DNA from: Candidatus Shapirobacteria bacterium
Lineage (GTDB): Bacteria; Patescibacteriota; Microgenomatia; UBA12405
Length of the DNA: 64,000 nucleotides
NCBI GenBank assembly: GCA_041661765.1
Contig: JBAZTV010000001.1
Span: 231,983-295,982, forward strand
Direction of reading: 5' to 3'
Shown: positions 1 to 64,000 of the stretch, piece by piece
Layout of the letters: every line of letters begins with the position of its first letter
How positions within the stretch are numbered: the stretch's first letter is position 1
Position numbers and translations under genes: made by a program
The notes under the pieces: model-generated
What the model saw: the letters and a program-made list of their open reading frames with translations, nothing else
Databases searched by the model: none
What the model was told of the DNA's origin: nothing

Positions 1-1325
1 AAGATTCAAAATATTTAAGCAATTTTATTTTAAAAAAGGGTTATAAAATCGATGATTTAATCGACACCGGCACTTTTGGTAAAAGTCGTTTTGGGTCCGG
101 TCTTTATGATCGTTTTAATGGTCGTCTAACATTTCCTCTTCCCAATTATCGTGGAAACATTGTCGGCTTTTCTGGTCGCATTTTACCCACCAGTAAAAAT
201 CCTAATTTAGCTAAATATATTAATTCTCCAGAAACCGAAATCTATCACAAAAGCCAAATGCTTTTTGGTCTAAATTTAACCAAAGAAACCATAAGACAGG
301 AAAATTCTGTCATTATTGTCGAGGGTGAATTCGACATGATTTCCCCTTTCCAATCTGGTTTTAAAAACATTGTCGCCTTAAAAGGTACGGCCTTTACACT
401 AGATCAACTTCAACTTCTTCGTCGCTACACCGACACTTTAATTTTAGCTCTCGATTCTGATTTTGCCGGTGACAACGCTGCTCGCAAAAGTATTGAATTA
501 GCCGATTCTATGGAGTTTGATATCAAAGTTTTAAATTTAGGTGATAAATATAAAGATCCCGACGAAGCTATTAAAGCCGATCCTGACTTTTTTAAATCAC
601 AACTAAAAAAAGCCACCGACATTTGGGATTTTATTATTCAATCCCAATTAAAAATTCACGATACTAACACCATTAAAGGTAAAAAAGAAGTTTTAAACAT
701 TGTATTACCTCTTTTAATCAAAATCAAAAATTCTGTCGTTAAATCTGATTATTTCAAAAAATTAGCCAATGAAATTAATTCTAGCGAAGAATCTATTTAT
801 GAAGAAGCCAGAAAATATCAAAATACTAATCCCACCAATTTCAATTTAATTCCACAAAAAATACAACCTGTTGAAGAAGTAGAGAGTAAAACCGAAAAAC
901 TTGAAGAATTATTATTAACTCTAATTATTGGTGCTAAAAATCCTGCCAAATTATCCCAAAAACTTAAAAAATATCTTGATCAATTAACCGTGGCTCGTTT
1001 TAAAATCATCGCCAAATATCTTTTAGAAAATGAGTCGTTCACCCTAAAACAAATTTTAGATTCATTACCAGCCGAAATTAAACCACTATTTGAAACCCTT
1101 TATTTTAAATCTCAAAAAAATCCAATTGATTCCAAAATTCGTTTATCAGAAATCAAAAAAGCCACCGACAATATCAATAAAATTTTATTGAAAGATAGGT
1201 TGAATCAGATTAGTAATCAAATAACTAATTCTGAAATAGAAGAAAACAATGAAGAGTTTGATAAATTATTTTTAGAACAAAAACAAATTATGGAAAAACT
1301 CCACCAACTCCAGACAGTAAAATAA
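1..1325 (+). CDS. dnaG: DNA primase DnaG, C-terminal portion. The gene is 5'-truncated by the window edge; the frame is open from base 3.
   Basis: Translating upstream of the listed ATG gives 'GRLTFPLPNYRGNIVGFSGR', the conserved primase segment before Toprim. The Toprim acidic motifs 'IVEGEFDM' and 'DSDFAGDNAA' follow. Confidence 0.8.
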   Translation, partial: DSKYLSNFILKKGYKIDDLIDTGTFGKSRFGSGLYDRFNGRLTFPLPNYRGNIVGFSGRILPTSKNPNLAKYINSPETEIYHKSQMLFGLNLTKETIRQENSVIIVEGEFDMISPFQSGFKNIVALKGTAFTLDQLQLLRRYTDTLILALDSDFAGDNAARKSIELADSMEFDIKVLNLGDKYKDPDEAIKADPDFFKSQLKKATDIWDFIIQSQLKIHDTNTIKGKKEVLNIVLPLLIKIKNSVVKSDYFKKLANEINSSEESIYEEARKYQNTNPTNFNLIPQKIQPVEEVESKTEKLEELLLTLIIGAKNPAKLSQKLKKYLDQLTVARFKIIAKYLLENESFTLKQILDSLPAEIKPLFETLYFKSQKNPIDSKIRLSEIKKATDNINKILLKDRLNQISNQITNSEIEENNEEFDKLFLEQKQIMEKLHQLQTVK

Positions 1326-1326
1326 G

Positions 1327-1377
1327 CCTCTCTGTCAAGGGAGGTGGACTCCGAAATTTCGGAGGACGGAGGGTTTT
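1327..1377 (+). repeat. Copy 1 of the two-hairpin 3'-end repeat family: CCTCTC-TGTCAA-GGGAGG, then the CTCCGAAATTTCGGAG palindrome, then GGAGGGTTTT.
   Basis: Lies directly after the dnaG stop. Matches the copies at 54795, 56283 and 59362; the second hairpin has a different sequence but is still a perfect stem. Confidence 0.6.
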
Positions 1378-1433
1378 AATACCAAAGGGGTTAGTGGTAG
1401 ATTTTAAAAGATTTTTCCTATACAATATACCGC

Positions 1434-2519
1434 ATGGTAGCCACGTTAAACATATCCAAAGTCAAGCAGGCATTACTCACTCAAGCTAAGAAGCTTCACT
1501 ATCTTACCAATGATGAGATTTTAAATCAAATCCCCGAACCGGAAAAACATATTCAAGAAGTTGATGATGTTTTTGATTATCTTTTTGAACATGGTGTTGA
1601 TGTTTTTGATAAAGTCGAATCAAAAGAAGTCATCGAAATAGAAAAAGAAAAAAATAATTCTGCTGATCTTCTCAGTATGTTATCCCAAAAAGGTAATGTT
1701 GATTCGGTCAGAATGTATTTAAAAGAAATTGGAAAAATTAATCTTTTAACCTTTGAAGAAGAAGTTGATCTAGCTCAACAAATTGAAAAAGGTTCTCTTA
1801 GTGCTCGTGAAAGTTTAATCAATGCCAATTTACGTTTAGTTGTTTCCATTGCCAAAAAATATATCGGTCGTGGTTTAACTTTTTTAGATTTAGTCCAAGA
1901 AGGAAATCAAGGATTAATGCGTGCAGTTGAAAAATTCGATTGGCACCGTGGTTTTAAATTTTCCACTTATGCCACTTGGTGGATTCGCCAAGCCATCACT
2001 CGTGCCATCGCCGATCAAGCAAAAACTATTCGTATTCCTGTTCACATGGTTGAAACCATTAATAAAGTTTACAAAGCCACTCGTGCTTTAACTCAAAGAT
2101 TAGGCCATGAACCAGAAATTGAACAAATTGCCGAAGAAGTGGGAATAACTGTTGAAAAAGTCGAAGAAATTTATCGAATTTCCCAAGATACCACCTCGCT
2201 CTCCACTCCAGTCGGTGACGATGAAGACTCATTTTTAGGGGATTTTATCGAAGACACAACTCAGATGTCTCCCTATGAAGAAACTAGTAAAGAATTATTA
2301 CGAGAATCAATCGAAGAAGTTTTAGGTAGTCTTGATGAACGCGAAACAAAAGTTTTAAGTCTTCGTTTTGGCTTAATGGGGGAAACTCCAAAAACTCTCG
2401 AAGAAGTCGGAAAAATTTTCAATGTCACCCGTGAACGTATTCGTCAAATCGAAGCCAAAGCTTTACGAAAACTCCGCCATCCATCCCGCCGTAAAAAACT
2501 CCAAGATTATTTGGAATAA
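1434..2519 (+). CDS. rpoD: RNA polymerase primary sigma factor (sigma-70 family)
   Basis: Region 2 '[17 protein letters not shown]', regions 3 and 4 ('[29 protein letters not shown]'). Gene order dnaG-rpoD is the classic macromolecular-synthesis operon. Confidence 0.9.
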
Positions 2520-3034
2520 TGAAAAAACAAAATTTTGAAGGAAAAATTAGAAATTGTAAAAAAGATCTTTGCACTTGTTCTTGTTGTGATGATGATGAAG
2601 TTCAGGAATGGATAATTGAATATTTATCTTTTCACGAAAGATTAAAAGATTTTTTAAAAGAAAAAGGGGTTGGTATTAGTTTTATTGGTGATCGAGTCTA
2701 TTTCAAAAATTGTTCAGACGGTCATCAATGCAAGTTTTTAAAATATTCCTTAAATAAAGATATTGACCCTCGTCCTATCGATTGCAAAATTTACCCTTTT
2801 GTTGTCGATTGGAAATCTATTAATTTTGATAAGAAAATAATCAAACTTTATTACTGGGACAATGAATGTCCTTTAGTCACCGAAAATAAAATATCAAATT
2901 CATTTAAAAAGAATGTAGAAAATATTTTAAAAAGAGACTTTTCTTATCTTTTTCATGGCGCTCAATTCAAAGTAAAATTTATGGATAAAATATTTCCGGA
3001 ACATAAAGCCAAGGCTGATAAACTAAAACCTTAA
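2519..3034 (+). CDS. Cys-rich protein with a CxxCxxCC-type motif ('CTCSCC'). Possibly a YkgJ/UPF0153-like zinc- or iron-chelating domain protein.
   Basis: Start overlaps the rpoD stop (TAATG). Eleven or more Cys residues including 'CKKDLCTCSCC'. The family assignment is from motif only. Confidence 0.4.
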   Translation: MKKQNFEGKIRNCKKDLCTCSCCDDDEVQEWIIEYLSFHERLKDFLKEKGVGISFIGDRVYFKNCSDGHQCKFLKYSLNKDIDPRPIDCKIYPFVVDWKSINFDKKIIKLYYWDNECPLVTENKISNSFKKNVENILKRDFSYLFHGAQFKVKFMDKIFPEHKAKADKLKP

Positions 3035-3053
3035 TTTTCAAGTACAATAAAAT

Positions 3054-3452
3054 ATGCAATATGTCCGAGTTGCCGTCCACGGCCTGATCAAAAAAAACGG
3101 CAAAATTTTAGTTACCAAACGCCCATTCGATGATGACTATATGCCTATGCTTTGGGATATTCCTGGTGGCACTATTAAATTTCAAGAAAACGCCAATGAT
3201 GCTTTAGTTAGAGAAATTAATGAAGAAACAAAATTAAAAGTAAAAATAGGAAATATTATATTTTGTCATGATTTTCCCTCTGGTCCTGAACGTCACCAAT
3301 TTCAAATGGTGTATGAGTGTGAATATGAAAGTGGAGAAGTAATTCTTAACCCCGACGATCACTATGAATTTAAGTGGGTTTCACTAGATGAAATTGAACA
3401 ATTACCCAAAATTGCCCTTTTAGAAGAACTATTTAAATTCCTCAAAAAGTAA
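3054..3452 (+). CDS. NUDIX hydrolase
   Basis: Nudix box 'GGTIKFQENANDALVREINEETKLKV' (Gx5Ex7REUxEExGU pattern). Confidence 0.8.
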   Translation: MQYVRVAVHGLIKKNGKILVTKRPFDDDYMPMLWDIPGGTIKFQENANDALVREINEETKLKVKIGNIIFCHDFPSGPERHQFQMVYECEYESGEVILNPDDHYEFKWVSLDEIEQLPKIALLEELFKFLKK

Positions 3453-3473
3453 AAATCAGAATCTTGACAAACT

Positions 3474-3791
3474 TTGCCAATATATGACATAATATATGTT
3501 ATGACCACAGTGAACATCTCTATTACCGATAATCAGGCAAAATTTATCGACAAACTCGCCAAAGATTACAATTTTGACAACCGCAGTGAATTAATTCGTA
3601 GTTTCATTCGTCTCTTTCAATTTCGCCCACAATTAATTGACGAAGTTATCGGTTTTCCATTCTCGCTTCCAGACACCAACAGTCGTTCAAAAGTTGTTGA
3701 TAGCTTCAAAGAAACCGGTAAATATTCACCAGAGTTCTTAAAAGATTTAGAAAATGGTTTAAAAAATAGTAAATTTTTTAGCCAAAAATGA
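3474..3791 (+). CDS. ParD-like ribbon-helix-helix antitoxin. The real start is possibly the ATG at 3501.
   Basis: 'ISITDNQAKFIDKLAKDYNFDNRSELIRSFIRL' matches the ParD/RHH pattern. The stop overlaps the start of the next ORF (ATGA). Confidence 0.55.
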   Translation: MPIYDIIYVMTTVNISITDNQAKFIDKLAKDYNFDNRSELIRSFIRLFQFRPQLIDEVIGFPFSLPDTNSRSKVVDSFKETGKYSPEFLKDLENGLKNSKFFSQK

Positions 3792-4036
3792 ATCTAGATT
3801 TTTTAAATAAAGATCAAAAGAAATATTTATCTAGTCATAATCTAATTCATAAATTTGAAAAACAATACGATTTATTTTTAAAAAATCCACATCATCCAAG
3901 TTTAAATTTGGAAATATTAGAACCAAAAAACCGAGGTATCCATAGTTTTAGAATTGACAGAAAATATCGAGTTATTTTTATTTTTAATCCAGATCAAAAT
4001 ATTGAAATACTATTTATAACCAATCATTACAAGTAA
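3788..4036 (+). CDS. ParE/RelE-family type II toxin
   Basis: 82 aa. 'IHSFRIDRKYRVIFIFNPDQNIEILFITNHYK' is typical of RelE/ParE toxins. Overlaps the upstream antitoxin gene by 4 nt. Confidence 0.6.
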   Translation: MNLDFLNKDQKKYLSSHNLIHKFEKQYDLFLKNPHHPSLNLEILEPKNRGIHSFRIDRKYRVIFIFNPDQNIEILFITNHYK

Positions 4037-4038
4037 TT

Positions 4039-4578
4039 TTATTTAAAGTCTTCAAAAACAATCGCCTCGGCATTATTTACTTCAACTTTATCAGCAGTTT
4101 TTCCCGTAATTTCAGCCACCATTATTTTAATTGGTTCTTCATGACTTACCACTAAAACGGTTGAATTTTCATCTTCCAACTTCAAATCCTCCAAAAAAAG
4201 AGTCACTCTTTTAACCAAATGGATTAAACTTTCCACTCCCATTTCTTTATTTACTGCATTGTCTTCATTTAAACTTTCTTTATTAATTGAATCAATTTCT
4301 ACTCCAGTATATTCACCATAATCTCTTTCTTCAATTAATTTTGACATATAAATTGGCACATCAATTGGATCTTCATCTAAAACATGTTCCAAAGTTTCTC
4401 GACACCTAGTCAAAGGTGAACAAAAAATCATATCAATTTTATATTTTTCTTTTAATTCTTTTCCTACCTCTTTAGATTGCTCAATTCCCTTAGCTGTTAA
4501 TTTTCCACAATCTTGTCCTGCCAAAATATTATTAATATTATCTTCAGTTTCTCCATGTCTTAGTAAAATTAATTTCAT
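4039..4578 (-). CDS. Histidine phosphatase family protein (phosphoglycerate mutase-like)
   Basis: N-terminal 'LLRHGETEDN' RHG catalytic motif. Confidence 0.75.
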   Translation of the reverse strand: MKLILLRHGETEDNINNILAGQDCGKLTAKGIEQSKEVGKELKEKYKIDMIFCSPLTRCRETLEHVLDEDPIDVPIYMSKLIEERDYGEYTGVEIDSINKESLNEDNAVNKEMGVESLIHLVKRVTLFLEDLKLEDENSTVLVVSHEEPIKIMVAEITGKTADKVEVNNAEAIVFEDFK

Positions 4579-4673
4579 GACAAATATTATACCGTAATTT
4601 ATTTATTTTCTAAATTAGAATCAAATGTTATAATAATGTTCACCATTCCGAAACTTTAGTGAAGGATGGACAT

Positions 4674-4745
4674 TCGCCCTTAGCTCAACGGTAGAGCAAT
4701 CCGCTGTTAACGGAAAGGTTTTTGGTTCGAATCCAGAAGGGCGAG
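4674..4745 (+). tRNA. tRNA-Asn (anticodon GTT)
   Basis: Hand-folded cloverleaf: 7-bp acceptor TCGCCCT/AGGGCGA, D arm GCTC-AACGGTA-GAGC, anticodon loop CTGTTAA, T arm TTTGG-TTCGAAT-CCAGA, discriminator G. No CCA is encoded. Confidence 0.75.
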
Positions 4746-4784
4746 CGTAATATCACACATATATTTCACATGTATAATTAGATT

Positions 4785-5285
4785 ATGAATTATGACCCAA
4801 TCAATTTTTCTAAAAATTTAGTCAAAGGAAGAATCGCTGAAACATTATTTGAACAGATGCTTCGTGATGCTGAATGTTTTACAATTTTATCTTTTGGTTA
4901 TGAAAACATTATTCCAGAACTTGCTCATCGCCAAGATGATATAAGAGCACAAGAAACAATGGAAATAATCAGACGAGCTCCTGATTTTGCTGTAATAAAT
5001 AATGAGACACATGATGTTTATTTAATAGAAGTTAAATATTTAATGAAACCTGCTGCTAGTACAATTCTTAAAGATGCAGAAAGAATGTTTCAATCTTGGA
5101 AACCATCTTATCTATTTTTAGCAACACCAGAAGGTTTTTATTTTGATAAGGCCAGTGACATTGTTAAAAATAATGGAATTATAAAACCGTTTTATCATCC
5201 ACAAATTTCAAAAGAATTGCAATTAAAATATACTCAACTACTAAATGAGTTTATTGTTCCAACTGAAACGACACCTAAAAACTAA
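4785..5285 (+). CDS. Hypothetical protein with a PD-(D/E)xK nuclease-like signature
   Basis: 'APDFAVINNETHDVYLIEVKY' gives a PD...ExK arrangement, with an upstream acidic residue in 'RIAETLFEQ'. Confidence 0.4.
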   Translation: MNYDPINFSKNLVKGRIAETLFEQMLRDAECFTILSFGYENIIPELAHRQDDIRAQETMEIIRRAPDFAVINNETHDVYLIEVKYLMKPAASTILKDAERMFQSWKPSYLFLATPEGFYFDKASDIVKNNGIIKPFYHPQISKELQLKYTQLLNEFIVPTETTPKN

Positions 5286-5520
5286 TATTGTGATTAGTCA
5301 AAAACTCAAAACAATTTCAAAAAGTGAAGAAGAAACAAGAGAATATTTTAAGCGAAAATATAATTGGGATATAGCAGAGGCTGATTATCAAGAAGTTTCT
5401 CAGTCCATGTATTACTTAGGTAAAGCGATTTATAGAAGTTTACAATTAGAGTACAAAAGTGACTCAGTCAATATTAAAAATAAGAAAATCATTAGGCAAG
5501 ATAGCAGAAAATTTGTCTGA
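5245..5520 (+). CDS. Hypothetical small protein. The start is uncertain; it overlaps its neighbours.
   Basis: ORF only. A possible GTG start at 5291 lies after the upstream stop. Confidence 0.25.
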   Translation: MSLLFQLKRHLKTNIVISQKLKTISKSEEETREYFKRKYNWDIAEADYQEVSQSMYYLGKAIYRSLQLEYKSDSVNIKNKKIIRQDSRKFV

Positions 5521-5656
5521 CGATGAAGTTTTAAAATTAGATACCAAAATGGAGATTTTTGCCAATCTTATTTTAGATAAAATATTATCCTTAACGCCGG
5601 AAGAGAGAAAAATACTTAATGATAAAATTAGAAAAGGAAATTCAAGTTATATTTAA
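5459..5656 (+). CDS. Hypothetical small protein
   Basis: ORF only. Overlaps the previous ORF by about 60 nt. Confidence 0.2.
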   Translation: MTQSILKIRKSLGKIAENLSDDEVLKLDTKMEIFANLILDKILSLTPEERKILNDKIRKGNSSYI

Positions 5657-5674
5657 AATTAAATTAAAAATAGA

Positions 5675-6487
5675 ATGACATCAAATAACGATGAATTATC
5701 AAAAACTTTAAGATGGAGAGTAAAATCTCTTAAAATTTTTGTTAAAGCATTCAAACGATATATCGAAGTCGCATCACCTTTTGTTACTGAGGATAATACT
5801 GAGCTGAATAAGGAATATAAAGATATACAAAGATTTCTAAGCTATTTTGAAGAGCAAATAGAAAATGGTGATGGTGATTATGATTTTGTTGATTTAATAT
5901 TTTTAGGTAAAAGTTGGGGTAAAATTTATGATCTGATGTGGAAATATAATGGTTGGAAAAAACAACTATTTGATGAAAGAGAAAGAATAATCGTTATTAA
6001 AGCAGCTCTGGAAGGTGACAAAAAACATCTTGAAGAAATAAATGAAATACTAAATAATGATTGTTGGTCATTATTTAACAGATGTCCAATTTTAATTGAT
6101 AGTTTTTATAATGTTATTCATCCGAAGACAGATGATCCAATTATTCAACAAGTCTTTAATATTGAAACTTTAAATGGTGTGCTTGCTGGTACAAATAATG
6201 GAATAATTACTCAAAACAATGAAAGTAAAAAAGTATTAAAAGCTATACAAGAAATAACAAATATTCTTGAAAAAGAATATCTTGAAAATAAAAATACACC
6301 GGAGATACTTTCAAATTTACAAGAGATTCAAGGTGAATTACTTAAACCATTTCCTGATAATTTAAAAATGAAAAAAGCTGCTGATGGACTACAGACGGTT
6401 GCAAATATTACTCAGATTGGTTCATTCGCGGTTGCAATCGCACCCCATTTGCAGACAATACAACAATTTATCAGTAAATTTATTTAA
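5675..6487 (+). CDS. Hypothetical protein (270 aa), island cargo
   Basis: Long ORF with no recognisable motif. Its stop overlaps the stop of the convergent recombinase gene. Confidence 0.45.
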   Translation: MTSNNDELSKTLRWRVKSLKIFVKAFKRYIEVASPFVTEDNTELNKEYKDIQRFLSYFEEQIENGDGDYDFVDLIFLGKSWGKIYDLMWKYNGWKKQLFDERERIIVIKAALEGDKKHLEEINEILNNDCWSLFNRCPILIDSFYNVIHPKTDDPIIQQVFNIETLNGVLAGTNNGIITQNNESKKVLKAIQEITNILEKEYLENKNTPEILSNLQEIQGELLKPFPDNLKMKKAADGLQTVANITQIGSFAVAIAPHLQTIQQFISKFI

Positions 6488-8205
6488 TAAATCCCGCATA
6501 CAGCTATTCTTATTTGTTCCAAAGCAGGGAGCATAGACAATTTTTTATCGCACAAACCATCATATTTATTGGTATCTTCCATTAAATCTTTAGGTTCGAA
6601 CACCACATATTTCTTATCATCAGAGTTTTTAAATTCAACAATGTACTGAAGTGGTTTTGTAAGGTTGATTCCAATGATTTTGTCTTTCAATGTTAGGTTC
6701 GAAGATAAAGAAAGCAATATTTGTTTTCTCGTCTCTAAGTCACCATTTTTAAACCAATATTTGGCATAACAAGCAAAGTTAAAAGTTCGTTCTGATAATT
6801 CAACCCATTGATTGACTCGATCACCAGTTTGATTCATCTTTTCTTCCAATTCTTTTTTCTCTTTCATTAATGTTTCTTTTTGACTCTTAAATTCATCGTC
6901 AGACAATAATTCATTGTCGGTGTTTTGTGGCGATATTTTTAATTTAACTAGGTTATCGATTCTATTAACAACTTTTTTATAGTCTTCTTGGAAAGAATCA
7001 ATTGAGGCATTACGGCTGACTTTTTCTAAATCATAAAGTCTGTTTAATCTTTTGATCGCCCAATTTTTAAATCTCTCTGAAATTTGAATTTTTCCCAAAT
7101 ATTCTTCAACTTGTTCCATTAATTTTTCTTCAGTGACACACCCTTGAGTACAGTGAGGGTTTTTACTTTTAGCACAGTGGTAGTAAGTGTAGTGAAGTAA
7201 TTTTGGATTAACCATATTTTCAATCAAAGTTTCACATTTTGGACAAGCTTTTTTATTCATTGAGGCAAATTTCTGTTTACAAACAGGGCAGATTATTTGA
7301 AACTTTTCTTCAGCAGTAATGGCACCGCCACATTCATTGCATTTAATTAACCCAGATGCAAAAAATTCTCTTGTGTGTGGTCGAGGACTACAACCTTTTC
7401 CGAGCAATATTTGTACTCTATCAAAGTCTTGTCGTGTAATCATCGGTTCATGTTTACCTTTATAAATTTTTCCAGCATATTCAAACTCTCCAAAATAAAA
7501 AGTATCTTCAAAGATTTTATAAATTGTTGATCGTGGCATTGGCTTACCACCATATCGTCCATTTTCAGGAGATCGATATCCCATTTCAGTATTAATATAT
7601 CTTTGAATCTTTGGTGGTGACCATGCACCAGTCAGCATTAACTCCCAAGCCTTTTTTATGATTTGGAATCGAATTGGATCAGACTGAATTTTTTTATTTC
7701 CTTTACTAGAATAGCGATCATTCATATAGCCTGGTTTTGCCCCACTTGGTAACCACCCCATTTCAGCCTTAGTTTTTAATCCACGTTTTACATTTCTTGA
7801 GAGGTCGAGAATAAATTGATTTGCCATACCTCCCTCTACATAAAGCATCAAATTATCGATCGTAGTATATGATTTTTGAGGAGTGACAATAACTACTTCT
7901 TTATCATTTACTGCCCATGTTATTGCACCCATATCGATTGGGTTACGATATAGACGATCTAACTTCCAACAAACAATTCCATTAATTTCTCCAGTTTGTA
8001 CTCTAGCCATCATTTTGGCAAATATTGGTCGCCCTGGTGCTTTTGCGGATTTTGATTCAGTGTAAATGTCTTCTTTCTCAACCTTAATGCCACTTCTTTT
8101 TGCCAATTCTTTAAGTTCATTTAATTGGCTATCAATAGAAAGCACCTGTTTATCTTCAGTGTCAGTCGATTTTCTAGCATAAATGACATATTTCATATTT
8201 TCCAT
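6484..8205 (-). CDS. Large serine recombinase (integrase)
   Basis: N-terminal resolvase catalytic domain 'YVIYARKSTDTEDKQVLSIDSQ'. 573 aa, with a recombinase domain and Cys-rich zinc-ribbon region (CNECGG...CPVC...CPKC). Confidence 0.85.
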   Translation of the reverse strand: MENMKYVIYARKSTDTEDKQVLSIDSQLNELKELAKRSGIKVEKEDIYTESKSAKAPGRPIFAKMMARVQTGEINGIVCWKLDRLYRNPIDMGAITWAVNDKEVVIVTPQKSYTTIDNLMLYVEGGMANQFILDLSRNVKRGLKTKAEMGWLPSGAKPGYMNDRYSSKGNKKIQSDPIRFQIIKKAWELMLTGAWSPPKIQRYINTEMGYRSPENGRYGGKPMPRSTIYKIFEDTFYFGEFEYAGKIYKGKHEPMITRQDFDRVQILLGKGCSPRPHTREFFASGLIKCNECGGAITAEEKFQIICPVCKQKFASMNKKACPKCETLIENMVNPKLLHYTYYHCAKSKNPHCTQGCVTEEKLMEQVEEYLGKIQISERFKNWAIKRLNRLYDLEKVSRNASIDSFQEDYKKVVNRIDNLVKLKISPQNTDNELLSDDEFKSQKETLMKEKKELEEKMNQTGDRVNQWVELSERTFNFACYAKYWFKNGDLETRKQILLSLSSNLTLKDKIIGINLTKPLQYIVEFKNSDDKKYVVFEPKDLMEDTNKYDGLCDKKLSMLPALEQIRIAVCGIY

Positions 8206-8270
8206 AATTGTATATTTATCCTATCTTTAGCCTAAATATATTATATCGGATACCCAAATATAATCCAAGG

Positions 8271-8786
8271 TTAAAAAGGTACCTCCTCATCAGAAAAACT
8301 ACTATTATCATTAGTTTTGTTAGATTCCTTTAAATTACTATTAATATCAACATTAGAAGAACTATTAGAAAAACTATTTTGGGTTTGTTTACTTGCACCA
8401 TTAGAATTATTGTTTTCGCCATTAAAATTCCATCTATCTACTTCAGAAAAATCAATCCAATCATCGTCAGCATTTTTAACAGAAACAACTTTTATTTCGT
8501 AAAAACTTTCTTCTTTTTTTAAAATTAACTCTTTTTTTAATAATTTATTCATTACTCTTGAAACTTTCGTTATTGACCATCGGGTCATTCTAGAAAGGTC
8601 AGCAAGAGTAACCTCTACATGTTTATAATTTTTATGTCTTTTATCCCAGTCATAAAGTGCATTTAATAAATCCCATAATCTATATTCAGAATCATCTAAC
8701 TTAAATTTAAGTGCAGTCAAATGTCTGTCTCTCCTCAAAAATTGGAACCCCTTTTCTAGTCGATAAGCCTTACTACTTGTCTTCAT
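8271..8786 (-). CDS. Hypothetical protein. The N-terminal ~100 aa may be a winged-helix DNA-binding domain; the C-terminal tail is Asn/Ser-rich low complexity.
   Basis: ORF only. Composition and predicted helices. Confidence 0.4.
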   Translation of the reverse strand: MKTSSKAYRLEKGFQFLRRDRHLTALKFKLDDSEYRLWDLLNALYDWDKRHKNYKHVEVTLADLSRMTRWSITKVSRVMNKLLKKELILKKEESFYEIKVVSVKNADDDWIDFSEVDRWNFNGENNNSNGASKQTQNSFSNSSSNVDINSNLKESNKTNDNSSFSDEEVPF

Positions 8787-9007
8787 TTTCCTTTTTTGGC
8801 ATTGCTTTATAAATCACTTGAAAAAGATTTAAAAGCCTTTGCCCTTGTTCTTCTGCCACATCATCGCCAATTTCCTCGCCAAACTCAGCAAGCCATATTT
8901 CTTTGAATTCGTTGAGGTCTTGTTGGTTTAACATTTCGACAGTTAATTAATAACTGTCATATTATGAATCTGTGGAAAGTTACGAGATATGAACAAGTGA
9001 ACAGGTG

Positions 9008-9736
9008 TTACATGTCCACAGCGAGAAGTTTTTTATATCTTTGAATTGATCGTTTTACCCCTTCAACACCAGACACACTCGTTAAAGGATTATTTAATTT
9101 CATCTGTTGTTGTTTTTCTTTTTCTGATAATTCTGATAATGCAATTTGGGCATAACTTTCGCCTTTTACATTTCGCCAATACCAATGTCGATCACGTTTA
9201 ATATTAGTTATATTTTTTGGGTCTTTTAACTCCTTATATATCGGACTCCACAACTCATCTGGCACCAACTCAAACATTTTCTTTTTATAAGTTTCAAACT
9301 TTTTATCAAACAATTCGTTTAATTCTTTTTTGGTCGTAAACTGATCTAAAATAATTGTCATAGTAGTACCAAGAGGATATTTAAACCATTTTTGACTATC
9401 ATAAATCTTGAATTTCACTGGTTTATAATCTTTTAAAGTCACTTTATTTGATAACGTTGCGGCTAACATTACGGATTCAAAACTGGCTGGTCTAGAATAC
9501 TTTGTAGCCAAAAAAGTAATATCGTCTCGTAGTTGTTCAAATTCCTCAGTTGTCGTTTGTTGTAGCCGTTCTGGTGAAGCCAAATAACTATTAAATATAG
9601 TCCTAAGTTCCATTATTTCTTTCAAACAATCAAGTCTGTCTAATACTGTCACTAATTGAAAATATCGATGATTTTCAAATCGATCATCGACTTCTATTGG
9701 GTCAAGATTCATTGATATTAATTTTTCTGTCTTCAC
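9008..9736 (-). CDS. Hypothetical protein (242 aa)
   Basis: ORF with no recognisable motif. Confidence 0.4.
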   Translation of the reverse strand: MKTEKLISMNLDPIEVDDRFENHRYFQLVTVLDRLDCLKEIMELRTIFNSYLASPERLQQTTTEEFEQLRDDITFLATKYSRPASFESVMLAATLSNKVTLKDYKPVKFKIYDSQKWFKYPLGTTMTIILDQFTTKKELNELFDKKFETYKKKMFELVPDELWSPIYKELKDPKNITNIKRDRHWYWRNVKGESYAQIALSELSEKEKQQQMKLNNPLTSVSGVEGVKRSIQRYKKLLAVDM

Positions 9737-9810
9737 TACACAATTTTAGCCTATGATGACACGACATTGGAGGTATAATCAAATCATCTAATAATATTAA
9801 TGTTTGAAAA

Positions 9811-11463
9811 ATGAGCAATAAGATTTATATAAAGCAAGTTAATATTGAAAACTTTAAATGTTTTAAAGGTAATTTTAATTTACCTTTAAATGAAGGCCTT
9901 AATATTATTGTCGGCGACAATGAGGCAGGTAAATCTACAATTTTAGAAGCAATTCATTTGGCATTAACAGGATTATTAAATGGAAGATATTTAAAAAACG
10001 AATTAACACAGTATCTGTTTAACCACGAAGTAGTCGATGAATATATTAAAAAAGCAAATACGGGAGATAACCCACCACTGCCATATATTTTAATCGAAGT
10101 TATTATTGCAGGCGAGGATTTATCAAAATTTGAAGGAGATAACAATTTTGAAGGGAAAAAAGAGTGTGGTATTTCTTTCAAGATTGGATTTGATGATAAA
10201 TATAAACCAGAGTATGAAGAATTTATTAAAAATGGAGACATTAAAACTATTCCTATTGAATATTATGATATTTTTTGGACTTCCTGTGCTCGTGATAATA
10301 TCACCGCAAGGAGCATACCAATTAAGTCTGCACTAATAGATTCTTCAAGTAATCATTATGAAAACGGCTCTGATATTTATATTTCAAGAATTATTAAAGA
10401 TAATTTAGAAGAAAAAGATAAAGTAAATATATCTCAAGCATACAGAAGAATGGTGGATAGCTTTATGTGTGATAATTCCGTAAAAGAAATTAGTAAAAAA
10501 ATTAAAACTGATGCAAATATTTCCACAAAAAGAGTTGAATTGTCGGTTGGTTTGTCGTCAAAAAACAGTTGGGAAAGTAGTTTAATGACTTACTTTGATG
10601 ACATACCATTTCACTACATTGGGAAAGGGGAGCAATGTATCGTAAAGACAAAATTAGCTCTAAGTCATAAAAAATCACAAGAAGCAAATATTCTTCTTCT
10701 TGAAGAACCAGAAAATCATCTTTCACATACAAAACTTAATCAATTAATTAATGAAATCAAGGAAAGTAATAGTGAAAAACAAATAATAGTTTCCACTCAT
10801 AGTAGTTTTGTGGCAAATAAATTAGGATTAGGAAATTTAATTCTATTAAATAATAAAAAAACAGTAAGATTAAATAATTTAAATGATGATACTAAAATTT
10901 TTTTTGAAAAACTCTCAGGATATGACACACTTCGTCTTATACTTTGTCAAAAGGCTATTTTAGTGGAAGGAGATTCTGATGAATTAATAATTCAAAAAGC
11001 ATTTTTAATTCAAAATGGTATGTTACCAATTGAATGCAACAAAGGAATAGATGTTATCTCTGTCGGAACAACATTTTTGAGATTTTTAGAAATTGCAAAA
11101 GAAATTGATAAATCAGTAGTAGTGGTGACAGATAATGATGGAAAACCAGATGGTGTAAAAAATAAATATACAGATTATCTCGGTGAAAATGCCAAAGATT
11201 CTATCAAAATTTGTTTCGATGAGGATGTTGATACTGGAGTATTGGAGATTGATGGAAAAGCTTTTAATTACAACACCCTTGAACCAAAAATGTTAAAAGC
11301 TAACAGCTTAGATTCTCTTAATAAAATTTTTGGAACAAATTACCAAAATACTGATGATTTACACAAATATATGCATGCGAAAAAAACTGAATGTGCTCTG
11401 AAAATATTTGAAACCAAAGAAATTGTAAAATTTCCAAAATATATTCAAGACGCAATAGCATAG
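9811..11463 (+). CDS. gajA: OLD-family ATP-dependent nuclease: N-terminal ABC-type ATPase plus C-terminal Toprim. GajA-like.
   Basis: Walker A 'GDNEAGKST' with the leading 'IENFKCF' strand typical of AAA_21/OLD proteins. C-terminal Toprim 'ILVEGDSDELIIQKAF' and 'VVVTDNDGKPD'. Confidence 0.7.
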   Translation: MSNKIYIKQVNIENFKCFKGNFNLPLNEGLNIIVGDNEAGKSTILEAIHLALTGLLNGRYLKNELTQYLFNHEVVDEYIKKANTGDNPPLPYILIEVIIAGEDLSKFEGDNNFEGKKECGISFKIGFDDKYKPEYEEFIKNGDIKTIPIEYYDIFWTSCARDNITARSIPIKSALIDSSSNHYENGSDIYISRIIKDNLEEKDKVNISQAYRRMVDSFMCDNSVKEISKKIKTDANISTKRVELSVGLSSKNSWESSLMTYFDDIPFHYIGKGEQCIVKTKLALSHKKSQEANILLLEEPENHLSHTKLNQLINEIKESNSEKQIIVSTHSSFVANKLGLGNLILLNNKKTVRLNNLNDDTKIFFEKLSGYDTLRLILCQKAILVEGDSDELIIQKAFLIQNGMLPIECNKGIDVISVGTTFLRFLEIAKEIDKSVVVVTDNDGKPDGVKNKYTDYLGENAKDSIKICFDEDVDTGVLEIDGKAFNYNTLEPKMLKANSLDSLNKIFGTNYQNTDDLHKYMHAKKTECALKIFETKEIVKFPKYIQDAIA

Positions 11464-11465
11464 AT

Positions 11466-12656
11466 ATGCACGGTAATAATAAATTAATTATTGCTGTTGC
11501 CGGCTCTGGTAAAACAACCTTTCTTATAAATGAAGCACTTAAGAAGAAAGATGGCCACATACTTATAACTACTTATACAATTGCAAATTGTGAAGAAATA
11601 AGAAAAAAAATTATTAAAAAAAGTGGTTATATTCCTCAAAATATAGAAATACAAACTTGGTTTTCACTTCTAATTCAACATGGAGTAAAGCCATTCCAGT
11701 CACATTTTGATAAAGGATTATCAGACTTTAAAATAAAAGGACTACTTTTAACTAATACAAAATCTGCAGTTAAATATACGAACTCAAAAGGGATACCAGT
11801 CTGTTATGAAGAATCTGAAATAAAAAAACATTTTTTTACACCAAACAATAGAATCTATTCTGATAAACTCGCAAAGTTTGTTGTCGGTGGTGGAGATAGA
11901 TTTAGAAAAACAAAAGAAAGAAAATTTTTTGTCGATCTTATGATTAATCGGCTATCAAAAATTTATTCAGATATTTATATTGATGAAGTTCAAGATCTGG
12001 CTGGGTATGATTTGATTTTTTTACAATACCTTTTTAAAAGTTCAATCAATGTTTTGATGGTTTGTGACCCAAGGCAAGTAACATATTTAACTCATCATGA
12101 AACAAAGTTTAAACAATATAAAGATGGAAAAATTAAAGAATTTATCAAAACTGATAACAAAAAATATTTTAAGGATGAAGATATTGACGAAACTTCCCTA
12201 AGGGTTTCACATAGAAATAATAATGCTATCTGTAAATTGTCTTCAAAATTATTTCCAGAATACGTTTATTCTGAACCTTGTACTTGTTTTGAATGTAGAA
12301 AATCTGACAGTGAAGATCACATTGGAGTTTTTATAGTCAAAAAATGTGATGTCAAAAAATATCTTTCCACTTATAATCCAATGCAGTTAAGAGACAAAAA
12401 AACAGTATTGGTTAATGAAAAATTTGATGTTGCAAATTTTGGCGAATCCAAAGGATTAACTTTTAATAGAGTTCTTATTTATCCAACAAAAGAATTTATC
12501 AAATGGTTAAAAGACGATAAGTATAAGTTAGCCCCAACAAGTAGATCGAAATTCTACGTCGCCATAACAAGAGCAATTTACAGTGTCGGAATTATTTGTG
12601 ATGAAAAAATAGAGATTGCAGATGTGAATGAATTTATAAATACATTACCAAATTAA
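11466..12656 (+). CDS. gajB: UvrD-like helicase, GajB-like
   Basis: Motif I 'AVAGSGKTT', motif II 'IDEVQDLAG', C-terminal 'FYVAITRA' (motif VI-like). It sits 2 nt after the OLD-family gene. Confidence 0.7.
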   Translation: MHGNNKLIIAVAGSGKTTFLINEALKKKDGHILITTYTIANCEEIRKKIIKKSGYIPQNIEIQTWFSLLIQHGVKPFQSHFDKGLSDFKIKGLLLTNTKSAVKYTNSKGIPVCYEESEIKKHFFTPNNRIYSDKLAKFVVGGGDRFRKTKERKFFVDLMINRLSKIYSDIYIDEVQDLAGYDLIFLQYLFKSSINVLMVCDPRQVTYLTHHETKFKQYKDGKIKEFIKTDNKKYFKDEDIDETSLRVSHRNNNAICKLSSKLFPEYVYSEPCTCFECRKSDSEDHIGVFIVKKCDVKKYLSTYNPMQLRDKKTVLVNEKFDVANFGESKGLTFNRVLIYPTKEFIKWLKDDKYKLAPTSRSKFYVAITRAIYSVGIICDEKIEIADVNEFINTLPN

Positions 12657-12665
12657 TAGTTCTTT

Positions 12666-12890
12666 CTATAATCTAAATAACTCCGAAACATCAACTTTCA
12701 ATTTTTTAGCAATCTTTAAGAGTACTTCCATTGATGGATTTATTCTTCCTTGTTCAATGTGGCCGATATGAGTTCTACTTAAACCCAAAGCTTCAGCAAA
12801 TTCTTCCTGACTCTTGTAGCCAATTTGTTTTCTTAGTTTTTGAATAGTCTTTCCCAACCTTTTAGTAACCTTTCTCTTTGTTATAACCAT
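12666..12890 (-). CDS. XRE-family helix-turn-helix transcriptional regulator
   Basis: 74 aa. 'LRKQIGYKSQEEFAEALGLSRTHIGHIEQGRINPS' is a Cro/C1-type HTH. Confidence 0.75.
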   Translation of the reverse strand: MVITKRKVTKRLGKTIQKLRKQIGYKSQEEFAEALGLSRTHIGHIEQGRINPSMEVLLKIAKKLKVDVSELFRL

Positions 12891-13007
12891 GCTTGGATTA
12901 TGTCTAGCTATGAGGAGAAACTCTACTAGCTTAAAGCGAGCAATTAGGTATAAATAATGTATAATCTCGTTTAGAAGTCCTATTACAAATTTTTTAATAT
13001 AAACAAT

Positions 13008-13286
13008 ATGACCAACCCTTATTGGGACAAGATTAAAAAAACTGTGTCAGAGATTGATAATCTTGTTAATAACAATTCAAAGAAAGACATCCAATTTAAG
13101 AAACCAACAAAAATATTTTTTGGCAAAAAATGTCTCAAGTGTAATAGTCGTAATGTCAAAACTATAAAAGCTGGATTTATGAAACATCTAATGCAACAAA
13201 ATGTTGCCATTTGGGTACCAGGAGCCAAAATATCAAAACCTTTAAATGTTTGCCGTGATTGTGGTTTCTCTTGGGAAGACCGTTAA
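13008..13286 (+). CDS. Small zinc-ribbon protein (CxxC...CxxC)
   Basis: 'CLKCNSRN' and 'CRDCGF' Cys pairs. Confidence 0.4.
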   Translation: MTNPYWDKIKKTVSEIDNLVNNNSKKDIQFKKPTKIFFGKKCLKCNSRNVKTIKAGFMKHLMQQNVAIWVPGAKISKPLNVCRDCGFSWEDR

Positions 13287-13287
13287 T

Positions 13288-13305
13288 TGTCTCGTAGCCG
13301 AGACA
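13288..13305 (+). terminator. Hairpin TGTCTCG-TAGC-CGAGACA immediately after the stop of the zinc-ribbon gene
   Basis: Perfect 7-bp stem with a 4-nt loop. There is no strong T tract, so terminator function is uncertain. Confidence 0.3.
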
Positions 13306-13535
13306 GATGAAATAGTAAGTACCAATTTATATACTATTGTATAGGACTATATAATATATAATGGAAACATAGGTAATAACTCTCAGGAAGTCGTTTGAAA
13401 AATAAAGCAGACTCAATTATAGATTTAACTATTAAAACTTATTCTACGAGGCTACATGAAGCCACAATAGTGTTCTTAATTAAATACCAAGAATAGTTTT
13501 GTTGATTATCATTAGTTTCACTTGGAAAGATAAAC

Positions 13536-13559
13536 ATTTGTCACGCAGGCGTGACAAAT
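13536..13559. promoter_or_regulatory. Perfect 11-bp inverted repeat ATTTGTCACGC-AG-GCGTGACAAAT, 25 nt upstream of the methyltransferase start
   Basis: Read directly from the sequence. Its position suggests an operator or transcript-end structure for the restriction-modification module. Confidence 0.4.
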
Positions 13560-13583
13560 TAAAAACATGTTCAACTTGGGTCC

Positions 13584-14924
13584 TTGTTTCCCAAACAAAA
13601 CACAAATATAATTAAGAAGATGAATAGTAAATTTACTTTTATAGATCTGTTTGCTGGTATCGGTGGATTTAGAATCGCATTAGAAAGATGTGGTGGTAAA
13701 TGTTTAGGTTTTTCTGAAATAGAACCCAAAGCTATTGAGACCTATAAAGAAAATTTCATAAAAAAGAATGACAATGAGTGGGAACTTGGCGATATACAAA
13801 AAATAAATAAATTACCTACACCAGTTGATGTAATTGTCGGTGGTGTGCCGTGTCAGTCTTGGTCTGTCGCTGGGAAAATGAGAGGATTTGAAGACCCACG
13901 CGGTAAATTATGGCACGATGCTATAAGATTAGTGAAATTAAACAGACCAAAAGTTTTTGTATTTGAAAATGTCAAAGGATTAGCCGATCCAAGAAATAAA
14001 GAGAATTTAAATCTTATAGTTAATAGTTTTAAAGAATTAGGTTATACCATACCAACTCCTCAACTTTTAAATTCATATGATTTTGGTCTTCCACAAAATA
14101 GAGAAAGAATATTTATTGTTGGTTTTAACAATGATGTCATTTCTGATTTAAATTTTTCTTATCCCAAAAAACGTAATATTGAATTTAGATTATCAGATTT
14201 TCTAGATGGTCTTGAACAAAAAACCGTTATAAAGAAAAAAATAAATCCAAAAGAATTATTTGACGGTAAAATACCTCTATCAAGAAATAAATTTCAAGTA
14301 AATGATGAATTAAATGATTTTTTTGTCTTTTGTGACGCTAGGAATGGTCACAGTACTATTCACTCTTGGGACCTTATTCCAACTAGTAATAGAGAAAAAG
14401 AAATTTGTTATGCCATAATGAGAAATCGTAGAAAAAAAGTTTATGGGGAAAAAGATGGTAACCCATTAGGATTTAAGGATATTGATGACCTAGTTTCTAA
14501 CCTTAAAAAAGAAGAATTAGAAGGGTTAGTTCTTAAAAGAATACTTAGAAAAGTAGAAGGTGGAAAATTTGACTTGGTAAACTCAAAAAATTCTTCTGGT
14601 ATTAATGGAATCTATCGGGTATTTTTACCAAATTCAAAAATATTTTCTACTATCACTGCCACTGGAACTCGTGATCATGTCGCTACTGTCACAATAAGTG
14701 GTCGCACCCCAGAAGAATATCGACGAAATTTCATTAAAAAAGTGTATGAAAAAGGGAATTTTAGACAAATTACTCCAAGAGAGGCCGGATTATTACAGGG
14801 GTTTGGACATAATTTTAAACTTAACAGACAAGATAGAATCTCCCTTAAACAATTTGGTAATGCTGTTTCAGTAAATGTTGTCTATGCTCTAATGGAATCT
14901 ATAATTAAGACTGGTATTTTTTGA
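13584..14924 (+). CDS. DNA (cytosine-5)-methyltransferase
   Basis: Motif I 'FIDLFAGIGGF', motif IV 'GGVPCQSWS', motif VI 'ENVKGL'. Confidence 0.9.
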   Translation: MFPKQNTNIIKKMNSKFTFIDLFAGIGGFRIALERCGGKCLGFSEIEPKAIETYKENFIKKNDNEWELGDIQKINKLPTPVDVIVGGVPCQSWSVAGKMRGFEDPRGKLWHDAIRLVKLNRPKVFVFENVKGLADPRNKENLNLIVNSFKELGYTIPTPQLLNSYDFGLPQNRERIFIVGFNNDVISDLNFSYPKKRNIEFRLSDFLDGLEQKTVIKKKINPKELFDGKIPLSRNKFQVNDELNDFFVFCDARNGHSTIHSWDLIPTSNREKEICYAIMRNRRKKVYGEKDGNPLGFKDIDDLVSNLKKEELEGLVLKRILRKVEGGKFDLVNSKNSSGINGIYRVFLPNSKIFSTITATGTRDHVATVTISGRTPEEYRRNFIKKVYEKGNFRQITPREAGLLQGFGHNFKLNRQDRISLKQFGNAVSVNVVYALMESIIKTGIF

Positions 14925-14946
14925 ATAAATAAGCCATAATCAGGAT

Positions 14947-15669
14947 GTGATAAGCGAAAAACAAAAAAGTGAATTTTTATTGCGTTTAGGTAAATGGGTA
15001 ACCGATGATTTTGCCAAAAAATATGAGAATAATATTAGAAAATGTTCAAAATTATCAGAGTTTAAGGTTAATCCGCTACTTTTACCATTTCTTTCTCTCA
15101 CTTTTACTGGGAATGTTGATCCAGAAAGTTTAGCCAAAGTCCTAGTTTACCCACGAGTACTCAGCACTTCAATTACCACTACATTTGGAACAGGATTACA
15201 GAGATTTATAACTGATGCTTGGAATGAAATCTGTGGAGGATCTGGTTTATCTGGAATCGATATAGAATTTACAGATCAGATTGAAGGTGGTAAAAAATAT
15301 GCTCAAATTAAACTTGGGCCAAATACCATTAATAAAGATGATGTGAAGACTATTACTGATCATTTTAAGGGTGCACTTAATTTAAGTAGGACAAATAATC
15401 TTAAAATTAAACACGAAGACTTAGTTGTTGGTGTTGTTTATGGTAAAGAATCGGAGAAGAACGCCAACCTTAAAAAATTAGATACAGAATACACAGTCTT
15501 AATAGGTCAAGATTTTTGGTATCACTTAACTGGTGACAAGGATTTTTATAATGAAATGAAGAAAACAATATTTACCTCGTCAGAAAAAATATGTCTAAAA
15601 GATGATATTGAAAAAGCTATTAAAGAACTATCAAAATCTATTAACAAAGACAGAATTTTATCAGCTTAA
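14947..15669 (+). CDS. Candidate cognate restriction endonuclease (uncharacterised 240-aa protein directly downstream of the methyltransferase)
   Basis: Position only. A possible D...ExK arrangement in 'GIDIEF...YAQIKLG'. The start codon is uncertain (GTG). Confidence 0.35.
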   Translation: MISEKQKSEFLLRLGKWVTDDFAKKYENNIRKCSKLSEFKVNPLLLPFLSLTFTGNVDPESLAKVLVYPRVLSTSITTTFGTGLQRFITDAWNEICGGSGLSGIDIEFTDQIEGGKKYAQIKLGPNTINKDDVKTITDHFKGALNLSRTNNLKIKHEDLVVGVVYGKESEKNANLKKLDTEYTVLIGQDFWYHLTGDKDFYNEMKKTIFTSSEKICLKDDIEKAIKELSKSINKDRILSA

Positions 15670-15673
15670 TTTA

Positions 15674-15750
15674 GTGTCACGACACAATATTTTATTTTTT
15701 TATTTTTATTAATTGTCTCAGCGTCGAGACAATTTTCACGCCAGCGTGAA
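15674..15750. repeat. Cluster of three GC hairpins: GTGTC-AC-GACAC followed by a T-rich run, TTGTCTC-AGCGTC-GAGACAA, and TTCACGC-CA-GCGTGAA
   Basis: Stems read from the sequence. Similar in style to the hairpins at 13288 and 13536. Located in a ~390-bp non-coding gap at the distal end of the island. Confidence 0.4.
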
Positions 15751-16059
15751 GAATAGACTATTAAAGTTTTCAAGGTTTTTCCCATTTCCAAAGAAGTGAC
15801 TACGATACAAAGTGGCGAATCAAAAAACAGAATTTCCGAACAGGGGGTGTTTCAAAGTTTTCGGCTTTGCAATAAACAGACTAACAGTATTCAAGTTTAA
15901 CCATAGATTTATAAACATATTATTACTATCTATAACAAACTAATACATATCTAAAAATTAGCTACAAATTAGCAATTAATTCCAGTCATGTTAAACGTTG
16001 GTAATGGTTCATAGTGAGTCATATTGTAGGTTCGGATATCGTCTATTACGCAGAGCACA

Positions 16060-16461
16060 ATGAATTTTACAGAATGGTTTTCTATACTATCAATAATTGT
16101 TGGAATTATACTCTTTGGTTGGGATATTTATTTACTTGGTGAATCAAAAAAACAGAAGGCAGTTTTTGACAAAGAAAAAGAAATTCATAAATCTCAAGTA
16201 AAAATATGGCAACATTATGCAAATGGACTCAGCAATTCTCTATTAAATTTAGGATTTTCTGCAGAAAGAGAACAAAATTCAAAATTAGAACAGGCGATTA
16301 AATCATTACAGACAGTATCATTTTATCTTTATAAATCATTAAATGAAGAAAGATTATTTTCCGAAGAAGAAATAAAAAAACAACAACTAGAAACAGAAAG
16401 TCAGTATAAACAATTTTTTAATAAACCTAAAGTAAGTACAGAAATTCCACTAGACAAGTAA
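16060..16461 (+). CDS. Hypothetical membrane-anchored protein
   Basis: Hydrophobic N-terminal segment, then a charged coiled-coil-like region. Confidence 0.35.
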   Translation: MNFTEWFSILSIIVGIILFGWDIYLLGESKKQKAVFDKEKEIHKSQVKIWQHYANGLSNSLLNLGFSAEREQNSKLEQAIKSLQTVSFYLYKSLNEERLFSEEEIKKQQLETESQYKQFFNKPKVSTEIPLDK

Positions 16462-16514
16462 GATTTTTCTTCACATTTGGTCTAAGACGACTAGTATTTT
16501 GGTATAATCAAAGT

Positions 16515-16820
16515 ATGTCCAAGAATCCTATTATTAACGCCTTCAGCGCTTCAGTGTATATCATCCTCGTTGTCACTATTATGACCTTTGTGACAAAACC
16601 TTTACAAAATAAACCCGACACCTTTTTCGCTCCAATCACATTTTTATCACTGCTTACTCTTTCTGTCGTTGTAATGGCATTTCTATTTTTTTACCAACCA
16701 CTGCAGCTTTTTATTGAAGGAAAGAAAAAAGAAGCGGTAAACCTTTTTGTCAAAACTGTTGGTATATTCGCAGCATTTACGGCTGTGATTTTGATACTGC
16801 TTTTTTCTGGTCTAATCTAG
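16515..16820 (+). CDS. Hypothetical small membrane protein
   Basis: Three predicted transmembrane segments. Confidence 0.35.
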   Translation: MSKNPIINAFSASVYIILVVTIMTFVTKPLQNKPDTFFAPITFLSLLTLSVVVMAFLFFYQPLQLFIEGKKKEAVNLFVKTVGIFAAFTAVILILLFSGLI

Positions 16821-16836
16821 ATTAGGGTAATAAAAA

Positions 16837-17286
16837 TTATTTACCTAACCTTTCCAATATTTGTTTCATTTGACCAATCTCTGATTGCTGAGAGGGAATA
16901 ATTTTTTGACACAATTGTTTAATTTCAGGATCATCAAAAGATGCGTTCTTACACATTAATATTGCTCCAGAATGATGAGGAATCATAGATTTTAAAAATT
17001 GCTTATTATCTATTGCAGTCTGTTTTCTAATAAAAATAAAAAATAATATAAATATAGAAATACCGACACACATTAAAACATTTTTAGTTAAGTTTTTATA
17101 CATAACACCCATAAATAAAATTTCCAAGATCAACATCGGAGCAGTCATAATTCCGGCCATATATAATTGATTTAAATTGGGGTATATATCAACAAATTTA
17201 TAAACCATAACATACATTAGTATGTACATAGCCAAAAAATGGAGAAATACCATCAGTGATAAACCGACAAAAGAAGTATGTTTCAT
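16837..17286 (-). CDS. DUF305-like membrane protein (metal-resistance-associated family)
   Basis: 'MIPHHSGAILMC' resembles the DUF305 MxxHHxxAIxM motif. N-terminal transmembrane segments. Confidence 0.45.
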   Translation of the reverse strand: MKHTSFVGLSLMVFLHFLAMYILMYVMVYKFVDIYPNLNQLYMAGIMTAPMLILEILFMGVMYKNLTKNVLMCVGISIFILFFIFIRKQTAIDNKQFLKSMIPHHSGAILMCKNASFDDPEIKQLCQKIIPSQQSEIGQMKQILERLGK

Positions 17287-17288
17287 AA

Positions 17289-17498
17289 TTATCGTTTTAA
17301 TTTTTTATTAGTTTTAACCCCAAATAATTTATAGACTAAGCAAAATCCAGTTAATCCAGTAAAGATCGCTAATATCCCAATTACCAAAGCTACTATTTGT
17401 AGTGTTCCAGTAAATACAAATAAAGCCAGCCATAAGACCACCACTCCTACTACCAATCTTATTTTTTTATCCGTTTTACTTTCATTTTGTTGAAACAT
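17289..17498 (-). CDS. YgaP-like / DUF2892 small transmembrane protein
   Basis: 69 aa with two transmembrane helices and 'GFCLVYKLFG', typical of DUF2892. Confidence 0.5.
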   Translation of the reverse strand: MFQQNESKTDKKIRLVVGVVVLWLALFVFTGTLQIVALVIGILAIFTGLTGFCLVYKLFGVKTNKKLKR

Positions 17499-17670
17499 AT
17501 TTTTATTTAATTAATAATTTTTATCATCTACTTTTAATGATTCCATAAAATTATTAAATTTTCTTCAACATTTTTAAAAACAGTTCTGCTCAACGAGCCA
17601 ATCAAACCTCACCCATATCTTTAAGGATTTTTTTATAGAAATATTTTTTATAAAGAATTTAGATTATACT

Positions 17671-18042
17671 TTGTATATGAACAAACAATTTTTCAAAGAT
17701 GCTCTAGATTGGGGATTTTTACTGTGGTTATCTGGTTATGTTCTCGGCATTATTCTTTTTATGATTATTCCCAAACCATATCTCGGTTGGATTATTATGC
17801 CAATTGGTAGTGCGTTTACACTTTGGGTTTTATTTAAAAAAATAAAAAATAATTCTCTTAAATATTATTTTTTATTAGCTTTTAATTGGGCATTAATCGC
17901 TATCATTTGTGATTATTTTTTTCTGGTAAAACTTTTTAAATCCACCGACTATTATTCATTTCATATTTATCTCTATTATTTCCTAACTTTTGTCTTTCCG
18001 TTATCTGTTGGTTTGTACAAGAACATTGGTAAAAAAAGATAA
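17671..18042 (+). CDS. Hypothetical membrane protein
   Basis: Four predicted transmembrane segments. Confidence 0.35.
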   Translation: MYMNKQFFKDALDWGFLLWLSGYVLGIILFMIIPKPYLGWIIMPIGSAFTLWVLFKKIKNNSLKYYFLLAFNWALIAIICDYFFLVKLFKSTDYYSFHIYLYYFLTFVFPLSVGLYKNIGKKR

Positions 18043-18300
18043 TTGTATTATCATAAAGAAATGAAAACAGAAAATAAAAAAACAGAATGTTGTTGTGAAG
18101 AAAAAATCGTTGTTAAAAAAAATAAGTGCCATTGTACTAGTGGTGGTTCTAACGCAATTTATGGGTTGGGAGTTATTGGTGCTCTCTTTTATTTTCTAAA
18201 TACTGCTACCAGTTTTAGTTTAGTTTTAATTGGAATTGGAAAATCAATTTTTTGGCCAGCTATTTTGATGTTCAAACTACTGACTTATCTTCAGATGTAA
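18043..18300 (+). CDS. Cys-rich small membrane protein (CCC...CHC)
   Basis: 'TECCCEEK...KCHCTSGG', then two transmembrane segments. Sits upstream of the ArsR gene. Confidence 0.35.
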   Translation: MYYHKEMKTENKKTECCCEEKIVVKKNKCHCTSGGSNAIYGLGVIGALFYFLNTATSFSLVLIGIGKSIFWPAILMFKLLTYLQM

Positions 18301-18347
18301 TTTTTTAACATTAAATTCTTGCCAAATAATTTTAAAAGTCGTATCAT

Positions 18348-18629
18348 ATGAACATGCATTCATATGATAATAAGGAATTATCTACCTTACTTAAATTAAT
18401 TTCTGAGAACAGCCGTCTTCAAATTTTATATCTTCTCCAAAAAGGGGAGTATTGTGTTTGTAAATTAATAAAAGAAACCAAATTATCTCAAAGTCTTATT
18501 TCTCATCATCTAAAAGATCTAAAAAATGTAGATTTAGTTTCCAAAAGAATTGATGGTAAATGGTCTCATTATTCTCTTACTCCAAAAGGTCAAGAAATTA
18601 CTAATTTAATTTTTAAAATAAAAATATGA
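18348..18629 (+). CDS. ArsR/SmtB-family transcriptional regulator
   Basis: 'LQILYLLQKGEYCVCKLIKETKLSQSLISHHLKDLK' is the ArsR HTH with the CxC metal site. Confidence 0.8.
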   Translation: MNMHSYDNKELSTLLKLISENSRLQILYLLQKGEYCVCKLIKETKLSQSLISHHLKDLKNVDLVSKRIDGKWSHYSLTPKGQEITNLIFKIKI

Positions 18630-18859
18630 AAATCCAAGTTTTAGGTTCAGGTTGTCCAACCTGTAAAAATCTTTACGAATTAACTAAAACTGCTGTTTCA
18701 GAGTTGGGGATTGATGCTGAAGTTGAATATTCAACCGATATTTCCAAAATTATTGAGCTTGGTGTCATGCAATCACCAGTTCTCACTATTAATAATAAGG
18801 TTACTATGCTTGGATCTGGTAGTTTAGAAAAAATTAAAGAAATTATTAAAAAAGCCTAA
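18626..18859 (+). CDS. Thioredoxin-fold 'redox-active disulfide protein 2'-like
   Basis: 77 aa, N-terminal 'VLGSGCPTCKN' CxxC motif. Typical partner of ArsR and a permease. Confidence 0.7.
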   Translation: MKIQVLGSGCPTCKNLYELTKTAVSELGIDAEVEYSTDISKIIELGVMQSPVLTINNKVTMLGSGSLEKIKEIIKKA

Positions 18860-18861
18860 CT

Positions 18862-20214
18862 ATGGACATTTTTTACCCAATCCAACTTTTAGCCAATTAT
18901 ATCTCCCAAAATCCAGCCATTAATTTCTTTATTTACGACACCATTAAGATTGGCCTTCTTTTAGTTTTTATTAATTATTTAATGGCCATTACTCGCTATT
19001 ATTTTTCTATTAATAAAACTAGAGATTTATTAATCAAAAGACGTTGGTTTGGTCTTGATTATTTATTTGCCGCACTTTTAGGAGTGGTTACTCCTTTTTG
19101 CTCTTGTTCTTCAATTCCTTTATTTATTGGTTTTTTAAGTGCCGGAATTCCACTTGGAGTAACCTTTGCCTTTTTAATTGCCTCACCATTAGTCAACGAA
19201 TCATCTTTAATTTTATTCCCCGCTCTCTTTGGTTGGCAAACAACCATTATTTATAATGTTGCTGGAATTATTTTAGCCGTAGTTGGTGGCATGATTATTC
19301 AAAAATTACATTTAGAAAAATATATTAATCACCAATTATTGAAATATAAATGTCGTTGTGACATTGAAGCTGAAAATGGTGGTCAAAAAATAAAATTAAA
19401 AAAACTTCTCGGTTATTGGTGGGCTGATGGTTTCAAAATTACCAAAAGTATTTTCCCTTATGTTCTTTTAGGTGTTGGTCTTGGAGCTATTATCCATGGT
19501 TTTGTTCCAGCCAATTTTTTTGAAAAATATTTATCAATAAAAAGTTGGTGGACAGTTCCACTTGCTACTCTTATTGGTGTTCCTCTTTATGCCAATTCAG
19601 TTACAGTTATCCCAATTATTGAAGCCCTTATTAACAAAGGTGTACCAATGGGAACCGCTCTTGCTTTTATGACTGCTACCGTTGCACTATCTTTACCCGA
19701 GGCTCTAATACTCAAAAAAGCCATGAAGTGGCAATTATTAGCCATATTTTTTGGTGTTACCACCATTGGTATTATGTTAATTGGTTATCTTTTTAATTTT
19801 ATTCAATATAATCCAAAAGAAAAAATAGCCTCAGTTAATCAACAGCCCATTCCTGCTAAAACAGTAAATACCTCTCTGCCTTCTGGTTCTGAAAAAATTG
19901 AAGTTTTTGTTTTTCATACCACCAATCGTTGTCTTTCTTGTATTAATATTGGCAAATATACTAAGACAGTTATTGAAGAAAAATTCCCTCAAGATTTCAA
20001 ATCTGGAAAAATTACTTTTAGGGAAGTAAATATTGACTTGCTAGAAAATTTTAAAATGGCTCAAGAATATAAAGTTAGTGGCTCAGCTCTTTTTATTAAT
20101 GCCATTAAAGATGGCAAAGACAATCACGAAGAGGATACAACTGTTTGGCGTTTGGTTACCAATGAGGCTCAAATGAAGTCTTATTTTGAAGCCAAATTAA
20201 GAAAATTACTTTAA
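18862..20214 (+). CDS. Permease (COG0701/DUF318-type) with a C-terminal thioredoxin-like CxxC domain
   Basis: Polytopic membrane core. C-terminal ~110 aa 'FVFHTTNRCLSCINIGKY...' looks like a fused thioredoxin-fold domain. Confidence 0.55.
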   Translation: MDIFYPIQLLANYISQNPAINFFIYDTIKIGLLLVFINYLMAITRYYFSINKTRDLLIKRRWFGLDYLFAALLGVVTPFCSCSSIPLFIGFLSAGIPLGVTFAFLIASPLVNESSLILFPALFGWQTTIIYNVAGIILAVVGGMIIQKLHLEKYINHQLLKYKCRCDIEAENGGQKIKLKKLLGYWWADGFKITKSIFPYVLLGVGLGAIIHGFVPANFFEKYLSIKSWWTVPLATLIGVPLYANSVTVIPIIEALINKGVPMGTALAFMTATVALSLPEALILKKAMKWQLLAIFFGVTTIGIMLIGYLFNFIQYNPKEKIASVNQQPIPAKTVNTSLPSGSEKIEVFVFHTTNRCLSCINIGKYTKTVIEEKFPQDFKSGKITFREVNIDLLENFKMAQEYKVSGSALFINAIKDGKDNHEEDTTVWRLVTNEAQMKSYFEAKLRKLL

Positions 20215-20217
20215 TCT

Positions 20218-20919
20218 ATGGAATGGCTAAATTATTTAATCGATACCTACAATATTCCACTTCTGTCTGCTTTTCTGATTGGAATAATGGCTTCCATTAG
20301 CCCTTGCCCCTTAGCAACCAACATCACCGCCATCGCTTTTATTTCCAAAGATATTAAAAGTTCACGTCAAACTTTATTAAATGGTCTTTTTTACACCTTA
20401 GGTCGAGGAATTAGCTATACATTACTTGCCACTCTCATTTATTGTGGTCTTTCATCCTTTTCCATTTCCTCAATTTTTCAGGGTTGGGGAGATAAAGCTC
20501 TTGGTCCAGTTCTAATTTTAATTGGCTTAATTATGGCTGATATTATTAAAATTAATTTTAAAAATAGCAATCCAAAAATTGAGCAATTAAAACTTTGGTT
20601 ATCTAAAAAAGGTTATATTGGTTCACTTCTTTTAGGCATGCTTTTCGCTTTGGCTTTCTGTCCTTACAGTGGAGTCTTATTCTTTGGAGTTTTAATTCCC
20701 ATGGTTTTAAAATCTAACGAAAGTCTTTTATTATCACCATTATTTGCACTTGGGACAGGATTACCAGTCATAGTTTTTTCTTTTATCATTGCTTTCAGCG
20801 CCAATAAAATTGGTTCAACTTTTTCTAAGGTTTCTCAAGTAGAAAAAATAATCCGAAAAATCACCGCCACGATTTTTATTATTATCGGGATCTATTATTT
20901 GAAGAATTTATTGCTTTAA
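20218..20919 (+). CDS. CcdA/DsbD-like thiol:disulfide transmembrane electron-transfer protein
   Basis: Cys in transmembrane helices: 'SISPCPLA' and 'FCPYSG'. Confidence 0.6.
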   Translation: MEWLNYLIDTYNIPLLSAFLIGIMASISPCPLATNITAIAFISKDIKSSRQTLLNGLFYTLGRGISYTLLATLIYCGLSSFSISSIFQGWGDKALGPVLILIGLIMADIIKINFKNSNPKIEQLKLWLSKKGYIGSLLLGMLFALAFCPYSGVLFFGVLIPMVLKSNESLLLSPLFALGTGLPVIVFSFIIAFSANKIGSTFSKVSQVEKIIRKITATIFIIIGIYYLKNLLL

Positions 20920-21269
20920 TCTTTTTGTTCTTTCTTGATAGTTTTCCAGTGGTAGAGATAAACAGGGATACCAATTAGGATCATTGATAACGAATTTGAA
21001 AATTGTCGCTTACGTTGGTTTGATTGTTCTTGTTGATTTCTTTTTTCCATCTCTTCTGGAGAAATTGTTTGTTTTTCTTGGATTACTGGATCACTATAGT
21101 AAGTATATTCAGAAACTTTAAAAACATAATTTTTCATTCCCAAATCAACCAGCTGAACACTTCCGATTATAGTAATTAAAAGACCTACAAAGGAAAATAA
21201 GTATAGATATAAAAGACGGATATTAAATTTCATTATTATAAAAAGTATAACATTTAAATAATTTCCCAA
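20916..21269 (-). CDS. Hypothetical small membrane protein
   Basis: ORF only. Confidence 0.3.
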   Translation of the reverse strand: MGNYLNVILFIIMKFNIRLLYLYLFSFVGLLITIIGSVQLVDLGMKNYVFKVSEYTYYSDPVIQEKQTISPEEMEKRNQQEQSNQRKRQFSNSLSMILIGIPVYLYHWKTIKKEQKD

Positions 21270-21354
21270 ATTTACTTAAAATGATAAGTGGGCTGACATA
21301 CAGTTTTTATTATTTTTTAATAAATATTTTTTTATTATAGATTATAATAATTCC

Positions 21355-23772
21355 ATGATTTATCATGGACTTTCAAAAAATGAAGCTGTTGAACTTCAAA
21401 AAAAATATGGGAAAAATATTTTACCAATCAAAGACAATTTTTCTCGACCACTAATATTTTTTTCTCAATTTAAAAGCCCGTTAGTTTATATCCTCATTAT
21501 TGTTGCCATAATCTCCCTATTATTTGGTGAATTTTTTGATGCCTCATTAGTTGCCGTTGTCATTTTTATTAATTCCCTCATGGGTTATTATCAAGAGTTA
21601 AGTAGTCAAAAAACCCTTATCTCACTGAGAAATATTTTACAACCCACAGCCTTAGTTATTCGTAACGGTTCTAGGCATGAGATTAATATTCAAGAATTAG
21701 TACCAGGAGATATTATTGCTTTAAATGCTGGTGACAAAATTCCTGGAGACGGCATTCTATTAGACGGAATTAGTTTATTGGTTGATGAATCAATCTTAAC
21801 CGGCGAAAGTAAAGCTATTGAAATTTCATCGGATGATAAAAATCATCCTGGTTTATTACGCATGGGAACCACTGTTCTTTCTGGTAAAGGAATTATGAAG
21901 ATAGAAAAAATTGGAGTTGAAACAGAAATGGGTAAAATTGGAAAATCACTTTCTGAAATCATAGATGAAAAAACTCCTCTCCAGAAAAAACTTGAAGTTT
22001 TTTCTAATCAATTAGCCAAAATTATTATAGTAGTTTGTTCCATAATATTTTTGGCTGAAATATATCATCATTTAAATTTATGGGAAGCTTTACGTTTGGC
22101 GTTAATTTTATCCGTTGCTGCTATTCCAGAAGGTCTACCAATTGCCGTAACAGTAATATTAGCCATTGGTATGAAAAAGATTTTAAAAAAACAAGGTCTG
22201 GTCAAAAAACTTCTTTCCATTGAAACGTTAGGATCAACATCAGTCATTTGCACTGATAAAACTGGTACCCTCACCGAAGGAAAAATGAAAGTTGTTAAAA
22301 CTAATTTTGAAGATGAAATCAAAGCCCAATTATCAATGATTTTAGCCAACGAGCAAAGAGACAGTTTAGAAATTGCTTTATGGGATTTTGTTCAAAAAAA
22401 AGGTCAGTTAAATCCGAACAAAATTTTAGAATCCACCCCTAAAATATACGAAGAACCTTTTGATAGTATCAAAAAATATTCATTAACTATAACCAAATCA
22501 GGAGGCAAGGAAACTGCTTACATTATTGGAGCGGCTGAAATTGTTTTGTCTTTTTGCGATCTTTCAAAAAATGAAAAACAAAAAATTTTAAAAGAAATTG
22601 AAACTTCAGCTAATTTAGGATTAAAGGTTTTAGGTATGGCTTATAAAGAAATTGGTAATCTCAAAAAAACTGAAAAATTTATTTGGCTAGGTTTGTGTGG
22701 TATCGAAGATCCTTTACGATCTGGAGTCAAAGAAACTATAAAAAAAGCCTTATCGGCCGGAATAAATATCAAAATTGTTACTGGTGATTATCGTAAAACA
22801 GCCGAGGAAATCGCCAGACAACTCGGTTTTGATGTTAATTCCAAAAATTCGATTGAGGGGGTTGAAATCGAATCAATGTCAGACGCAAATCTTTCAGAAA
22901 AAATAAACCAAATAATTGTTTTTTCTCGTATTACCCCTCAACAAAAATTACGTATTGTCGAAATTTTACAAAGGAAAGGTGAGATTGTTGCTATGACCGG
23001 AGACGGAGTTAATGATGCTCCTGCTTTAAAAAAAGCCAATATTGGAGTCGTCATTGGGACAGGTACTGAAGTTGCTAAGGAAGCGGGTGATCTAATTTTA
23101 TTAGATGGCAATTTTGATACCATTGTGTCAGCGGTAGAAGAAGGTAGGAGAATTTTTTCTAATATTAAAAAAGTTGTTGTCTATGTTCTTTCCAATTCTT
23201 TTGTTGAAATATTTTTAATTTTTGGTACCACCCTATTAAATATTCCAATCCCTTTAACCATAGTTCAAATTCTATGGATTCATTTAATTTGCGATGGACC
23301 TCCCGACATTGCTCTTGGTTTTGAACCAAAAGAAACTGACTTGATGAAACAAAAACCAAAAACAATCAGAAACGAAAAAATTTTATCTCCAAAAATGAAA
23401 TTATTAATTTTTGGAATTAGTTTTTTAATCGGTGGCCTATCTCTTTTTATTTTTAATTATTTTGCCATTTCATCAGGAAATTTAATCTTAGGACGAACCT
23501 TAGTTTTTGCTATTGCCGCTACTGTTAGTCTCATTTATATTTTTTCTTTTAAAAATCTTAAAAAACCAATTATTAAAACCGAAAATTTTTTTGAAAATAA
23601 GGTTTTATTCTTTTCAGTTTTATACGGTTTTATTCTAATTTTTGCTGCCATTTATGTGCCATTTTTAAACCAAATATTAGGCACTGTACCTCTTAATTTA
23701 TTTCATTGGCTTATTGTTTTCAGTGTTGGCATTTTTGCCACTTTAATTGTTGAAATAAGTAAAATCTTTTAA
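21355..23772 (+). CDS. P-type cation-transporting ATPase (P2, Ca/Mg-type)
   Basis: 'ICTDKTGTLT' phosphorylation site, 'TGDGVNDAPAL' hinge, ten transmembrane segments. Confidence 0.9.
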   Translation: MIYHGLSKNEAVELQKKYGKNILPIKDNFSRPLIFFSQFKSPLVYILIIVAIISLLFGEFFDASLVAVVIFINSLMGYYQELSSQKTLISLRNILQPTALVIRNGSRHEINIQELVPGDIIALNAGDKIPGDGILLDGISLLVDESILTGESKAIEISSDDKNHPGLLRMGTTVLSGKGIMKIEKIGVETEMGKIGKSLSEIIDEKTPLQKKLEVFSNQLAKIIIVVCSIIFLAEIYHHLNLWEALRLALILSVAAIPEGLPIAVTVILAIGMKKILKKQGLVKKLLSIETLGSTSVICTDKTGTLTEGKMKVVKTNFEDEIKAQLSMILANEQRDSLEIALWDFVQKKGQLNPNKILESTPKIYEEPFDSIKKYSLTITKSGGKETAYIIGAAEIVLSFCDLSKNEKQKILKEIETSANLGLKVLGMAYKEIGNLKKTEKFIWLGLCGIEDPLRSGVKETIKKALSAGINIKIVTGDYRKTAEEIARQLGFDVNSKNSIEGVEIESMSDANLSEKINQIIVFSRITPQQKLRIVEILQRKGEIVAMTGDGVNDAPALKKANIGVVIGTGTEVAKEAGDLILLDGNFDTIVSAVEEGRRIFSNIKKVVVYVLSNSFVEIFLIFGTTLLNIPIPLTIVQILWIHLICDGPPDIALGFEPKETDLMKQKPKTIRNEKILSPKMKLLIFGISFLIGGLSLFIFNYFAISSGNLILGRTLVFAIAATVSLIYIFSFKNLKKPIIKTENFFENKVLFFSVLYGFILIFAAIYVPFLNQILGTVPLNLFHWLIVFSVGIFATLIVEISKIF

Positions 23773-23824
23773 AAAAGTTCTCTAGCTTTATTTTGTTTCT
23801 TTTTATCACTATAATTTCAGTTAG

Positions 23825-25966
23825 ATGCATCTAATCACTATTTTAGTGTTATTGCCTGTAATCCTAAATTTATCACTTTATTTATCCTGGTCTGTTTTTG
23901 GTTTAAATATTTTTTCTTCCCTAATAGCTATAATTATTACTTTATTTATTATCATTTTTTATTCCCAAAAAAAATTTTCTCAATTAAAAAAGAACCTAAT
24001 CAAAAAAATATATATTCTACCTTTACTATTAATAATTGGAAATATTATTCTAATCGCCGCTGTTTTATCTCCTTATTTCCAATTAATTAAAATTGATAAT
24101 TTTATTTCACTTGCCACTAGCAGTGTCACTGACCTTTACAAACATTCTTATGTGGTTACTTCATTACAAACTTTTGGTTTGCCACTACATCATCCATATT
24201 TCCCTCCAGCTTCTTTTTCTTATTATTATGGTTATTATCTAACTCCAGCTCTTTTTTCTTATTTTTTACCTCAATTTCAAAATTATTTTTTATTCTTTTA
24301 CATTATTTTCACTGATTTTATTTCTCTTCTCATTCTTTTTTTTATTATCACCAAATTCATTAAAAATAATTTTTTAAGATTTATTTCTTTATGTTTAGTA
24401 ATTTTTGGCATGGGTCTCGACATTTTCCCTATGTTCCTCGATGGCCGATTAAATCATCCTGATCTTATCGAAATGTGGTCTATTAGCAATCATTTAGGAC
24501 TAAGAATCGACAACACTTTCGTTTCTCTTTTATGGACACCTCAACATTTTTTTGCCGCCGCTGTTTCTTCTTTTTTTATTTATAAAATTATTACCAGCAA
24601 AACTTCTTCCTGGATTTTAATTTCTCTTTTTTCTTTTGTTTTTTTATCTAGCGCTTTTGTTGCTCTTTCCTTAGCTTTTATTACTTTTCTAATATTTATT
24701 ATTTTTCCCCAAAAACGTAAATCTATTTTTATAGTTGGTCTTTTTTCTATTGTTTTACTTTTACCCTATTTTTTTAGTGTCGCTCAAAAGGGCGGGGGGA
24801 TATTTCAGTTTTACCATTTTTATCCCTATTCATTTGTTGCCCAAAACCAAGTCCTTAATTATTTTCTAACCTTGCTTTCTGATTATGGCTTCCTCTTTCT
24901 TATTTTACCTTTTTTAATTCCTGTTTTTATTAAAAAAATAAAACCAACCCGCACATTAGCTTTACTTTTAGCTATTTATTTACCTGTAGTTATTACTTGT
25001 TTTATTTGCAGTACCGGCTATAACGATTTTGCTCTTCGTAGCACCATTTTACCTCAACTATTAGTAATAATATTTTTTATTAAAGCCGTCGAAATAATTT
25101 CCAACAAATTTATTAAATATTTTTTAATTGCCATTATTCTTTTAAATTTGATTATTTCCTCTTCTGGTTTTCTTTTTGAATATGCCAGTCGTTGGAAAAG
25201 TCGTCAAATTCTCGACCCTTATGCATCAGAGTTAATTCTCAAACTTCGTTCCATCAAAGACCCTGTAATTTTTGCCGCTATTGGCCAAAATGAATGGATT
25301 TTTCAAATTCCTCCTTTAGCTTTTAAACCAATTTATACTTCCGACCTTTATGATTCTGGTGGCTATCTTCAAGATAACCCATCTAACACTTTTGGCGAAC
25401 ATGAAACCAAAGAAAAAGAAATTTACACCAAACCCAACATTGGTTCTAATTTCAAAGAAATTATTTACGAACGAAATTCTTACCTTTTAGATTTAAATAA
25501 ATTTACTCGGGCTTATCAATTTGACTGGTTAATATTAGATCATCGCATTGGAGTTAAAAAAGGTCTCAATTTTTGGGTTCCTCTTTTTGAAAAAATTAAT
25601 GTCCAAAGTTGGTCATTAACTCCTACTTTTATCGCTTTTAATCGTCAAAGTCTTATTAGTCAATTGGCTAACAAAAGTATTTTTATTAATCAAAGCAAAC
25701 AACAAACTTTTAAAATAATTGATAATAAAGTCACCCTACCATCTGGGTTTTGGTATCTTTCTCTTTGTAATCAAAAAAAATCAGAATCAATTTTACATTT
25801 TGAGCCAGAAGATGCCTATCCTGTTTTTAGCTCACCAGTTAAAAGTGGTTTTTGTATCGGTAATTTTTTTTATTTAGAAAATAAATCATTATTAAAACTG
25901 CTCAATAATTCTAACCAAGAGATTTATATTTTTCCAGTTGAAGTGTTCACACAACAACTCCAATAA
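23825..25966 (+). CDS. Large polytopic membrane protein (713 aa), uncharacterised
   Basis: About 450-aa multi-transmembrane N-terminus plus a soluble C-terminus. No family motif recognised. Confidence 0.45.
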   Translation: MHLITILVLLPVILNLSLYLSWSVFGLNIFSSLIAIIITLFIIIFYSQKKFSQLKKNLIKKIYILPLLLIIGNIILIAAVLSPYFQLIKIDNFISLATSSVTDLYKHSYVVTSLQTFGLPLHHPYFPPASFSYYYGYYLTPALFSYFLPQFQNYFLFFYIIFTDFISLLILFFIITKFIKNNFLRFISLCLVIFGMGLDIFPMFLDGRLNHPDLIEMWSISNHLGLRIDNTFVSLLWTPQHFFAAAVSSFFIYKIITSKTSSWILISLFSFVFLSSAFVALSLAFITFLIFIIFPQKRKSIFIVGLFSIVLLLPYFFSVAQKGGGIFQFYHFYPYSFVAQNQVLNYFLTLLSDYGFLFLILPFLIPVFIKKIKPTRTLALLLAIYLPVVITCFICSTGYNDFALRSTILPQLLVIIFFIKAVEIISNKFIKYFLIAIILLNLIISSSGFLFEYASRWKSRQILDPYASELILKLRSIKDPVIFAAIGQNEWIFQIPPLAFKPIYTSDLYDSGGYLQDNPSNTFGEHETKEKEIYTKPNIGSNFKEIIYERNSYLLDLNKFTRAYQFDWLILDHRIGVKKGLNFWVPLFEKINVQSWSLTPTFIAFNRQSLISQLANKSIFINQSKQQTFKIIDNKVTLPSGFWYLSLCNQKKSESILHFEPEDAYPVFSSPVKSGFCIGNFFYLENKSLLKLLNNSNQEIYIFPVEVFTQQLQ

Positions 25967-25984
25967 AATTTAATTAATATTTGT

Positions 25985-26374
25985 TTGATACAATCGCGAA
26001 ATATGAAAAAAAAGATTAATAAATTTATATATTGGACACCAAGAATTTTAGGAATAATCTTTATTCTTTTTTTAATGATGTTTTCATTAGATATTTTCGA
26101 GCCGGGACTAACTGTTTGGCAGATAACCATTGGTTTGTTTATGCACAACATCCCCGCATTAATTTTATTAATTTTTTTAATAATTTCATGGAAACATGAA
26201 ATAGTTGGAGGGATTGTTTTTATTTTAGCCGGATTATTTTACATTTTTTTATTAGCTACTAGTTCTCATTTTGAATGGTATATGTTGATTTGGTCACTAA
26301 CAATTTCTGGTCCTGCGTTTTTAATTGGAACTTTATTTTTCTGTAATTGGTTTAAAAAGAAGAATTCCAAATAA
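25985..26374 (+). CDS. Hypothetical membrane protein
   Basis: Four transmembrane segments. Confidence 0.35.
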   Translation: MIQSRNMKKKINKFIYWTPRILGIIFILFLMMFSLDIFEPGLTVWQITIGLFMHNIPALILLIFLIISWKHEIVGGIVFILAGLFYIFLLATSSHFEWYMLIWSLTISGPAFLIGTLFFCNWFKKKNSK

Positions 26375-26437
26375 TCTTCATCTTTTTCTTTTATTAAAAA
26401 TCATAAATATAATAATCAATCGTGATATTCTAAATTA

Positions 26438-27181
26438 ATGTTTACTTTAATTTTAAGTAAAATATTTTGGGGAGCGGTAACCATATTGACTATTCCTACC
26501 ACTCTAATATTAGTTTCTTGGAATGCGGTGCCAGGCGATTCTACTTATAAAATTAAGACAGGGTTGGAACAGGTAATTCTTGGTGCCGCTCCTTCTTCTA
26601 ATTTAAAAAGCACACTGCAAATAAAATATACGGAAAAGCGTTTTAATGAAGTTCAAAAAGTATTATCAACTAGCCATGCCAGTGAGAGCTTAGATAATTT
26701 TAATAATCAATTAATAGCTTCCGAAAACAGTGTCAATGAAATTAAAAATGTTGAAGAGAAAAAAATCCAAACTCAAAATTTGATTAAAACTCTAGAAGAT
26801 GTTTCACAAAAAATTGAACAGGAAAGCCAATCACATCCAACTCCAGCCATAACTATCACTCTTACTCCAACAAAAATACCTTTCACTCCAATTCCTACTA
26901 CTCACAATAAAATTGAAATTAATATTCCAACTAGAGCTATTACTATTGTTCCAACCAAATCACCCCCCACAACCACTCCTACTGACACATCAAACAAGAA
27001 TCCTGACCCTAACATTCCAGATAAATTAGAAAAAACCAAAGAGAAAATAGATGAAACAATAAAAGAACTTAAAAAATCCCAAGAACAGGAACAAAATAAT
27101 AGCCAAAAACAAAATAATAATATTGATTTAAAAACTAATAATTCTAATCAAGATAATCAAAAAAAAGATAACAAAAAATAA
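26438..27181 (+). CDS. Membrane-anchored protein with a Thr/Pro-rich linker and Asn/Gln-rich tail
   Basis: N-terminal transmembrane segment, 'PTPAITITLTPTKIPFTPIPTT', low-complexity C-terminus. Confidence 0.35.
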   Translation: MFTLILSKIFWGAVTILTIPTTLILVSWNAVPGDSTYKIKTGLEQVILGAAPSSNLKSTLQIKYTEKRFNEVQKVLSTSHASESLDNFNNQLIASENSVNEIKNVEEKKIQTQNLIKTLEDVSQKIEQESQSHPTPAITITLTPTKIPFTPIPTTHNKIEINIPTRAITIVPTKSPPTTTPTDTSNKNPDPNIPDKLEKTKEKIDETIKELKKSQEQEQNNSQKQNNNIDLKTNNSNQDNQKKDNKK

Positions 27182-27207
27182 AAAAGAATCAATAATCGCT
27201 TTTAAAA

Positions 27208-28284
27208 TTATTTACCAGTCAATTTGTTGAATATTTCTTTCACACTTCCGTTTCCCGATTCTTTAAGTCGATATCCATTAGTGCCTGTAAACAAAACTCC
27301 TTTTTCTATGTCTCCAATATGCGCGTTATGGAGAGCCCTAATTATACAATAACCAATTCCATTTTCACTATATTCACATCCACGAAGACATTTGACACAA
27401 GTTCCTAAATTAAACCTCTCCCCAGAATTAACTTTTATTATAAAATCATTTTCAATAGCCCGTCCCGGCATTCCAACAGGGCTTTTAATAATTACAATAT
27501 TATTTTTCAATAAATGTCTGGCTTTAAATTCTTCAGAAGCATTACATTCTTTAGTAACCAAAAAACGCGTTGCCATTTGAACTCCACTTGCACCTATGTC
27601 CAACATGTGATCAATATCAGTTCTATCCCATATTCCGCCTGCAGCAATCACTGGGATATCATATTTTTTTGCTTTTAAAAATTCAACCAACTGGGGCACC
27701 ACCACCTCCAAACTAAATTCCCTTGTCCCAATATCTTCAACATGTGCCCCTAAATGACCACCAGCCGTGTTCGGTGTTTCCACCACAAAAGCAGCTGGTA
27801 AAGAATAATTACCCCATTTTCTTAATATAATATCTGTCGCCCTAAGACTCGAAACAATAGGTATTAAGGCAGGCGTTTCCTGTCCAGATCTTTTATATTT
27901 ATCTACATATTTTGGCAAACTTGTTGGTAATCCTGCTCCTGATACAATAAATTTGGCCCCGCTTTCCACTGCCACTCTTATCGAATTTTCATAATCAGTT
28001 GTTGCTACCATTAAATTAACCCCAACATTTCCGTTATTGGTCATTTCCAAAGCATTACAAATCTCACGCTTTAAACATAATTCATTTGCTTCTAAATAAT
28101 CCTCAGCCCTTTTAATTCTTGGAGATATACCTAAACCAACTCCGCCAATAGTTCCACAACCCCCTTCATTTGCAACCGCAGATGCCATTTCTTTTGTAGT
28201 CAAACCTGTCGACATCCCACCCAGAACGATTGGGTAACGAGATTCAATTTTTCCTATTCTCAATGGTGGCAATTCATTGTTCAT
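27208..28284 (-). CDS. Nitronate monooxygenase / FabK-like FMN oxidoreductase with a Cys-rich C-terminal extension
   Basis: 'IVLGGMSTGLTTKEMASAVANEGGCGTIG' and 'IPVIAAGGI' TIM-barrel motifs. C-terminal 'CVKCLRGCEY...GYCI'. Confidence 0.65.
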   Translation of the reverse strand: MNNELPPLRIGKIESRYPIVLGGMSTGLTTKEMASAVANEGGCGTIGGVGLGISPRIKRAEDYLEANELCLKREICNALEMTNNGNVGVNLMVATTDYENSIRVAVESGAKFIVSGAGLPTSLPKYVDKYKRSGQETPALIPIVSSLRATDIILRKWGNYSLPAAFVVETPNTAGGHLGAHVEDIGTREFSLEVVVPQLVEFLKAKKYDIPVIAAGGIWDRTDIDHMLDIGASGVQMATRFLVTKECNASEEFKARHLLKNNIVIIKSPVGMPGRAIENDFIIKVNSGERFNLGTCVKCLRGCEYSENGIGYCIIRALHNAHIGDIEKGVLFTGTNGYRLKESGNGSVKEIFNKLTGK

Positions 28285-28455
28285 ATATATTAATATTATA
28301 ACTCTAAATAAAACATAACAAATAAGGCCCAGTCAAGTAATTTCTCATATTACAATTATTAATTTTTATTTGATATTTTTTTGAAAAACTACAACCATTT
28401 GACATAATTTATATCTAACATAAAATATCGTTTATTAATAAATATAATTTAAATT

Positions 28456-29283
28456 ATGTCAATTGAAAAAAACTGGACAAAAATAGAAATTGATTCTGTT
28501 AAAGAAAATAGAGAAAAATTAGACACTAAAACCCCCATAATTATTGCTGGACTACCTGGTAAAGTTGCCACTCTTGTTGCAGAAGCAATTGAAAAGTCTG
28601 AAAATTATCTTTTGTTCGATATCGCTCTTTCATCATCTCAACACGAAGGTAGATGCAACCTCGATAATATTAATTTATTATCAACTTCAAATTCATCATT
28701 GATAGAAAACTTATATAATATAAAAAGAGTCCATCCTAGCGTAATAATTGTAGACTATACTAGCCCAAACTCAGTAAATTCCAACGCAGAATTATACACC
28801 AAAATTGGCATTCCTTTTGTTATGGGAACAACTGGTGGAGATAGACAAAAATTATTTGAAACTGTAAAAAATAGTGAAATTAGTGCTGTTATCGATACTA
28901 ATATGGCACCTCATATAGTTATTATGCAATCCATACTGGAGCAAGCTTCCAAAGAATTCCCCGGAGCTTTACCGGGGTGGAAATTATCAGTAATAGAAAG
29001 TCACCAAGCTGGTAAAAAAGATGTTAGTGGAACTGCAAGATCATGGTTACCTAAACTTAAAGCCCTCGGAGCCAATTTAATTGGGGAAATTGAAAGTATT
29101 CGAGATCCAAAAAAACAAACCGATTTAGGGATTCAAAATACCGATGGACATGGTTATCATTGGTTTACATTAACTAGTCCAGATGAAAAGGCTTCTTTTC
29201 AAATCTTTACCTCCGTTGAAGGAAGAGCACCTTATATTACCGGCACTTTAATGGCAATAGACTTCCTTAAAGAAAAAAAATAA
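28456..29283 (+). CDS. dapB: 4-hydroxy-tetrahydrodipicolinate reductase-like
   Basis: 'IIIAGLPGKVAT' Rossmann-type N-terminus, 'VIIVDYTSP', 'VMGTTGG', 'ESHQAGKKDVSGTA', which are the DapB signature segments. Confidence 0.55.
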   Translation: MSIEKNWTKIEIDSVKENREKLDTKTPIIIAGLPGKVATLVAEAIEKSENYLLFDIALSSSQHEGRCNLDNINLLSTSNSSLIENLYNIKRVHPSVIIVDYTSPNSVNSNAELYTKIGIPFVMGTTGGDRQKLFETVKNSEISAVIDTNMAPHIVIMQSILEQASKEFPGALPGWKLSVIESHQAGKKDVSGTARSWLPKLKALGANLIGEIESIRDPKKQTDLGIQNTDGHGYHWFTLTSPDEKASFQIFTSVEGRAPYITGTLMAIDFLKEKK

Positions 29284-29366
29284 AAGCCAACAAAAAGGGC
29301 AAGTATATTCAATGACAGACGTTCTTAAATCACAAAAAAACGATAGATAATATTAAAATTTATCAT

Positions 29367-30884
29367 TTATTTCCACATTCCTATCAACAATGAAGATACT
29401 GGTAAAATAATTATTTTACCAGAAGCCTTTTCCTTAACGGAAGGTATTGAATCAGTAGTAATAATTTTAGTCACTCCATAATCAAAAAGTTTTTGCCATT
29501 TTTTTCCAGAAAAAATACCATGTGTAACCACCACCAAAATATCTTCCACTCCATTTTCGTGAAGTTTTTTTACACAATTAATTAGAGTATGTCCTGTATC
29601 TAAAATATCATCAATCACAATAGCCTTTTTCCCCTCTATTTTTCCACTACAAATCACTGAAACTGGACCAGAACCACAATGTCTTTGTTTTGCAAACACC
29701 ACCAACTCACCAGCAATATTTAATTCTCGTTTTAATGCAGTTGCCCGTTTTAATGCTCCATTATCAGGAGATACTATTAAATCTGCCTCAAAATTTAATT
29801 CTCTAATTTTTTTAACAAATAAATTTATCGGCGAAATAGAAGTAATTGGAATTTTAAAAAAATTTAAAGCATCTTCACTATGAAGGTCTATTGTATAAAG
29901 CTCTGTCACTCCAGCATTTTCAAAAAATTTAGCCATCAAACTTGCTGCCAGATCTTCTTTTGGATTATTTTGATCATGGCGCATATAAGCCAAATAGGGG
30001 ACAATTGCTAAAATTTTTTTAACTCCTTCTTTTCTTAAAGTGTGACAAACCAAAAAAAATTCCCACATTTGATCGTGAGGTGGAGCTATTGTTCCAATAA
30101 AAACAACTGGCAAGTTTTTAACCTTTGAATGAATTAAAATTTGAAATTCTTGATTAGTAAAATGAATCAATTCATAACTACCTTGTTCAAAATTTGAAAA
30201 TTTTAAAAATTCCTGGCCTAAATCTTTGAAATTAGGCATACAAAAAATAAGCGGCCTATTTTTACTCATTATTTCAATCACTTCTTTGTCTTCTATCTGC
30301 GGAAAATCTTCATAATAAGCCCCCACTGCCCCTTCAAAAATTAATGGCGTAGAACAAGCAATAATTTCATCCACTTCTTCTTTTAGTTTATTAACAGTAT
30401 CTCTGGGTGATATTGGAACTGCTATTACAATTTTTTTTGGTTTTGCCAATTTTACTTCTTTTATTGCCGCCGCCATTGTTAAACCAGTAGATAAACCATC
30501 ATCAACTAATATAATCGTCTTTCCTTCTAGTCGAATTTGTGGTCGTTTGCCTCCATACTTAATTCGTCGTCTTTTTGTTTCCAAAAGTTGTTTCTCTGCT
30601 TCTTTAACAAACCATGCCCGATCTATATTTTCAGTTTCCTTTTTATTTTTTACCAGCATTCCCGACTCGGAAATCGCCGCCACTGCATATTCGGAGTTAG
30701 TTGGATGGCCAATTTTTCTAACGATCACAATACCAAAAGGCAACGAAAGTTCTTTGGCAATAATATTAGCCGTGATGGCGCCTCCGCGGGGTATTCCTAA
30801 AACTACAGCATCAGTATCTTTAAATTTAATTAAAAGTTTAGCTAATTGTTTGGCCGCCTCAGGTCTATTTTGAAATTTAATCAT
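29367..30884 (-). CDS. prs: Fusion protein: N-terminal type I phosphoribosyltransferase domain plus C-terminal ribose-phosphate pyrophosphokinase (Prs)
   Basis: N-terminal 'LGIPRGGAITANIIA...IILVDDGLSTGLT' PRTase motifs. C-terminal 'IVSPDNGALKRA...AIVIDDILDTGHTL' Prs motifs. Confidence 0.7.
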   Translation of the reverse strand: MIKFQNRPEAAKQLAKLLIKFKDTDAVVLGIPRGGAITANIIAKELSLPFGIVIVRKIGHPTNSEYAVAAISESGMLVKNKKETENIDRAWFVKEAEKQLLETKRRRIKYGGKRPQIRLEGKTIILVDDGLSTGLTMAAAIKEVKLAKPKKIVIAVPISPRDTVNKLKEEVDEIIACSTPLIFEGAVGAYYEDFPQIEDKEVIEIMSKNRPLIFCMPNFKDLGQEFLKFSNFEQGSYELIHFTNQEFQILIHSKVKNLPVVFIGTIAPPHDQMWEFFLVCHTLRKEGVKKILAIVPYLAYMRHDQNNPKEDLAASLMAKFFENAGVTELYTIDLHSEDALNFFKIPITSISPINLFVKKIRELNFEADLIVSPDNGALKRATALKRELNIAGELVVFAKQRHCGSGPVSVICSGKIEGKKAIVIDDILDTGHTLINCVKKLHENGVEDILVVVTHGIFSGKKWQKLFDYGVTKIITTDSIPSVKEKASGKIIILPVSSLLIGMWK

Positions 30885-31060
30885 AATTATATCGCCAATA
30901 ATCTTTAATCAAACATCTTAAATCTATAAAATATTAATTAAAAAATTATTAAAATTTAAATCTATCATTTAATAAATTTTTTAAAAAATTAAGATACAAC
31001 TAATCAGTTAAAAAATACCAAAAAATTAACTAATTATTTTTTAATATAAGGAAAAACATT

Positions 31061-31258
31061 ATGTTGCAAAATCATATTTATAACCTCATGGCTCAAATGG
31101 TTCAGGAAAACAAGAGTCTTTGGAGAATCAAAAATAAATATTTAGCCGATTCCACCGACTGTCCAGAATGTCAACTATTTTTTACAAAATTAACTGAAAA
31201 AAAAGAAGCCACTATTGCTGAACTTTTAATGCTCATCAAATCCGAAATAAATAAATAA
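31061..31258 (+). CDS. Hypothetical small protein
   Basis: ORF only. Confidence 0.3.
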   Translation: MLQNHIYNLMAQMVQENKSLWRIKNKYLADSTDCPECQLFFTKLTEKKEATIAELLMLIKSEINK

Positions 31259-31292
31259 ATATCTTTAATAATATTTATTTATTTAAAATACC

Positions 31293-31892
31293 ATGAATAA
31301 AAACAATTTAGATCTTTTAACCCCGAACAACAGTGTTCTACTATTAGTTGATTATCAACCCTCAATGTTTAAAGGTGTTGGTTCGGGTGATCGAACCCTC
31401 ATTAAAAATTGTGCCATGGCCACCGCCAAAGCCGCCAGTATTTTAAATGTGCCAACAGTCTTGACTTCAATTAATCCCGAAGGAAATGGTGAATTCATTA
31501 AAGAAATTACCGATCTTTTCCCTAAAATCAAAGTCATTGCCCGTAAAATGCCTAGTTTTGATGCCCTAGAAGAAGAAGCAGTTTTAGCTGCAATCAAAGC
31601 GACCAGACACAATAAATTAATTGTCTCCGGTTTATGGACTAGTATGTGTTTTGCCTTCACCACCCTCCATGGTTTACGCGAAGGAATGGATGTTTATGGT
31701 TTAATGGATGCCGCAGGGGATTCAACTCACGATGCTCATAAATTTGGTATTAAACGTATGTTGCAAGCCGGTGTTATCCCCACTACTTGGGAAACAATTA
31801 CATCAGAATGGATGCATGACTGGACCAACCCAAAAGTGCCAGAATTAATGAAAGAAGTTTATGGTAAATATGATGTAATGCTGGGAATGTAA
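31293..31892 (+). CDS. Isochorismatase-family cysteine hydrolase
   Basis: 'LLLVDYQPSMF', 'LIVSGLWTSMCF' (catalytic Cys). Confidence 0.7.
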   Translation: MNKNNLDLLTPNNSVLLLVDYQPSMFKGVGSGDRTLIKNCAMATAKAASILNVPTVLTSINPEGNGEFIKEITDLFPKIKVIARKMPSFDALEEEAVLAAIKATRHNKLIVSGLWTSMCFAFTTLHGLREGMDVYGLMDAAGDSTHDAHKFGIKRMLQAGVIPTTWETITSEWMHDWTNPKVPELMKEVYGKYDVMLGM

Positions 31893-31907
31893 CCACAATC
31901 AAAAAAA

Positions 31908-32831
31908 ATGGCGAAAATAAAAAAAATTTTAATAATCGCCATTGTTATCTGTTTCACCGTTTTGTCACTAGCTGGAATTTTAAAATTCCATGAATTATTA
32001 AAACCCTTTAATATTCCATATAACAATTTACCAATGTCGCAAATTTCAGTTTTACATGATTGGGCAGGATTAACTCTTATTTTTTTAATTTTAATCCACC
32101 TAATTGTTCAAAGGTCTTGGTTTACTGGTCAATTTAAAAAAAATAAAAAAGGCTCTACAAAAATTTTATTTTTAATACTAATAGGAATTGGAACTTTTTT
32201 GTTAGCAAGTTTTTTGATTAATAAATATTTATTCCAACAACCGGAAAGTATAAAAAAATTAGAAAGTATAGAAATCAAAGATTATCAGGGCGAAAATTTA
32301 TCGTCCATATCTGATTTTAGAGAAAATTCCATTAAAGGTCCGCAAAATATCGACATTAAAAATTATGTTTTAAATATTGATGGATTGGTCGATAAAAAAT
32401 TATCTCTAACTTATGATCAAGTTTTAAACCACAACCAATATACTAAAATAGTCACTCTTAATTGTGTTGAAGGCTGGTCAGCTAAAATTTTATGGCAAGG
32501 AGTTTTAATAAAAGATCTATTAACTGAAGCGGGGATAAAGCCGGGAAGTAATACTGTTATTTTTTATGCCGTTGATGGTTATTCTTCTTCTCTTTCTCTA
32601 GATTATGTCACTAATAATAATATTACTTTAGCCTACAAAATAAATGGAGTTGTTATTCCTCCAGAAAGAGGATTCCCATTTCAAGTGGTAGCTGAAGATA
32701 AATGGGGCTACAAATGGGTTAAATGGGTAACCAAAATAGAAGTTTCTAATGACCCAAATTATAAGGGGTATTGGGAAAATGCTGGTTATAACCAAAATGG
32801 AGATTTAAAGGGTTCAAAATATGAAAATTAA
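31908..32831 (+). CDS. Membrane-anchored molybdopterin-binding oxidoreductase (sulfite-oxidase/MsrP-like)
   Basis: 'TLNCVEGWSAKILWQGVLIKDL' and 'ERGFPFQVVAEDKWGYKWVKW'. Confidence 0.6.
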   Translation: MAKIKKILIIAIVICFTVLSLAGILKFHELLKPFNIPYNNLPMSQISVLHDWAGLTLIFLILIHLIVQRSWFTGQFKKNKKGSTKILFLILIGIGTFLLASFLINKYLFQQPESIKKLESIEIKDYQGENLSSISDFRENSIKGPQNIDIKNYVLNIDGLVDKKLSLTYDQVLNHNQYTKIVTLNCVEGWSAKILWQGVLIKDLLTEAGIKPGSNTVIFYAVDGYSSSLSLDYVTNNNITLAYKINGVVIPPERGFPFQVVAEDKWGYKWVKWVTKIEVSNDPNYKGYWENAGYNQNGDLKGSKYEN

Positions 32832-32851
32832 TAATTTAAAAAAGGAAAAAT

Positions 32852-33112
32852 ATGAAAAATTCTAACTCAAAAAAACAAGCTAGAAAAAAAGGTAAGCTTA
32901 ATCCATTAGTCGCCGCCGGAGCTATTATCGGAACTGGTGTTGCAGTTGCTGGGGCAGTCGCCATGTCTGATAAAAAAAATCAAAAGAAAGTAAAAGAGAT
33001 GACAGATAATATTAAAAACCAAATGGAAAGTAAAAGAGATGAAGTTGAGAAAAAGGTTAAAAAAATAGGAACAATTATTAAAGATGCCGCAGATGAGGTT
33101 AAAAAAATATAA
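32852..33112 (+). CDS. Hypothetical small membrane-anchored protein
   Basis: ORF only. Confidence 0.35.
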   Translation: MKNSNSKKQARKKGKLNPLVAAGAIIGTGVAVAGAVAMSDKKNQKKVKEMTDNIKNQMESKRDEVEKKVKKIGTIIKDAADEVKKI

Positions 33113-33220
33113 ATAATTCTAATATAATTTGCCTCATTGACAACTATTGTAATTAATATTACTATTAATTAACCTTACGGTGAAAGTTGTAAGGCTAGAG
33201 TTCAGAAATGTTACTCGCAA

Positions 33221-33256
33221 AAGCCCTCCTCGTAAAAAAGGAGGGCTTTTGTTGTA
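33221..33256 (+). terminator. Rho-independent terminator
   Basis: AAGCCCTCCT, 8-nt loop, AGGAGGGCTT, then TTTTGTTGTATT. Confidence 0.7.
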
Positions 33257-33268
33257 TTATTAACCAGT

Positions 33269-33562
33269 ATGGATGAAATTATTTCTTGCCCAAATTGCCA
33301 CCAGTCTCCTCCGCCTTCAACTTCTTTATCAAGTCAAATAATTCTTTATTTAAAAACTCTAATTCTTCCTCCATTTGGTTTTTTTTGGGGTTATCAATAC
33401 CTCCGTCAGCCAGATACTAGATCAAAATTAATTGGTATTTTGGTCGTAGTAATCACTATTATCGAAATTATTTTACTAATTCAATCTACTATTAATATGA
33501 TTAATATCGCCAATCTGCAAATGAGTCAGCAATTAAATGTTTACAATTCCAGCCTGTTTTAG
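33269..33562 (+). CDS. Hypothetical small membrane protein with an N-terminal CPNC motif
   Basis: ORF only. Confidence 0.3.
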   Translation: MDEIISCPNCHQSPPPSTSLSSQIILYLKTLILPPFGFFWGYQYLRQPDTRSKLIGILVVVITIIEIILLIQSTINMINIANLQMSQQLNVYNSSLF

Positions 33563-33632
33563 TGAAAGAACCACTATTTCAATTTCAAGATAAAAAATTC
33601 AAGTAAATAATACTCTATACTAATATTAGTTT

Positions 33633-34130
33633 ATGATCGAAATAGAAAGAACGTTTTTGGTTAAAAAAATACCTACCAATTTATCTTCATATAAATCTTG
33701 TCAAATTAAACAAGGTTACATTTCTTCATCACCATCGCCTTTGAGAATAAGGCAAAAAGGCGATAGATTTGAATTAACTAAAAAAATACCATTAAAAACC
33801 GGGGATTTTAGTTCAGCTGAAGAAATAAATATTTTATTAACAGAATATGAGTTTAATAAATTATGGTCATTAGTAGAAAGATTTTTAGAAAAAATCAGAT
33901 ATTATATTCCTCTTGGTAATAATTTAGTAGCAGAATTAGATATTTTTAAAGGAGAGTTAAAAGGACTAGTTTTTGTCGAAGTAGAATTTATTTCCCAAAA
34001 ACAAATGAAATCGTTTAAACCACTAAAATGGTTTGGTACAGATATCACTCAAGAAGACTTTTCTGCCAACAGTTTTTTGGCTGGAAAAAAAATTTCTGAA
34101 ATCAAACATTCTTTTAATTTGATACAATAA
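33633..34130 (+). CDS. CYTH-domain protein (triphosphate tunnel metalloenzyme)
   Basis: N-terminal 'EIERTFLV' (ExExK-like) signature. Confidence 0.6.
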   Translation: MIEIERTFLVKKIPTNLSSYKSCQIKQGYISSSPSPLRIRQKGDRFELTKKIPLKTGDFSSAEEINILLTEYEFNKLWSLVERFLEKIRYYIPLGNNLVAELDIFKGELKGLVFVEVEFISQKQMKSFKPLKWFGTDITQEDFSANSFLAGKKISEIKHSFNLIQ

Positions 34131-34383
34131 ATCAGTTCTTTTAAAATGGCGTTATAAACAAGAGCGTGTGGTCCGCCCACTGACGGAATACGAGGAAAAG
34201 GGTCAATCGATTTATCTGCGGAAACCCTTAGGTTGTGATTGTCAGCCTTAATATTTTCTTTAAACCTTTGAAGTAATTCAAAAATTAAAGGGAAAATAGA
34301 ACAATTGCCATTTCCACAAAAGAATACATTTGCCGGATTTTTAGGTATTTTTATTTGTTTAAAAATCTTGCATATATAAAAAC

Positions 34384-36141
34384 ATGTGTGGAATATTTGG
34401 CTATAAAGGCAGCTCTGACGCCGCCAATATTGTTTTATCTGGTTTAAAAAAACTTGATTATAGAGGTTACGATTCTTGGGGTATTGCTCTTAATTTTGGT
34501 CATAAAATTTTTCTAAAAAAAGACGTTGGTAAAATCAGTGATATTAAAAAAATTGATTTACCTTTTGGAAATATTTCTGTTGGTCACACTCGCTGGGCAA
34601 CCACCGGTTCAGTTTCTCAAATTAATGCCCATCCTCATTTTTCCACCGACAAATCTTTTGCTCTAGTCCAAAACGGCATTGTTGAAAATTTTGAGGAATT
34701 GAAATCCGATTTAAAAAAGAGAGGCTACCAATTTAAATCCGAAACCGACACTGAAGTTATTGTTCGTTTGATCGAAAGTCAAAAAAATAAAAATTTAATT
34801 AATGCCATCAGATCGGCTTTTTTACAGTTAAAAGGCCGCAATACTATTGCCGTTCTCGATTCCAAAAATAATCAAATTATTGCCCTCAGAAACGGCTCGC
34901 CTTTAATTATTGGCACCAATCAAAATGATTTTTATTTATCTTCCGACACTTTATCTCTCTCTGGTTTTGCCACTAAATACATCGATTTAGATAATTTTGA
35001 CATGGTTGTTATCAATAATAAAATTAATTTTTTTAATTCAAGAACCGGTCATAAAATTAATAAAAAATTAAAGGATTTAGAAATTTCTAATTTTTCTTCC
35101 GAGTTGGGTAGCTACGATCATTACATGATTAAAGAAATTATGGAAAGCCCAAAAGTTATTCAAAATATTGTTAATTCCGATCCAAAAAATGTTTTTAGAT
35201 TAGCCCAAGCCATTAAAAAATCCAAAACTGTTTATTTAATTGGTTCCGGCACTGCCGGTAATGCTGCCGCTCAAACTGCTTATTATCTTAAAAAGTATGC
35301 CCAAGTTTCGGCAATTAGTCTTGTTGGTTCTGATGCAAAAGATTATTACCAATTATTTTCTTCAAAAGACTTAATCATTGCTCCATCTCAAAGCGGGGAG
35401 ACCAGTGATGTTTTAGAAGTTTTGGAATTTGCCAAAACTAAAGGAGTAAAAATTGCTTCGTTGGTTAATATGCCCGGTTCTTCCATGTCCCGTCTTTCCA
35501 ATTTTAAATTTAGTTCCAATTCAGGTCCCGAAATTTGCGTCATGTCGACTAAAGTTTTTGTCGCCCAAATTGTTTGGGGCTATTTAATCGCCAAAACTGT
35601 CGCCGGCGATTATTACCAGGCCATCAAAGAGCTCCAAAAATTATCCGAATCAGTCCAAAAATATTTAACCGATCCCAAAAATATTAATCAAATTAAAAAA
35701 ACAGCCGACCTTCTTTTAAATACTCACGACATTTTTTTATTAGGCAAAGGTCAAAATTTTCAAATAGCCAAAGAGGGAATGATTAAATTAATTGAAGGCA
35801 CTTATAAACATGCCCACGCTATTCCCGCTGGCGATTTAAAACATTATGCAATCACCTTAATTGAAAAAAATGTTTTTGTTTTAGTTTTGCTTTCACCAGA
35901 TGATTTATCAGATTTAAACAGCGCCATTAACGAAATTCGTAGTCGGGGTGGCACCATCATTGGTCTTTTTAATCAAAAGCAAAATAATTTTGATTATTGT
36001 TTACAAACTCCAAAATTAGCCGAAACTGGCGCTATTTTTAATATTATTCCGCTTCAGTTATTAGCCTATTATCTAGCTGTTAAATTGGGGAATAATGTCG
36101 ACAAGCCCCGTAATATTGCCAAATCGGTCACCGTAAATTAA
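34384..36141 (+). CDS. glmS: Glutamine--fructose-6-phosphate aminotransferase
   Basis: 'MCGIFGY' N-terminal nucleophile Cys, two SIS domains, C-terminal 'KSVTVN'. Confidence 0.9.
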   Translation: MCGIFGYKGSSDAANIVLSGLKKLDYRGYDSWGIALNFGHKIFLKKDVGKISDIKKIDLPFGNISVGHTRWATTGSVSQINAHPHFSTDKSFALVQNGIVENFEELKSDLKKRGYQFKSETDTEVIVRLIESQKNKNLINAIRSAFLQLKGRNTIAVLDSKNNQIIALRNGSPLIIGTNQNDFYLSSDTLSLSGFATKYIDLDNFDMVVINNKINFFNSRTGHKINKKLKDLEISNFSSELGSYDHYMIKEIMESPKVIQNIVNSDPKNVFRLAQAIKKSKTVYLIGSGTAGNAAAQTAYYLKKYAQVSAISLVGSDAKDYYQLFSSKDLIIAPSQSGETSDVLEVLEFAKTKGVKIASLVNMPGSSMSRLSNFKFSSNSGPEICVMSTKVFVAQIVWGYLIAKTVAGDYYQAIKELQKLSESVQKYLTDPKNINQIKKTADLLLNTHDIFLLGKGQNFQIAKEGMIKLIEGTYKHAHAIPAGDLKHYAITLIEKNVFVLVLLSPDDLSDLNSAINEIRSRGGTIIGLFNQKQNNFDYCLQTPKLAETGAIFNIIPLQLLAYYLAVKLGNNVDKPRNIAKSVTVN

Positions 36142-36953
36142 AGTCGATATTCTTTAATTAACTTATTTTCATTTTCCTGATTTATAAAAGCATGGACATC
36201 AATATATTTTTCAATACCAGAGCCATTAATTTTTTTCTTCAAAAGTTCATCAATTTGGAAAATTCCAGCCGAATTATTCATTGTTATATTCAATTGGATC
36301 GGTTTTTCTTTTCCTTCTTCAATATCAACTTTTTCAATAGCTGCTGACGAAACTGAATAAATATCTATTTTGTCTGATTCATAAGCAATTCTCGATCTAC
36401 CTTTACTCATGTCCAAGGCATCAGCAACTCGAACAATTCCAGCTTCCAAAGTTATTGGCTTACCATCACTTCTATGGCTAATAATTGAGTGTAAGACTTC
36501 AGAAATGATAATAGTTTTTTCGTAGATTGGTAAAAAATCAATAATTTGATGGAGTAAATTATTAGCTAAAAATAAACTATATGATTCATGATCTTTACGA
36601 TTCACTGTCATTCCTAGGTCATGTAAAACGCTTGCCAAAATCACAATCAATTCACCATATTGACTCGATAATTTATAGTCTTTCGTAATTGACATCTTCA
36701 CTCCATTAGCCACTAACATTCGTACAAATTTAACCGATATATTAGCAACTATTTGAAAATGAACATTGCCATGATCCGACATGGATAACCTTTCAACAGC
36801 ATTTACATTAATTATTTTCCAAAGAGCTTGCAGCTCTTCATTGGAATTAATATTTTCAATCGCTTTTTCCAATAAAACATTATTATTAATTGGAACATTT
36901 ATTTTAGGGTTAATGTTTTTAATTATTTTTTTCATATCTTTAAAGACATTCAT
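36138..36953 (-). CDS. HD-domain phosphohydrolase
   Basis: 'DHGNVH' and 'LHDLGM' H...HD motifs. Confidence 0.55.
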   Translation of the reverse strand: MNVFKDMKKIIKNINPKINVPINNNVLLEKAIENINSNEELQALWKIINVNAVERLSMSDHGNVHFQIVANISVKFVRMLVANGVKMSITKDYKLSSQYGELIVILASVLHDLGMTVNRKDHESYSLFLANNLLHQIIDFLPIYEKTIIISEVLHSIISHRSDGKPITLEAGIVRVADALDMSKGRSRIAYESDKIDIYSVSSAAIEKVDIEEGKEKPIQLNITMNNSAGIFQIDELLKKKINGSGIEKYIDVHAFINQENENKLIKEYRL

Positions 36954-36979
36954 TGTATCATAAATATTAACAGCTCTAT

Positions 36980-38917
36980 CTAATCAATTAATTGGTTTAA
37001 ATCAGAAGTATCTAAATTATTAATTATTTCATTTAAGTTCCCCATAGCCACCCCAACCACTTTATCAGCTGCTCCATAATAAACTAAAAGTTCGCCATTT
37101 TTTACCACCATTCCGCAAGGGAATACTACATTATTTACATCACCGACTTTTTCATAACTAGTCTCTGGTTCCAATATTGGAAAACGAGTTTGACCAATAA
37201 CTTTATAAGGAGAATCCAAGTCTAACAATAACGCTCCAATACGATAAAAATGATCAATGTTACTTACCCCGTGATACAACAAAAACCATCCTTTATTGGT
37301 TTTTAATGGTGGGGTTGAGACTCCAGTTTTATCACCTTTCCAAGGTCTATTACCTATAACCAAACAAAAATCATCACCTAAATGTTCATTATTTTCAAAA
37401 TCGATACTGTCCATAAAACTCATTATCATCCCTTTTCCGCCAACCCTGTGAAAAAATATATATTTATTACCAATTCTTTCCGGGAACAAACAAGCATCTT
37501 TATTATCTTCTCCCTCATCAGAAATTATTATTGCTTTTTTCCAATTCCAATTTTTTTTTAAAAAATCGCTTACCAAAATCGAAGTAAATGCCACTTTTGG
37601 GGTGCTTATACTATTATAAGCGGTATAACAAATATAAAGCCGGTCACCGATAAGAGTAATCCTTGGATCCTCACATCCTGAAAAATTATTTTCCCCATTT
37701 TTATTTTCAAAATATTCCTTTGGGTAGTAAATTGGTTCATCACTTCTCCATTCAATATTAAAACCATCTGCTGTTTCTACTAATCCAAACGATGAAGTAT
37801 TATCTTTCGATAATGCCCGATAAATAATAAAAATTCTACCATTTATTTCAACTACCCCTGGATTAAAAGTCGCCTTTGCCTCCCATAATATTTTTAGTCT
37901 TGGTTGAATAATTGGATTTTTTTCAAACCTTTTTAATTGGGGGAGAAGCACTTTGTTTTTTTTTAACTCAATTATCAATTCAGCCAAATTTATTGTCGCT
38001 AAAGCACAATAATTATCAGCCGCTCCATAATAAATATATATTTGACCATATTCCAAAACAGCTCCAGACGGAAAAATAATATTCGGAGCAATTCCCGATA
38101 ATTCAAAATCTTCTTGTGGTAACATAAGTGGCTTAATCGTTTGTCCTAAAATTTTTAACGGATTACTAATATCCAGTAAAGCCGCTTCAATTCCAAAAGA
38201 AGCCTTGTTAATGGCAAAATAATTTTCTATATGGCAATAAATCAATACCCATCCATCTTCTGTTTCAATTGGCACAGCTCCAACTTCAATCAAATCACTA
38301 TTAACTCTTTCTAATCTAATCGTATTTTTTTCTAGAACCCAAAACCACTGTCGCCAATAGTTTGAATTCCAAATATCACTTTCTTTTTCAAAAGTTATCA
38401 AACCTATCCTTGAAGGCGGTCGGTCTGTATTCACAGCCAAAACTGCCACGAATTTTCCATTAATTTTTCGAGGGAAAAGAGTCATTGCTTTAGCATTAAA
38501 ATCAGTTACTAAATGTTTTTCCCAAGTTTTAAAATCTTTAGTTTTTGCCACAGCTACCTTAATTCCATTCGCATCAGTTGGGTAATTTCCAATCGCTGTA
38601 TAAAAAATATAATAAGTATCATCTATTTTAGTAATTCTCGGATCTTCTAATCCAAATTTTTCCCATTCATATTCTGGTACCAATAATTGTCTTCTCTTTT
38701 TAAAATTATACTTATCCTCACTTTCGGCAATGCTAATTGTTGAAAGAATAACTTCTTTTCCATCAATCATTTTATTTTTACCAATTGCCCTATAAACCAT
38801 CAAATATTTTTTTTTATCTTTAATCACGCTTCCATTAAACACAGCTAAATTTTCCCATTCATTTTTTGGATTTGGTTCTAGTATTGGATTGGCGATATAA
38901 CTTTTTACATTAACCAT
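36980..38917 (-). CDS. GH130-like (beta-mannoside phosphorylase / DUF377 'glycosidase') protein with two tandem domains
   Basis: Two 'EDPRIT' segments: 'FGLEDPRITKIDDTYYIFYTA' and 'CEDPRITLIGDRLYICYTAY'. Confidence 0.65.
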   Translation of the reverse strand: MVNVKSYIANPILEPNPKNEWENLAVFNGSVIKDKKKYLMVYRAIGKNKMIDGKEVILSTISIAESEDKYNFKKRRQLLVPEYEWEKFGLEDPRITKIDDTYYIFYTAIGNYPTDANGIKVAVAKTKDFKTWEKHLVTDFNAKAMTLFPRKINGKFVAVLAVNTDRPPSRIGLITFEKESDIWNSNYWRQWFWVLEKNTIRLERVNSDLIEVGAVPIETEDGWVLIYCHIENYFAINKASFGIEAALLDISNPLKILGQTIKPLMLPQEDFELSGIAPNIIFPSGAVLEYGQIYIYYGAADNYCALATINLAELIIELKKNKVLLPQLKRFEKNPIIQPRLKILWEAKATFNPGVVEINGRIFIIYRALSKDNTSSFGLVETADGFNIEWRSDEPIYYPKEYFENKNGENNFSGCEDPRITLIGDRLYICYTAYNSISTPKVAFTSILVSDFLKKNWNWKKAIIISDEGEDNKDACLFPERIGNKYIFFHRVGGKGMIMSFMDSIDFENNEHLGDDFCLVIGNRPWKGDKTGVSTPPLKTNKGWFLLYHGVSNIDHFYRIGALLLDLDSPYKVIGQTRFPILEPETSYEKVGDVNNVVFPCGMVVKNGELLVYYGAADKVVGVAMGNLNEIINNLDTSDLNQLID

Positions 38918-38923
38918 TTTTAT

Positions 38924-40552
38924 TTAAATTATTTTTACAATTTTAGATTTTTCTAAAACTGGTGTTTCATCACAAGTTAATTTTTTTAAAAAATCTGCCA
39001 ATTCGGCTGTCGCCACGCAAACATATGAATCAGCCCCGCCGTAATAAACAAATAATGTTTCATTAATAATCACCGCCCCGCACGGAAAAACTATACCAGC
39101 TTTAAAACCATTATTTTCATAATCTTCAGTTGGGCTTAAGATAGGTAATTTTGTTCGATATAAAACTTTTGTTGGGTCATCTAAGTCCAACAACATTGCT
39201 CCAATTAAATAAGGGTTATAAGCGTCAGGTTTTTCAACATAATCATAAGGAGTGCCATAATAAATCAAAAGCCAACCCTCTTTTGTTTTTATTGGCGGAG
39301 CCCCAGTTCCTATTTTTCCGCCATCCCACATATTTGGTCGAGTTTTTATTCTATATTGTCCTTTAAGCCAAGTACTGCCATCAAAAGCCAGACTATCAAC
39401 GAAATCAATTAAGATATCGGGAAAAATACGATGCATTATTACATATTTGCCATTTATTTTTTCCGGAAAAACAGCCGGTCCTTTATCCACCACTCCTGGT
39501 GGTGATATCAACACTGGTTTTTCCCAAAGCCATCGTCGATTTAAGAAATCATTTAGTGCAATTGAAGTTAATGCCACTCTTGGCAGATCTGATCCATTAA
39601 AAGCCACATAAGTCATATAAATTTTATTGTCAATCAAAGTAATTCTCGGATCTTCCACTCCGCCGTACCCTCCACCTGAAACATATTTCAAATTTAATTC
39701 ACTAAATTTTTTATCACCCCGCCACTCAAATGATTCATTTGGCTCATAAATCGGCCGATTATATCTCTTATCAATTACAAAACCATTTTTACTGGTGGCG
39801 TATCCTACTACTGAAACATAATCATAACCCTGTGCTCTGTATAAAATATGAACCTTACCTCCAGCGTAAACAGCTGCTGGGTTAAAAGTGTTAAATGCTT
39901 CCCATCTATTTTTACTTCGCGGTTTAATTATTGGATTCGTTTGTATTTTATCCAGAGTTAAATGAACACTCTCTTTCACTTTGTTTTCTCTTAATTTAAA
40001 ACTTGGGTAAATCACCGCCTGAATTTGTTTGTTACCAACACACCAGTAACCAATAATATCTCCTTCAATCATTACCAATCCAATAAATACAACTTCCTTT
40101 CCCACCCACGAACTTGATGATTCCCACAATGGTACCGCACATCGCCAAATTATCTTTTTTGCACTATTTGTTGATAACAATGCTATTCCCACCCGACATT
40201 CATTTTCCTGGTTACAACTATGATAAACAATTAATTTTCCTCGTCCAGTTTTAACAACCCCTTCAATTTCAATTTTCCCGTTATCAAAAAAATCAGGCCT
40301 TGGTTGTATTATCTCAGTAAATTTTTCATATTTATTTATTTTTTGATAATTAGCACTTATTTTTTTGGTCAATTCAAAGTTAAACCCATCATTGCTTTTA
40401 GCTACCCTAAACTCTTTACCTTTATCCGTCGATGATCGAAATATCAAAAAAAATGATTTTCCAATTTGTTTTATCCCCAGACCACTAATCATCTTTTTCT
40501 TTGTTATTTTTGGTTGTCCAAATTTTTCTATTATTTTTTTTATTAAATCCAT
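38924..40552 (-). CDS. GH130-like glycosidase/phosphorylase family protein, paralogue of the upstream gene
   Basis: 'VEDPRITLIDNKIYMTYVAFNG'. Similar overall architecture. Confidence 0.65.
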   Translation of the reverse strand: MDLIKKIIEKFGQPKITKKKMISGLGIKQIGKSFFLIFRSSTDKGKEFRVAKSNDGFNFELTKKISANYQKINKYEKFTEIIQPRPDFFDNGKIEIEGVVKTGRGKLIVYHSCNQENECRVGIALLSTNSAKKIIWRCAVPLWESSSSWVGKEVVFIGLVMIEGDIIGYWCVGNKQIQAVIYPSFKLRENKVKESVHLTLDKIQTNPIIKPRSKNRWEAFNTFNPAAVYAGGKVHILYRAQGYDYVSVVGYATSKNGFVIDKRYNRPIYEPNESFEWRGDKKFSELNLKYVSGGGYGGVEDPRITLIDNKIYMTYVAFNGSDLPRVALTSIALNDFLNRRWLWEKPVLISPPGVVDKGPAVFPEKINGKYVIMHRIFPDILIDFVDSLAFDGSTWLKGQYRIKTRPNMWDGGKIGTGAPPIKTKEGWLLIYYGTPYDYVEKPDAYNPYLIGAMLLDLDDPTKVLYRTKLPILSPTEDYENNGFKAGIVFPCGAVIINETLFVYYGGADSYVCVATAELADFLKKLTCDETPVLEKSKIVKII

Positions 40553-40928
40553 TATTCAAATATCAAAAATACAATTCACTTATATTAAAAACAAAAAAAC
40601 ATCTGCAACCACTTTTATTGAATCAATTGTTTAATATTATTTAATAATATTGTTATTAAATTAAAAAATAATTAAATTAAATTAAACATGCCTTTGTTAT
40701 CCGGGTTAAATAATGCTCAGGTAACTCTAAATCAAAAAAAATTTGGTTCCAATGAGTTAGTTAAAAAAAAGAGGGTTCCACTGATTATTATTAAAAATAT
40801 CTAAATTTAATTTAACAATTTAGTATTAAATTTAACTCCTATATGGTTATTTTAGGTCTTGAACTTATTGGCATTAGAATATTATTCGCAGATAAAATTA
40901 AATCAATATTAAAATCTAAAAAATATAA

Positions 40929-41153
40929 TTAATTTATTTTTACTTCAAAAATTTTATTTTTTGATTTAACCCCACGGAGTAAAAATATTTCATTTTTTTT
41001 GATTTTAAAAAAATCAGCCAAAATTTCAATAACAGCCTCATTAGCCTTTCCTTCTAATGGTGGTGTATTCACATAAACATGTAGCATCTCCATTAAATCT
41101 TTTTCAATTCGTGTCTTTTTAGAATTAGGATGAACCACCACTGTCACTTTCAT
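40929..41153 (-). CDS. DUF167 (YggU-like) protein
   Basis: 'VHPNSKKTRI...VNTPPLEGKANEAVIEILA' matches the UPF0235 pattern. Confidence 0.6.
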   Translation of the reverse strand: MKVTVVVHPNSKKTRIEKDLMEMLHVYVNTPPLEGKANEAVIEILADFFKIKKNEIFLLRGVKSKNKIFEVKIN

Positions 41154-41171
41154 AATTTATTTCCAACGAAA

Positions 41172-41594
41172 TTATTTTTTATCCTTAATTTCCACTATTT
41201 CTTTATGTAAAATAATTAATCTCGCTTCAATATCTTTAATCATCTTAATTATTTCATCATCATCAATATCATCCTCTTCATTTAACTCTTCCACATCTTC
41301 TTGGATATCATCAACATCTATTTGGATTTCATCTATATCTTTTTCAACACTAGCCAAGCTTTCGGTTGTTCGATTAACACTCATTTGAATAAAAATAGAC
41401 AGATAAATTGCTTCCAATGATACTATTGTCGTTAAGATCAATAAAATTTTATCCATATCGAAACCCACAAATTTTAATGAAAAAATTCCCACAAATAAAA
41501 AAGTGTGAATCACAATCGACAAAGGCGTTCCTATATAACGAGTTAATTTTTCAGAAATTTCCTCTAATCTTTTCATTATTAAATGATAACTCAT
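41172..41594 (-). CDS. DUF1003-like membrane protein with an acidic C-terminal tail
   Basis: 'SLEAIYLSIFIQMSVNRTT', two transmembrane helices. Confidence 0.45.
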   Translation of the reverse strand: MSYHLIMKRLEEISEKLTRYIGTPLSIVIHTFLFVGIFSLKFVGFDMDKILLILTTIVSLEAIYLSIFIQMSVNRTTESLASVEKDIDEIQIDVDDIQEDVEELNEEDDIDDDEIIKMIKDIEARLIILHKEIVEIKDKK

Positions 41595-41602
41595 TAAAAC
41601 AA

Positions 41603-41629
41603 AAATGGGGTGCTTTTAGCACCCCATTT
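41603..41629 (-). terminator. Rho-independent terminator of the RRM-protein gene
   Basis: 12-bp perfect stem AAATGGGGTGCT/AGCACCCCATTT with loop TTT. On the minus strand it is followed by TTTTGTTTT. Confidence 0.75.
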
Positions 41630-41649
41630 AGATTATCTAAAAAAAGAGA

Positions 41650-41988
41650 TTAGTATCTACTACCACCACTTCTTCCACCGCCAAATCCACCGCGGTCACT
41701 TCCACCTCGAGAGAAATTATCTCTTCGTGGGGGTCGATCTTCCATTGGTCTGGCTTCGTTAACTTTAACGCTTCGGCCATCCAATTCTTTATCGTTCCAC
41801 ATGTCGATAGCAGCTTGAGCTTCTTCGTCACTGTTCATTTCCACAAATCCAAAACCTTTGGATCTACCTGAAAATTTATCTTTAATAACTACAGCTGAAA
41901 CAACAGTTCCAGCTTGGGCAAAAGATGCCCCTAAGGTCTCATCGGTAGTATTGAAATTCAATCCTCCGACATACAATTTTTTGATCAT
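41650..41988 (-). CDS. Glycine/arginine-rich RNA-binding protein (RRM)
   Basis: RNP-2 'LYVGGL', RNP-1 'KGFGFVEM', C-terminal RGG/GGF tail. Confidence 0.8.
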   Translation of the reverse strand: MIKKLYVGGLNFNTTDETLGASFAQAGTVVSAVVIKDKFSGRSKGFGFVEMNSDEEAQAAIDMWNDKELDGRSVKVNEARPMEDRPPRRDNFSRGGSDRGGFGGGRSGGSRY

Positions 41989-42095
41989 TGTCTGAAAAAA
42001 TATAATAAACTTGTAGATTTAATCTACGAGAGTATTGTACCCAATTTATTAATTAAAAGCAAATAGACCTTTACTTTTTGTGATAATATTAACCC

Positions 42096-42569
42096 ATGAA
42101 GCCAAGAACCAAAAATAAGTTTAATGTAATCAAATTTATTTTTTGTATTTTAATCACTGAGGGTGCTGGTGTTTTGGGCAGTGTAGCTACATATTCATCA
42201 GTTAAATCATGGTATTTAACTGATCTTATTAAACCATCTTTCAATCCACCCTCTTGGCTCTTCGCTCCTGTCTGGACAACTTTATTTTTTCTTATGGGTA
42301 CGGCTCTTTATTTAGTTTGGACCAAAAAAAATAATTTATTTTGGTTTTGGATTCAACTACTTTTAAATATTCTTTGGTCTTTCTTATTTTTTGGTTTACA
42401 TTCTCCCTTATTCGCTTTTTTTGAAATCATTTTTCTTTGGTTTGCAATCCTAATCACCATTATTAAATTTTGGTCTTTTAATAAAAATGCTGGTTTTTTA
42501 TTGCTTCCATATTTAGCTTGGGTTAGTTTTGCCTCTTTTCTTAATTTTTCCATCGCCCGTCTCAATTAA
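42096..42569 (+). CDS. TspO/MBR-family tryptophan-rich sensory protein
   Basis: 'PSFNPPSWLFAPVWTTLFFLMG', five transmembrane segments. Confidence 0.75.
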   Translation: MKPRTKNKFNVIKFIFCILITEGAGVLGSVATYSSVKSWYLTDLIKPSFNPPSWLFAPVWTTLFFLMGTALYLVWTKKNNLFWFWIQLLLNILWSFLFFGLHSPLFAFFEIIFLWFAILITIIKFWSFNKNAGFLLLPYLAWVSFASFLNFSIARLN

Positions 42570-42572
42570 GCT

Positions 42573-43718
42573 TTGGTACAATATCCCATGTCTTTAGATC
42601 AAAAAGATTATTCCTATAATCTGCCTAAAAATTTAATTGCCAACCATCCAACCAATTATCGCGACCATTGTCGTCTTTTATCTTTGAATAAAAAAACTGG
42701 TGAAATTAATCATCTCAAATTTTTCGATCTAAAAAATATTCTCGGCCCCAATGATGTTTTAGTTCTAAACCAAAGTAAGGTTTTCCCTGCACGCCTTTTT
42801 GGTCACAAAAAATCCAGTGGTCAATTTGAAATTTTATTATTTCATCAAATTTCCGCCACTAATTGGCAGGTCATTTCCAAACCTCGCCTACTTGTTGGCC
42901 AGGAATTATTTTTTAGTCACGATTTAACCGCTCAGGTTTTAACCAGTGATAAAACCACCGGCCAAATTGAAATTAAATTTAATCAAAGCCATCAGCAATT
43001 TTGGCAAACTTTGGATAAAATTGGTCACACTCCAATTCCGCCCTACATTCACACCTCAGATTCCGAAACCGAAATTAGAAAAGAATATCAAACCGTTTAT
43101 GCCAAAGAAATCGGTTCCGCTGCCGCTCCTACTGCCGGTCTTCATTTTACTAAAAAGTTATTGGCCAATTTAAAAAATAGGGGAGTCCAAATAGAATACA
43201 TCACTCTTCATGTTGGTCTTGGTACTTTTCAAAATCTTCGTCCCGAAAATATTACTACAAAAACTCTTCATCAAGAATTTTATGAAATTACCCCAGAGAT
43301 CGCTAATCGTTTAAATATAGCCAAACAACAGGGTAAACGCATCGTTGCCGTAGGTACCACTTCCGTCCGCACCCTCGAATCCGCCGCAGTCAAAATTAAT
43401 GATAAAAATTTTAAAGATACAATTTTTTATGATATCGAACGTGGCAACACATTCGCCGAGCATAAAAAATTAGTATCGAAAAATTTAAATAATTATCAAA
43501 TAACTTCTGGCCCAAATTCCACCCAAATTTTCATTTACCCGCCTTATAAATTTAAATTTGTCGATGCTCTTATCACTAATTTTCATTTACCCGAATCTAG
43601 TCTTTTAATGCTGGTTTCCGCTTTTGCTGGTAAAAAAAATATTCTTAAAGCTTATCAAGAGGCCATCAATCAAAAATATCGTTTCTTTAGTTTTGGTGAT
43701 GCCATGTTTATTTCTTAA
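42573..43718 (+). CDS. queA: S-adenosylmethionine:tRNA ribosyltransferase-isomerase
   Basis: 'DYSYNLPKNLIANHP...RDHCRLL', 'TAGLHFT', C-terminal 'FSFGDAMF'. Confidence 0.85.
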   Translation: MVQYPMSLDQKDYSYNLPKNLIANHPTNYRDHCRLLSLNKKTGEINHLKFFDLKNILGPNDVLVLNQSKVFPARLFGHKKSSGQFEILLFHQISATNWQVISKPRLLVGQELFFSHDLTAQVLTSDKTTGQIEIKFNQSHQQFWQTLDKIGHTPIPPYIHTSDSETEIRKEYQTVYAKEIGSAAAPTAGLHFTKKLLANLKNRGVQIEYITLHVGLGTFQNLRPENITTKTLHQEFYEITPEIANRLNIAKQQGKRIVAVGTTSVRTLESAAVKINDKNFKDTIFYDIERGNTFAEHKKLVSKNLNNYQITSGPNSTQIFIYPPYKFKFVDALITNFHLPESSLLMLVSAFAGKKNILKAYQEAINQKYRFFSFGDAMFIS

Positions 43719-43745
43719 TTTTTTTTTGATATATTAATTACAGAC

Positions 43746-44099
43746 ATGAAAAAAAAAGAAGTGGAGGAGATTAAATCTCTTGAAGAAAAAGGGACTAATC
43801 CATTCAAAGGTTTTATCGAATTTATTCGTTCCCAGGGTGTTGTTGGTTTAGCTGTTGGTTTCATCATGGGTGGGTCAATAACTAAATTAATTACTGCTTT
43901 TGTTAACGATATCATTAACCCAATTGTCGGTATTTTTATCGGTGCCGCAGACCTTCAAGGTTCCTACATTCAAGTTGCTAATGCCAAAATTATGTGGGGC
44001 AGTTTTATAAGTAGTACCATCGATTTTATAATTATGGCATTTATTATCTATTTCAGTGTTCAAATTTTGGGTATCAATAAAATTGATAAGAAAAAGTAG
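43746..44099 (+). CDS. mscL: Large-conductance mechanosensitive channel
   Basis: 'FKGFIEFIRSQGVVGLAVGFIMGGSITKLITAFVNDIINP'. Confidence 0.8.
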   Translation: MKKKEVEEIKSLEEKGTNPFKGFIEFIRSQGVVGLAVGFIMGGSITKLITAFVNDIINPIVGIFIGAADLQGSYIQVANAKIMWGSFISSTIDFIIMAFIIYFSVQILGINKIDKKK

Positions 44100-44652
44100 G
44101 ATTTTCTCCTAAGTTAAATCTTCTCATATCCATCCATTCACCATTATTGTATTTTTTTCTGACCAATATTTCTGAAATATTAATCCTCATTAATTTTATC
44201 TCTCCCTCAAATATTTTTTGCACCTCATCCAATCTGTTTAATGGAACTTCTTTTAATAACGTTACATGCGGAATATAATCATGATTATTTTGTTTTCTTA
44301 AATTAGTTGATTTAATAATTTCATGAATCCCATAATGCAAATCAACAATTGCTTCTTTTTCATCTAAATCTGTCGTCGTTAAATATATTAATCCAGTTGT
44401 TCGGTTTTTAAAGCAATCAATTTTATCCAATGTAAATTCAAATGGATTTTGCATTGACAACCATTCATTTAAATCGACCCTTATCGCTTCTCTTGAGCAA
44501 TACAAAGATGGTTCAACTGTTAAATGAAAATCATATCCAACTTCTTCGCCTATTTTAAATATTTTATTAACTCTTTTCGTCACACACCTCAAGTATTCAT
44601 TTTCTTTTTTCGGTAACTCTACTTCTATAAAGTATAAGTTTTCTTTATTCAT
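44074..44652 (-). CDS. 2H phosphoesterase / LigT-like protein
   Basis: Two HxT/S motifs: 'FHLTV' and 'PHVTL'. Confidence 0.5.
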   Translation of the reverse strand: MNKENLYFIEVELPKKENEYLRCVTKRVNKIFKIGEEVGYDFHLTVEPSLYCSREAIRVDLNEWLSMQNPFEFTLDKIDCFKNRTTGLIYLTTTDLDEKEAIVDLHYGIHEIIKSTNLRKQNNHDYIPHVTLLKEVPLNRLDEVQKIFEGEIKLMRINISEILVRKKYNNGEWMDMRRFNLGENPTFSYQFY

Positions 44653-44661
44653 GTATTACAT

Positions 44662-46341
44662 TTATTTTTTCATCGCTTCCATAAATGCCAAAAATATTGG
44701 ATGCGGTGTTAGAGGTCTTGCAATATATTCTGGATGAAATTGAGTCGCCATAAAAAATGGATGATTAGCTAATTCAATTGCTTCTACTAATTTTCCATCT
44801 GGTGATGTTCCAGAAATTATTAATCCGGATTTTTCTAATTGTTCTCTATATTCAGCATTAACTTCATACCTATGTCTATGTCTTTCAAAAATAATTTTTT
44901 CTTTTTCTTCAAAATGCAACTTCATTTGATTTTCAATATTCCATGGAGCATCTTCATCTTTTCCAAACTTTTCATAAGCATTAAATAACTTTGTATTTGG
45001 AGTCAATTTACATGGCCATGCACCCAAACGAATAGTTCCGCCATACTGTTTCTTTTTCAAATATTCTTCTTGGTCTGGCATGGTGTGAATCACTGGATAT
45101 TTAGTTTTTTTATCAACCTCTACTGAATTTGCGCCTTTTAATCCAACTACATCACGAGCAAATTCAATCACTGCCATTTGCATTCCAAAACACAATCCTA
45201 AAAATGGGATTTTACCTTCTCTAGCATTTTTAATTGCCATAATTTTTCCCTCAACTCCGCGACTACCCCAACCCTGTGGCACCACCACACCATCAAATCC
45301 ATCCAGCTTCATGTTATTTTTTTCCAATTCTCCACTATCAATCCACGATAACTCTGGAATAACTCCAACTGTCCAAGCCGCTTGTTTTATTGCTTCAATT
45401 ACTGAAATATAAGAATCAGTCAATTTATAATCACCAGTGGCAAAATATTTTCCTACCATGGCAATCTTTACAGGTTTTTTAGCCGTTTTCTTACATTCTA
45501 CAAATTTATTCCATTTTTTTAAGTCGCCAGTTTCTGATTTTATTTTTAATCCCAGTTTTTTCAAAATCTTTTCATCGAATTTTTGTTTTTTAAAATGTTC
45601 TGGTAGGACATAAACACTTTCCACATCTGGGTTGCTAATTATATTTTCTTCATTTAAATTACAAAAAACTGCCAATTTTTCTTTTCTCTTTTCATCAATT
45701 TCTTTTTCGCTTCTAGCCACCAAGAAATCTGGTTGTATTCCCATCGCATTTAATAAATGAGTCGATTGTTGGGCTGGCTTACTTTTAAGTTCGCCAATGT
45801 TTTTTAAAAATGGCAGATAGGTTACATGAATTTGAATTACATCTTTTGGTTGTTTTAATCTTAAAATCCTACTTGCCTCAAAAAATAAGCTATTTTGATA
45901 TTCACCAACAGTTCCGCCTAATTCAATAATAACAACATCGGCTTTATTTGATTTTCCTGCTTTTTTAATTCGCTCGATAATTTCATCTGTCACATGAGGA
46001 ATTGCTTCCACATCTTCACCATCATAACCAAATGCTCTTTCCCGATCAATCACTGCTTTGTAAACTTGTCCGGTGGTAATATAATTTGACCTATCCAGCG
46101 ACACTCCCACAAATCTTTCATAATTCCCCAAATCCTGATCAGTTTCCATCCCATCTTTTGTTACAAACACTTCGCCGTGTTCTTGTGGCCTAATCGTTCC
46201 AGCATCAATATTTAAATACATATCAATTTTAATATTAGTGACTTTATATTCTCTATTTTTTAAAATTAATCCAATTGTAGCGGCCGTAATTCCTTTACCT
46301 AAACCGCTAACCACTCCGCCAGATATAAAAATATATTTCAT
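44662..46341 (-). CDS. pyrG: CTP synthase
   Basis: 'MKYIFISGGVVSGLGKGITAA' N-terminus and the glutamine amidotransferase 'GLCFGMQ' motif. Confidence 0.95.
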   Translation of the reverse strand: MKYIFISGGVVSGLGKGITAATIGLILKNREYKVTNIKIDMYLNIDAGTIRPQEHGEVFVTKDGMETDQDLGNYERFVGVSLDRSNYITTGQVYKAVIDRERAFGYDGEDVEAIPHVTDEIIERIKKAGKSNKADVVIIELGGTVGEYQNSLFFEASRILRLKQPKDVIQIHVTYLPFLKNIGELKSKPAQQSTHLLNAMGIQPDFLVARSEKEIDEKRKEKLAVFCNLNEENIISNPDVESVYVLPEHFKKQKFDEKILKKLGLKIKSETGDLKKWNKFVECKKTAKKPVKIAMVGKYFATGDYKLTDSYISVIEAIKQAAWTVGVIPELSWIDSGELEKNNMKLDGFDGVVVPQGWGSRGVEGKIMAIKNAREGKIPFLGLCFGMQMAVIEFARDVVGLKGANSVEVDKKTKYPVIHTMPDQEEYLKKKQYGGTIRLGAWPCKLTPNTKLFNAYEKFGKDEDAPWNIENQMKLHFEEKEKIIFERHRHRYEVNAEYREQLEKSGLIISGTSPDGKLVEAIELANHPFFMATQFHPEYIARPLTPHPIFLAFMEAMKK

Positions 46342-46421
46342 GATCTCATTATAAATATGTATGTTTTAAATTAAAGACATTTCTTTATTTACAATTTAGT
46401 GGTTTAATAAAAATATCACCC

Positions 46422-47735
46422 CTATTTTTTCCATTTTTCCAACTCCATCTCTCTGAAATTTTTTTGCTCCACCATTTTATACCCAAAATTAGTCAATATT
46501 TTTGCGTGATCCACTCCATGAATTAATTCTCCGTAAGGAATCACTTCGATTTCATCATCTGAGATCGGACCTCTGATATCTGAAATCTGAATATTGGGGT
46601 CATAAAATTTAATAGGATCACTAAACGATGAAATCATATACACCTGAGATCTATCATCTGAGATATGACCAACTACTGACTTCCAATCTTCCCGATAATA
46701 ATTAGGATTCAACAGATACATCAAACTGAAAATTAAAAATCCTCCACCTGTCAATATTTTTTGCCAATTTTTATCGCAATTAATTGCCAACACTAAAGCC
46801 ATAATCGGCACTAAATATAAAAATCTAAAATATTGTAAAAGAGGTGATTTAATCGAAAATAAAATTCCCAAAATAATTGGCATTACCAAAAATATTTTTA
46901 ACCAATTACTTTCTTTTTTGTTCTTCAAAACTAATCCCAAAATAATCAGACTCCAGATTCCACCAATCAAATAATACCAAACCTTAGGATAAAAACTAAT
47001 TCTTCCTATACCAAATTTTATTGGAATTAATAATAAATTTTTTAAATTTACTTTCCCTAAAACCAACATCCAATTAGTCACTTGCACCAGCATTATTTGC
47101 GAATTTTTAACTTGAATCAAAAGTAGGGGGGTCAACATAATTATTGCTAATCCAGTGCCGATGTTCGTTAGCCAAAATAATTTCCATTCTTTTTTTATTA
47201 AAAAATAAGTAGTAAAACTAGCAATCAAAAAAATCGATCCATAAAATGTTCCAAAAGCCAATCCCATCATCAAATTAAAAATAACCAAATCCCTAATATT
47301 ATATTTTTTATTTTTAATTTTTATAAAATAATAAAGTCCAATCATTAACCACATCGTCGCCATCGAGTACATTCGAAGTTCTTGTGAATAATAAATAAAA
47401 AGCGGATTAAGAGTCAAAAATAGGGCCGCTAAAATTCCAATTTTTTTATTTTTAATTTTCTTACCAATTAAATAAACAAAATAAATTGTAATTAAAGAAA
47501 ACAAAACAGAACTCAATCGTAATGCAATCACATTGCTCCCAAAAAATTTTGTCCATAAATTCAAAAACCAATAAAAAATCGGAGGATGAAAATCTCCTAC
47601 TGAAAAATTTTTTAAAATTTCTCCAATTGGCATTTTTGCCACATTGGCCGAAATTGCCTCATCAAGCCATAACGATTGACCGATTCCAATTAACCTAAAT
47701 CCAAAGGCTAAAATTAAAATAACTATTATTTCCAT
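46422..47735 (-). CDS. GT39/ArnT-like membrane glycosyltransferase
   Basis: 'FRLIGIGQSLWLDEAISA' N-terminal motif, polytopic. Confidence 0.55.
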   Translation of the reverse strand: MEIIVILILAFGFRLIGIGQSLWLDEAISANVAKMPIGEILKNFSVGDFHPPIFYWFLNLWTKFFGSNVIALRLSSVLFSLITIYFVYLIGKKIKNKKIGILAALFLTLNPLFIYYSQELRMYSMATMWLMIGLYYFIKIKNKKYNIRDLVIFNLMMGLAFGTFYGSIFLIASFTTYFLIKKEWKLFWLTNIGTGLAIIMLTPLLLIQVKNSQIMLVQVTNWMLVLGKVNLKNLLLIPIKFGIGRISFYPKVWYYLIGGIWSLIILGLVLKNKKESNWLKIFLVMPIILGILFSIKSPLLQYFRFLYLVPIMALVLAINCDKNWQKILTGGGFLIFSLMYLLNPNYYREDWKSVVGHISDDRSQVYMISSFSDPIKFYDPNIQISDIRGPISDDEIEVIPYGELIHGVDHAKILTNFGYKMVEQKNFREMELEKWKK

Positions 47736-47790
47736 TTAAAATTAATTATAAACCAAATCATTTTTTTTAATTTTACTGTAAACTGAATTA

Positions 47791-48462
47791 ATGAAACGAG
47801 TTATTTGTATTACTGGTGGCGCCAATGGTCTTGGTCGCGAACTGGTTGCTTTTTTTTCCCATCAAGCCCAAGTAATTATTTTTGACATTGACCCCAAACT
47901 TACAGAAATTGTTGCTCAAAAATTTGACTGCGATTTTCAAATTTGTGATGTCTCTGATTTTAAATCAGTTTCTGTCTCCATTAAAAAAATTTTTAAAAAA
48001 TACCATCGAATTGATTGTTTCATTAATTGTGCCGGCATTTTTGTCGACGGCGAAATAGAATCCAATAATTCTGACTTAATAAAAAAAGTTTTTGAAGTTA
48101 ATAGTCTTGGCCCAATTTTTACCACCCAAATTCTAACCCCAATTTTGAAAAAGCAAAAATCTGGCACTATTATTAATATCAATTCTACTGCCGGTCTTCA
48201 CCCAAAAGCCTTTAATTCTGTCTATCATTCTTCCAAGTGGGCTCTAACTGGTTTTTCTGAATCAATTCAATTAGAATTAGCCAGTTTTGGTATTAAAATT
48301 GTGGACATTCATCCTGGTGTTATGAAAACTAAATTTACTAATGAATCAAGCAATGAATTATCAAACGCTCTTGAGCCTCATCAAGTTGTTAAAGCCATCG
48401 ATTTTATTCTATCACTAGATAAAGATACTATAATTCCCGAATTGACCATAAAGCATCTCTAG
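47791..48462 (+). CDS. Short-chain dehydrogenase/reductase (SDR)
   Basis: 'ITGGANGLGREL' and 'YHSSKWAL'. Confidence 0.8.
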   Translation: MKRVICITGGANGLGRELVAFFSHQAQVIIFDIDPKLTEIVAQKFDCDFQICDVSDFKSVSVSIKKIFKKYHRIDCFINCAGIFVDGEIESNNSDLIKKVFEVNSLGPIFTTQILTPILKKQKSGTIININSTAGLHPKAFNSVYHSSKWALTGFSESIQLELASFGIKIVDIHPGVMKTKFTNESSNELSNALEPHQVVKAIDFILSLDKDTIIPELTIKHL

Positions 48463-48495
48463 TTTATACTGAGATATTAACCAAACAAAACCCGA

Positions 48496-49653
48496 ATGCT
48501 TTCTCAACCACTAGCCTCACTACTTCGCCCTAAAAATTTAGCCGATTTTGTCGGCCAAACTCATTTAGTTGGTCCACAAAAACCACTCCGTCTTGCCATA
48601 GATAACCATCAAGTTTTTTCTATGATTTTTTGGGGACCTCCTGGAGTTGGTAAAACCACTCTTGCTCGAATTTTAGCTGGACAAGCACAAGCGATTATTC
48701 ACGAGTTATCAGCCGTTTCTGCCAGCAAAGATGATATCAAAAAAATTATTGCATCAAGTCGCCCCATGGAGAAAACTATTCTTTTTCTCGACGAAATTCA
48801 TCGTTTCAACAAAGCCCAACAAGATTTTTTACTTCCCTCTGTCGAATCCGGCGTTTTAACTTTAATTGGTGCTACTACTGAAAATCCCAGTTTTGAAGTC
48901 ATTTCTCCATTGCTTTCTCGGTGTCGGGTTTTTACCTTAAAAGAATTAACCGATGATGAAATTGGTGAAATTATTATTCGTGCTTCCGTCAAACTCGAAA
49001 CTAAAATCAGTAAAGATGCAAAAGAATGGCTTACTCAAATGGCCAATGGCGATGCTCGTCAATGTCTCACTATGATCGATAACGCCTTCACTCTTTATGG
49101 TAATTTAAAAATCGAAAGTCTCAAACAATCTCTTCAAAATTCTTTTCTTCGTTTCGATAAAAAAGGGGAAGATCACTATAATACAATCTCCGCATTCATA
49201 AAAAGCATGCGCGCTAGCAATATTGATGCCTCTCTATATTATCTTGCCCGCATGATTGATGCTGGCGAAGACCCAAAATTTATCGCCCGTCGCATGGTTG
49301 TTTTTGCCAGTGAAGACATTGGTATTGCCAATTCTTCGGCATTAATGTTAGCTAACCAAGTTTTTAGAAGTGTTGAAACTATTGGTTATCCCGAGTGTCG
49401 TGAGAACCTTGCCCATGGTGTGGTGTATCTCGCCAAATCGCCCAAAGATCGCTCGGCCTATGAAGCCTATTTAAGTGCTCTTAAAGATGTTCAAACTTTC
49501 GGTAATCTTCCAATACCGCTTAATCTCCGCAACCCTGAGACTAAATTAATGGAAGAAATCGGCTATGGCAAAGGCTATGAAAAATACACTAAAGAATCTT
49601 TATTACCCGACAAAATCAAAGACAAAAAATATTTTGTAGAAAAGAAAAAATAA
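48496..49653 (+). CDS. rarA: Replication-associated recombination protein A (AAA ATPase)
   Basis: '[13 protein letters not shown]', '[15 protein letters not shown]', MgsA C-terminal region. Confidence 0.85.
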
Positions 49654-50303
49654 TGGATAATAATAAATTAAACAATCCAATAATAGGTGATATTAAAAAA
49701 GCTTTAGTTTATATTAACTCAGATCTAAACAGATTAATAAAAGAAATAAAGCCAAGAAATAATATCCCAGGAGATTGTAATTTTCCAATAATACTTTTTT
49801 GTCTTACAAGTATTGAATTTTTAGGAACACTTTGTTTTGATGATTCTACTGATGAACAACGTTCCAAAAAATACATTGAAAAATATTTTATTGATAATAA
49901 AAGTAAAGAATTAATATACAAATTCGGAATCTTAAATTTTGTAAATATTTTTAGAAATGGACTTACACATAATTTTTATGTAAAACATGGTTTCGGAATA
50001 CAAAGAAAAAGTAGAGAAATTTTATTTCTAAATCGAGAAAACAAATTTATTTTAAGGACAAATAAATTTGTAAATTCTTTTTTAAAATCTTTATCTTCTT
50101 TTGAAGAAGAATTAAAAAATAATAATTTTCAGGATGAAATATGTCGAAGATATTTAAAATTAATTAATGATGATAATAAAAAATTTAATGTTTTTTCCAG
50201 TAAAGTTTCCATAGATAACTTTACTGTTAAAGCGGCAAATGCTTCAACTTCAAGTTATAATCTATGCCCAAGTGCTGCAAATGTTGATAATATTTATGAC
50301 TGA
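49653..50303 (+). CDS. Hypothetical protein
   Basis: ORF whose start overlaps the rarA stop. No motif recognised. Confidence 0.4.
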   Translation: MDNNKLNNPIIGDIKKALVYINSDLNRLIKEIKPRNNIPGDCNFPIILFCLTSIEFLGTLCFDDSTDEQRSKKYIEKYFIDNKSKELIYKFGILNFVNIFRNGLTHNFYVKHGFGIQRKSREILFLNRENKFILRTNKFVNSFLKSLSSFEEELKNNNFQDEICRRYLKLINDDNKKFNVFSSKVSIDNFTVKAANASTSSYNLCPSAANVDNIYD

Positions 50304-50340
50304 AAAAATTTTTTACCAAAACAAAAATTTTAAATTTCCA

Positions 50341-50370
50341 TGTAGAGACGTAGCGCGCTACGTCTCTACA
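50341..50370. repeat. Perfect 30-bp palindrome TGTAGAGACGTAGCGCGCTACGTCTCTACA (REP-like), copy A, intergenic
   Basis: Self-complementary as read. Located 56 bp upstream of the RAYT-like gene. Confidence 0.8.
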
Positions 50371-50425
50371 TAACAACAAAAAAACGTTCCTACAAATATA
50401 AATTTATATTTCTATTATTTAAATA

Positions 50426-51019
50426 ATGGTCGATAATCCAACTAAGTTTGCCGATAAATTTAAATTAAAATCTTCTCGTCTCCAAAACTGGAACTATTCA
50501 ACTCCAGGATATTACTTCATCACCATCTGTACCCACAACCACAATAATTTTTTTGGAAAAATTATTAACAACAAGATGGAATTGTCAAAACGTGGTGAAA
50601 TTACTAAATCTGAATTATTAAAAACATTTGAAATCAGAAAAAATATTAAATTACATGAATGGGTAATTATGCCAAATCATGTGCATGTTTTAATGGAAAT
50701 TGAAAAACAAAATTATCAACACAATAAATGTAGAGACGTAGCGCGCTACGTCTCTACAAAACTAAACAACATCTCTACAGAAGAAAATAATAAAAATTTT
50801 TCAAAAATTTCACCCAAACCAAATTCAATTTCATCAATAATACGTTCATTCAAATCAGCCGTTACCCATCAAATAAATCCCAAAACAATATTTTTTGCTT
50901 GGCAACCCCGTTTCCACGATCAAATCATTAAAGATGAAAAAAAATTATTAATGATCAAAAATTATATAATCAATAATCCTATTAATTGGCAAAAAGATAA
51001 ATTTTATAATTTAAAATAA
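50426..51019 (+). CDS. REP-associated tyrosine transposase (RAYT; IS200/TnpA-like HuH) with an in-frame insertion
   Basis: 'GYYFITICTHNHNNFF', HuH 'MPNHVHVLM', C-terminal 'WQPRFHDQII...IKNYIINNPINW' (YafM-like). About 40 extra residues lie between the HuH and Tyr regions and include the palindrome-encoded 'CRDVARYVST'. Confidence 0.7.
   Translation: MVDNPTKFADKFKLKSSRLQNWNYSTPGYYFITICTHNHNNFFGKIINNKMELSKRGEITKSELLKTFEIRKNIKLHEWVIMPNHVHVLMEIEKQNYQHNKCRDVARYVSTKLNNISTEENNKNFSKISPKPNSISSIIRSFKSAVTHQINPKTIFFAWQPRFHDQIIKDEKKLLMIKNYIINNPINWQKDKFYNLK
50729..50758. repeat. Perfect 30-bp palindrome, copy B, identical to 50341-50370 and located inside the RAYT reading frame
   Basis: Identical 30-mer, 388 bp downstream of copy A. 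Confidence 0.8.
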
Positions 51020-51022
51020 AAC

Positions 51023-51502
51023 GTGAATAAAGAAAATATTTCTCAAGCCCTAACTACTGGTTTAGTTGCCGGTTATGCTGGTAAAACTGAATTTATTAAA
51101 ACAAACAGAGGCAGTTTTAGTGTAAAATCCAGTCATTTTGAAGATGAAAAAATAATTTACCATGATGAATGGACAAAAGGTGGCGGACAAGAAATTGTAA
51201 AAATCGGTGAAGAATCATTTACTCGTGTTTATGCTGGAGGGGTTGTCGATAAAGAAGTTTTAGAAAAATTAAATATTACCCATGACGATGTTATTTCTAG
51301 TTTAATGAATAAAATCCAAAAATTAGGTGAAAAAACTCGTTTATTTGCTAATTGCCCTGTAGATTTAGAAAATGATTGGAAATATGAGTACAAGATTTTA
51401 GATCAAGACGATGAAATTTCAGTTACCACAGGCAAAGAAACTATTAAATATAAAGATCAATTGGTTTTTACCCACGTCTTTGTTTTAAGTCCAATTAAAT
51501 AA
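51023..51502 (+). CDS. Hypothetical protein
   Basis: ORF only. Confidence 0.4.
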   Translation: MNKENISQALTTGLVAGYAGKTEFIKTNRGSFSVKSSHFEDEKIIYHDEWTKGGGQEIVKIGEESFTRVYAGGVVDKEVLEKLNITHDDVISSLMNKIQKLGEKTRLFANCPVDLENDWKYEYKILDQDDEISVTTGKETIKYKDQLVFTHVFVLSPIK

Positions 51503-51503
51503 A

Positions 51504-51740
51504 ATGTATTTCCTCTACATACTCCAATGCGCCGACCAAACCCTTTACACTGGCATTACCACCAATTTAGACAGAAGAGTCAAAGAACACAATAATTCCA
51601 AATTGGGTGCCAAATATACCAAGGTCAGACGACCAGTAAAATTAGTTTATTCGCAACAATTTACTGATCGATCAGAGGCCTCAAAAGAAGAATCAAGAAT
51701 TAAAAAATTATCACGTCAGCAAAAATTAAGTCTTTTTTAA
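51504..51740 (+). CDS. GIY-YIG nuclease-domain protein (UPF0213-like)
   Basis: 'MYFLYILQCADQTLYTGITTNLDRRVKEH' GIY...YIG motif. Confidence 0.7.
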   Translation: MYFLYILQCADQTLYTGITTNLDRRVKEHNNSKLGAKYTKVRRPVKLVYSQQFTDRSEASKEESRIKKLSRQQKLSLF

Positions 51741-51775
51741 GAATTTCTTAAGAATTTAATTTTTTAATATGGGTT

Positions 51776-54049
51776 ATGGTTAACCCTATCTTTGTTCAAT
51801 TTTTTTTCATCATTTTTATAAATATTGTTCACCCAATTTATGCAGAAGAACCAACCCCTATTCTAGAATCAACAACCACTCCAGAACCAACTATTGAAAT
51901 TACTCCATATACTTCTCCGATTATAACCATAACCCAGCCCCCAACCCCAATAACCACTGAAACACCAGGAATTAATCCCTTTTTAGAAACCGATAAATCA
52001 GATTATTCTCCGACCGAAACAGTAATTATTTCAGGCCATAATTTTTTATCGAACACTCAATATTTTTTGAATATTACTTCAGACAATTTAAATATTATTG
52101 AACCAATTACCTCAAATGAATCAGGATCTTTTACTTATAACTATGAATTAGACGGTATTTACCGTACAACTTATAAAGTTGAAATTAAAGATTTAAACAA
52201 TAATATTATTTCTAATATCATTTTTACTGATAGGCGAGATGTTATTTCGGCAACCATTAATGGTGTTAATTCGGTCAATGTTTTTCCAAAAGAGTCAATT
52301 ATTGTCACCGTCGGTGTCAATACTGATTGGTGGTGGTTTTGGAATAATGATTGGAGATCAACCTCTTGGCGATTTGGAAATTCTGGAAATTGGAATTGTG
52401 TCGACACTCCCGACCATCTTAAATCAGGCGATTATTTTGAATCATTTGAAATTGATTCTCCTTCAACCTTAGGAAAATATCAATTACAAATTAGAGTTTA
52501 TGGACTTAAAAATTGTAACCCTCTATTAAAGAGTGATATTTTTACTCTAAAAAATGCCATCACTGTTTTAACTCCCGACACCACTCCTCCCATAATTACC
52601 ATTGATCCCTATAATACTACTCCAACTAATCAAGATATTACTATTACCGCTTCAACCAACGAAGGCATTATTAATACCACCACTCACACTTTTACAGAAA
52701 ATAGTAGTTTTACTTTTACTGCCACTGATGATGCTGGAAATATTTCTAATCAAACCGTAAATATTAATAATATTGATAAAACCACTCCTTCTACTCCTTC
52801 ATTAATTTCGCCACTTGATGGCATTTCATTAAAAGGGGATTCGATTATCAATGATTGGTCGAGCATCAGCGATGCTAATAAATATTTTTATGAAAGTTAT
52901 TCCGATCAAGAAACTAGTCAATTAAAATGTAGTCAAATTATTTTTGCTCCAGATCATTCTAATACTATAAATACTGCCACAGACGATACCTTCTGGTGGA
53001 GAGTTAGAGCAATTGACAATGCTGAAAATCAAAGTCAATGGAGCGAATTAAGAAAATTAATTATCGATAATACTCCACCAGTGATTACTGTCAATCATTA
53101 CAATACTAATCCAACCAATCAAAATATTACCGTCACTGCTTCCACTAATGAAGGTGAATTAAATGAGAAATCCCATATCTTTGAATCAAATGGGTCTTTT
53201 GTTTTTATCGCTATTGACGATGCTGGAAATAGCTCTAGTAAAACAATAACTATTACAAATATTGATAAAACCAGCCCTATTCTTAGTTTTTCGATTAACC
53301 CAAATAATCCTGATACTGATAATGGTTGGTATAAAACTCAACCTCAAATTAATTTGTCATTTACAGACAATAATTTCACCATCATTCAATATCAATGGGA
53401 TACTCCCACTGGAGAATGGATTAATTATATCGATTTTATAAAACCTAATTTTGAAGGTATTCACACCCTTTATTTTCGTGCCATTGATTTAGCTGGAAAT
53501 CAAACCACTGGTTTTAAAGAAATTAAGTGGGATCAAACAGATCCGTATTTGGCTCCTCAAAATATTATCGCCGATCCGAATCCCACCAGTAGTAACACTT
53601 CTAAAATTAAATGGAAAACTGCAAAAGATAATATTGGTATTGATAAATATGAAATCCAATGGATTTTAAATGATATTAATAATCCGCTCTTTTATTCAAA
53701 AACCGTTGGAGTAAACACTACTGAAGTTGATATTGATAAATTAATTAAAGGTCGCTGGACAGTTAAAATTATAGCCTTTGATTTTAGCAGTCGAGTCAAA
53801 GATAATTCTATCGATTTATATATTACTGATTCCGTTTCACCTACTCCGATTCCAACTTTTAAATTAAATAAAACTATCTCTATTGTCACTCCTAAAATTA
53901 CTCCTAATCAAATCGCTCAAGATTTTTCACCAGAAATAAAAGGTGTTAGCAGTACTAATACTAACAACTCTATTCCATGGCGACTAATCCTAAGTTTAGG
54001 TATCATTATTTTATTTATCGGTGGTCGCAGACTTTTTTCCAAAAAATAA
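51776..54049 (+). CDS. Large surface protein: signal peptide, Thr/Pro-rich region, repeated Ig/FN3-like modules, C-terminal transmembrane anchor
   Basis: Duplicated ~70-aa modules 'DPYNTTPTNQDITITASTNEG...ATDDAGNISNQTVNINNIDKTTPS' and 'NHYNTNPTNQNITVTASTNEG...AIDDAGNSSSKTITITNIDKTSP'. The last ~25 aa are hydrophobic. Confidence 0.6.
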   Translation: MVNPIFVQFFFIIFINIVHPIYAEEPTPILESTTTPEPTIEITPYTSPIITITQPPTPITTETPGINPFLETDKSDYSPTETVIISGHNFLSNTQYFLNITSDNLNIIEPITSNESGSFTYNYELDGIYRTTYKVEIKDLNNNIISNIIFTDRRDVISATINGVNSVNVFPKESIIVTVGVNTDWWWFWNNDWRSTSWRFGNSGNWNCVDTPDHLKSGDYFESFEIDSPSTLGKYQLQIRVYGLKNCNPLLKSDIFTLKNAITVLTPDTTPPIITIDPYNTTPTNQDITITASTNEGIINTTTHTFTENSSFTFTATDDAGNISNQTVNINNIDKTTPSTPSLISPLDGISLKGDSIINDWSSISDANKYFYESYSDQETSQLKCSQIIFAPDHSNTINTATDDTFWWRVRAIDNAENQSQWSELRKLIIDNTPPVITVNHYNTNPTNQNITVTASTNEGELNEKSHIFESNGSFVFIAIDDAGNSSSKTITITNIDKTSPILSFSINPNNPDTDNGWYKTQPQINLSFTDNNFTIIQYQWDTPTGEWINYIDFIKPNFEGIHTLYFRAIDLAGNQTTGFKEIKWDQTDPYLAPQNIIADPNPTSSNTSKIKWKTAKDNIGIDKYEIQWILNDINNPLFYSKTVGVNTTEVDIDKLIKGRWTVKIIAFDFSSRVKDNSIDLYITDSVSPTPIPTFKLNKTISIVTPKITPNQIAQDFSPEIKGVSSTNTNNSIPWRLILSLGIIILFIGGRRLFSKK

Positions 54050-54065
54050 TACAATATAACGTATT

Positions 54066-54794
54066 ATGATTATTAATAAAATTCATCTTCAAATTCTAGA
54101 AGACATTGACCATTTAATCGTCTCTAAAAAAACTGATACTCAATGGGTTAAAAAATATCTCGGCACCGATAAAATTTTTCATGGTTTTTCCACTGGTCAA
54201 ATGGTCGATTTAGCAAAAAAGATAGTTAAAGAAAATAATTTGACCGACCCTCAAATAATTAGATTATCTGATTCTCTTTATAAAAATGGAACTACCTATA
54301 CTGAAATCGCCATCGCTGCCATCATTTTAGGTCAATCAAAAACTCTTTTAAAAAGTTTTGATCCAAATCATCTTGATTTATGGTTAAATTATACCTGTGG
54401 TTGGGCAGAAAATGATGTACTTTGCCAATCAAATTTTACTGATGAAATTATTTTGAATAATTGGTCTGCTTGGGAAAGAATTTTAAAACAATTTAATAAA
54501 GATAAAAACATTAATAAACGCAGGGCCAGTTTAGTTTTATTAACTAAATCTCTCCGTCAATCAGATGATTCACGTTTATCAAAAATTGCTTTTGAAAATA
54601 TCGAAAAATTAAAATCCGAAAAAGAAATATTAATTACTAAAGCCGTTTCTTGGTTGCTTCGTTCTTTAGTTAAATTTCACCAAAAAGAGGTTTTAGATTA
54701 TCTCGAAAAAAATAAAAACACTCTTCCTAAAATTGCTTACCGAGAAGCGTTTACTAAAGCCACCACCGGCCGTAAATACAACAAAAAGAAATAG
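54066..54794 (+). CDS. Possible DNA alkylation repair (AlkD-like HEAT-repeat) protein
   Basis: Helical repeat composition and 'WLNYTCGWAENDVLCQ'. Weak assignment. Confidence 0.35.
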   Translation: MIINKIHLQILEDIDHLIVSKKTDTQWVKKYLGTDKIFHGFSTGQMVDLAKKIVKENNLTDPQIIRLSDSLYKNGTTYTEIAIAAIILGQSKTLLKSFDPNHLDLWLNYTCGWAENDVLCQSNFTDEIILNNWSAWERILKQFNKDKNINKRRASLVLLTKSLRQSDDSRLSKIAFENIEKLKSEKEILITKAVSWLLRSLVKFHQKEVLDYLEKNKNTLPKIAYREAFTKATTGRKYNKKK

Positions 54795-54834
54795 CCTCCC
54801 TGTCAAGGGAGGTGCCCGAAGGGCGGAGGGTTTT
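54795..54834 (+). repeat. Copy 2 of the two-hairpin repeat: CCTCCC-TGTCAA-GGGAGG, TGCCC-GAA-GGGC, GGAGGGTTTT
   Basis: 40-mer identical to 56283-56322. Confidence 0.7.
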
Positions 54835-54845
54835 AAAACCAAAAA

Positions 54846-54868
54846 CCCCTCCTTTTTTAAGGGAGGGG
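54846..54868. terminator. Hairpin CCCCTCC-TTTTTTAAG-GGAGGGG between convergent genes, a likely bidirectional terminator
   Basis: Stem with A/T-rich flanks. Lies between the + strand gene ending at 54794 and the - strand helicase gene ending at 54888. Confidence 0.5.
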
Positions 54869-54887
54869 GTAGGGGTAGGTTTTAGAT

Positions 54888-56174
54888 TTAATATCTATCT
54901 TCCACAAAAGTCAAAGCATAACCTTGATGATCAGCTCGTCCAGTTCTACCAATTCGGTGAACATAATCTTCGTAATTATTTGGTTTATCGTAGTTAATTA
55001 CATGAGTAATATCAGCCACATCCAAACCTCTAGCTGCAACATCAGTAGCAATCAAAATATTAATTTCGTTTTCTTTAAATTTTCTTAAAGTTGTTTGTCG
55101 TTGATATTGGGCTTTATTTCCATGAAGTGAACCAACTTTAAATCCTTGCTGACCCAAACCTACAGATAGTTTTTCAACTACTAATTTAGTTCCACCAAAA
55201 ACTAACACTTTTTTAAATTCTTCTTGATGTAGTAATTTACTAAGCATAGTTTCTTTATCTTCTCGTCTTACTCTTACAATGTTTTGTTCAACATTTTTAG
55301 AGCTTTCTTGAGTTTTAACCGAAATTTCAGCCGGATTAGTTAGAAAAGAATCAATTAAGGGTTGGATTTTTCTATTAACTGTTGCTGAGAAAAATAAAGT
55401 TTGATGAGGTGTGGGAATTTGGCTTACAATTTCTTTAATATCTTGCACAAAACCCATATCCAACATTCGATCAACTTCATCTAAAACAATAGTATCGAAT
55501 TTATCAAAACGAATCACCCTTCTTTTGGCTAAATCTTTAATTCTTCCTGGAGTTCCCACAATAATATGTGGATCTCTCTTAATATCCAATATTTGTTCTC
55601 GAATATAAGCTCCACCAATGGCCAAAGCCACAAAAACTCTCATACCAAAAGTAAAAGATCTAATTTCTTGTTTTGTTTGTTGAGCTAATTCTCGAGTCGG
55701 TGACAAAATAAGAATTCTTTTATTTGGATTTTCTAAAATTTTATTAATTAAAGGTAAAGAAAAAGCTGCAGTTTTACCTGTTCCAGTGTTAGAAATACCC
55801 AAAACATCTCGGCCATCCAAAATATGGGGGATTATTTCGTCTTGAATTGGAGTTGGTTTTAAATACCCTTTATTCTTAATATTATCCATTAAAATTGGGT
55901 TTAAATCAAAATCTTTAAAATTATTTTTAACTTTAGCATCTTCAATTTTTACCATTGGCTCAGCTTTTTGGATAAACATAGACACGTCAATTCGACTTTC
56001 AAAAATTCGATTTCTATTACCACCGTTTCTACTACCGACAAATCTATTTCCACCATTTCCGGCATTACTTCTGCCACCAAATCTGGTTCGACCACTATTT
56101 GGTCTTTGTTGAGTTTTACCACCAAAATTATTGGTGAATTTATTCTGATACATAATTTTTGTTGACCTAAACAC
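54888..56174 (-). CDS. DEAD-box ATP-dependent RNA helicase with an RG-rich N-terminal extension
   Basis: Q motif 'PTPIQ', 'GTGKTAAF', 'DEVD', 'SAT', 'HRIGRTGR'. N-terminal Gly/Arg/Asn-rich ~60 aa. Confidence 0.9.
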   Translation of the reverse strand: MFRSTKIMYQNKFTNNFGGKTQQRPNSGRTRFGGRSNAGNGGNRFVGSRNGGNRNRIFESRIDVSMFIQKAEPMVKIEDAKVKNNFKDFDLNPILMDNIKNKGYLKPTPIQDEIIPHILDGRDVLGISNTGTGKTAAFSLPLINKILENPNKRILILSPTRELAQQTKQEIRSFTFGMRVFVALAIGGAYIREQILDIKRDPHIIVGTPGRIKDLAKRRVIRFDKFDTIVLDEVDRMLDMGFVQDIKEIVSQIPTPHQTLFFSATVNRKIQPLIDSFLTNPAEISVKTQESSKNVEQNIVRVRREDKETMLSKLLHQEEFKKVLVFGGTKLVVEKLSVGLGQQGFKVGSLHGNKAQYQRQTTLRKFKENEINILIATDVAARGLDVADITHVINYDKPNNYEDYVHRIGRTGRADHQGYALTFVEDRY

Positions 56175-56282
56175 TGTTTTTTGGCCGTAACCTAGAAACT
56201 TGCGGTGCCCACAAAAAAATAATGCACCAATTTGCTCAAATCAGTCTGTAGTCTACCACATCCCCACCCAATTGCAAACAGG

Positions 56283-56322
56283 CCTCCCTGTCAAGGGAGG
56301 TGCCCGAAGGGCGGAGGGTTTT
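56283..56322 (+). repeat. Copy 3 of the two-hairpin repeat (identical 40-mer)
   Basis: Exact match to 54795-54834. Lies between the helicase start and the Nramp gene stop. Confidence 0.7.
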
Positions 56323-56323
56323 A

Positions 56324-57589
56324 TTAAAAAAACACCTGCCACAACATCACCAACACAGAAATCAACATAAATCCAAAAATTATCCATGCTACTACTTTAT
56401 TTTTCTTTTTAGTCTTAAATTTACCCACAATTCTCTCGTCGTCGCTCAGTTTAATGATAATGGCAATCAAAGGCACAGCAGCTATACCATTAATAACTGC
56501 TGAATAATAAAGCGCACTCATAATATTGATTTTAAGTAAATTCATTGCAAGTCCGACTATTGTTGACACTGCAATGATTGCATAAAACATTTTTGCTTTT
56601 TTAAATTTTTTAGATAAACCTTCTTTGAATCCAAAAGCATCAGAAATTGCATAACCAACCGATCCTGCCAAAACCGGAATCGACTGCCAACCAATTCCAA
56701 TTATTCCCACCGCAAATAAAATATAAGCAAAATTTCCCGCCAATGGTTTAAGTGCCAACGCTGCTTGTTGTGGTGTTTCTATATCAGTAATTCCATGAGC
56801 GTGCAGTGTCGCTGCTGTCGTTATAATTATTGAAAAAGTCATCAAATTGGAAAATAACATTCCAATTTTTGTGTCTCGCCCCATAGCTGTAATTTCTTTT
56901 TGTTTTACTTCTGGTTTACAATCGAAATCTTTTACCTTACCATCGGCTATTTCTTCCTCTATTTCTTCTGATGCTTGCCAAAAAAACAAATAAGGTGAAA
57001 TAGTTGTTCCTAAAAACCCGATCATTGTCATGATATATCCTAAATTGAATTCTATTTGTGGAATCAACGTACTAAATGCAATTGTTTTCCAATCTTGTTT
57101 CACCATAAAAGCCGTAATCAAATAAACCCCCAAACTTAATCCTAACCATTTTAAAACTCTTGAATATTTTTTATAAGGAATAATTATTTCCATTAAGATA
57201 ATCAGCACTCCGATAAAAATCAGCCAGCCAAAAAAATTCAATCCAAAAAGCATTTGCATTGATGCCGCCATTATTCCCAAATCAGACCCAATATTAATAG
57301 TATTAGCAACCGCCAATAATGAAACTGCCATAAATAATAATCTTTTTGAATGATATTTTTTAATTACTCCAGCTAAACCCTTGCCCGAAGTCATTCCAAT
57401 TCGTCCACACATTTCCTGAATTACCACCATTGCCGGCCATAAAAATAACGCCAACCAACTCATTTTATAGCCATATTGAGCTCCAGCAATCGAATAAGTC
57501 GCAATTCCCGACGGATCATCATCAGCCGCTCCAGTAATAAACCCCGGTCCAATTTTTTTGAAAAAGTTTCTAATTTTTGTTAATATCAC
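56324..57589 (-). CDS. mntH: Nramp-family divalent metal transporter
   Basis: 'GPGFITGAADDDPSGIATYS' Nramp signature, polytopic. Confidence 0.85.
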   Translation of the reverse strand: MILTKIRNFFKKIGPGFITGAADDDPSGIATYSIAGAQYGYKMSWLALFLWPAMVVIQEMCGRIGMTSGKGLAGVIKKYHSKRLLFMAVSLLAVANTINIGSDLGIMAASMQMLFGLNFFGWLIFIGVLIILMEIIIPYKKYSRVLKWLGLSLGVYLITAFMVKQDWKTIAFSTLIPQIEFNLGYIMTMIGFLGTTISPYLFFWQASEEIEEEIADGKVKDFDCKPEVKQKEITAMGRDTKIGMLFSNLMTFSIIITTAATLHAHGITDIETPQQAALALKPLAGNFAYILFAVGIIGIGWQSIPVLAGSVGYAISDAFGFKEGLSKKFKKAKMFYAIIAVSTIVGLAMNLLKINIMSALYYSAVINGIAAVPLIAIIIKLSDDERIVGKFKTKKKNKVVAWIIFGFMLISVLVMLWQVFF

Positions 57590-57679
57590 TTGCTAAAGAT
57601 ATCAGATCAGCTTCCCATTCATCAAGGGAGAGGGTTAGGGCGAGTGGGCTTTTATTTATATATGTAGTAAAATAGTTCC

Positions 57680-59416
57680 ATGACTCAAAATTTCTCCACC
57701 ATTAAAATTGCCGGTCCAGCTGGTTCTGGCATTAAATCCGCCGGTCAAGTTTTTTCCAAACTTCTAATCGACCATGGCTACAATTTAGTTGACTACAGTG
57801 AATATCCATCCCTAGTTCGCGGTGGTCATAACACTTATCAAATTACCTTTTCCAACGAAAAAGTTTTTGCCGCTCATTTTAATGTCGACTTATTTTTTTC
57901 AGTCTATCCAAATCATTGGCAACCACATCAATCAGAATTTACTAAATCAACTTTAGTTTTTTCTGAAGAAGATTTTTCCACCGTCAAATCGAAAGCCACG
58001 TTTATTAAATTACCTCTAAAGGAAATGGCTGACCAAGTCGGTAGTCCTTTAGTTATTAATACCCTCTGCTTGGGTATCGCTACTTATATTTATGGTCTAG
58101 ATGTCCAAAAAGCCAAAGACCTTATTTGTGAGGCCTATCAAAAATATTGCGAAATAAATTTAAATGCCTTTAATATTGCCTATTCTTACGCAGAAAAGAA
58201 TTTCTCTAAATTTCAAATTAAAATAAAAAAACCTACAAAAATTGTCAAAATGGGGTTTAACGAAGGAAACGAAGCTTCTGGTTGGGGATTTATTAAAGGT
58301 GGTGGTAGTTTTTATGCCGCTTATCCCATGACTCCAGCCACTGGTATTCTTCATTTTTTAGCCAACAAACAAACAGAATTTAAATTAACCGTCGTTCACC
58401 CCGAAGACGAAATTGCCGCCGCCAATATGGCTGCTGGCGCTGCCTTTGTTGGTGCCCGATCGGCCACTGGCACTTCTGGTGGTGGTTTTGCCCTTATGAA
58501 TGAAGCCGTCAGTTTCTGTGGCATCGCCGAAATTGGTATGGTTTATTATTTAGTTTCCCGCCCCGGTCCGGCTACCGGTCTTCCCACTTGGACTAGCCAA
58601 GGTGATCTTCTTCACGCCATTTATTCCGGCCACGGTGAATTTCCCAAAGTGGTTTTGGCTCCCGGCGATGTTAATGAATCCTTTGAATTAAGCCACATCG
58701 CTCTCGATTTAGCGGCTCAACTCCAAACCCCAATCATAGTTGTCAGTGATAAATTAATCGGTGAATCCAGCTCCAGTACCAAATATTTTCCCGACATTAA
58801 GGTAAAAATCAACAAAGGTAAAATCTTAAACGAAATTGAAGGCGATGATTTTAAAAGGTATGCTTTTACCAAAGACGGCATTTCTCCAGTTTCTCTTCCC
58901 GGAACTCCCGGAGGCGAATTTATGGCCAACAGCTACGAACATGATGAATTTGGTTTTTCCACCGAAGATGCTGTCCTTTCCGAAAAAATGTTTCAAAAGC
59001 GAATGTTAAAAACCAAAACAGCTCTTAAAATTTGTCCCAAGGCCAATTTTTTTGGTTCTAAAAAAGCCAAAAAACTAATTATCGGTTGGGGCTCTCCCAA
59101 AGGGGCCATTTTGGAAGCCTTAAAATTGATGGACAACAGAGAAGATTTTGCCTTTTTACAATTAAAAACTCTTTGGCCAATTAATCCTGAAATTCAAACT
59201 ATTATTAATGCTTTTAAAGAAACCATCGTTATTGAAAATAATGGAACTAATCAATTAGTAACCGTTCTTAAATCTCAATTTGATTTCAATCCGACCAAAA
59301 TCATTAATAAAAATGATGGCCGTCCTTTCTTTCCCGAAGAAATAATTAAATTATTAGAAAGTCGCCCTGTCAAGGGAGATGCCCGAAGGGCAGAGGGTTT
59401 AAACATTAAAAAATAA
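57680..59416 (+). CDS. korA: 2-oxoacid:ferredoxin oxidoreductase, fused gamma/alpha subunit
   Basis: N-terminal gamma-type 'IKIAGPAGSGIKSAGQ', then the alpha domain 'GNEAS...AAYPMTPAT'. Confidence 0.8.
   Translation: MTQNFSTIKIAGPAGSGIKSAGQVFSKLLIDHGYNLVDYSEYPSLVRGGHNTYQITFSNEKVFAAHFNVDLFFSVYPNHWQPHQSEFTKSTLVFSEEDFSTVKSKATFIKLPLKEMADQVGSPLVINTLCLGIATYIYGLDVQKAKDLICEAYQKYCEINLNAFNIAYSYAEKNFSKFQIKIKKPTKIVKMGFNEGNEASGWGFIKGGGSFYAAYPMTPATGILHFLANKQTEFKLTVVHPEDEIAAANMAAGAAFVGARSATGTSGGGFALMNEAVSFCGIAEIGMVYYLVSRPGPATGLPTWTSQGDLLHAIYSGHGEFPKVVLAPGDVNESFELSHIALDLAAQLQTPIIVVSDKLIGESSSSTKYFPDIKVKINKGKILNEIEGDDFKRYAFTKDGISPVSLPGTPGGEFMANSYEHDEFGFSTEDAVLSEKMFQKRMLKTKTALKICPKANFFGSKKAKKLIIGWGSPKGAILEALKLMDNREDFAFLQLKTLWPINPEIQTIINAFKETIVIENNGTNQLVTVLKSQFDFNPTKIINKNDGRPFFPEEIIKLLESRPVKGDARRAEGLNIKK
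59362..59398 (+). repeat. Copy 4 (diverged) of the two-hairpin repeat, overlapping the last codons of korA
   Basis: CGCCCTGTCAAGGGAGATGCCCGAAGGGCAGAGGGTTT. It encodes '...PVKGDARRAEGL' at the korA C-terminus. Confidence 0.55.
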
Positions 59417-59419
59417 CTT

Positions 59420-60040
59420 ATGATAAATTATCGCTCCAATATCACTCCAACTTTTTGTCCAGGTTGTCACAACTTCTCAGTTTTTGCTGCCATGCAGTCA
59501 GCTTTTAATGATTTAAATTTAAAAACTTCCGATCTAGTCATTAACTTTGACATTGGTTGTGTCGGCAACATGGCTGATTTTTTCAAAACTTATGCCGTTC
59601 ACACTCTCCACGGTCGATCTATCACCACTGCTATGGGTGAAAAATTAGCCAATCCTAATCTTACTGTTTGTGCCATTGGTGGTGACGGTGGAATTTATGG
59701 TGAAGGTTTAAATCACTTAATTGCCGCAGCTAGGGCCAATATTGATATTACTGTTTTTGTTTCCAATAATTTTCTTTACAGTTTAACCACTGGCCAAACC
59801 AGCCCCACTACTCCAAAAGGAGCTAGAACTAAATCAACTCCATTAGGCAATGTCAGCGAACCTCTCGATATTGTCAAAGTTTTAAAATCGGTTAATTCAA
59901 ATATTTTTGTCAAATCAGTTGATGCTAAAGATATCCAAGAGGTCACTAAAAACTTTAAAGAAGCCCTTGAATTCAAAGGTTTTTCTATTGTCGAAACTCG
60001 TCAAGAATGTGTCGCTTTTGGTAAACAATTAAAAGGATAA
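59420..60040 (+). CDS. korB: 2-oxoacid:ferredoxin oxidoreductase beta (TPP-binding) subunit, short form
   Basis: 'CPGCHNF', 'GGDGG', TPP-binding region. 206 aa. Confidence 0.75.
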   Translation: MINYRSNITPTFCPGCHNFSVFAAMQSAFNDLNLKTSDLVINFDIGCVGNMADFFKTYAVHTLHGRSITTAMGEKLANPNLTVCAIGGDGGIYGEGLNHLIAAARANIDITVFVSNNFLYSLTTGQTSPTTPKGARTKSTPLGNVSEPLDIVKVLKSVNSNIFVKSVDAKDIQEVTKNFKEALEFKGFSIVETRQECVAFGKQLKG

Positions 60041-60042
60041 TT

Positions 60043-60465
60043 ATGGTTGATTTAATCTCGTCGGTGGATGTCCCTAATAATTGGGAAGAATTTGTTAAAT
60101 TAAAACCTATCTTGCCATTTTGTATTGCTGAAGTTTCTCGTTTATCTGAAGACCTTCATTTTCATCGTATTTATATTGAATTAGTTTCAAAAGAAATCAG
60201 ATTAGAAATACTTGAAAAATTAATTGGAAATAATGATGTTTGTCTGATTAAAAATAATTTTCCCTACACTCGTCTTTTGCAAAATTTACCTAAAGTAAAA
60301 CATTGTTGTCTATGGTCAAGAAAAGGTAAATTATCACCAAAAATTATCGAAAAGGAAATCAAAAAAACTTTTCCCAATAATGATTTTTTTTGGTTTGAAA
60401 ATACAGAAGTAATTAAATCTGTCCCTGAAATCTGGCATTGTCACGTCTTTATCAAATTAAATTAA
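60043..60465 (+). CDS. Hypothetical protein
   Basis: ORF only, 140 aa, C-terminal 'WHCHVFI'. Confidence 0.35.
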   Translation: MVDLISSVDVPNNWEEFVKLKPILPFCIAEVSRLSEDLHFHRIYIELVSKEIRLEILEKLIGNNDVCLIKNNFPYTRLLQNLPKVKHCCLWSRKGKLSPKIIEKEIKKTFPNNDFFWFENTEVIKSVPEIWHCHVFIKLN

Positions 60466-61211
60466 ATTTTTCTGGCAATTATTGTCATAAATAAAGGGAA
60501 TTCATTTCTAGCTCTATCTTCTACTTTTGCATTAGATCCAGTACTTTTTTTATCACTAATCCATTCTTCAATCTTTTCAATACAAAATCCGTTATCAAAA
60601 AGCATTTCACTGTAAGCCGACAGGGGATAGTGGTATGACCAAGTATTAGCACTTTCTTTTTTTCCTGGATGAGCCACGATCGGAATTTCTTGCGGTGTCA
60701 TATAATCATCAATTCGGCGATATTGAATTTTATTTTCTAAATCATTTTCCCAAGAACTGTGGCGGGGGATTCTAAAAACCGGATGATTCAAAACAATCAC
60801 CAATCGTCCGCCTTTTTTTAAATGTTTAGCAAAATTTCTAATCACTCCAAATGGTTTTTTAATATTTTGCAAAGCCAAAACAATTGCTCCAGCATCAAAA
60901 TCAGTTTTATTGGTTGGCAAATCTTTACTTACATCAGCTAACAAAAATCTATGATTTAGATTTGTTTTTTTATCAATTGCCTCTCTAATTAAATTATTAG
61001 CTAAATCAATCCCCACATATTCAATATTTTTATCAAAATTTCTCTCTAAAACTCCCTGCCCACAGGCTAAATCTAAAAGTGATTCTTTTTCTTTTAATTT
61101 CAAAATTCTTTTCAAATTCGGCATTATTATATGTTGATGGTAATAATGTCCTTCATCTCCAACCGCTTTGTTGTACCATTTACTGACTTTCTGCCAAGAA
61201 TTATTGTTCAT
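60462..61211 (-). CDS. Class I SAM-dependent methyltransferase
   Basis: 'LLDLACGQGVL' motif I. Confidence 0.7.
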   Translation of the reverse strand: MNNNSWQKVSKWYNKAVGDEGHYYHQHIIMPNLKRILKLKEKESLLDLACGQGVLERNFDKNIEYVGIDLANNLIREAIDKKTNLNHRFLLADVSKDLPTNKTDFDAGAIVLALQNIKKPFGVIRNFAKHLKKGGRLVIVLNHPVFRIPRHSSWENDLENKIQYRRIDDYMTPQEIPIVAHPGKKESANTWSYHYPLSAYSEMLFDNGFCIEKIEEWISDKKSTGSNAKVEDRARNEFPLFMTIIARKI

Positions 61212-61809
61212 ATTTTTTATTTAATTTTTCAAAAACCATATCCCAATTAACCAATTGCCACCATTTTTCTATATATTCAGCTCTATTATTAATGTAATCT
61301 AGGTAATAGGCATGTTCCCACACATCAATTACTAATAAAATTTTAGCTTCGTTGATTCCCAATAAATTATGTTTTTCCAACTGTCCAATTAGTAAATTTC
61401 CGTCTCTGTCTTGCCAAAGTGCCGCCCATCCAGAACCCTCAACTGTAGCTGCTGCCACATTAAATTCTTTTCTAAATTTTTCAAAAGATCCAAAATGTTT
61501 TTCAATTATTTTATTCAATTCTTCACTTGGTAAATTATTTTCTTTAGGCGAATTCATAAATTGCCAACACATTTCATGTAATATCGCCCCATTATAATTA
61601 AAACTATAATCTCGCATTACTTCTCTTAAATTTCCTTCAATTTCACCCAATCTTATTTTTTCAATTTTTTCCAATGCCACATTAGCTCCATTCACATATG
61701 CTGCCTGATGTTTATCGTGATGTAGAGTTACTATTTTTTCGGAAATAATTGGCTCTAATGCATTATAGGAATAAGGGAGCACTGGGAGTATTAGTTTGTT
61801 GTTTGTCAT
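61201..61809 (-). CDS. sodA: Fe/Mn superoxide dismutase
   Basis: 'LPYSYNALEP...HHDKHQAAYV', 'DVWEHAYY'. Confidence 0.9.
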   Translation of the reverse strand: MTNNKLILPVLPYSYNALEPIISEKIVTLHHDKHQAAYVNGANVALEKIEKIRLGEIEGNLREVMRDYSFNYNGAILHEMCWQFMNSPKENNLPSEELNKIIEKHFGSFEKFRKEFNVAAATVEGSGWAALWQDRDGNLLIGQLEKHNLLGINEAKILLVIDVWEHAYYLDYINNRAEYIEKWWQLVNWDMVFEKLNKKYEQ

Positions 61810-61865
61810 AATTTAATATATTATTACTTAAGTATCTCATTGTTTTTTAAAAAAATATTAAATTT

Positions 61866-62507
61866 ATGAAAATCAATAAAATTGCAGTAATTTTTCCTGT
61901 TGTTTTAATAATTATTTCTTTTTTCATTGCCATTTATTTTTATCCAGTTTTTCCTGACCAGGTCGCCACTCATTGGGGTATCGATAATCAAGTCAATGGT
62001 TATTCTTCCAAAGCCTTAGGTCTTTTCTTTATGCCAGTTTTATCAGTTTTTTTATTTTTCCTTTTCATTTCATTGCCTAAAATCGACCCTTACAAAAAAA
62101 ATTTTGATCAATTCAAAAACTATTTTCAAAATTTTATTAATATCGTCTTTGCTTTTTTGTTCTATGTTTACTTATTAACTATAATTTGGAATTTAGATTT
62201 TCATTTCAATATGATCCAAATTCTTTCTCCAGGTTTCGCGATCCTTTTTTATTATGCCGGAGTTTTAACCTCTAATGCCAAACGTAATTGGTTTGTTGGC
62301 ATTCGCACTCCTTGGACTATGTCCAGTGAATTAGTTTGGGATAAAACTCACCAAATTGGCGGAGAACTTTTCAAACTAACTGGCCTCATTTCTTTATTAT
62401 CATTATTATTTCCAAATTTAGCCATATTTTTTATTCTAATGCCAATTGTTTTTACTACTGCCTTTATTTTTGTCTATTCTTATTTGGAATATAAAAAAAT
62501 AAATTAA
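61866..62507 (+). CDS. SdpI/YhfL-like (DUF1648) membrane protein
   Basis: 'VFPDQVATHWGIDNQVNGY', four transmembrane segments. Confidence 0.5.
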   Translation: MKINKIAVIFPVVLIIISFFIAIYFYPVFPDQVATHWGIDNQVNGYSSKALGLFFMPVLSVFLFFLFISLPKIDPYKKNFDQFKNYFQNFINIVFAFLFYVYLLTIIWNLDFHFNMIQILSPGFAILFYYAGVLTSNAKRNWFVGIRTPWTMSSELVWDKTHQIGGELFKLTGLISLLSLLFPNLAIFFILMPIVFTTAFIFVYSYLEYKKIN

Positions 62508-62546
62508 TATCAAAAAATCACTATAGGTTGCGGTATAATTAATCAA

Positions 62547-63305
62547 ATGATTATTATTAAAACTCCAGCCCAAATTGACGGCATTAGAAAATCGTCTAAA
62601 TTAGCGGCAGAGACTTTAAAATATCTTTCCAAATTTGTCAAACCGGGAATCTCCACTGAAAAATTAAACGAGCTTGGTCATCAATTTATTATTAACCATA
62701 AAGCCATTCCTGCTCCTCTAAATTACAATGGTTTTACTAAGAGTATTTGCACCTCAATCAACAATGTTGTTTGCCATGGTATTCCTTGTTCAAATGAAAT
62801 TTTAAAAGAAGGGGATATTATTAATCTTGATATCACAACTATTTTGAATGGTTATTTTGGCGATGTTTCGGCAACTTTTCCAGTTGGCACAATCAGTCCT
62901 GAAGCCCAAGATTTAATCGATACTGCCAAAAAATGTCTTAATGATTCAATAAAATCCCTAAAACCAGGCAAATTATTAAATGACTGTGTCGGAAAAATAA
63001 TTGAGCCAATCGTTAAAAAGAAGAATTTCAGTATTGTCCGCGAACTTGGCGGTCATGGTGTTGGTATTCATTTTCATGAAGAACCCTTCGTTTTTCATTT
63101 CAATACTAATCAAGAAAAAGTAATTCTAAAAGAGGGGATGATTTTTACTATCGAACCCATGATAAATGCTTCACCAAATTGTCAAATTACATTTGATCGT
63201 CGTGATGGCTGGACAATTCGAACTCTCGATTGTTCTTTGTCAGCCCAATTTGAACATACAATTTTAATTACCAAAACCGGTTCAGAAATTCTTACTAAGT
63301 TATAA
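62547..63305 (+). CDS. map: Methionine aminopeptidase, type I
   Basis: 'KTPAQIDGIRKS', metal ligands 'DITT...D', 'HGVGIHFHE', 'FTIEPM'. Confidence 0.9.
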   Translation: MIIIKTPAQIDGIRKSSKLAAETLKYLSKFVKPGISTEKLNELGHQFIINHKAIPAPLNYNGFTKSICTSINNVVCHGIPCSNEILKEGDIINLDITTILNGYFGDVSATFPVGTISPEAQDLIDTAKKCLNDSIKSLKPGKLLNDCVGKIIEPIVKKKNFSIVRELGGHGVGIHFHEEPFVFHFNTNQEKVILKEGMIFTIEPMINASPNCQITFDRRDGWTIRTLDCSLSAQFEHTILITKTGSEILTKL

Positions 63306-63311
63306 TAATCC

Positions 63312-64000
63312 ATGATAATTCTCGACGGCAAAGTCACTTCTCAAAAAATAATGGATTCTCTCAAAATCGAGGTTTCTAATTTAGATTTTATTCCAACATT
63401 AGACATAATTATTGTTGGCAACGATCCTTCTAGTCAAAAATATGTCGCCATGAAACAAGAAAAAGCTCAAAGTATTGGCATTGGTGGAAAAATTCATCAA
63501 CTCAATCAAGATTCGACCACTGAAGAAGTTTTGTCTTTAGTTGAAAATTTAAATCATGATCCAGAAGTGAATGCTTTCATGGTTCAACTCCCGCTTCCAC
63601 CTCAAATCGATACTCAAAAAGTACTATCATTTATTGATCCGAAAAAGGATGCTGACGGCCTTAGTCCTTTTAATTTAGGTCTTCTTTTTCAAAAAAAATC
63701 TATCGGAATTGCCTCCGCAACTGCTCTTGGAATTATTCTCTTATTAGAAGAGTACCAAATTGATATTAGCGGTAAAAACGCGGTAATCATTGGTCGTAGT
63801 CCAGAAGTTTCAATCCCATTATTTGCCTTACTTATGGCCAAAAACGCCACAGTTACCATTTGTCATACCAAAACCCAGAATCTAAAAGAAATTTGTCAAC
63901 AAGCTGATATTTTAATTTCCTCCATTGGTAAGCCAAATTTCTTTGGCAAAGATTTTATTAAAGAAGGCGCTGTTATTGTTGATGTTGGTTTTGTTGCCGA
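63312..64000 (+). CDS. folD: Bifunctional methylenetetrahydrofolate dehydrogenase/cyclohydrolase; 3' end is outside the window
   Basis: 'MIILDGKVTSQKI', 'IIVGNDPSSQKYV', 'VIIGRSPEVSIPLFALLMAKNATVTICHT'. Confidence 0.85.
   Translation, partial: MIILDGKVTSQKIMDSLKIEVSNLDFIPTLDIIIVGNDPSSQKYVAMKQEKAQSIGIGGKIHQLNQDSTTEEVLSLVENLNHDPEVNAFMVQLPLPPQIDTQKVLSFIDPKKDADGLSPFNLGLLFQKKSIGIASATALGIILLLEEYQIDISGKNAVIIGRSPEVSIPLFALLMAKNATVTICHTKTQNLKEICQQADILISSIGKPNFFGKDFIKEGAVIVDVGFVA

Follow-up and report, generated by a model that had tools for sequence, protein, structure and literature searches.

The two-hairpin element described here is probably a REP-like, non-autonomous DNA repeat of CPR bacteria (Patescibacteria) that is served by a DUF559 nuclease, by a mechanism that we infer. 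A REP-like element was among the possibilities raised in the initial annotation, and this comes close: the element is dispersed, structured and polymorphic at orthologous sites, and inverted copies of it flank a nuclease gene.

The window is the whole 64-kb stretch of Candidatus Shapirobacteria DNA that was analysed. Four two-hairpin copies had been placed on its + strand, and all four are present there. Searched with a tolerance of 3 mismatches for CCTCNCTGTCAAGGGAG and 1 mismatch for CTGTCAAGGGAG, the window has 4 matches to each pattern against 0.1 expected from shuffles, with 4 or more in 0/100 shuffles in either case. A covariance model trained on copies from other genomes and then run on the window scores copies 1-4 at 61-66 bits (E ~1e-18 to 1e-20), while the next-best match in the window reaches 10 bits. 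The features are as follows.

1326..1377, + strand: copy 1, 61.3 bits
1326-1345, + strand: hairpin P1 of copy 1 (pyrimidine strand CCTCTCT, loop GTCA, purine strand AGGGAGG)
1346-1367, + strand: hairpin P2 of copy 1, long form, GGACTCCGAAATTTCGGAGGAC
1368-1377, + strand: mirror tail of copy 1, GGAGGGTTTT
54794..54834, + strand: copy 2, 66.3 bits; P1 54794-54813, P2 54814-54824 (GCCCGAAGGGC, GAA loop), tail GGAGGGTTTT 54825-54834
54846..54880, + strand: relative without hairpin 2, CCCCTCC-TTTTTTAA-GGGAGGGG-GTAGGGGTAGG-TTTT
56282..56322, + strand: copy 3, 62.7 bits
57611..57657, + strand: 'weak fifth', a degenerate hairpin, then GGGAGAGGG-TTA-GGGCGAGTGGG; a related motif without hairpin 2
57680..59416, + strand: host gene of copy 4, a 2-oxoacid:ferredoxin oxidoreductase subunit with POR_N and POR domains
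59361..59400, + strand: copy 4, of the GTCGCC / GAGAT / CAGAGGG subtype, 63.5 bits; P1 59361-59380, P2 59381-59391, tail AGAGGGTTT 59392-59400

The gene neighbourhoods that had been claimed for the four copies (DnaG-like, alkylation-repair, helicase/Nramp, last codons of an oxidoreductase) were all found. The DnaG-like ORF 258-1325 ends in a TAA stop that copy 1 follows directly, and the DNA-alkylation-repair ORF 54066-54794 ends in a TAG stop that shares a base with copy 2, the first of that copy. Copy 3, which is identical to copy 2 over 41 nt at a different locus, is flanked by genes for a DEAD-box helicase (54888-56174) and an Nramp protein (56324-57589); since both are on the minus strand, it is antisense to both. 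Copy 4 is within the final codons of ORF 57680-59416, the translation of which ends in SRPVKGDARRAEGLNIKK followed by the stop, so that its 18 C-terminal residues are encoded by the copy and the bases directly 3' of it.

The sequence at 57611-57657, proposed earlier as a weaker fifth copy, does not belong with these four: it has no covariance-model match and folds no better than shuffles (z = 0.13). It resembles the G-stems GGGAGAGGG-TTA-GGGTGAGGG of E. coli TMECO type A. At 54846-54880 a link of 3 nt separates P1 from the G-rich tail; the stem has 7 bp with 6/7 triads, and the sequence is of the type found in the flanks of other DUF559 subfamilies (loci L096, L098 and L099). A triplex-motif scan of the window found this element, at 54846-54878, together with copies 2 and 3; 20 shuffled windows gave 0-1.

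The element consists of hairpin P1, hairpin P2 and a 3' tail, RGAGGGTTT, with the family consensus aaaG-YC-K-CC..RGAGGGTTT. P1 is formed by a pyrimidine strand, a GTCA loop closed by a T-A pair and a purine strand, and contains the conserved block CTGTCAAG; its stems are 6-7 nt in the main family. Its G-T wobble is conserved, and half of the copies have a G facing an invariant A. P2 is G+C-rich and varies in sequence and length with the stem kept, short forms having a C-GNA-G loop. Both hairpins fold under RNA and DNA energy parameters with the 3' tail left unpaired, as computed by programs that model Watson-Crick and wobble pairs only. The compensatory change suggested for hairpin 2 is borne out, and far more strongly than four window copies could show. 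Among 100 unique copies there are 66 distinct hairpin-2 sequences, every one still a stem; in a 57-sequence alignment two-sided change is seen at 6/7 hairpin-2 pairs, and doubly changed cells number 101 against 35 in shuffles, a value reached by 0/500 of them, although the copies are mutually related and these covariation counts, like the mirror counts given below, are not counts of independent events. One hairpin-1 pair alternates in the same alignment (C-G, n=42; U-A, n=13). The outer CCTCC/GGAGG pairing that had also been proposed shows no compensatory change, and two of its five pairs are unpaired in 18/57 and 32/57 sequences.

The link to the nuclease comes from a unit of ~0.51 kb in which two inverted copies of the element form the ends and a gene for a DUF559 endonuclease of ~130-150 aa lies between them. 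The flanked gene matches Pfam DUF559 (PF04480) at 4.8e-28, and its product is homologous to PDB 3hrl (2.9e-22) and, more distantly, to 3r3p, the homing endonuclease I-Bth0305I (4.6e-4). DUF559, a Vsr-like PD-(D/E)XK type of nuclease, has been grouped with Vsr (PMC3424549). At all four complete genes of the first locus set, an antisense copy lies upstream and a sense copy is fused to the stop region; the right-hand copy encodes the last codons of the nuclease gene. On the opposite strand, the loop of the left copy reads TTGACA, the predicted -35 box of a nuclease promoter (TTGACA, 17-nt spacer, AATAAT) that matches the consensus at 11/12 positions. Homology among the loci of this first set begins and stops at the outer ends of both copies. 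The unit is 77-94% identical over 12 loci, or 9 distinct loci once three identical-sequence pairs are merged; in nearly every comparison the 700-nt flanks show no relationship, and the unit is found in at least 7 unrelated contexts. The first locus set had been picked for containing the element, for which a search starting from the protein is a partial correction. That search found paired copies at 8/8 loci with at least 70% protein identity (57-74 bits) and at many loci with 40-59% identity (18-45 bits). The flanking inverted repeat exceeds z = 8 at 44/77 loci, including contigs of 63-73% G+C, and as DUF559 protein identity falls from 95% to 35% the flanking repeats diverge with it. Gene-less doublets also occur (L066, L069). 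No DUF559 gene was found within the 64-kb window.

A scan of public genomes gave ~100 further copies, nearly all in CPR MAGs (Shapirobacteria and relatives). The initial annotation had suggested a possibly genus-specific element, but copies are carried by MAGs labelled as several CPR lineages. Its placement at gene 3' ends holds for the window and not for the family as a whole: of 133 placed copies, 84 (63%) are inside ORFs of at least 100 codons, 46 in sense and 38 in antisense, and 49 (37%) are intergenic. Read-through of intragenic copies is seen in five of the six frames, never in the one containing TGA; the encoded peptides include SLPVKGG..AEGF, ASLSREV..GRRVL, PPCQGRC..GGGF, KTLRPAGTSLDREA and KPSALRAPPLTGRL. 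One could suppose that the repeat is kept as a protein module for a useful peptide, PVKGG..AEGF, which is indeed found repeatedly across many proteins and is conserved among Dus orthologues. We find this hardly credible: the use of five frames and both orientations contradicts it, more than a third of the copies are intergenic, and it is the DNA structure that is conserved, with compensatory changes that alter the peptide.

Filled and empty alleles were found between orthologues of 66-87% amino-acid identity, and DNA alignments of such alleles inside ORFs show net differences of 45, 36, 33, 39, 48 and 42 nt. The intragenic copies are proposed to survive because five of six frames are open and their net length is divisible by three. 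In the filled/empty alignments we saw no clean target-site duplication; the flanks are often TTT|AAA, which is itself palindromic, and several filled sites show replacement of 9-19 host bases. Gain or loss of solo copies is seen among close relatives, also within essential genes; in other cases orthologous copies are kept across species, for example in the Dus gene.

The orientation of the element tracks the compositional asymmetry of the strands rather than transcription. The + form is on the strand of negative GC skew in 134/154 copies, and this applies to sense (37:2), antisense (39:3) and intergenic (58:15) copies. Within a locus, 133 pairs of copies have the same orientation and 22 are opposed. 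The bias with respect to genes is weak, 58% of coding bases being co-oriented with the + form. For the identity of the lagging-strand template, the usual GC-skew convention points to one strand and this 58% bias to the other.

These observations bear on whether the element acts in RNA, as an intrinsic terminator, an mRNA 3' stabiliser or a small structured RNA. Copies 1 and 2 do follow + strand stop codons directly, a T run comes after the element, the two hairpins fold well as RNA, and the right-hand copy of the unit, being at the 3' end of the DUF559 gene, may incidentally end or stabilise its transcript. A function in RNA is nevertheless very unlikely. Most copies are intragenic and translated, 38 are antisense to the host gene, neither neighbour of copy 3 is on its strand, and orientation tracks GC skew regardless of gene direction. 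A terminator needs an immediate U tract, and here the T run lies 6-7 nt past hairpin 2, after RGAGGG; the outer stem that would bring pairing near the T run lacks covariation and is often unpaired, and the conserved mirror tail has no role in termination. The terminator suggested in the initial annotation finds no support in copy placement, orientation or T-run spacing. Its small structured RNA fares no better: against Rfam, the whole window at gathering thresholds gave only glmS and a tRNA, with the element unmatched, and positions 54700-59500 gave no match at E <= 1, and the mirror tail fits a motif found in DNA only.

The basis for this last point is the order of the blocks, which is that of a predicted class II purine-motif intrastrand DNA triplex (G·G-C, A·A-T, T·A-T). 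In the main family the GGGAGG of P1 is mirrored by the GGAGGG(T) of the tail, and a tail that mirrors the P1 purine strand is a feature of all subfamilies. When the flank copies of all subfamilies are compared with the mirrored and the direct purine strand, the mirror is better in 56, equal in 40 and worse in 6, and full-length tail matches number 38 mirrored against 9 direct. At alignment columns 6, 23 and 49, 71 copies have the triple C-G·G and 22 have T-A·A, 7 copies being exceptions; this three-way covariation could reflect two repeat lineages. The predicted triplex would have 6-7 triads, with P2 in the position of the motif's short second loop; in the main family this loop is TG, a 9-22-nt hairpin and C, a connecting hairpin of ~13-26 nt. 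Loops of 1-6 nt are thus not a feature of the main family, but they are found in the 54846-54880 element, at L096, L098 and L116, and elsewhere. The TMECO triplex has been formed in vitro, and RNA does not support triplexes of the purine motif (PMC4666352); the mirror-repeat tail fits a DNA-only motif and argues against an RNA element.

The same block order (pyrimidine, loop, purine, link, mirrored purine) is found in the BoxC / PIT / TMECO repeats (Hoyne & Maher 2000; Holder et al. 2015, PMC4666352), which are likewise G+C-rich, with many dispersed copies and inverted pairs. Type 'A mm', the commonest TMECO of E. coli MG1655, also has a G opposite A in its hairpin (PMC4666352). The stems are 9 nt in TMECO and 6-7 nt in the CPR element; the second loop of TMECO is 3 nt, and in its place the CPR element has a variable hairpin, which falls outside the 1-6-nt loops to which the search of Holder et al. 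was limited (PMC4666352). E. coli TMECO is reported to be strictly intergenic, without strand bias or an associated mobility gene (PMC4666352); in contrast, the CPR copies are mostly in ORFs, strongly biased in orientation and found flanking a DUF559 gene. For TMECO a triplex has been demonstrated in vitro; for the CPR element it is predicted from the sequence layout. In E. coli, the DUF559 gene ycjD has a degenerate copy at its end and a canonical TMECO ~180 nt downstream.

The element could also be read as a structural DNA motif that the host keeps and DUF559 does not mobilise. DUF559 would then be a nuclease of repair or processing, acting to resolve triplexes, hairpins or their mismatches, and its gene would be autoregulated by the two motifs around it. 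Vsr, which DUF559 resembles, is a mismatch-repair nickase; P1 contains the G-T wobble and, in half of the copies, the G opposite A that TMECO 'A mm' shares; orthologous copies persist across species, as in the Dus gene; and the strand bias could reflect selection against a triplex on the exposed template. We regard this reading as unlikely, however. The unit, with the repeats as its exact ends, is conserved in unrelated contexts, solo copies come and go between close relatives even in essential genes, and identical copies are found at different loci, all of which points to a spreading element and not to a placed signal.

If the element spreads, it might instead be moved by another enzyme, an IS200-like Y1 transposase or a RAYT, with DUF559 as a passenger between copies. 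Single-strand transposition by Y1 (HUH) enzymes typically leaves copies with a strand-biased orientation, and the window encodes a Y1_Tnp protein at 50426-51019. That gene, however, has its own, different GTAG-tagged palindromes, and the triplex-type element carries no terminal GTAG or CGTC tag. In addition, the flanking repeats diverge jointly with DUF559, into contigs of up to 73% G+C, which argues against a random passenger and leaves this alternative improbable.

Among known systems, REP and REPIN-RAYT (PMC3116915, PMC3337134, PMC3733652) share several features with a DUF559-served repeat: short, structured, palindromic repeats in many dispersed copies, one small gene for a nucleic-acid enzyme between inverted copies, repeat and enzyme diverging together, several pairs possible per genome, doublets, and long vertical persistence. 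The enzyme of REP is a Y1 HUH transposase and that of the CPR unit a PD-(D/E)XK Vsr-like nuclease (PF04480), and the terminal GTAG or CGTC tag of REP (PMC3733652) is absent from the CPR consensus. REPs are extragenic, whereas the CPR elements are mostly intragenic and have an added third, mirror-repeat strand. Rickettsia palindromic elements (RPE) are in-frame insertions in the protein-coding genes of small genomes and become part of the translated host protein, a likeness to the translated palindromic repeats described here; they differ in being 100-150 bp long, alphaproteobacterial, unrelated in sequence and without a known cognate enzyme or triplex layout. The unit, bounded by terminal inverted repeats around a gene, resembles an insertion sequence, and the gene-less doublets look like internally deleted, MITE-like derivatives; unlike MITEs, there is no DDE transposase or detectable target-site duplication, and a single end is the commonest form. 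Fungal mitochondrial GC clusters, or double-hairpin elements, are G+C-rich hairpins scattered through an A+T-rich genome, also in coding regions, with structure preserved by compensatory change; they are organellar, without a mirror tail, and have no known DUF559 partner.

For the REP-like repeat favoured here, the DUF559 nuclease would act during replication, recognising the element as a folded single strand made up of the hairpin and the third strand, and may spread or maintain the solo copies in trans, as is thought for RAYT transposases acting on REP/REPIN elements. We know of no PD-(D/E)XK nuclease that moves DNA on its own. Repeats linked to DUF559 may explain the origin of such repeats, including BoxC of E. 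coli.

The window holds four copies of a G+C-rich two-hairpin DNA repeat, all on the + strand and at the positions proposed in the initial annotation; the + form is the G-rich orientation of the element. Each copy consists of two adjacent hairpins, P1 and P2, followed by a 3' tail that is unpaired whether the copy is folded as RNA or as DNA. The G+C content of the elements is about 55-60%, compared with 31% for the window. The core CTGTCAAGGGAG has four matches in the window against 0.1 expected, and a longer pattern likewise gives 4 against 0.1. The covariance model described below finds exactly these four copies; its next window match reaches only 10 bits, so that 57611-57657, which had been put forward as a weaker fifth copy, is not a member of the main family, and folding gives it no support. 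The genes named as neighbours of the copies were all recovered.

Main-family copies, hairpin-less relatives and neighbouring genes in the window
1327-1377, + strand: main family, copy 1
54795-54834, + strand: main family, copy 2
56283-56322, + strand: main family, copy 3
59362-59398, + strand: main family, copy 4
54846-54880, + strand: hairpin-less relative; matches the flanks of loci L096, L098 and L099
57611-57657, + strand: hairpin-less relative (the proposed fifth copy); its G blocks resemble TMECO type A, an E. coli repeat
Neighbouring gene: DnaG-like Toprim/DnaB-binding protein
Neighbouring gene: DNA-alkylation-repair protein
Neighbouring gene: DEAD-box helicase
Neighbouring gene: Nramp
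Neighbouring gene: pyruvate/2-oxoacid:ferredoxin oxidoreductase subunit, with copy 4 within its last codons

Further copies were found by scanning 185,579 species genomes with the pattern CTGTCAAGGGAGNTG-N(5-30)-GAGGGTT, which returned 86 loci. Four of these are chance matches that miss the element's 5' half; the others contain 99 copies. The genomes of these copies are metagenome-assembled (MAGs), small and A+T-rich, and carry the labels Candidatus Shapirobacteria, Peribacteria, Absconditabacterales, Saccharibacteria and, in some cases, 'uncultured Gammaproteobacteria'. This last label is probably wrong: the MAGs that bear it (SRP192927 series) have a G+C content of about 32%, and their proteins share 80-87% identity with proteins of Candidatus Shapirobacteria MAGs. 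Carriage by phages was considered, and a scan of viral_contigs gave two chance matches only, both without the 5' half. Applied to the 86 scan loci, the covariance model reports 161 copies; family counts here include related copies and are not phylogenetically independent.

The structure is preserved while the sequence varies. Among 100 unique copies, the window's four included, P2 occurs in 66 distinct sequences, 11-24 nt long. In an alignment of 57 sequences, the basis of both the covariation counts and the covariance model, 88.6% of the pairing cells are paired versus 77.1% in shuffles, and the compensatory change noted in the initial annotation is evident in 101 cells altered on both sides versus 35 in shuffles, with none of 500 shuffles as high. 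Six of the seven P2 pairs covary, and one P1 pair switches between C-G (42) and U-A (13); the suggested outer stem CCTCC/GGAGG shows no covariation. Almost all short P2 loops have the form C-GNA-G, known for its high stability as a DNA mini-hairpin, and mismatches in P2 are purine-purine in 40 cases and C-T in 2, features which favour the + strand as the putative folded strand. One copy (L053 4119-4188) carries an extra 20-nt G+C-rich insert in the P1 loop, CCTCCCTG[CCTGCCCGCCCTCTGGCTGG]GTCAAGGGAGG, in an ORF that is still read through, indicating that this loop can also take insertions.

The P1 purine strand, (A)GGGAGG, recurs in mirror image as the tail GGAGGG(TTT); the tail is not the complement of either P1 strand. 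Distant subfamilies of DUF559 nuclease genes (see below) show this relation in their flanks as well, where the sequences differ and an A of the purine strand corresponds to either A or T in the tail.

P1 purine strands and tails at loci of distant DUF559 subfamilies
L143: purine strand GGGAGAGG, tail GGAGAGGG
L116: purine strand GGGAGAA, tail AAGAGGG
L098, downstream copy: purine strand GGGAGA, tail AGAGGG
L146: purine strand GGAGGGGG, tail GGGGGTGG
L165, downstream copy: purine strand TGGAGAGGGG, tail GGGGTGAGGT

In 102 non-redundant flank copies, the mirror image matches the tail better than the direct sequence in 56, equally in 40 and worse in 6; full-length matches number 38 for the mirror and 9 for the direct sequence. 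The mean matched fraction is 0.86 for the mirror, 0.77 for the direct sequence, 0.72 for a permuted strand and 0.58 for the 5' flank. At three linked positions, 71 main-family copies have C-G·G, 22 have T-A·A and 7 are exceptions; as read from these sequences, the patterns are the pairing rules of an antiparallel purine-motif triple helix. A G-quadruplex behind the G runs was rejected, as tails such as AGAGGG and AAGAGGG have just two of them.

The same layout defines the class II intrastrand triplex motifs, first known as BoxC, rediscovered as PIT elements and later termed TMECO (PMC4666352). Counts of TMECO, CCCTCNCCC-N3-6-GGGNGAGGG-N3-GGGNGAGGG, are 23 for E. coli MG1655 and 3610 for a set of 262 proteobacterial genomes (Holder et al. 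2015, PMC4666352). The motif forms a stable triplex in vitro, with a G-quadruplex excluded (PMC4666352). Purine-motif triplexes are unable to form in RNA, according to evidence cited in the same paper (PMC4666352). The TMECO search limited loops to 1-6 nt (PMC4666352), and would therefore have missed the main family, in which P2 takes the place of the second loop.

Besides a REP-like element, the initial annotation had proposed a terminator or a small structured RNA. These two readings were rejected: most placed copies lie inside genes, their orientation is independent of gene direction, and no Rfam family matches. Of 133 placeable copies, 49 are intergenic, 46 are sense and 38 antisense within ORFs of at least 100 codons, many of them more than 50 codons away from both ORF ends. 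Since about 85% of the sampled sequence lies in ORFs, the copies are just mildly depleted from coding DNA. A Shine-Dalgarno role of the GGAGG tail was also rejected: an ATG often follows 5-12 nt on, but the distances vary and most copies are in ORFs. A resemblance to known self-cleaving ribozymes (twister and similar) was likewise rejected, for lack of support in Rfam.

Within ORFs, copies are read through, with five frames in use. Sense copies give the peptides SLPVKGG..AEGF, ASLSREV..GRRVL and PPCQGRC..GGGF, antisense copies KTLRPAGTSLDREA and KPSALRAPPLTGRL, and an example of the peptide expected from translated copies is PVKGGARRAEGF; the sixth frame, which has a TGA within TTGACA, was never seen in use among the copies read through. 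The host proteins include tRNA-dihydrouridine synthase (Dus), DNA ligase (LigA) and a membrane glycosyltransferase-like protein. At 66-87% identity, a copy can be present in one orthologue and absent from the other; filled and empty alleles in ORFs differ by net 45, 36, 33, 39, 48 and 42 nt, all divisible by three, and one 72-nt insertion lies precisely at the junction of two genes, with the TAA of the first before it and the ATG of the second after it. The filled/empty DNA alignments reveal no clean target-site duplication, and at several junctions a few host bases are replaced. At one site in orthologous genes, two genomes have copies (L033 6752-6800 and L016 723-774) that lie 6 nt apart in position and differ in their P2 sequences; a third genome (L086, about 1536-1590) has no copy there and reads ..ACCGCCGAATTTTTTT.., which resembles both element ends. 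Insertions may favour this site as a hot spot, or an excision may have left a footprint.

Copies are strongly biased to one strand. Pairs of copies within a locus have the same direction in 133 cases versus 22 opposed. With the elements masked, the + form lies on the strand of negative GC skew for 134 of 154 copies and in 72 of 79 loci, and the ratios are 37:2 for sense, 39:3 for antisense and 58:15 for intergenic copies. When the effects are separated, the coding strand contributes a skew of about +0.11 and the element's strand about -0.15. In the window, the + strand, whose skew is negative, carries the four copies and both relatives. This bias ties the element to replication-type asymmetry, and suggests either that a single-strand mechanism is at work or that folding on an exposed template is selected against; GC skew and gene orientation give opposite answers for the lagging-strand template.

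An ORF of about 148 aa between inverted pairs of the element matches Pfam DUF559 (4.8e-28). The layout is the same in all four complete DUF559 genes of the first locus set: upstream, an antisense copy ends about 20 nt before the gene, and on the 3' side a sense copy is fused to the last codons (..ERKASLSREV..GRRVL, stop). In a four-locus alignment, homology starts at AAAACCCTCCG, directly after TTT, and stops at CGGAGGGTTTT, directly before AAA, the sequences beyond being unrelated. As an independent test, metagenome contigs were searched with the DUF559 protein instead of the repeat, and the model was run on the 80 loci returned. The same copy pair was found in 8/8 loci of at least 70% identity (57-74 bits), in many at 40-59% identity (18-45 bits) and in one at 37% identity (15 bits), whose contig has 73% G+C. 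Without the model, a scan detects an inverted repeat with z > 8 flanking DUF559 in 44 of 77 loci. The repeat diverges along with the protein.

Of 12 loci compared, 9 are distinct once three pairs of identical sequences are merged. Their 0.5-kb units are 77-94% identical in all pairs; the 700-nt flanks are dissimilar except for one syntenic pair and one pair with a single flank in common. Similar units in dissimilar flanks indicate that the unit has moved, and that the repeats are its exact ends, that is, terminal inverted repeats. The units L089/L090 and L091 share the left flank (76% over 680 nt) and not the right, which suggests a rearrangement with its breakpoint at the unit. Gene-less doublets occur; the spacer of one (L066) has a similarity to the unit marginally above shuffles, suggestive of a possible relic of the gene. 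On one 15.5-kb contig (L087 and L121), two DUF559 subfamilies are represented, by genes 95% and 57% identical to the query, and a MAG rich in main-family copies has a DUF559 gene of 54% identity accompanied by a repeat of its own that scores weakly (L077 7630-8000), so that several nuclease/repeat pairs coexist per genome. The 64-kb window contains no DUF559 gene. The protein is homologous to 3hrl ('endonuclease-like protein'), and has weaker homology to the homing endonuclease I-Bth0305I in its catalytic domain; DUF559 has been grouped with Vsr in a published survey (PMC3424549).

Read on the opposite strand, the P1 loop is CTTGACAG, and in all copies it contains a perfect -35 hexamer, TTGACA. 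In the left copy before the DUF559 gene, this is followed by 17 nt and AATAAT, an 11/12 sigma-70 match (L054 5721-5749), and TTGAc/a is kept in the loops of other A+T-rich subfamilies. The predicted -35 role could explain the conservation of the loop. Each solo copy, without the gene, consequently bears an outward-facing -35 box, which could create promoters in A+T-rich DNA.

Knowledge of BoxC/TMECO repeats in E. coli dates from the 1990s; they have been shown to fold as triplexes and linked to genome instability (PMC4666352). TMECO elements are intergenic, lack strand bias and sometimes form inverted pairs, in contrast to the copies from bacteria of the Candidate Phyla Radiation (CPR), which are strand-biased and largely in ORFs; no mobility gene is associated with them, and a mobility function was "never found" by the authors (PMC4666352). 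The only DUF559 gene of E. coli K-12, ycjD, has its stop codon within a degenerate pyrimidine stem. On its 3' side (L169, NC_000913.3 1351040-1351830) lie a duplicated gene-end fragment (..METVLENIRQGLNRP..) and then a canonical TMECO type A, oriented as the right-hand copies of the CPR units. Upstream of ycjD is a hairpin with a 16-bp stem, CACCTCATTCTGACAA...TTGTCAGAATGAGGTG. About 62% of the complete E. coli genomes have the gene, at one fixed locus; in genomes lacking it, homology on the fabI side restarts some 40 nt past the TMECO. E. coli is thus only in part a clean second case of nuclease-repeat pairing. In the literature searched, neither DUF559 nor ycjD is connected with BoxC, with TMECO or with dispersed repeats of any kind, and such repeats are not described for CPR.

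The window has other structured features. An ORF at 50426-51019 matches the IS200-like Y1 transposases (PF01797, 1.1e-6); a 32-nt perfect palindrome, ATGTAGAGACGTAGCGCGCTACGTCTCTACAT, with GTAG near its 5' end, lies 55 nt upstream (50340-50371), and a second copy lies in frame within the ORF (50728-50759). The region 50340-51019 is a predicted classical REP/RAYT-like pair, separate from the element. A glmS ribozyme/riboswitch (34152-34308, 71 bits) precedes ORF 34384-36141, and a tRNA-Asn is at 4674-4746. The large ORF 51776-54049 has an internal 91-nt repeat (52699-53278; 76% identical, 489-nt spacing), probably a repeated protein domain.

Taken as a whole, we consider it reasonably probable that the element is a REP-like, non-autonomous DNA element served by the DUF559 nuclease. 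The enzyme would spread or maintain the solo copies, the folded form would be a triplex, and the action would be on single-stranded DNA. Confidence is held at this level by the lack of a DUF559 gene in the window and of a target-site duplication, and by the non-independence of the counts. More tentatively, and with some doubt, DUF559 nucleases, E. coli YcjD included, may be the missing partners of intrastrand-triplex repeats (BoxC/PIT/TMECO and relatives) across bacteria, recognising a folded single strand (hairpin plus reverse-Hoogsteen third strand) and copying or maintaining the repeats.

DUF559 is a large protein family for which, to our knowledge, no role is known. The unit of gene and inverted repeats, co-diverging from CPR to G+C-rich contigs, offers one possible account of both BoxC/TMECO and DUF559. 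If true, repeat and enzyme would be partners in the manner of REP and RAYT, with a PD-(D/E)XK fold and a DNA triple helix as the basis, and protein-coding genes would be routinely remodelled by it in CPR bacteria. The strong replication-type strand bias offers a route to the study of non-B DNA in vivo. In CPR, a selfish or semi-selfish repeat puts loops of 11-16 residues into many housekeeping proteins (Dus, LigA, the 2-oxoacid oxidoreductase subunit, membrane proteins); such loops bear on annotation, on alignments and on the interpretation of odd insertions in CPR proteins.

Follow-up and report, generated by a model that had tools for sequence, protein, structure and literature searches.

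Gene content of the locus

The window, by which we mean the whole 64,000-nucleotide stretch of DNA analysed here, belongs to the MAG of an uncultured Candidatus Shapirobacteria host (CPR/Patescibacteria). Close to its left end lie, in order, a tRNA-Asn(GTT) gene, orphan ORFs, a large serine recombinase (LSR) gene, a Gabija pair, an XRE gene, a zinc-ribbon ORF, an m5C methyltransferase gene with its endonuclease partner, and a hairpin-rich gap. The features are listed below, E1 and E2 denoting the two segments into which we propose to divide the region.

4674-4746, + strand: intact tRNA-Asn(GTT) (ARAGORN; Rfam 63.5 bits)
4747-6505: E2, an insert of ~1.76 kb without a recombinase, between tRNA-Asn and the LSR
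4785-5285: E2 ORF, 166 aa, PD..ExK-like motif, no Pfam match
5245-5520: E2 ORF, 91 aa, no Pfam match
5459-5656: E2 ORF, 65 aa
5675-6487: E2 ORF, 270 aa, no Pfam match; weak PADLOC match to PDC-M14B (E=5e-8)
6484-8205, - strand: LSR, 573 aa, with Resolvase, Recombinase and Zn-ribbon domains (Pfam)
6506-6532, + strand: beta-type junction site ATTCTTATTTGTTCCAAAGCAGGGAGC, a pseudo-tRNA 3' end within the last LSR codons
8271-8786, - strand: 171-aa winged-HTH protein, like phage replication-initiator O / DnaD (PHROG 678, E=4.7e-7; PHROG 345, E=1.3e-4)
8773-8934, - strand: 53-aa protein, acidic and helical, with a conserved position directly upstream of the recombinase module throughout the family
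9008-9736, - strand: 242-aa DNA-binding protein, first gene of the core module
9811-11463, + strand: GajA, OLD-family ABC ATPase with TOPRIM nuclease (PADLOC PDLC00102, E=9e-221; Pfam AAA_15 and OLD-like TOPRIM)
11466-12656, + strand: GajB, short UvrD-like SF1 helicase, 396 aa (PADLOC PDLC00148, E=5e-127, full length)
12666-12890, - strand: XRE-family HTH regulator (Pfam HTH_3, E=5e-16)
13008-13286, + strand: 92-aa zinc-ribbon protein (CxxC…CxxC, read off the translation)
13584-14924, + strand: type II cytosine-5 DNA methyltransferase (PF00145, E=3e-81; PADLOC MTase_II, E=7e-136)
14947-15669, + strand: EcoO109I-family type II endonuclease (PF14511 RE_EcoO109I, E=1e-29)
15670-16059: hairpin-rich gap of 390 nt, non-coding, with several short GC-rich hairpins
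15907-16060: conserved non-coding far end of E1, with 73-77% nucleotide identity to L121 (1898-2005) and L122 (532-681)
16030-16056: alpha-type junction site GTTCGGATATCGTCTATTACGCAGAGC, a pseudo-T-arm with an acceptor-like end, in the far end of E1

By its domains the recombinase is a predicted serine integrase, with matches to PF00239 (E=3e-22) and PF07508 (E=3e-8) and a weak one to Zn_ribbon_recom (19 bits, under its cut-off); its ORF is intact and carries the catalytic motif YARKSTD at residues 9-15. It also gives weak NCBIfam matches to XisF, CcrB (57 bits, E=1e-15) and CcrC (46 bits, E=2e-12); the two Ccr scores are far below the cut-off of 900, and assignment as a Ccr recombinase was therefore rejected.

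The related elements share a framework consisting of a ~240-aa HTH gene, the 53-aa gene, an O-like winged-HTH gene, the LSR gene and tRNA-Asn. In the window the 242-aa protein has a C-terminal HTH of the sigma-region-4/DeoR type and an N-terminal part without structural relatives, and the 171-aa winged-HTH gene occupies the position taken in relatives by a variable gene of 123-270 aa. Homologues of the 53-aa protein are present in 10 of 13 relative loci, and also in L114, L115, L116, L118 and L120-L122, and we regard it as a candidate accessory or directionality factor. The XRE gene, which with its upstream region (to 12965) is 79% identical in L114 and has counterparts in L120, L121 and L122, is a conserved framework gene bounding a swappable cargo slot; homologues of the zinc-ribbon protein (39-45% identical) lie at the same position in L121 and L122.

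Two defence systems make up the E1 cargo, Gabija in slot 1 and an EcoO109I-type restriction-modification pair in slot 2. The GajA match is full length (residues 6-549) with Walker A and TOPRIM acidic motifs, GajB has the Walker A sequence AGSGKT, and gajB begins 3 nt past the gajA stop on the same strand; with both genes present the pair is a predicted Gabija anti-phage system. It resembles the Bacillus cereus VD045 type in its adjacent, co-oriented OLD ATPase-TOPRIM and UvrD-like helicase genes and in their catalytic motifs, but differs in the shortness of GajB, and its similarity to solved OLD nucleases is distant (6p74, E=2e-8, N-terminal residues only). The methyltransferase and endonuclease genes are separate and adjacent, with a 22-nt gap, as expected of a putative EcoO109I-like type II system, and L121 holds the same pair (82% and 81% amino acid identity, respectively). 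The EcoO109I system likewise pairs a PF14511 endonuclease with a cytosine-5 methyltransferase and has an HTH regulator close by; here, in contrast, the XRE gene is also found in sister elements without the restriction-modification pair (L114, L122), which makes a dedicated C protein a less likely role for it than regulation of the element. The window shows no depletion of the sequence RGGNCCY (4 observed, 3.1 expected) and a mild one of GGNCC (30 observed, 45 expected; z = -2.2). At the same cargo positions sister elements carry type ISP, type III or AAA_13/DUF2130 systems, and this swapping of cargo on a common framework is seen in L114, L120, L121 and L122.

The preliminary description of this region, made from the sequence alone, needs some adjustment. 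It had called the helicase pair Gabija-like, and the pair is there, but the full-length PADLOC matches make it Gabija proper; both of the orphan genes that it placed after the LSR exist, but it overlooked the 53-aa ORF; and the left flank, described as housekeeping or membrane genes, includes an RHH/HigB toxin-antitoxin pair at 3474-4036 that is not housekeeping. The hairpin-rich gap that it placed at 15.7-16.06 kb was confirmed.

The tRNA-Asn locus in related genomes

The ~11-kb mobile island with its anti-phage genes is real. Two CPR MAGs whose RpoD proteins are 95% (L008) and 90% (L009) identical to that of the window keep rpoD, HisPhos and tRNA-Asn together, as part of the dnaG-rpoD-HisPhos-tRNA-Asn order retained by close relatives (the L009 locus has a group I intron), and no recombinase, Gabija or restriction-modification gene follows tRNA-Asn in either. 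The L008 tRNA is 100% identical to that of the window and continues …GAGCCA, while the window tRNA, in which CCA is not encoded, ends …GGGCGAGC and is followed by GTAATA. This presence and absence at a conserved locus among close relatives marks the region as an integrative genomic island, and the tRNA-Asn(GTT) at 4674-4746 is its ancestral attachment target. The accessory island next to tRNA-Asn proposed earlier is thus borne out by its gene content and by relatives without the island genes; the empty site that was to be looked for is represented by these two loci, although a precise one from the same species was not found.

Other expectations of that description failed. The composition of the 4.7-16 kb region does not stand out, with a GC content of ~0.30 throughout the window and an island tetranucleotide distance within 1 SD of the window mean. 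No classical direct repeat or displaced tRNA fragment was found in the window, the sole repeated feature being a degenerate 27-nt motif like a tRNA 3' end, and no excised circle was found for the island. Serine recombinases do not require long att repeats, and the island is not refuted by their absence because these enzymes need none.

The LSR has at least 3856 homologues, of which a minority have source names; those named are mostly from CPR bacteria, to which the family appears to be restricted. Among the 20 relative loci with sequence beyond the LSR stop codon, the stop overlaps or adjoins the 3' end of tRNA-Asn in 13. The LSR ORF overlaps tRNA-Asn(GTT) in L093, L097, L100, L102, L114, L118 and L120, and abuts an intron-containing tRNA-Asn in L088, L107, L115, L116 and L122; C-termini read from a tRNA 3' end (…LLPR/LRG-stop or …DSN…) were found in 80 of the 120 closest homologues. 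In L118 and L116 such elements are arrayed in tandem, and what is left of a decayed tRNA lies at the older LSR.

In the two closest relatives, L122 (LSR 93% identical in amino acids) and L114 (87%), the LSR sits directly on the tRNA. Between the window and L122 the 242-aa and 53-aa proteins are 83% and 78% identical, and the host proteins RpoD, DnaG and HisPhos 84%, 53% and 32%. Because the LSR is 93% identical and RpoD only 84%, the comparison points to horizontal transfer of the element, which is younger than the split between the hosts. The same comparison bears on the possibility that this is an immobile hotspot, inherited vertically, with a domesticated or decaying LSR and with variation arising by homologous recombination between flanking core genes. 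Such a hotspot would account for a composition equal to that of the host, for the missing att repeats and excision product, and for a window LSR that is separated from its tRNA site and may now be immobile. We nevertheless consider it unlikely, since conservation is higher in the element core than in RpoD, the overlap of LSR and tRNA extends across a family of thousands, tandem arrays exist, and the LSR has an intact ORF that retains the catalytic motif.

Junction sites and proposed order of insertion

The 1.78-kb interval between tRNA-Asn and the LSR in the window is a separate insert, as follows from the position of the relatives' LSR directly on tRNA-Asn; E2 is missing from L114, L122 and other relatives, in which the LSR abuts the tRNA. 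Its ORFs gave no matches in Pfam, PHROG, NCBIfam or the PDB. We read the region as probably a composite integrated island made up of E1, the LSR element (~6506-16056, 9.5 kb), and E2 (4747-6505), as the preliminary description had allowed in suggesting two adjacent elements.

Several features place a junction beside the LSR. Nucleotide similarity between the window and L114 ends at 6527, where the L114 tRNA starts, and a tRNA-end remnant, …AGGGAGC followed by AT, lies next to the LSR at 6526-6534. The E2/E1 junction holds a block of 45 nt that is also found in L009 (16938-16964) and in L121, where it lies at the far end of the element (1412-1438); the flanking genes differ in each. The L009 copy is 6.7 kb from a tRNA that has kept its own terminator, for which a simple model needs extra assumptions. 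At the right edge of the island, three-way conservation among the window, L121 and L122 ends at ~16058-16059, a boundary that rests on these three sequences. A search with the 27-nt junction motif gave two matches in the window (6506-6532 and 16030-16056) with 0.07 expected, a statistic that is not independent as the motif was derived post hoc from the sequences it matches. These two motifs may act as attP-type half-sites, with a putative crossover point near …GAGC at the tRNA 3' end; the tRNA half-site (GTTCGAAT…GAGC) is 22 nt long, 5 nt shorter than the 27-nt half-sites of the element.

Could the whole 11.4 kb instead be a single element, with 4747-6505 as ordinary cargo, the LSR internal, and no second insertion? 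All contigs of the strain, from three samples, carry the island in the same arrangement, no recombinase is encoded within E2, and the 4-nt overlap of the 270-aa ORF with the LSR stop is of a kind common between adjacent cargo genes. Set against this, all informative relatives, the 87% and 93% identical ones among them, have the LSR stop on the tRNA, the tRNA-end remnant lies beside the LSR, and the junction block recurs in L121 and L009 among other genes; we judge a single element improbable. It is very improbable that the region is a degraded prophage or phage satellite whose defence genes are superinfection-exclusion cargo, for although there is a serine integrase, an O-like replication-initiator winged-HTH protein and an XRE repressor-like gene, and although L118 has genes for a LexA-like repressor and a primase-like protein, neither the window nor any of ~30 related loci has genes for capsid, tail, terminase or lysis functions, the O-like protein is the only PHROG match, a scan of IMG/VR with the LSR as query yielded no relatives, and complete related elements are only 7-12 kb.

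For the composite island we propose that E1 would be mobilised by its LSR, with the 3' end of the tRNA-Asn gene as the attachment site of the family. In relatives the element lies immediately 3' of the tRNA with a pseudo-tRNA 3' end at its far end, and the last LSR codons are read from the opposite strand of the acceptor stem and T-arm of the tRNA. We infer that E2 was inserted later at the same tRNA 3' end without a recombinase, and that its arrival displaced the LSR by 1.78 kb from its tRNA; the LSR stop in the T-stem would have been lost through this insertion, and the reading frame would therefore be longer, as the window LSR is by 13 codons at its C-terminus than that of its closest relative. 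E1 is probably grounded because its attL is now interrupted, unless E2 and E1 move together. Serine-integrase theory disfavours the re-use of attL, which counts against a tandem-insertion model.

Comparison with known systems and significance

Integrative islands next to tRNA genes, Gabija cargo and restriction-modification cargo are textbook matters, and it is classically tyrosine integrases that target tRNA genes. What is unusual here is the integrase: its linkage to a tRNA across a large LSR family, and last residues that are set by the tRNA sequence. Islands of tyrosine integrases (Islander/TIGER, P4-like) are similar in the use of the 3' part of a tRNA, an adjacent integrase, accessory cargo and a sporadic spread, but here the enzyme is a serine recombinase and the long direct repeat of the tRNA 3' end is missing. 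In the survey of Mageeney et al. (2020; PMC7192596), 44.5% of tyrosine-integrase islands used a t(m)RNA gene, as against only 14 of 297 serine-integrase islands; the authors stated that there was no earlier report of such use by serine integrases, and in their survey it was rare and unproven. Small serine recombinases have been described as defence markers (PLoS Biol 2026; PMC13552941); unlike the enzymes of those islands, that of the window is a large serine integrase with a tRNA target.

The window LSR shares the Resolvase, Recombinase and zinc ribbon/coiled coil organisation of phage serine integrases (Listeria A118/LI, Bxb1, phiC31), as well as short sites and a small accessory protein gene nearby. 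It departs from them in its tRNA gene target, in the lack of phage genes, and in att sites that are putative and come from comparison. For LI integrase, Rutherford and colleagues reportedly described in 2013 a 5-nt offset between attB and attP half-sites, which the difference between 22 and 27 nt here matches.

In staphylococci, the large serine recombinases CcrAB and CcrC insert SCCmec and other SCC cassettes at the 3' end of rlmH/orfX; the cassettes build up in tandem, some without a recombinase (psi-SCC), with a copy of the target end at each junction and modular cargo. Both systems have an LSR, the extreme 3' end of a conserved gene as a target that is not inactivated, a tandem and partly recombinase-less arrangement, and modular cargo. 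The window island differs in its target, a tRNA gene and not one for a protein, and in having one recombinase rather than a CcrA/CcrB pair, a recombinase ORF that in relatives overlaps the target gene, anti-phage defence rather than antibiotic resistance as cargo, and a CPR host. The resemblance to SCC arrays suggests convergent evolution.

A broader proposal, to which we give even chances, is that a CPR-wide LSR family with thousands of members in metagenomes uses the tRNA-Asn 3' end (T-arm and acceptor) as attB, with its own C-terminus encoded across the tRNA and an attP arm formed by a pseudo-tRNA 3' end lengthened by 5 nt, and that its 7-12 kb elements stack in tandem and are the main shuttle of defence cassettes among Microgenomates. 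If true, this would be the first well-supported family of tRNA-targeting serine integrases. The genomes of CPR bacteria are tiny, few mobile elements are known from them and genetic tools are almost lacking, and the candidate attP/attB pairs would offer a tool for site-specific integration in engineering these bacteria. With a conserved chassis and swappable slots, the LSR family would explain the exchange of defence systems among minimal genomes.

Gene content and accessory status of the tRNA-Asn island

The sole tRNA in the 64 kb, found by both ARAGORN and Rfam, is a tRNA-Asn(GTT), and the genes surrounding it are arranged as follows.

5′ flank of the tRNA: dnaG, rpoD, a 171-aa ORF, NUDIX, an RHH/HigB toxin-antitoxin pair, and a histidine phosphatase (HisPhos)
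4674–4746: tRNA-Asn(GTT)
3′ of the tRNA: four ORFs of 166, 91, 65 and 270 aa, with no family match
6484–8205 (−), after the four orphan ORFs: large serine recombinase (LSR), 573 aa
Beyond the LSR (−): a 171-aa protein with a weak wHTH, a 53-aa ORF and a 242-aa ORF
Gabija: GajA and GajB, full-length PADLOC matches (E=9e-221 and 5e-127)
After GajB: XRE HTH gene
After the XRE gene: 92-aa zinc-ribbon ORF
After the zinc-ribbon ORF: cytosine-5 methyltransferase and EcoO109I-family endonuclease (R-M pair)
After the endonuclease gene: 390-nt non-coding stretch with several short GC-rich hairpins

The gene content given in the preliminary description is thus borne out by ARAGORN and Rfam, domain and PADLOC matches; the Gabija catalytic motifs are intact, and Gabija and the R-M pair are both members of known families. 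PDB sequence searches with the 166-aa, 270-aa and 242-aa proteins gave no meaningful match; an AF2 model of the 242-aa protein reached a pLDDT of 43 with 13 sequences and succeeded with 66, the latter having structural relatives for its HTH only. A promoter and terminator scan showed no enrichment over shuffles. Two similar palindromic hairpins (13283–13305 and 15709–15731; TTAATTGTCTC-N4/5-GAGACA) lie on either side of the R-M pair, and a matching sequence stands upstream of the methyltransferase of L121, a locus with an LSR homologue; they may delimit a cassette or serve as shared operators.

The window comes from a CPR bacterium: its RpoD shares 95% identity with that of L008, contig JAQVSI010000001 of a Candidatus Shapirobacteria MAG, and 85–90% with those of four other MAGs, labelled Shapirobacteria, Parcubacteria or Gammaproteobacteria. 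L008 keeps rpoD-HisPhos-tRNA-Asn with a tRNA 100% identical to that of the window, and similarity breaks off right at the 3′ end of that gene; the next 8.8 kb are unrelated to the window, with synteny returning only at window position 41.6 kb. In L009, a second close relative, rpoD-NUDIX-HisPhos is followed by a tRNA-Asn split by a group I intron, then by 6.7 kb of other genes, among them one for a GIY-YIG protein and one for a helicase-nuclease of 1377 aa; thioredoxin-ArsP comes next and matches the window at 18.6 kb. The LSR, Gabija and R-M pair are absent from both relatives, which upholds the proposal of an accessory island at tRNA-Asn. Comparison of the downstream flank of either relative's tRNA with the right side of the window gave only noise, and exact-protein look-ups for the flank genes matched the same strain only. 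The slot after tRNA-Asn in L009 (10354–15107) encodes the small GIY-YIG protein and the 1377-aa SF1 helicase, which is fused to a REase_MTES_1575/DUF559 nuclease, and is further defence-like cargo at the same tRNA-Asn hotspot.

The expectation that the island would stand out in composition fared less well, as GC, GC skew and tetranucleotide profiles mark no island boundary. The description of the flanks as housekeeping or membrane genes holds for dnaG and rpoD on the left, but an RHH antitoxin and HigB/RelE-like toxin also lie there (3474–4036, +), between the NUDIX and histidine-phosphatase genes; tblastn found no match to this pair in L008 or L009, and it is probably a small accessory insert in its own right on this 'housekeeping' side.

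Elsewhere in the window, the most deviant tetranucleotide profile is at 22000–26000, which is more atypical than the island, and a 713-aa ORF at 23825–25966 has no Pfam match. A glmS ribozyme (RF00234, 71 bits; 34152–34308, +) lies directly 5′ of a glmS-type gene with SIS and GATase domains (34384–36141). Across the whole window GGCC is strongly depleted, with 66 occurrences where 121 would be expected (z about −5); GGNCC is depleted less (z −2.2) and RGGNCCY not at all. The pattern is a hint of HaeIII-type restriction pressure, past or present, that has nothing to do with the EcoO109I-like enzyme.

The recombinase family and tRNA-Asn

A metagenome scan and protein search yielded 26 loci and at least 3856 homologues of the LSR, the minority with a source name being mostly labelled CPR; a scan of IMG/VR with the LSR gave no match. 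The LSR frame ends within an opposite-strand tRNA-Asn(GTT) in L093, L097, L100, L102, L114, L118 and L120, and adjoins an intron-containing tRNA-Asn in L088, L107, L115, L116 and L122, where ARAGORN misses the tRNA because of a group I intron (Rfam RF00028) in the anticodon loop. Partial tRNAs beside the LSR in L088, L107 and L115, considered as attP copies, are actually these intron-containing genes. A tRNA acceptor and T-arm lie at the LSR stop in 13 of the 20 loci with sequence beyond it, and 80 of the 120 closest homologues have C-termini …LLPR, …MLRG or …LLPRVDSNHEP, as obtained when …GGGGAGC(CA) and GGTTCGAATCC are translated in reverse complement.

Intron-bearing tRNA-Asn(GTT) genes lie at 10014–10232 in L009 (a syntenic, recombinase-free site), 9847–10069 in L107, 4746–4971 in L115, 11724–12014 in L116, 13044–13333 in L122 and 8765–8857 in L088; the window tRNA-Asn has no intron. 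Group I introns in Patescibacteria tRNAs have been published (PMC13011429), with no mention there of recombinases adjoining intron-bearing tRNA-Asn.

Two probable adjacent elements and their ends

The suspicion that two elements lie side by side gains from the following comparisons. Nucleotide similarity to L114, L121 and L122 spans the LSR and halts at 6527, which is the start of the tRNA in L114 and L122, the relatives where the tRNA was readable and where the LSR sits on it. All that is left at the window junction is …AGGGAGC|AT; the LSR stop of L114 lies in the T-stem, and because this codon is gone the window LSR frame runs on for 13 codons (P0001 against P0002). The intact tRNA-Asn is 1.78 kb from the LSR and has no encoded CCA, whereas the unoccupied L008 tRNA has one. 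Finally, a 45-nt block (6488–6532) recurs in L009, 6.7 kb from the tRNA, and at the far end of the L121 element, where it is followed by a terminator and a GIY-YIG gene, the same pair that follows the intact tRNA in L009.

We consider it likely that the island is a composite of an LSR element (E1) and an insert between it and the tRNA (E2, 4747–6505). We read E2, which lacks a recombinase, as having inserted later at that tRNA end, or as what is left of such an insertion. Stacking does occur in this LSR family, since L118 (3105–4718 and 10001–11689) and L116 (3501–4667 and 10001–11689) carry tandem LSRs, of which the outer, older one has the degraded remnant of a tRNA at its end. Among the genes between the paired LSRs are Schlafen/AlbA_2, DUF4238, NB-ARC-like ATPase and LexA-like genes.

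The sequences at the ends are as follows.

tRNA-Asn end: …GGGCGAGC
From 4747 (E2 start): GTAATATC
From 6533 onward (LSR 3′ end side): ATAGACAATTTT
E1, ending at 16056: …CGCAGAGC

On the right, non-coding sequence at 15907–16060 is kept in L121 and L122 despite different neighbouring genes, and conservation among the three stops near 16058. The last 27 nt of this far end (GTTCGGAT-N12-GCAGAGC) fold into a hairpin resembling a T-arm, in which the three sequences show compensatory changes, followed by an acceptor-like end; positions 6506–6532 are organized alike (ATTCTTAT-N12-AGGGAGC). A search pattern derived from both sites matches the window at these two places only, with 0.07 matches expected, a post hoc statistic. 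From this junction block and the limit of far-end conservation we place E1 at about 6506–16056, in agreement with the right boundary of 16059 proposed earlier. The genes at 16060–18300 (133 aa, 101 aa, DUF305, YgaP-like, 123 aa and 85 aa) have no counterpart in L009. From GTTCGAAT to …GAGC the tRNA measures 22 nt and the element copies 27 nt; the LI integrase reportedly has its attP zinc-ribbon-domain motif 5 bp further out than in attB half-sites.

Conventional attL/attR repeats did not emerge, the 27-nt motif, recognized post hoc, being all that the two ends share. Exact, 3-mismatch and Smith-Waterman searches for a displaced tRNA-Asn fragment, Rfam searches (E<=10; 12.9–18.4 kb and 6.44–6.60 kb) and fuzzy searches with three remnant consensus sequences returned nothing other than the tRNA and the 6.5-kb block. 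The 10-mer AGACAATTTT occurs at the LSR end and again in the 15.7-kb gap, but its alignment score equals window background. An inverted match of 30/35 nt, far above window background (z ~7–10), between 32371–32405 (+) and the LSR 3′ end (6535–6570, −) was rejected as a distal att arm. Its site is within an Oxidored_molyb (MsrP/YedY-like) gene that is intact, and the match, which stems from the peptide DGLxDKKLS common to both, is probably a coincidence.

Cargo slots, transfer and proposed mechanism

The closest relatives share a framework of a ~240-aa protein, a 53-aa protein, a variable 120–270-aa protein, the LSR and tRNA-Asn, mostly beside dnaG-rpoD, with the XRE gene further out. LSR amino acid identity to the window is 93% in L122, 87% in L114, 75% in L121, 60% in L115 and 56–58% in L120. 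The space between the XRE and 240-aa genes holds defence systems that differ by locus.

Window: Gabija
L114: AAA_13 ATPase and type ISP enzyme
L121: AAA_13, DUF2130 and a 185-aa ORF
L122: type ISP, SMC-like ATPase and DUF2130
L120: type III R-M

Beyond its XRE gene L121 has the same methyltransferase (82% aa) and endonuclease (81% aa), with 78% nt identity over 2.1 kb for the pair, while L122 has a DUF2726 gene in place of the R-M pair, between window positions ~13513 and 15907; the pair is thus a second cargo slot of E1. Since elements without the pair keep XRE, this gene probably regulates the element and not the R-M system. Between the window and L122 the element proteins (LSR 93%, 242-aa 83%, 53-aa 78%) are closer than the host proteins (RpoD 84%, DnaG 53%, HisPhos 32%), which is the strongest sign of horizontal transfer.

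We propose that in a circular E1 the attP would combine a pseudo-tRNA arm (P) with the 3′ end of the LSR (P′), and that the LSR would recombine it with the tRNA-Asn end, near …GAGC, leaving the tRNA intact and bringing the LSR stop to lie on it. Candidates for accessory or directionality factors are the 53-aa protein, the 242-aa protein or both, and the 171-aa wHTH protein, which is O-like, may help the excised form to replicate. Differences in module identity from pair to pair suggest that cargo slots swap by recombination between related elements. The left site of the window E1 would now be P(beta), the 6506–6532 block, plus P′ instead of tRNA plus P′, and E1 alone is therefore probably stuck.

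By analogy, the functionally closest counterpart is the staphylococcal SCC array: in both, a serine recombinase would act at the 3′ end of a conserved gene and cassettes, some without a recombinase, would stack in tandem, although the LSR does not score as a Ccr protein. Targeting of tRNAs is typical of tyrosine integrases; among serine-integrase islands it was listed for only 14 of 297, as a usage neither reported before nor proven (PMC7192596). A partial literature search found no description of a tRNA-Asn-specific serine integrase family with swappable defence slots in CPR bacteria. The island as such is ordinary; tRNA-Asn-specific serine integrases with swappable CPR defence slots are a new form of a known type of element.

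Follow-up and report, generated by a model that had tools for sequence, protein, structure and literature searches.

The window (the whole stretch of 64,000 nucleotides that was analysed) contains four open reading frames on the + strand between a tRNA gene and a recombinase gene: ORF1 (4785-5285, 166 aa), ORF2 (5245-5520, 91 aa), which overlaps the ends of both ORF1 and ORF3, ORF3 (5459-5656, 65 aa) and ORF4 (5675-6487, 270 aa). The coordinates and calls given for them in the initial annotation were correct, and so was the tRNA-Asn (GTT) placed at 4674-4746 of the same strand, which was detected by ARAGORN and by the Rfam tRNA model (63.5 bits); the Rfam scan returned this tRNA only. On the other side, the stop of ORF4 overlaps by 4 nt the gene of a large serine recombinase (LSR, 573 aa) that runs convergent to it on the - strand (6484-8205). 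Its domain architecture confirmed this assignment, with matches above the Pfam cut-offs to Resolvase (PF00239, E 3e-22) and Recombinase (PF07508, E 3e-8), a weak match below the cut-off to Zn_ribbon_recom (PF13408, E 0.0015) and a match to the integrase PHROG 95 (E 3e-64). Further on, at 8271-9736 of the - strand, are the genes of a 171-aa winged-helix protein that resembles replication protein O (PHROG 678, E 5e-7), a 53-aa member of the p53 family and a 242-aa protein. Matches to the HMM of the p53 family also occur next to serine recombinases at two other loci (L032 and L015) and next to ORF1 in L007/L008. The + strand then carries a Gabija pair at 9811-12656, in which GajA (550 aa, ATPase plus TOPRIM; PADLOC E 9e-221, 732 bits; Pfam AAA_15 and OLD-like TOPRIM) adjoins GajB (396 aa; PADLOC E 5e-127, 422 bits; Pfam UvrD-type helicase), and a type II restriction-modification pair at 13584-15669, formed by a C5 cytosine methyltransferase (Pfam DNA_methylase, E 3e-81) and an EcoO109I-family endonuclease (RE_EcoO109I, E 1e-29). 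The genes to the right of ORF4 are indeed, as had been proposed, a recombinase-bounded island with defence genes. Scans for promoters, terminators and inverted repeats gave nothing informative in this DNA of 29% GC.

ORF1 had been described as a small PD-(D/E)xK nuclease. The AlphaFold2 model of the protein (pLDDT 89, pTM 0.84) has a core with the canonical alpha-beta-beta-beta-alpha-beta order of that superfamily. The 'APDF...IEVK' motif on which the description relied is present, as D67 followed by E82-x-K84, with a spacer of 12 aa and not of 13. Residues E19, D67, E82 and K84 were invariant across 45 close homologues, and in a wider set of 30 family members, reaching down to 23% identity, E19, D67 and K84 were each kept by 90% or more. 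With a matching fold and catalytic residues that are kept in the homologues, the PD-(D/E)xK assignment stands. In the model, the predicted metal-binding active site would bring together the E of helix 1, the D with which strand 2 begins and the ExK of strand 3, and the protein is probably a small Mg2+-dependent endonuclease, both activity and substrate being predictions. Scans of ORF1-3 against Pfam, NCBIfam, PHROG and PADLOC gave sub-threshold matches only, none of them significant, and a fold search against BFVD retrieved just weak generic nuclease matches.

The same annotation had considered this protein otherwise unrecognisable and part of the cargo of an element. Actually, it belongs to a very large family, unannotated and with no Pfam or NCBIfam model, which is very highly conserved in CPR bacteria (Patescibacteria). 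We obtained 848 matches (the best 120 at 67-98% identity) that come from Shapirobacteria, Paceibacterota, Minisyncoccales and Doudnabacteria, and the family makes 350 clusters at 50% identity. The length is uniform among homologues, with no fused sensor or specificity domain. The comparison with the relative found at one locus, L015, gave 24 synonymous versus 2 non-synonymous changes, showing that ORF1 is under strong purifying selection. Between ORF1 loci the homology at the DNA level is limited to the ORF itself, and no conserved partner gene appeared across 68 distinct loci. Housekeeping contexts are also found, such as RF1-ORF1-ribosomal protein S2 (L071) or DnaX ... MgtC/DinB (L009), and there were no matches in viral-contig and phage collections. 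Being about 70% identical between CPR classes, the family must be expected to have an important cellular role. We infer that ORF1, a stand-alone and probably chromosomal gene, codes for a structure-specific DNA nuclease that serves cell maintenance, with branched or damaged DNA as its substrate, instead of an immunity protein. A literature search on Hjc-like nucleases or serine-recombinase elements of CPR bacteria found nothing relevant. As for the position directly after a tRNA, it holds here and is peculiar to this genome, since in a scan of the 13 other ORF1 loci no tRNA adjoined the gene; the sole one detected was a tRNA-Gln of L009, located some 1.4 kb upstream. The tRNA-Asn is the chromosomal left neighbour of ORF1 in this genome only.

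The four genes had been taken together as a cassette. We compared by tblastn all four proteins with the ORF4-family loci and with about 68 distinct ORF1 loci, and the genes were not conserved together elsewhere. ORF4 was absent from these ORF1 loci, among which only L015 (93% nucleotide identity) has ORF2 and ORF3, and ORF1-3 were absent from the five loci with ORF4 homologues that were examined (L001-L004 by tblastn, L085 through its called genes). The stretch shared with L015 starts only 20 nt before ORF1 and extends across ORF3 at an even level of identity (93% over 4765-5635), and the match resumes at the LSR gene, in its 3' end (88% over 6484-6533). With the same flanks, L015 has an unrelated 478-aa SEC-C gene in the place of ORF4.

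The two small reading frames behave differently in this comparison. The L015 version is the sole relative of ORF2, with 84% identity in amino acids versus 93% in nucleotides, and the changes were 2 synonymous versus 10 non-synonymous with no third-position bias, although the sample is small. Judged against this only relative, and with the same small sample, ORF2 has no detectable coding signal and looks like a doubtful gene; it gave no significant family match, just a weak sub-significant one in PADLOC (PDC-M23A, E 0.002). In the case of ORF3, 7 synonymous versus 5 non-synonymous changes were found, and 8 of the 12 were at third positions. Besides, ORF3 resembles an 88-aa protein located directly upstream of the LSR in L039 (z 7.5; 0 of 500 shuffles). 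ORF3 is probably a real small protein of a type that would belong to recombinase elements. A by-eye impression that ORF2 and ORF3 were members of the p53 small-protein family had no statistical support. The likeness between ORF3 and the L039 protein was the only one that survived statistics.

The ORF4 family, which occurs in other integrative elements, numbers 11 proteins, and the profile search used to widen it added three proteins. Specifically, homologues are located in a tyrosine-integrase element (L002), in an LSR element (L085) and beside a SIR2-like gene (L001), and no matches were obtained in viral contigs and plasmids. Its proposed role as cargo of a mobile element gains support from these homologues in other elements and from its replacement in L015. 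We consider ORF4 an accessory or cargo protein, all-helical by prediction, in a variable single-gene slot beside the 3' end of the recombinase gene. In PADLOC, its residues 160-270 align with positions 157-273 of the PDC-M14B profile (E 5e-8), a weak match restricted to the C-terminal half, and again in the homologue of L001 only the C-terminal half is matched (E 7e-7). By its sequence, ORF4 may be a distant relative of PDC-M14B over that half only. Most likely, it works on its own as an accessory or defence-type effector.

We have examined which genes surround ORF1 at the other loci. Serine recombinases were the commonest neighbour family (8 locus groups) and the only strongly recurrent one, for which reason we see the flank of ORF1 as a likely insertion hot spot. 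At distances up to 2.5 kb from the gene, the density was about 4 recombinases per 100 kb, a figure to be read against a CPR background density that is an assumed value. Across the same loci, pairwise identities were 23-38% for the recombinases versus 70-98% for ORF1. The ORF1 stop of L016 is followed 26 nt later by the end of a different LSR, and in L032 and L039 a single variable gene lies between ORF1 and a convergent LSR. Recombinases were found on both sides of ORF1, near and far, and these scattered positions are untidy for a single oriented attB. Restriction-type genes are also present around ORF1. A DpnI-like gene lies 0-12 nt downstream of it in L058, L059 and L064, GmrSD is upstream in two loci (L018 and L059), and other neighbours are an N6 methylase (L057), Mrr (L007) and type I restriction-modification genes (L016). 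It seems that serine-recombinase elements, and variable genes of other kinds, have repeatedly used the flank of ORF1 as a landing site, with a putative attB, which would explain why the nuclease gene seems to 'lead' the island.

Taking all this together, the interval is probably the junction between a conserved solo nuclease gene and the edge of a mobile element, and not a cassette. ORF2/ORF3 and ORF4 would form the arm next to the recombinase in an integrative element whose backbone would consist of the LSR and the replication-protein-O-like winged-helix, p53-family and 242-aa proteins, with the Gabija and type II restriction-modification pairs as cargo. This LSR had no match in viral contigs, and the element was absent from IMG/VR. 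Across 4.5-30 kb the only att-type direct repeats were AT-rich chance ones, no junction motif was shared downstream of the ORF1 stop, and the search for an empty site through an exact-protein look-up of the flanking phosphatase led to the same strain only. Because neither an empty site nor att was found, the left boundary is placed tentatively, and it may be on either side of ORF1 or past ORF3. The uniform homology with L015 would also fit with ORF1-3 travelling together with the element.

A more general proposal, which we put forward tentatively, is that ORF1 represents an undescribed, CPR-wide Hjc/TnsA-like family whose 3' (and 5') flank is a shared landing pad for diverged LSR elements and restriction-type genes. 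If so, the ORF1 locus would be a conserved 'safe harbour' in the reduced CPR genomes, and the nuclease might process recombination intermediates or control the LSR elements. The surroundings might instead be a defence island and not an insertion hot spot, ORF1 being a solitary and widespread restriction-type or modification-dependent defence nuclease. The DpnI-like, GmrSD, N6 methylase, Mrr and type I restriction-modification neighbours listed above agree with this explanation, as does the restriction-endonuclease-type fold. Genes for defence, however, tend to be patchy in distribution and to evolve fast. The extreme conservation of ORF1 under strong purifying selection across deep CPR divergence argues against this explanation, together with the uniform length without fused sensor or specificity domain, the housekeeping contexts and the fact that no PADLOC model matches ORF1. 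We regard this explanation as unlikely, although, with restriction genes so often beside it, ORF1 may have a role of its own in defence.

ORF1 could also be the terminal gene of serine-recombinase elements, providing an accessory nuclease or a factor of the recombination-directionality type. There is a precedent for a nuclease-fold protein that serves a recombinase. XisH, which has an endonuclease-like fold, is required together with XisI for the excision of the fdxN element by XisF in Anabaena. The recurrence of serine recombinases as sole strongly recurrent neighbours, and a homology with L015 that starts just upstream of ORF1 and reaches the recombinase gene, point in this direction. However, the recombinase is absent from most ORF1 loci with 8-10 kb flanks, its distance and side relative to ORF1 vary where present, and ORF1 is not found in viral collections. 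The identity values (70-98% for ORF1 and 23-38% for the recombinases) indicate besides that they do not co-evolve, and XisH is a weak match, well below Hjc, all of which makes this explanation quite improbable. Finally, the proposal that ORF1-ORF4 are one nuclease-based defence or anti-defence module carried as cargo, suggested by four packed or overlapping genes on one strand, flanked by a tRNA and a recombinase within an island rich in defence genes, by the nuclease fold of ORF1, by the weak PADLOC match of ORF4 and by the ORF4 homologue adjoining a SIR2-like gene, is very improbable and already largely refuted, given that the four occur together nowhere else among the loci examined, that in L015, the closest relative, an unrelated gene takes the place of ORF4 while ORF1-3 keep theirs, that ORF1 is conserved well above any known defence gene and found in housekeeping contexts, that ORF2 lacks a coding signal (in a small sample), and that PADLOC matches nothing in ORF1 or ORF3 and only sub-significantly in ORF2.

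Nothing joins the four genes into a defence or anti-defence module, the partial match of ORF4 being the only defence-database signal, and since they are not a unit a new defence cassette should not be pursued as such. The main remaining lead is the ORF1 family, an abundant and unmodelled nuclease family of organisms difficult to study. Should its flank contain a conserved attB, this site could give genetic tools a practical way into CPR bacteria. ORF4 exemplifies a rare single-gene cargo moving between CPR mobile elements and distantly akin to a predicted defence candidate.

Among known nucleases, the core of ORF1 is Hjc/TnsA-like, and the closest one is probably the archaeal Holliday-junction resolvase Hjc (PDB 1gef, 2wcw and 1hh1), with the related RecU. 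However, there is no match to Hjc at the sequence level. The Pfam Hjc family was matched neither by ORF1 nor by 30 relatives, and profile searches of the PDB with two ORF1 alignments gave chance-level matches only, with no Hjc chain among them. ORF1 differs also by a conserved insertion of 25 residues between strands 1 and 2 (FGYE..PELA...MEIIRR) and by a C-terminal extension of about 60 residues that is absent from Hjc. The only Pfam family repeatedly matched by ORF1 relatives is the N-terminal domain of the Tn7 TnsA-like endonuclease (PF08722), with weak matches in 18 of the 30 family members (best E 1.7e-5). TnsA is, like ORF1, a PD-(D/E)xK nuclease, and is linked to mobile DNA. Unlike it, ORF1 is solo, with no TnsB/TnsC-type partner or TnsA C-terminal domain, and the ORF1 of the window itself has no PF08722 match at E up to 1.

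In the case of ORF4, the reference is PDC-M14, a two-gene PADLOC candidate (FAM_02625>>FAM_00494) predicted to act in defence because it is embedded in systems already known for this function (Payne et al., bioRxiv 10.1101/2024.01.29.577857). ORF4 resembles PDC genes in being surrounded by defence genes, and the PDC-M14B profiles (261-275 aa) have the same length as ORF4 and the L001 homologue. The difference is that PDC-M14 consists of two genes, whereas no PDC-M14A partner was found among ORF1-3, the LSR and the backbone genes, nor among the neighbours of the ORF4 homologues in L001, L002 and L003.

The element as a whole is comparable to the LSR-type integrative elements with defence cargo (SCCmec-like or phage-like islands), which insert next to or within conserved genes. 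It differs in having no structural phage genes. As in those islands, the recombinase is located at one end, beside small regulatory and replication-type genes, and there is a variable gene slot together with a defence cargo, which here is Gabija and restriction-modification.

All the features reported by the initial annotation are present in this window, which has a GC content of ~30%. The tRNA-Asn(GTT) gene (4674-4746) is followed on the + strand by ORF1 (4785-5285, 166 aa), ORF2 (5245-5520, 91 aa), ORF3 (5459-5656, 65 aa) and ORF4 (5675-6487, 270 aa), the latter convergent with a 573-aa large serine recombinase (LSR) gene (6484-8205, - strand) having Resolvase and Recombinase domains above the cut-off and a sub-threshold Zn-ribbon. 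Right of the LSR, three - strand genes encode a winged-helix protein resembling replication protein O and two proteins of 53 and 242 aa. They are followed by Gabija (GajA and GajB, PADLOC E 9e-221 and 5e-127) and the restriction-modification module, a C5 methyltransferase and an EcoO109I-type endonuclease. Left of the tRNA are chromosomal genes (primase, sigma-70, NUDIX, an RHH/HigB-like pair and a histidine phosphatase). That pair, just left of the tRNA at 3474-4036, consists of two overlapping ORFs, one of 105 aa like an RHH (CopG-type) antitoxin and one of 82 aa like a HigB/RelE toxin, and is probably a type II toxin-antitoxin pair. The four-ORF observation was therefore accurate, but its interpretation as a cassette and a defence or anti-defence module is not supported, since the genes are not a conserved set: ORF1 is found solo across about 68 distinct loci, and ORF1-3 are near the ORF4 homologue at none of the loci L001, L002, L003 and L085.

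Searched against 5.8 billion proteins, ORF1 had 848 matches. The best 120 of them were 67-98% identical and 160-212 aa long (nearly all 160-176 aa). The named sources of the best matches were mostly candidate phyla radiation (CPR) bacteria (Shapirobacteria, Paceibacterota, Minisyncoccales), with one Oligoflexia label and others given just as 'bacterium'; Doudnabacteria were also represented among the genome loci. An exhaustive search of 50%-identity representatives yielded 350 clusters, with identity down to ~24%. In an alignment of 45 close homologues 46 columns were invariant, E19, D67, E82 and K84 included, and E19, D67 and K84 were kept at 90% or more in 30 diverged members. Therefore, the PD-ExK motif claimed initially is not lost in homologues. 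The AlphaFold2 model, a confident one (pLDDT 89.3, pTM 0.84), has the PD-(D/E)xK secondary-structure elements in canonical order, with a conserved insertion (residues ~37-63) and a C-terminal extension. By predicted fold and motif, ORF1 is a true PD-(D/E)xK nuclease, its activity being predicted. The window ORF1 had no match among Pfam, NCBIfam, PHROG and PADLOC models, PDB sequence-profile searches found nothing, and weak Tn7 TnsA-like matches appeared in 18 of 30 relatives (best E 1.7e-5), indicating that this is a distinct, unannotated family inside the superfamily.

The only informative comparison was with the relative locus L015, which has a 98% identical ORF1. The stretch 4765-5635 (ORF1, ORF2 and most of ORF3) aligned ungapped at 93% identity, and homology returned at 88% over 6484-6533, where the LSR gene has its 3' end. 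Substitutions in ORF1 were 24 synonymous and 2 non-synonymous; in the ORF2-only segment 2 and 10, with no codon-position bias; and in the ORF3-only segment 7 and 5, third positions accounting for 8 of the 12. These are small samples from a single relative, and on their pattern ORF1 is strongly constrained, ORF3 is probably protein-coding and ORF2 is doubtful as a gene. ORF3 also resembled an 88-aa protein immediately upstream of an LSR in L039 (z 7.5).

Between the flanks homologous to L015, an unrelated 478-aa SEC-C-motif gene takes the place of ORF4. This makes ORF4 a swappable cargo of one gene, in a slot adjoining the recombinase. In the unrelated lineages of L015 (10856-12292) and L007 (6903-8327), SEC-C-motif proteins of ~475 aa are separated from the upstream ORF1 by no more than one or two small ORFs, and have in common only the 23-residue N-terminal motif. 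ORF4 has only 8 relatives (11 with a profile search). Its homologues were the last of a run of unknown genes (L001), flanked a tyrosine-integrase element (L002) or lay within an LSR element (L085). ORF4 is most likely an accessory gene that acts without ORF1-3. The sole clue to its function is that residues 160-270 match PADLOC PDC-M14B (E 5e-8), as was also seen for the L001 homologue. The two-gene PDC-M14 is itself an untested prediction of a 'guilt-by-embedding' screen (Payne et al., bioRxiv 10.1101/2024.01.29.577857), and its PDC-M14A component was not found among the neighbours of ORF4 or of its homologues in L001-L003. Directly upstream of the L001 homologue, where a block of five unannotated genes (191-806 aa) ends, is a SIR2-like gene (6922-7980; PADLOC SIR2, E 3.5e-8); this is possibly a multi-gene defence locus.

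As an integrative island of the LSR type, the element itself is ordinary, and its cargo includes Gabija and a type II restriction-modification pair. Annotation as far as ~16 kb revealed no phage structural genes, and the element has no relatives in IMG/VR. The 53-aa protein (8773-8934, -) belongs to a family of 50-70 aa proteins (p53 family) with the motif EF..IW..EF...[SG]..[ED]A......LL.L..V.Y and no match in Pfam or PHROG. Members lie beside recombinases in L032 (12664-12870, -) and L015 (2861-3052, -) and directly after ORF1 in L007 (6610-6795, +) and L008; the family may be a recombinase accessory or directionality factor. ORF2 and ORF3 were considered as members and rejected, the similarity not being significant. 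Between GajB and the methyltransferase (12656-13584), gene calls on an identical contig gave a 92-aa ORF and a 74-aa HTH_31/HTH_3 regulator, probably the controller of the restriction-modification pair. After this pair comes a gene cluster (16837-23772) that may be cargo for metal handling or mark the return to the chromosome; it encodes DUF305, an ArsP-type permease, a DsbD-like membrane protein, DUF5671 and a P-type cation ATPase. A 713-aa ORF without Pfam match follows (23825-25966), with three imperfect 31-nt direct repeats at 24197-24349.

ORF1 had been proposed as unrecognisable cargo, a view contradicted by a large solo family conserved in CPR and found also in housekeeping contexts. 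DNA homology between loci was restricted to ORF1, with sharp breaks at either end, and all-against-all clustering of neighbours within 4 kb (68 locus groups) revealed no conserved partner. Some contexts are plainly housekeeping, such as release factor-ORF1-ribosomal protein S2 (L071) or DnaX/tRNA-Gln and MgtC/HD/DinB at either side (L009). Among the loci scanned, only the window genome has a tRNA next to ORF1. In L012, a diverged paralogue cut down to its first ~60 residues lies at 7667-7837, ~160 nt upstream of the intact gene, which suggests gene replacement or decay there.

The neighbours of ORF1 suggest why it looks like the head of an island. The commonest family among them was serine recombinases (8 of 68 locus groups), whose genes numbered, per 100 kb, about 4 at 0-2.5 kb from ORF1, 0.7 at 2.5-5 kb and 2.4 at 5-10 kb, far above an assumed genome-wide background of a few per megabase. 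A convergent LSR lies 26 nt downstream of ORF1 with nothing between in L016 (an element with a type I restriction-modification system), one gene downstream in L039 (a peptidoglycan-binding protein between) and L032, and three ORFs downstream in the window; in L028, L043 and L052 divergent recombinases lie just upstream. The intervening gene in L032 (10491-10949, 152 aa) encodes a Pfam Endonuc_Holl protein ('endonuclease related to archaeal Holliday junction resolvase', E 4e-34), a second Hjc-like nuclease at an ORF1-LSR junction, unrelated to ORF1. The recombinases at these loci are mutually only 23-38% identical, whereas their ORF1s are 70-98% identical. Restriction-type genes adjoin ORF1 as well: DpnI-like ('Dam-replacing family') genes start 0-12 nt after it in L058 (10471-11250), L059 (10456-11235) and L064 (2096-2863), L018 and L059 have GmrSD-type genes just upstream, and L057 has an N6 methylase gene beside it. 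On the simplest reading, ORF1 is not element cargo but belongs to the chromosome, where it is conserved, and the sequence on either side of it would be a hot spot for insertion. The main rival readings make ORF1 an accessory factor of recombinase elements, for which XisH/XisF are a precedent (an endonuclease-fold accessory protein acting with a recombinase), or a solitary restriction-like defence nuclease. As no att sites, shared junction motif or empty site were identified, the left boundary of the element could lie before ORF1, between ORF1 and the genes that follow it, or after ORF3.

We favour a maintenance function for ORF1 in the cell, since it is extremely conserved and under strong purifying selection, uniform in size, found solo and in housekeeping contexts, and absent from viral and phage collections. 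What remains of interest is an abundant, unannotated and very highly conserved CPR nuclease family that apparently offers mobile elements a place to land. The protein would most likely be a small metal-dependent, structure-specific DNA endonuclease of the Hjc/RecU/TnsA type. At the sequence level it fails membership of the Hjc family, so we file it under the PD-(D/E)xK superfamily only.
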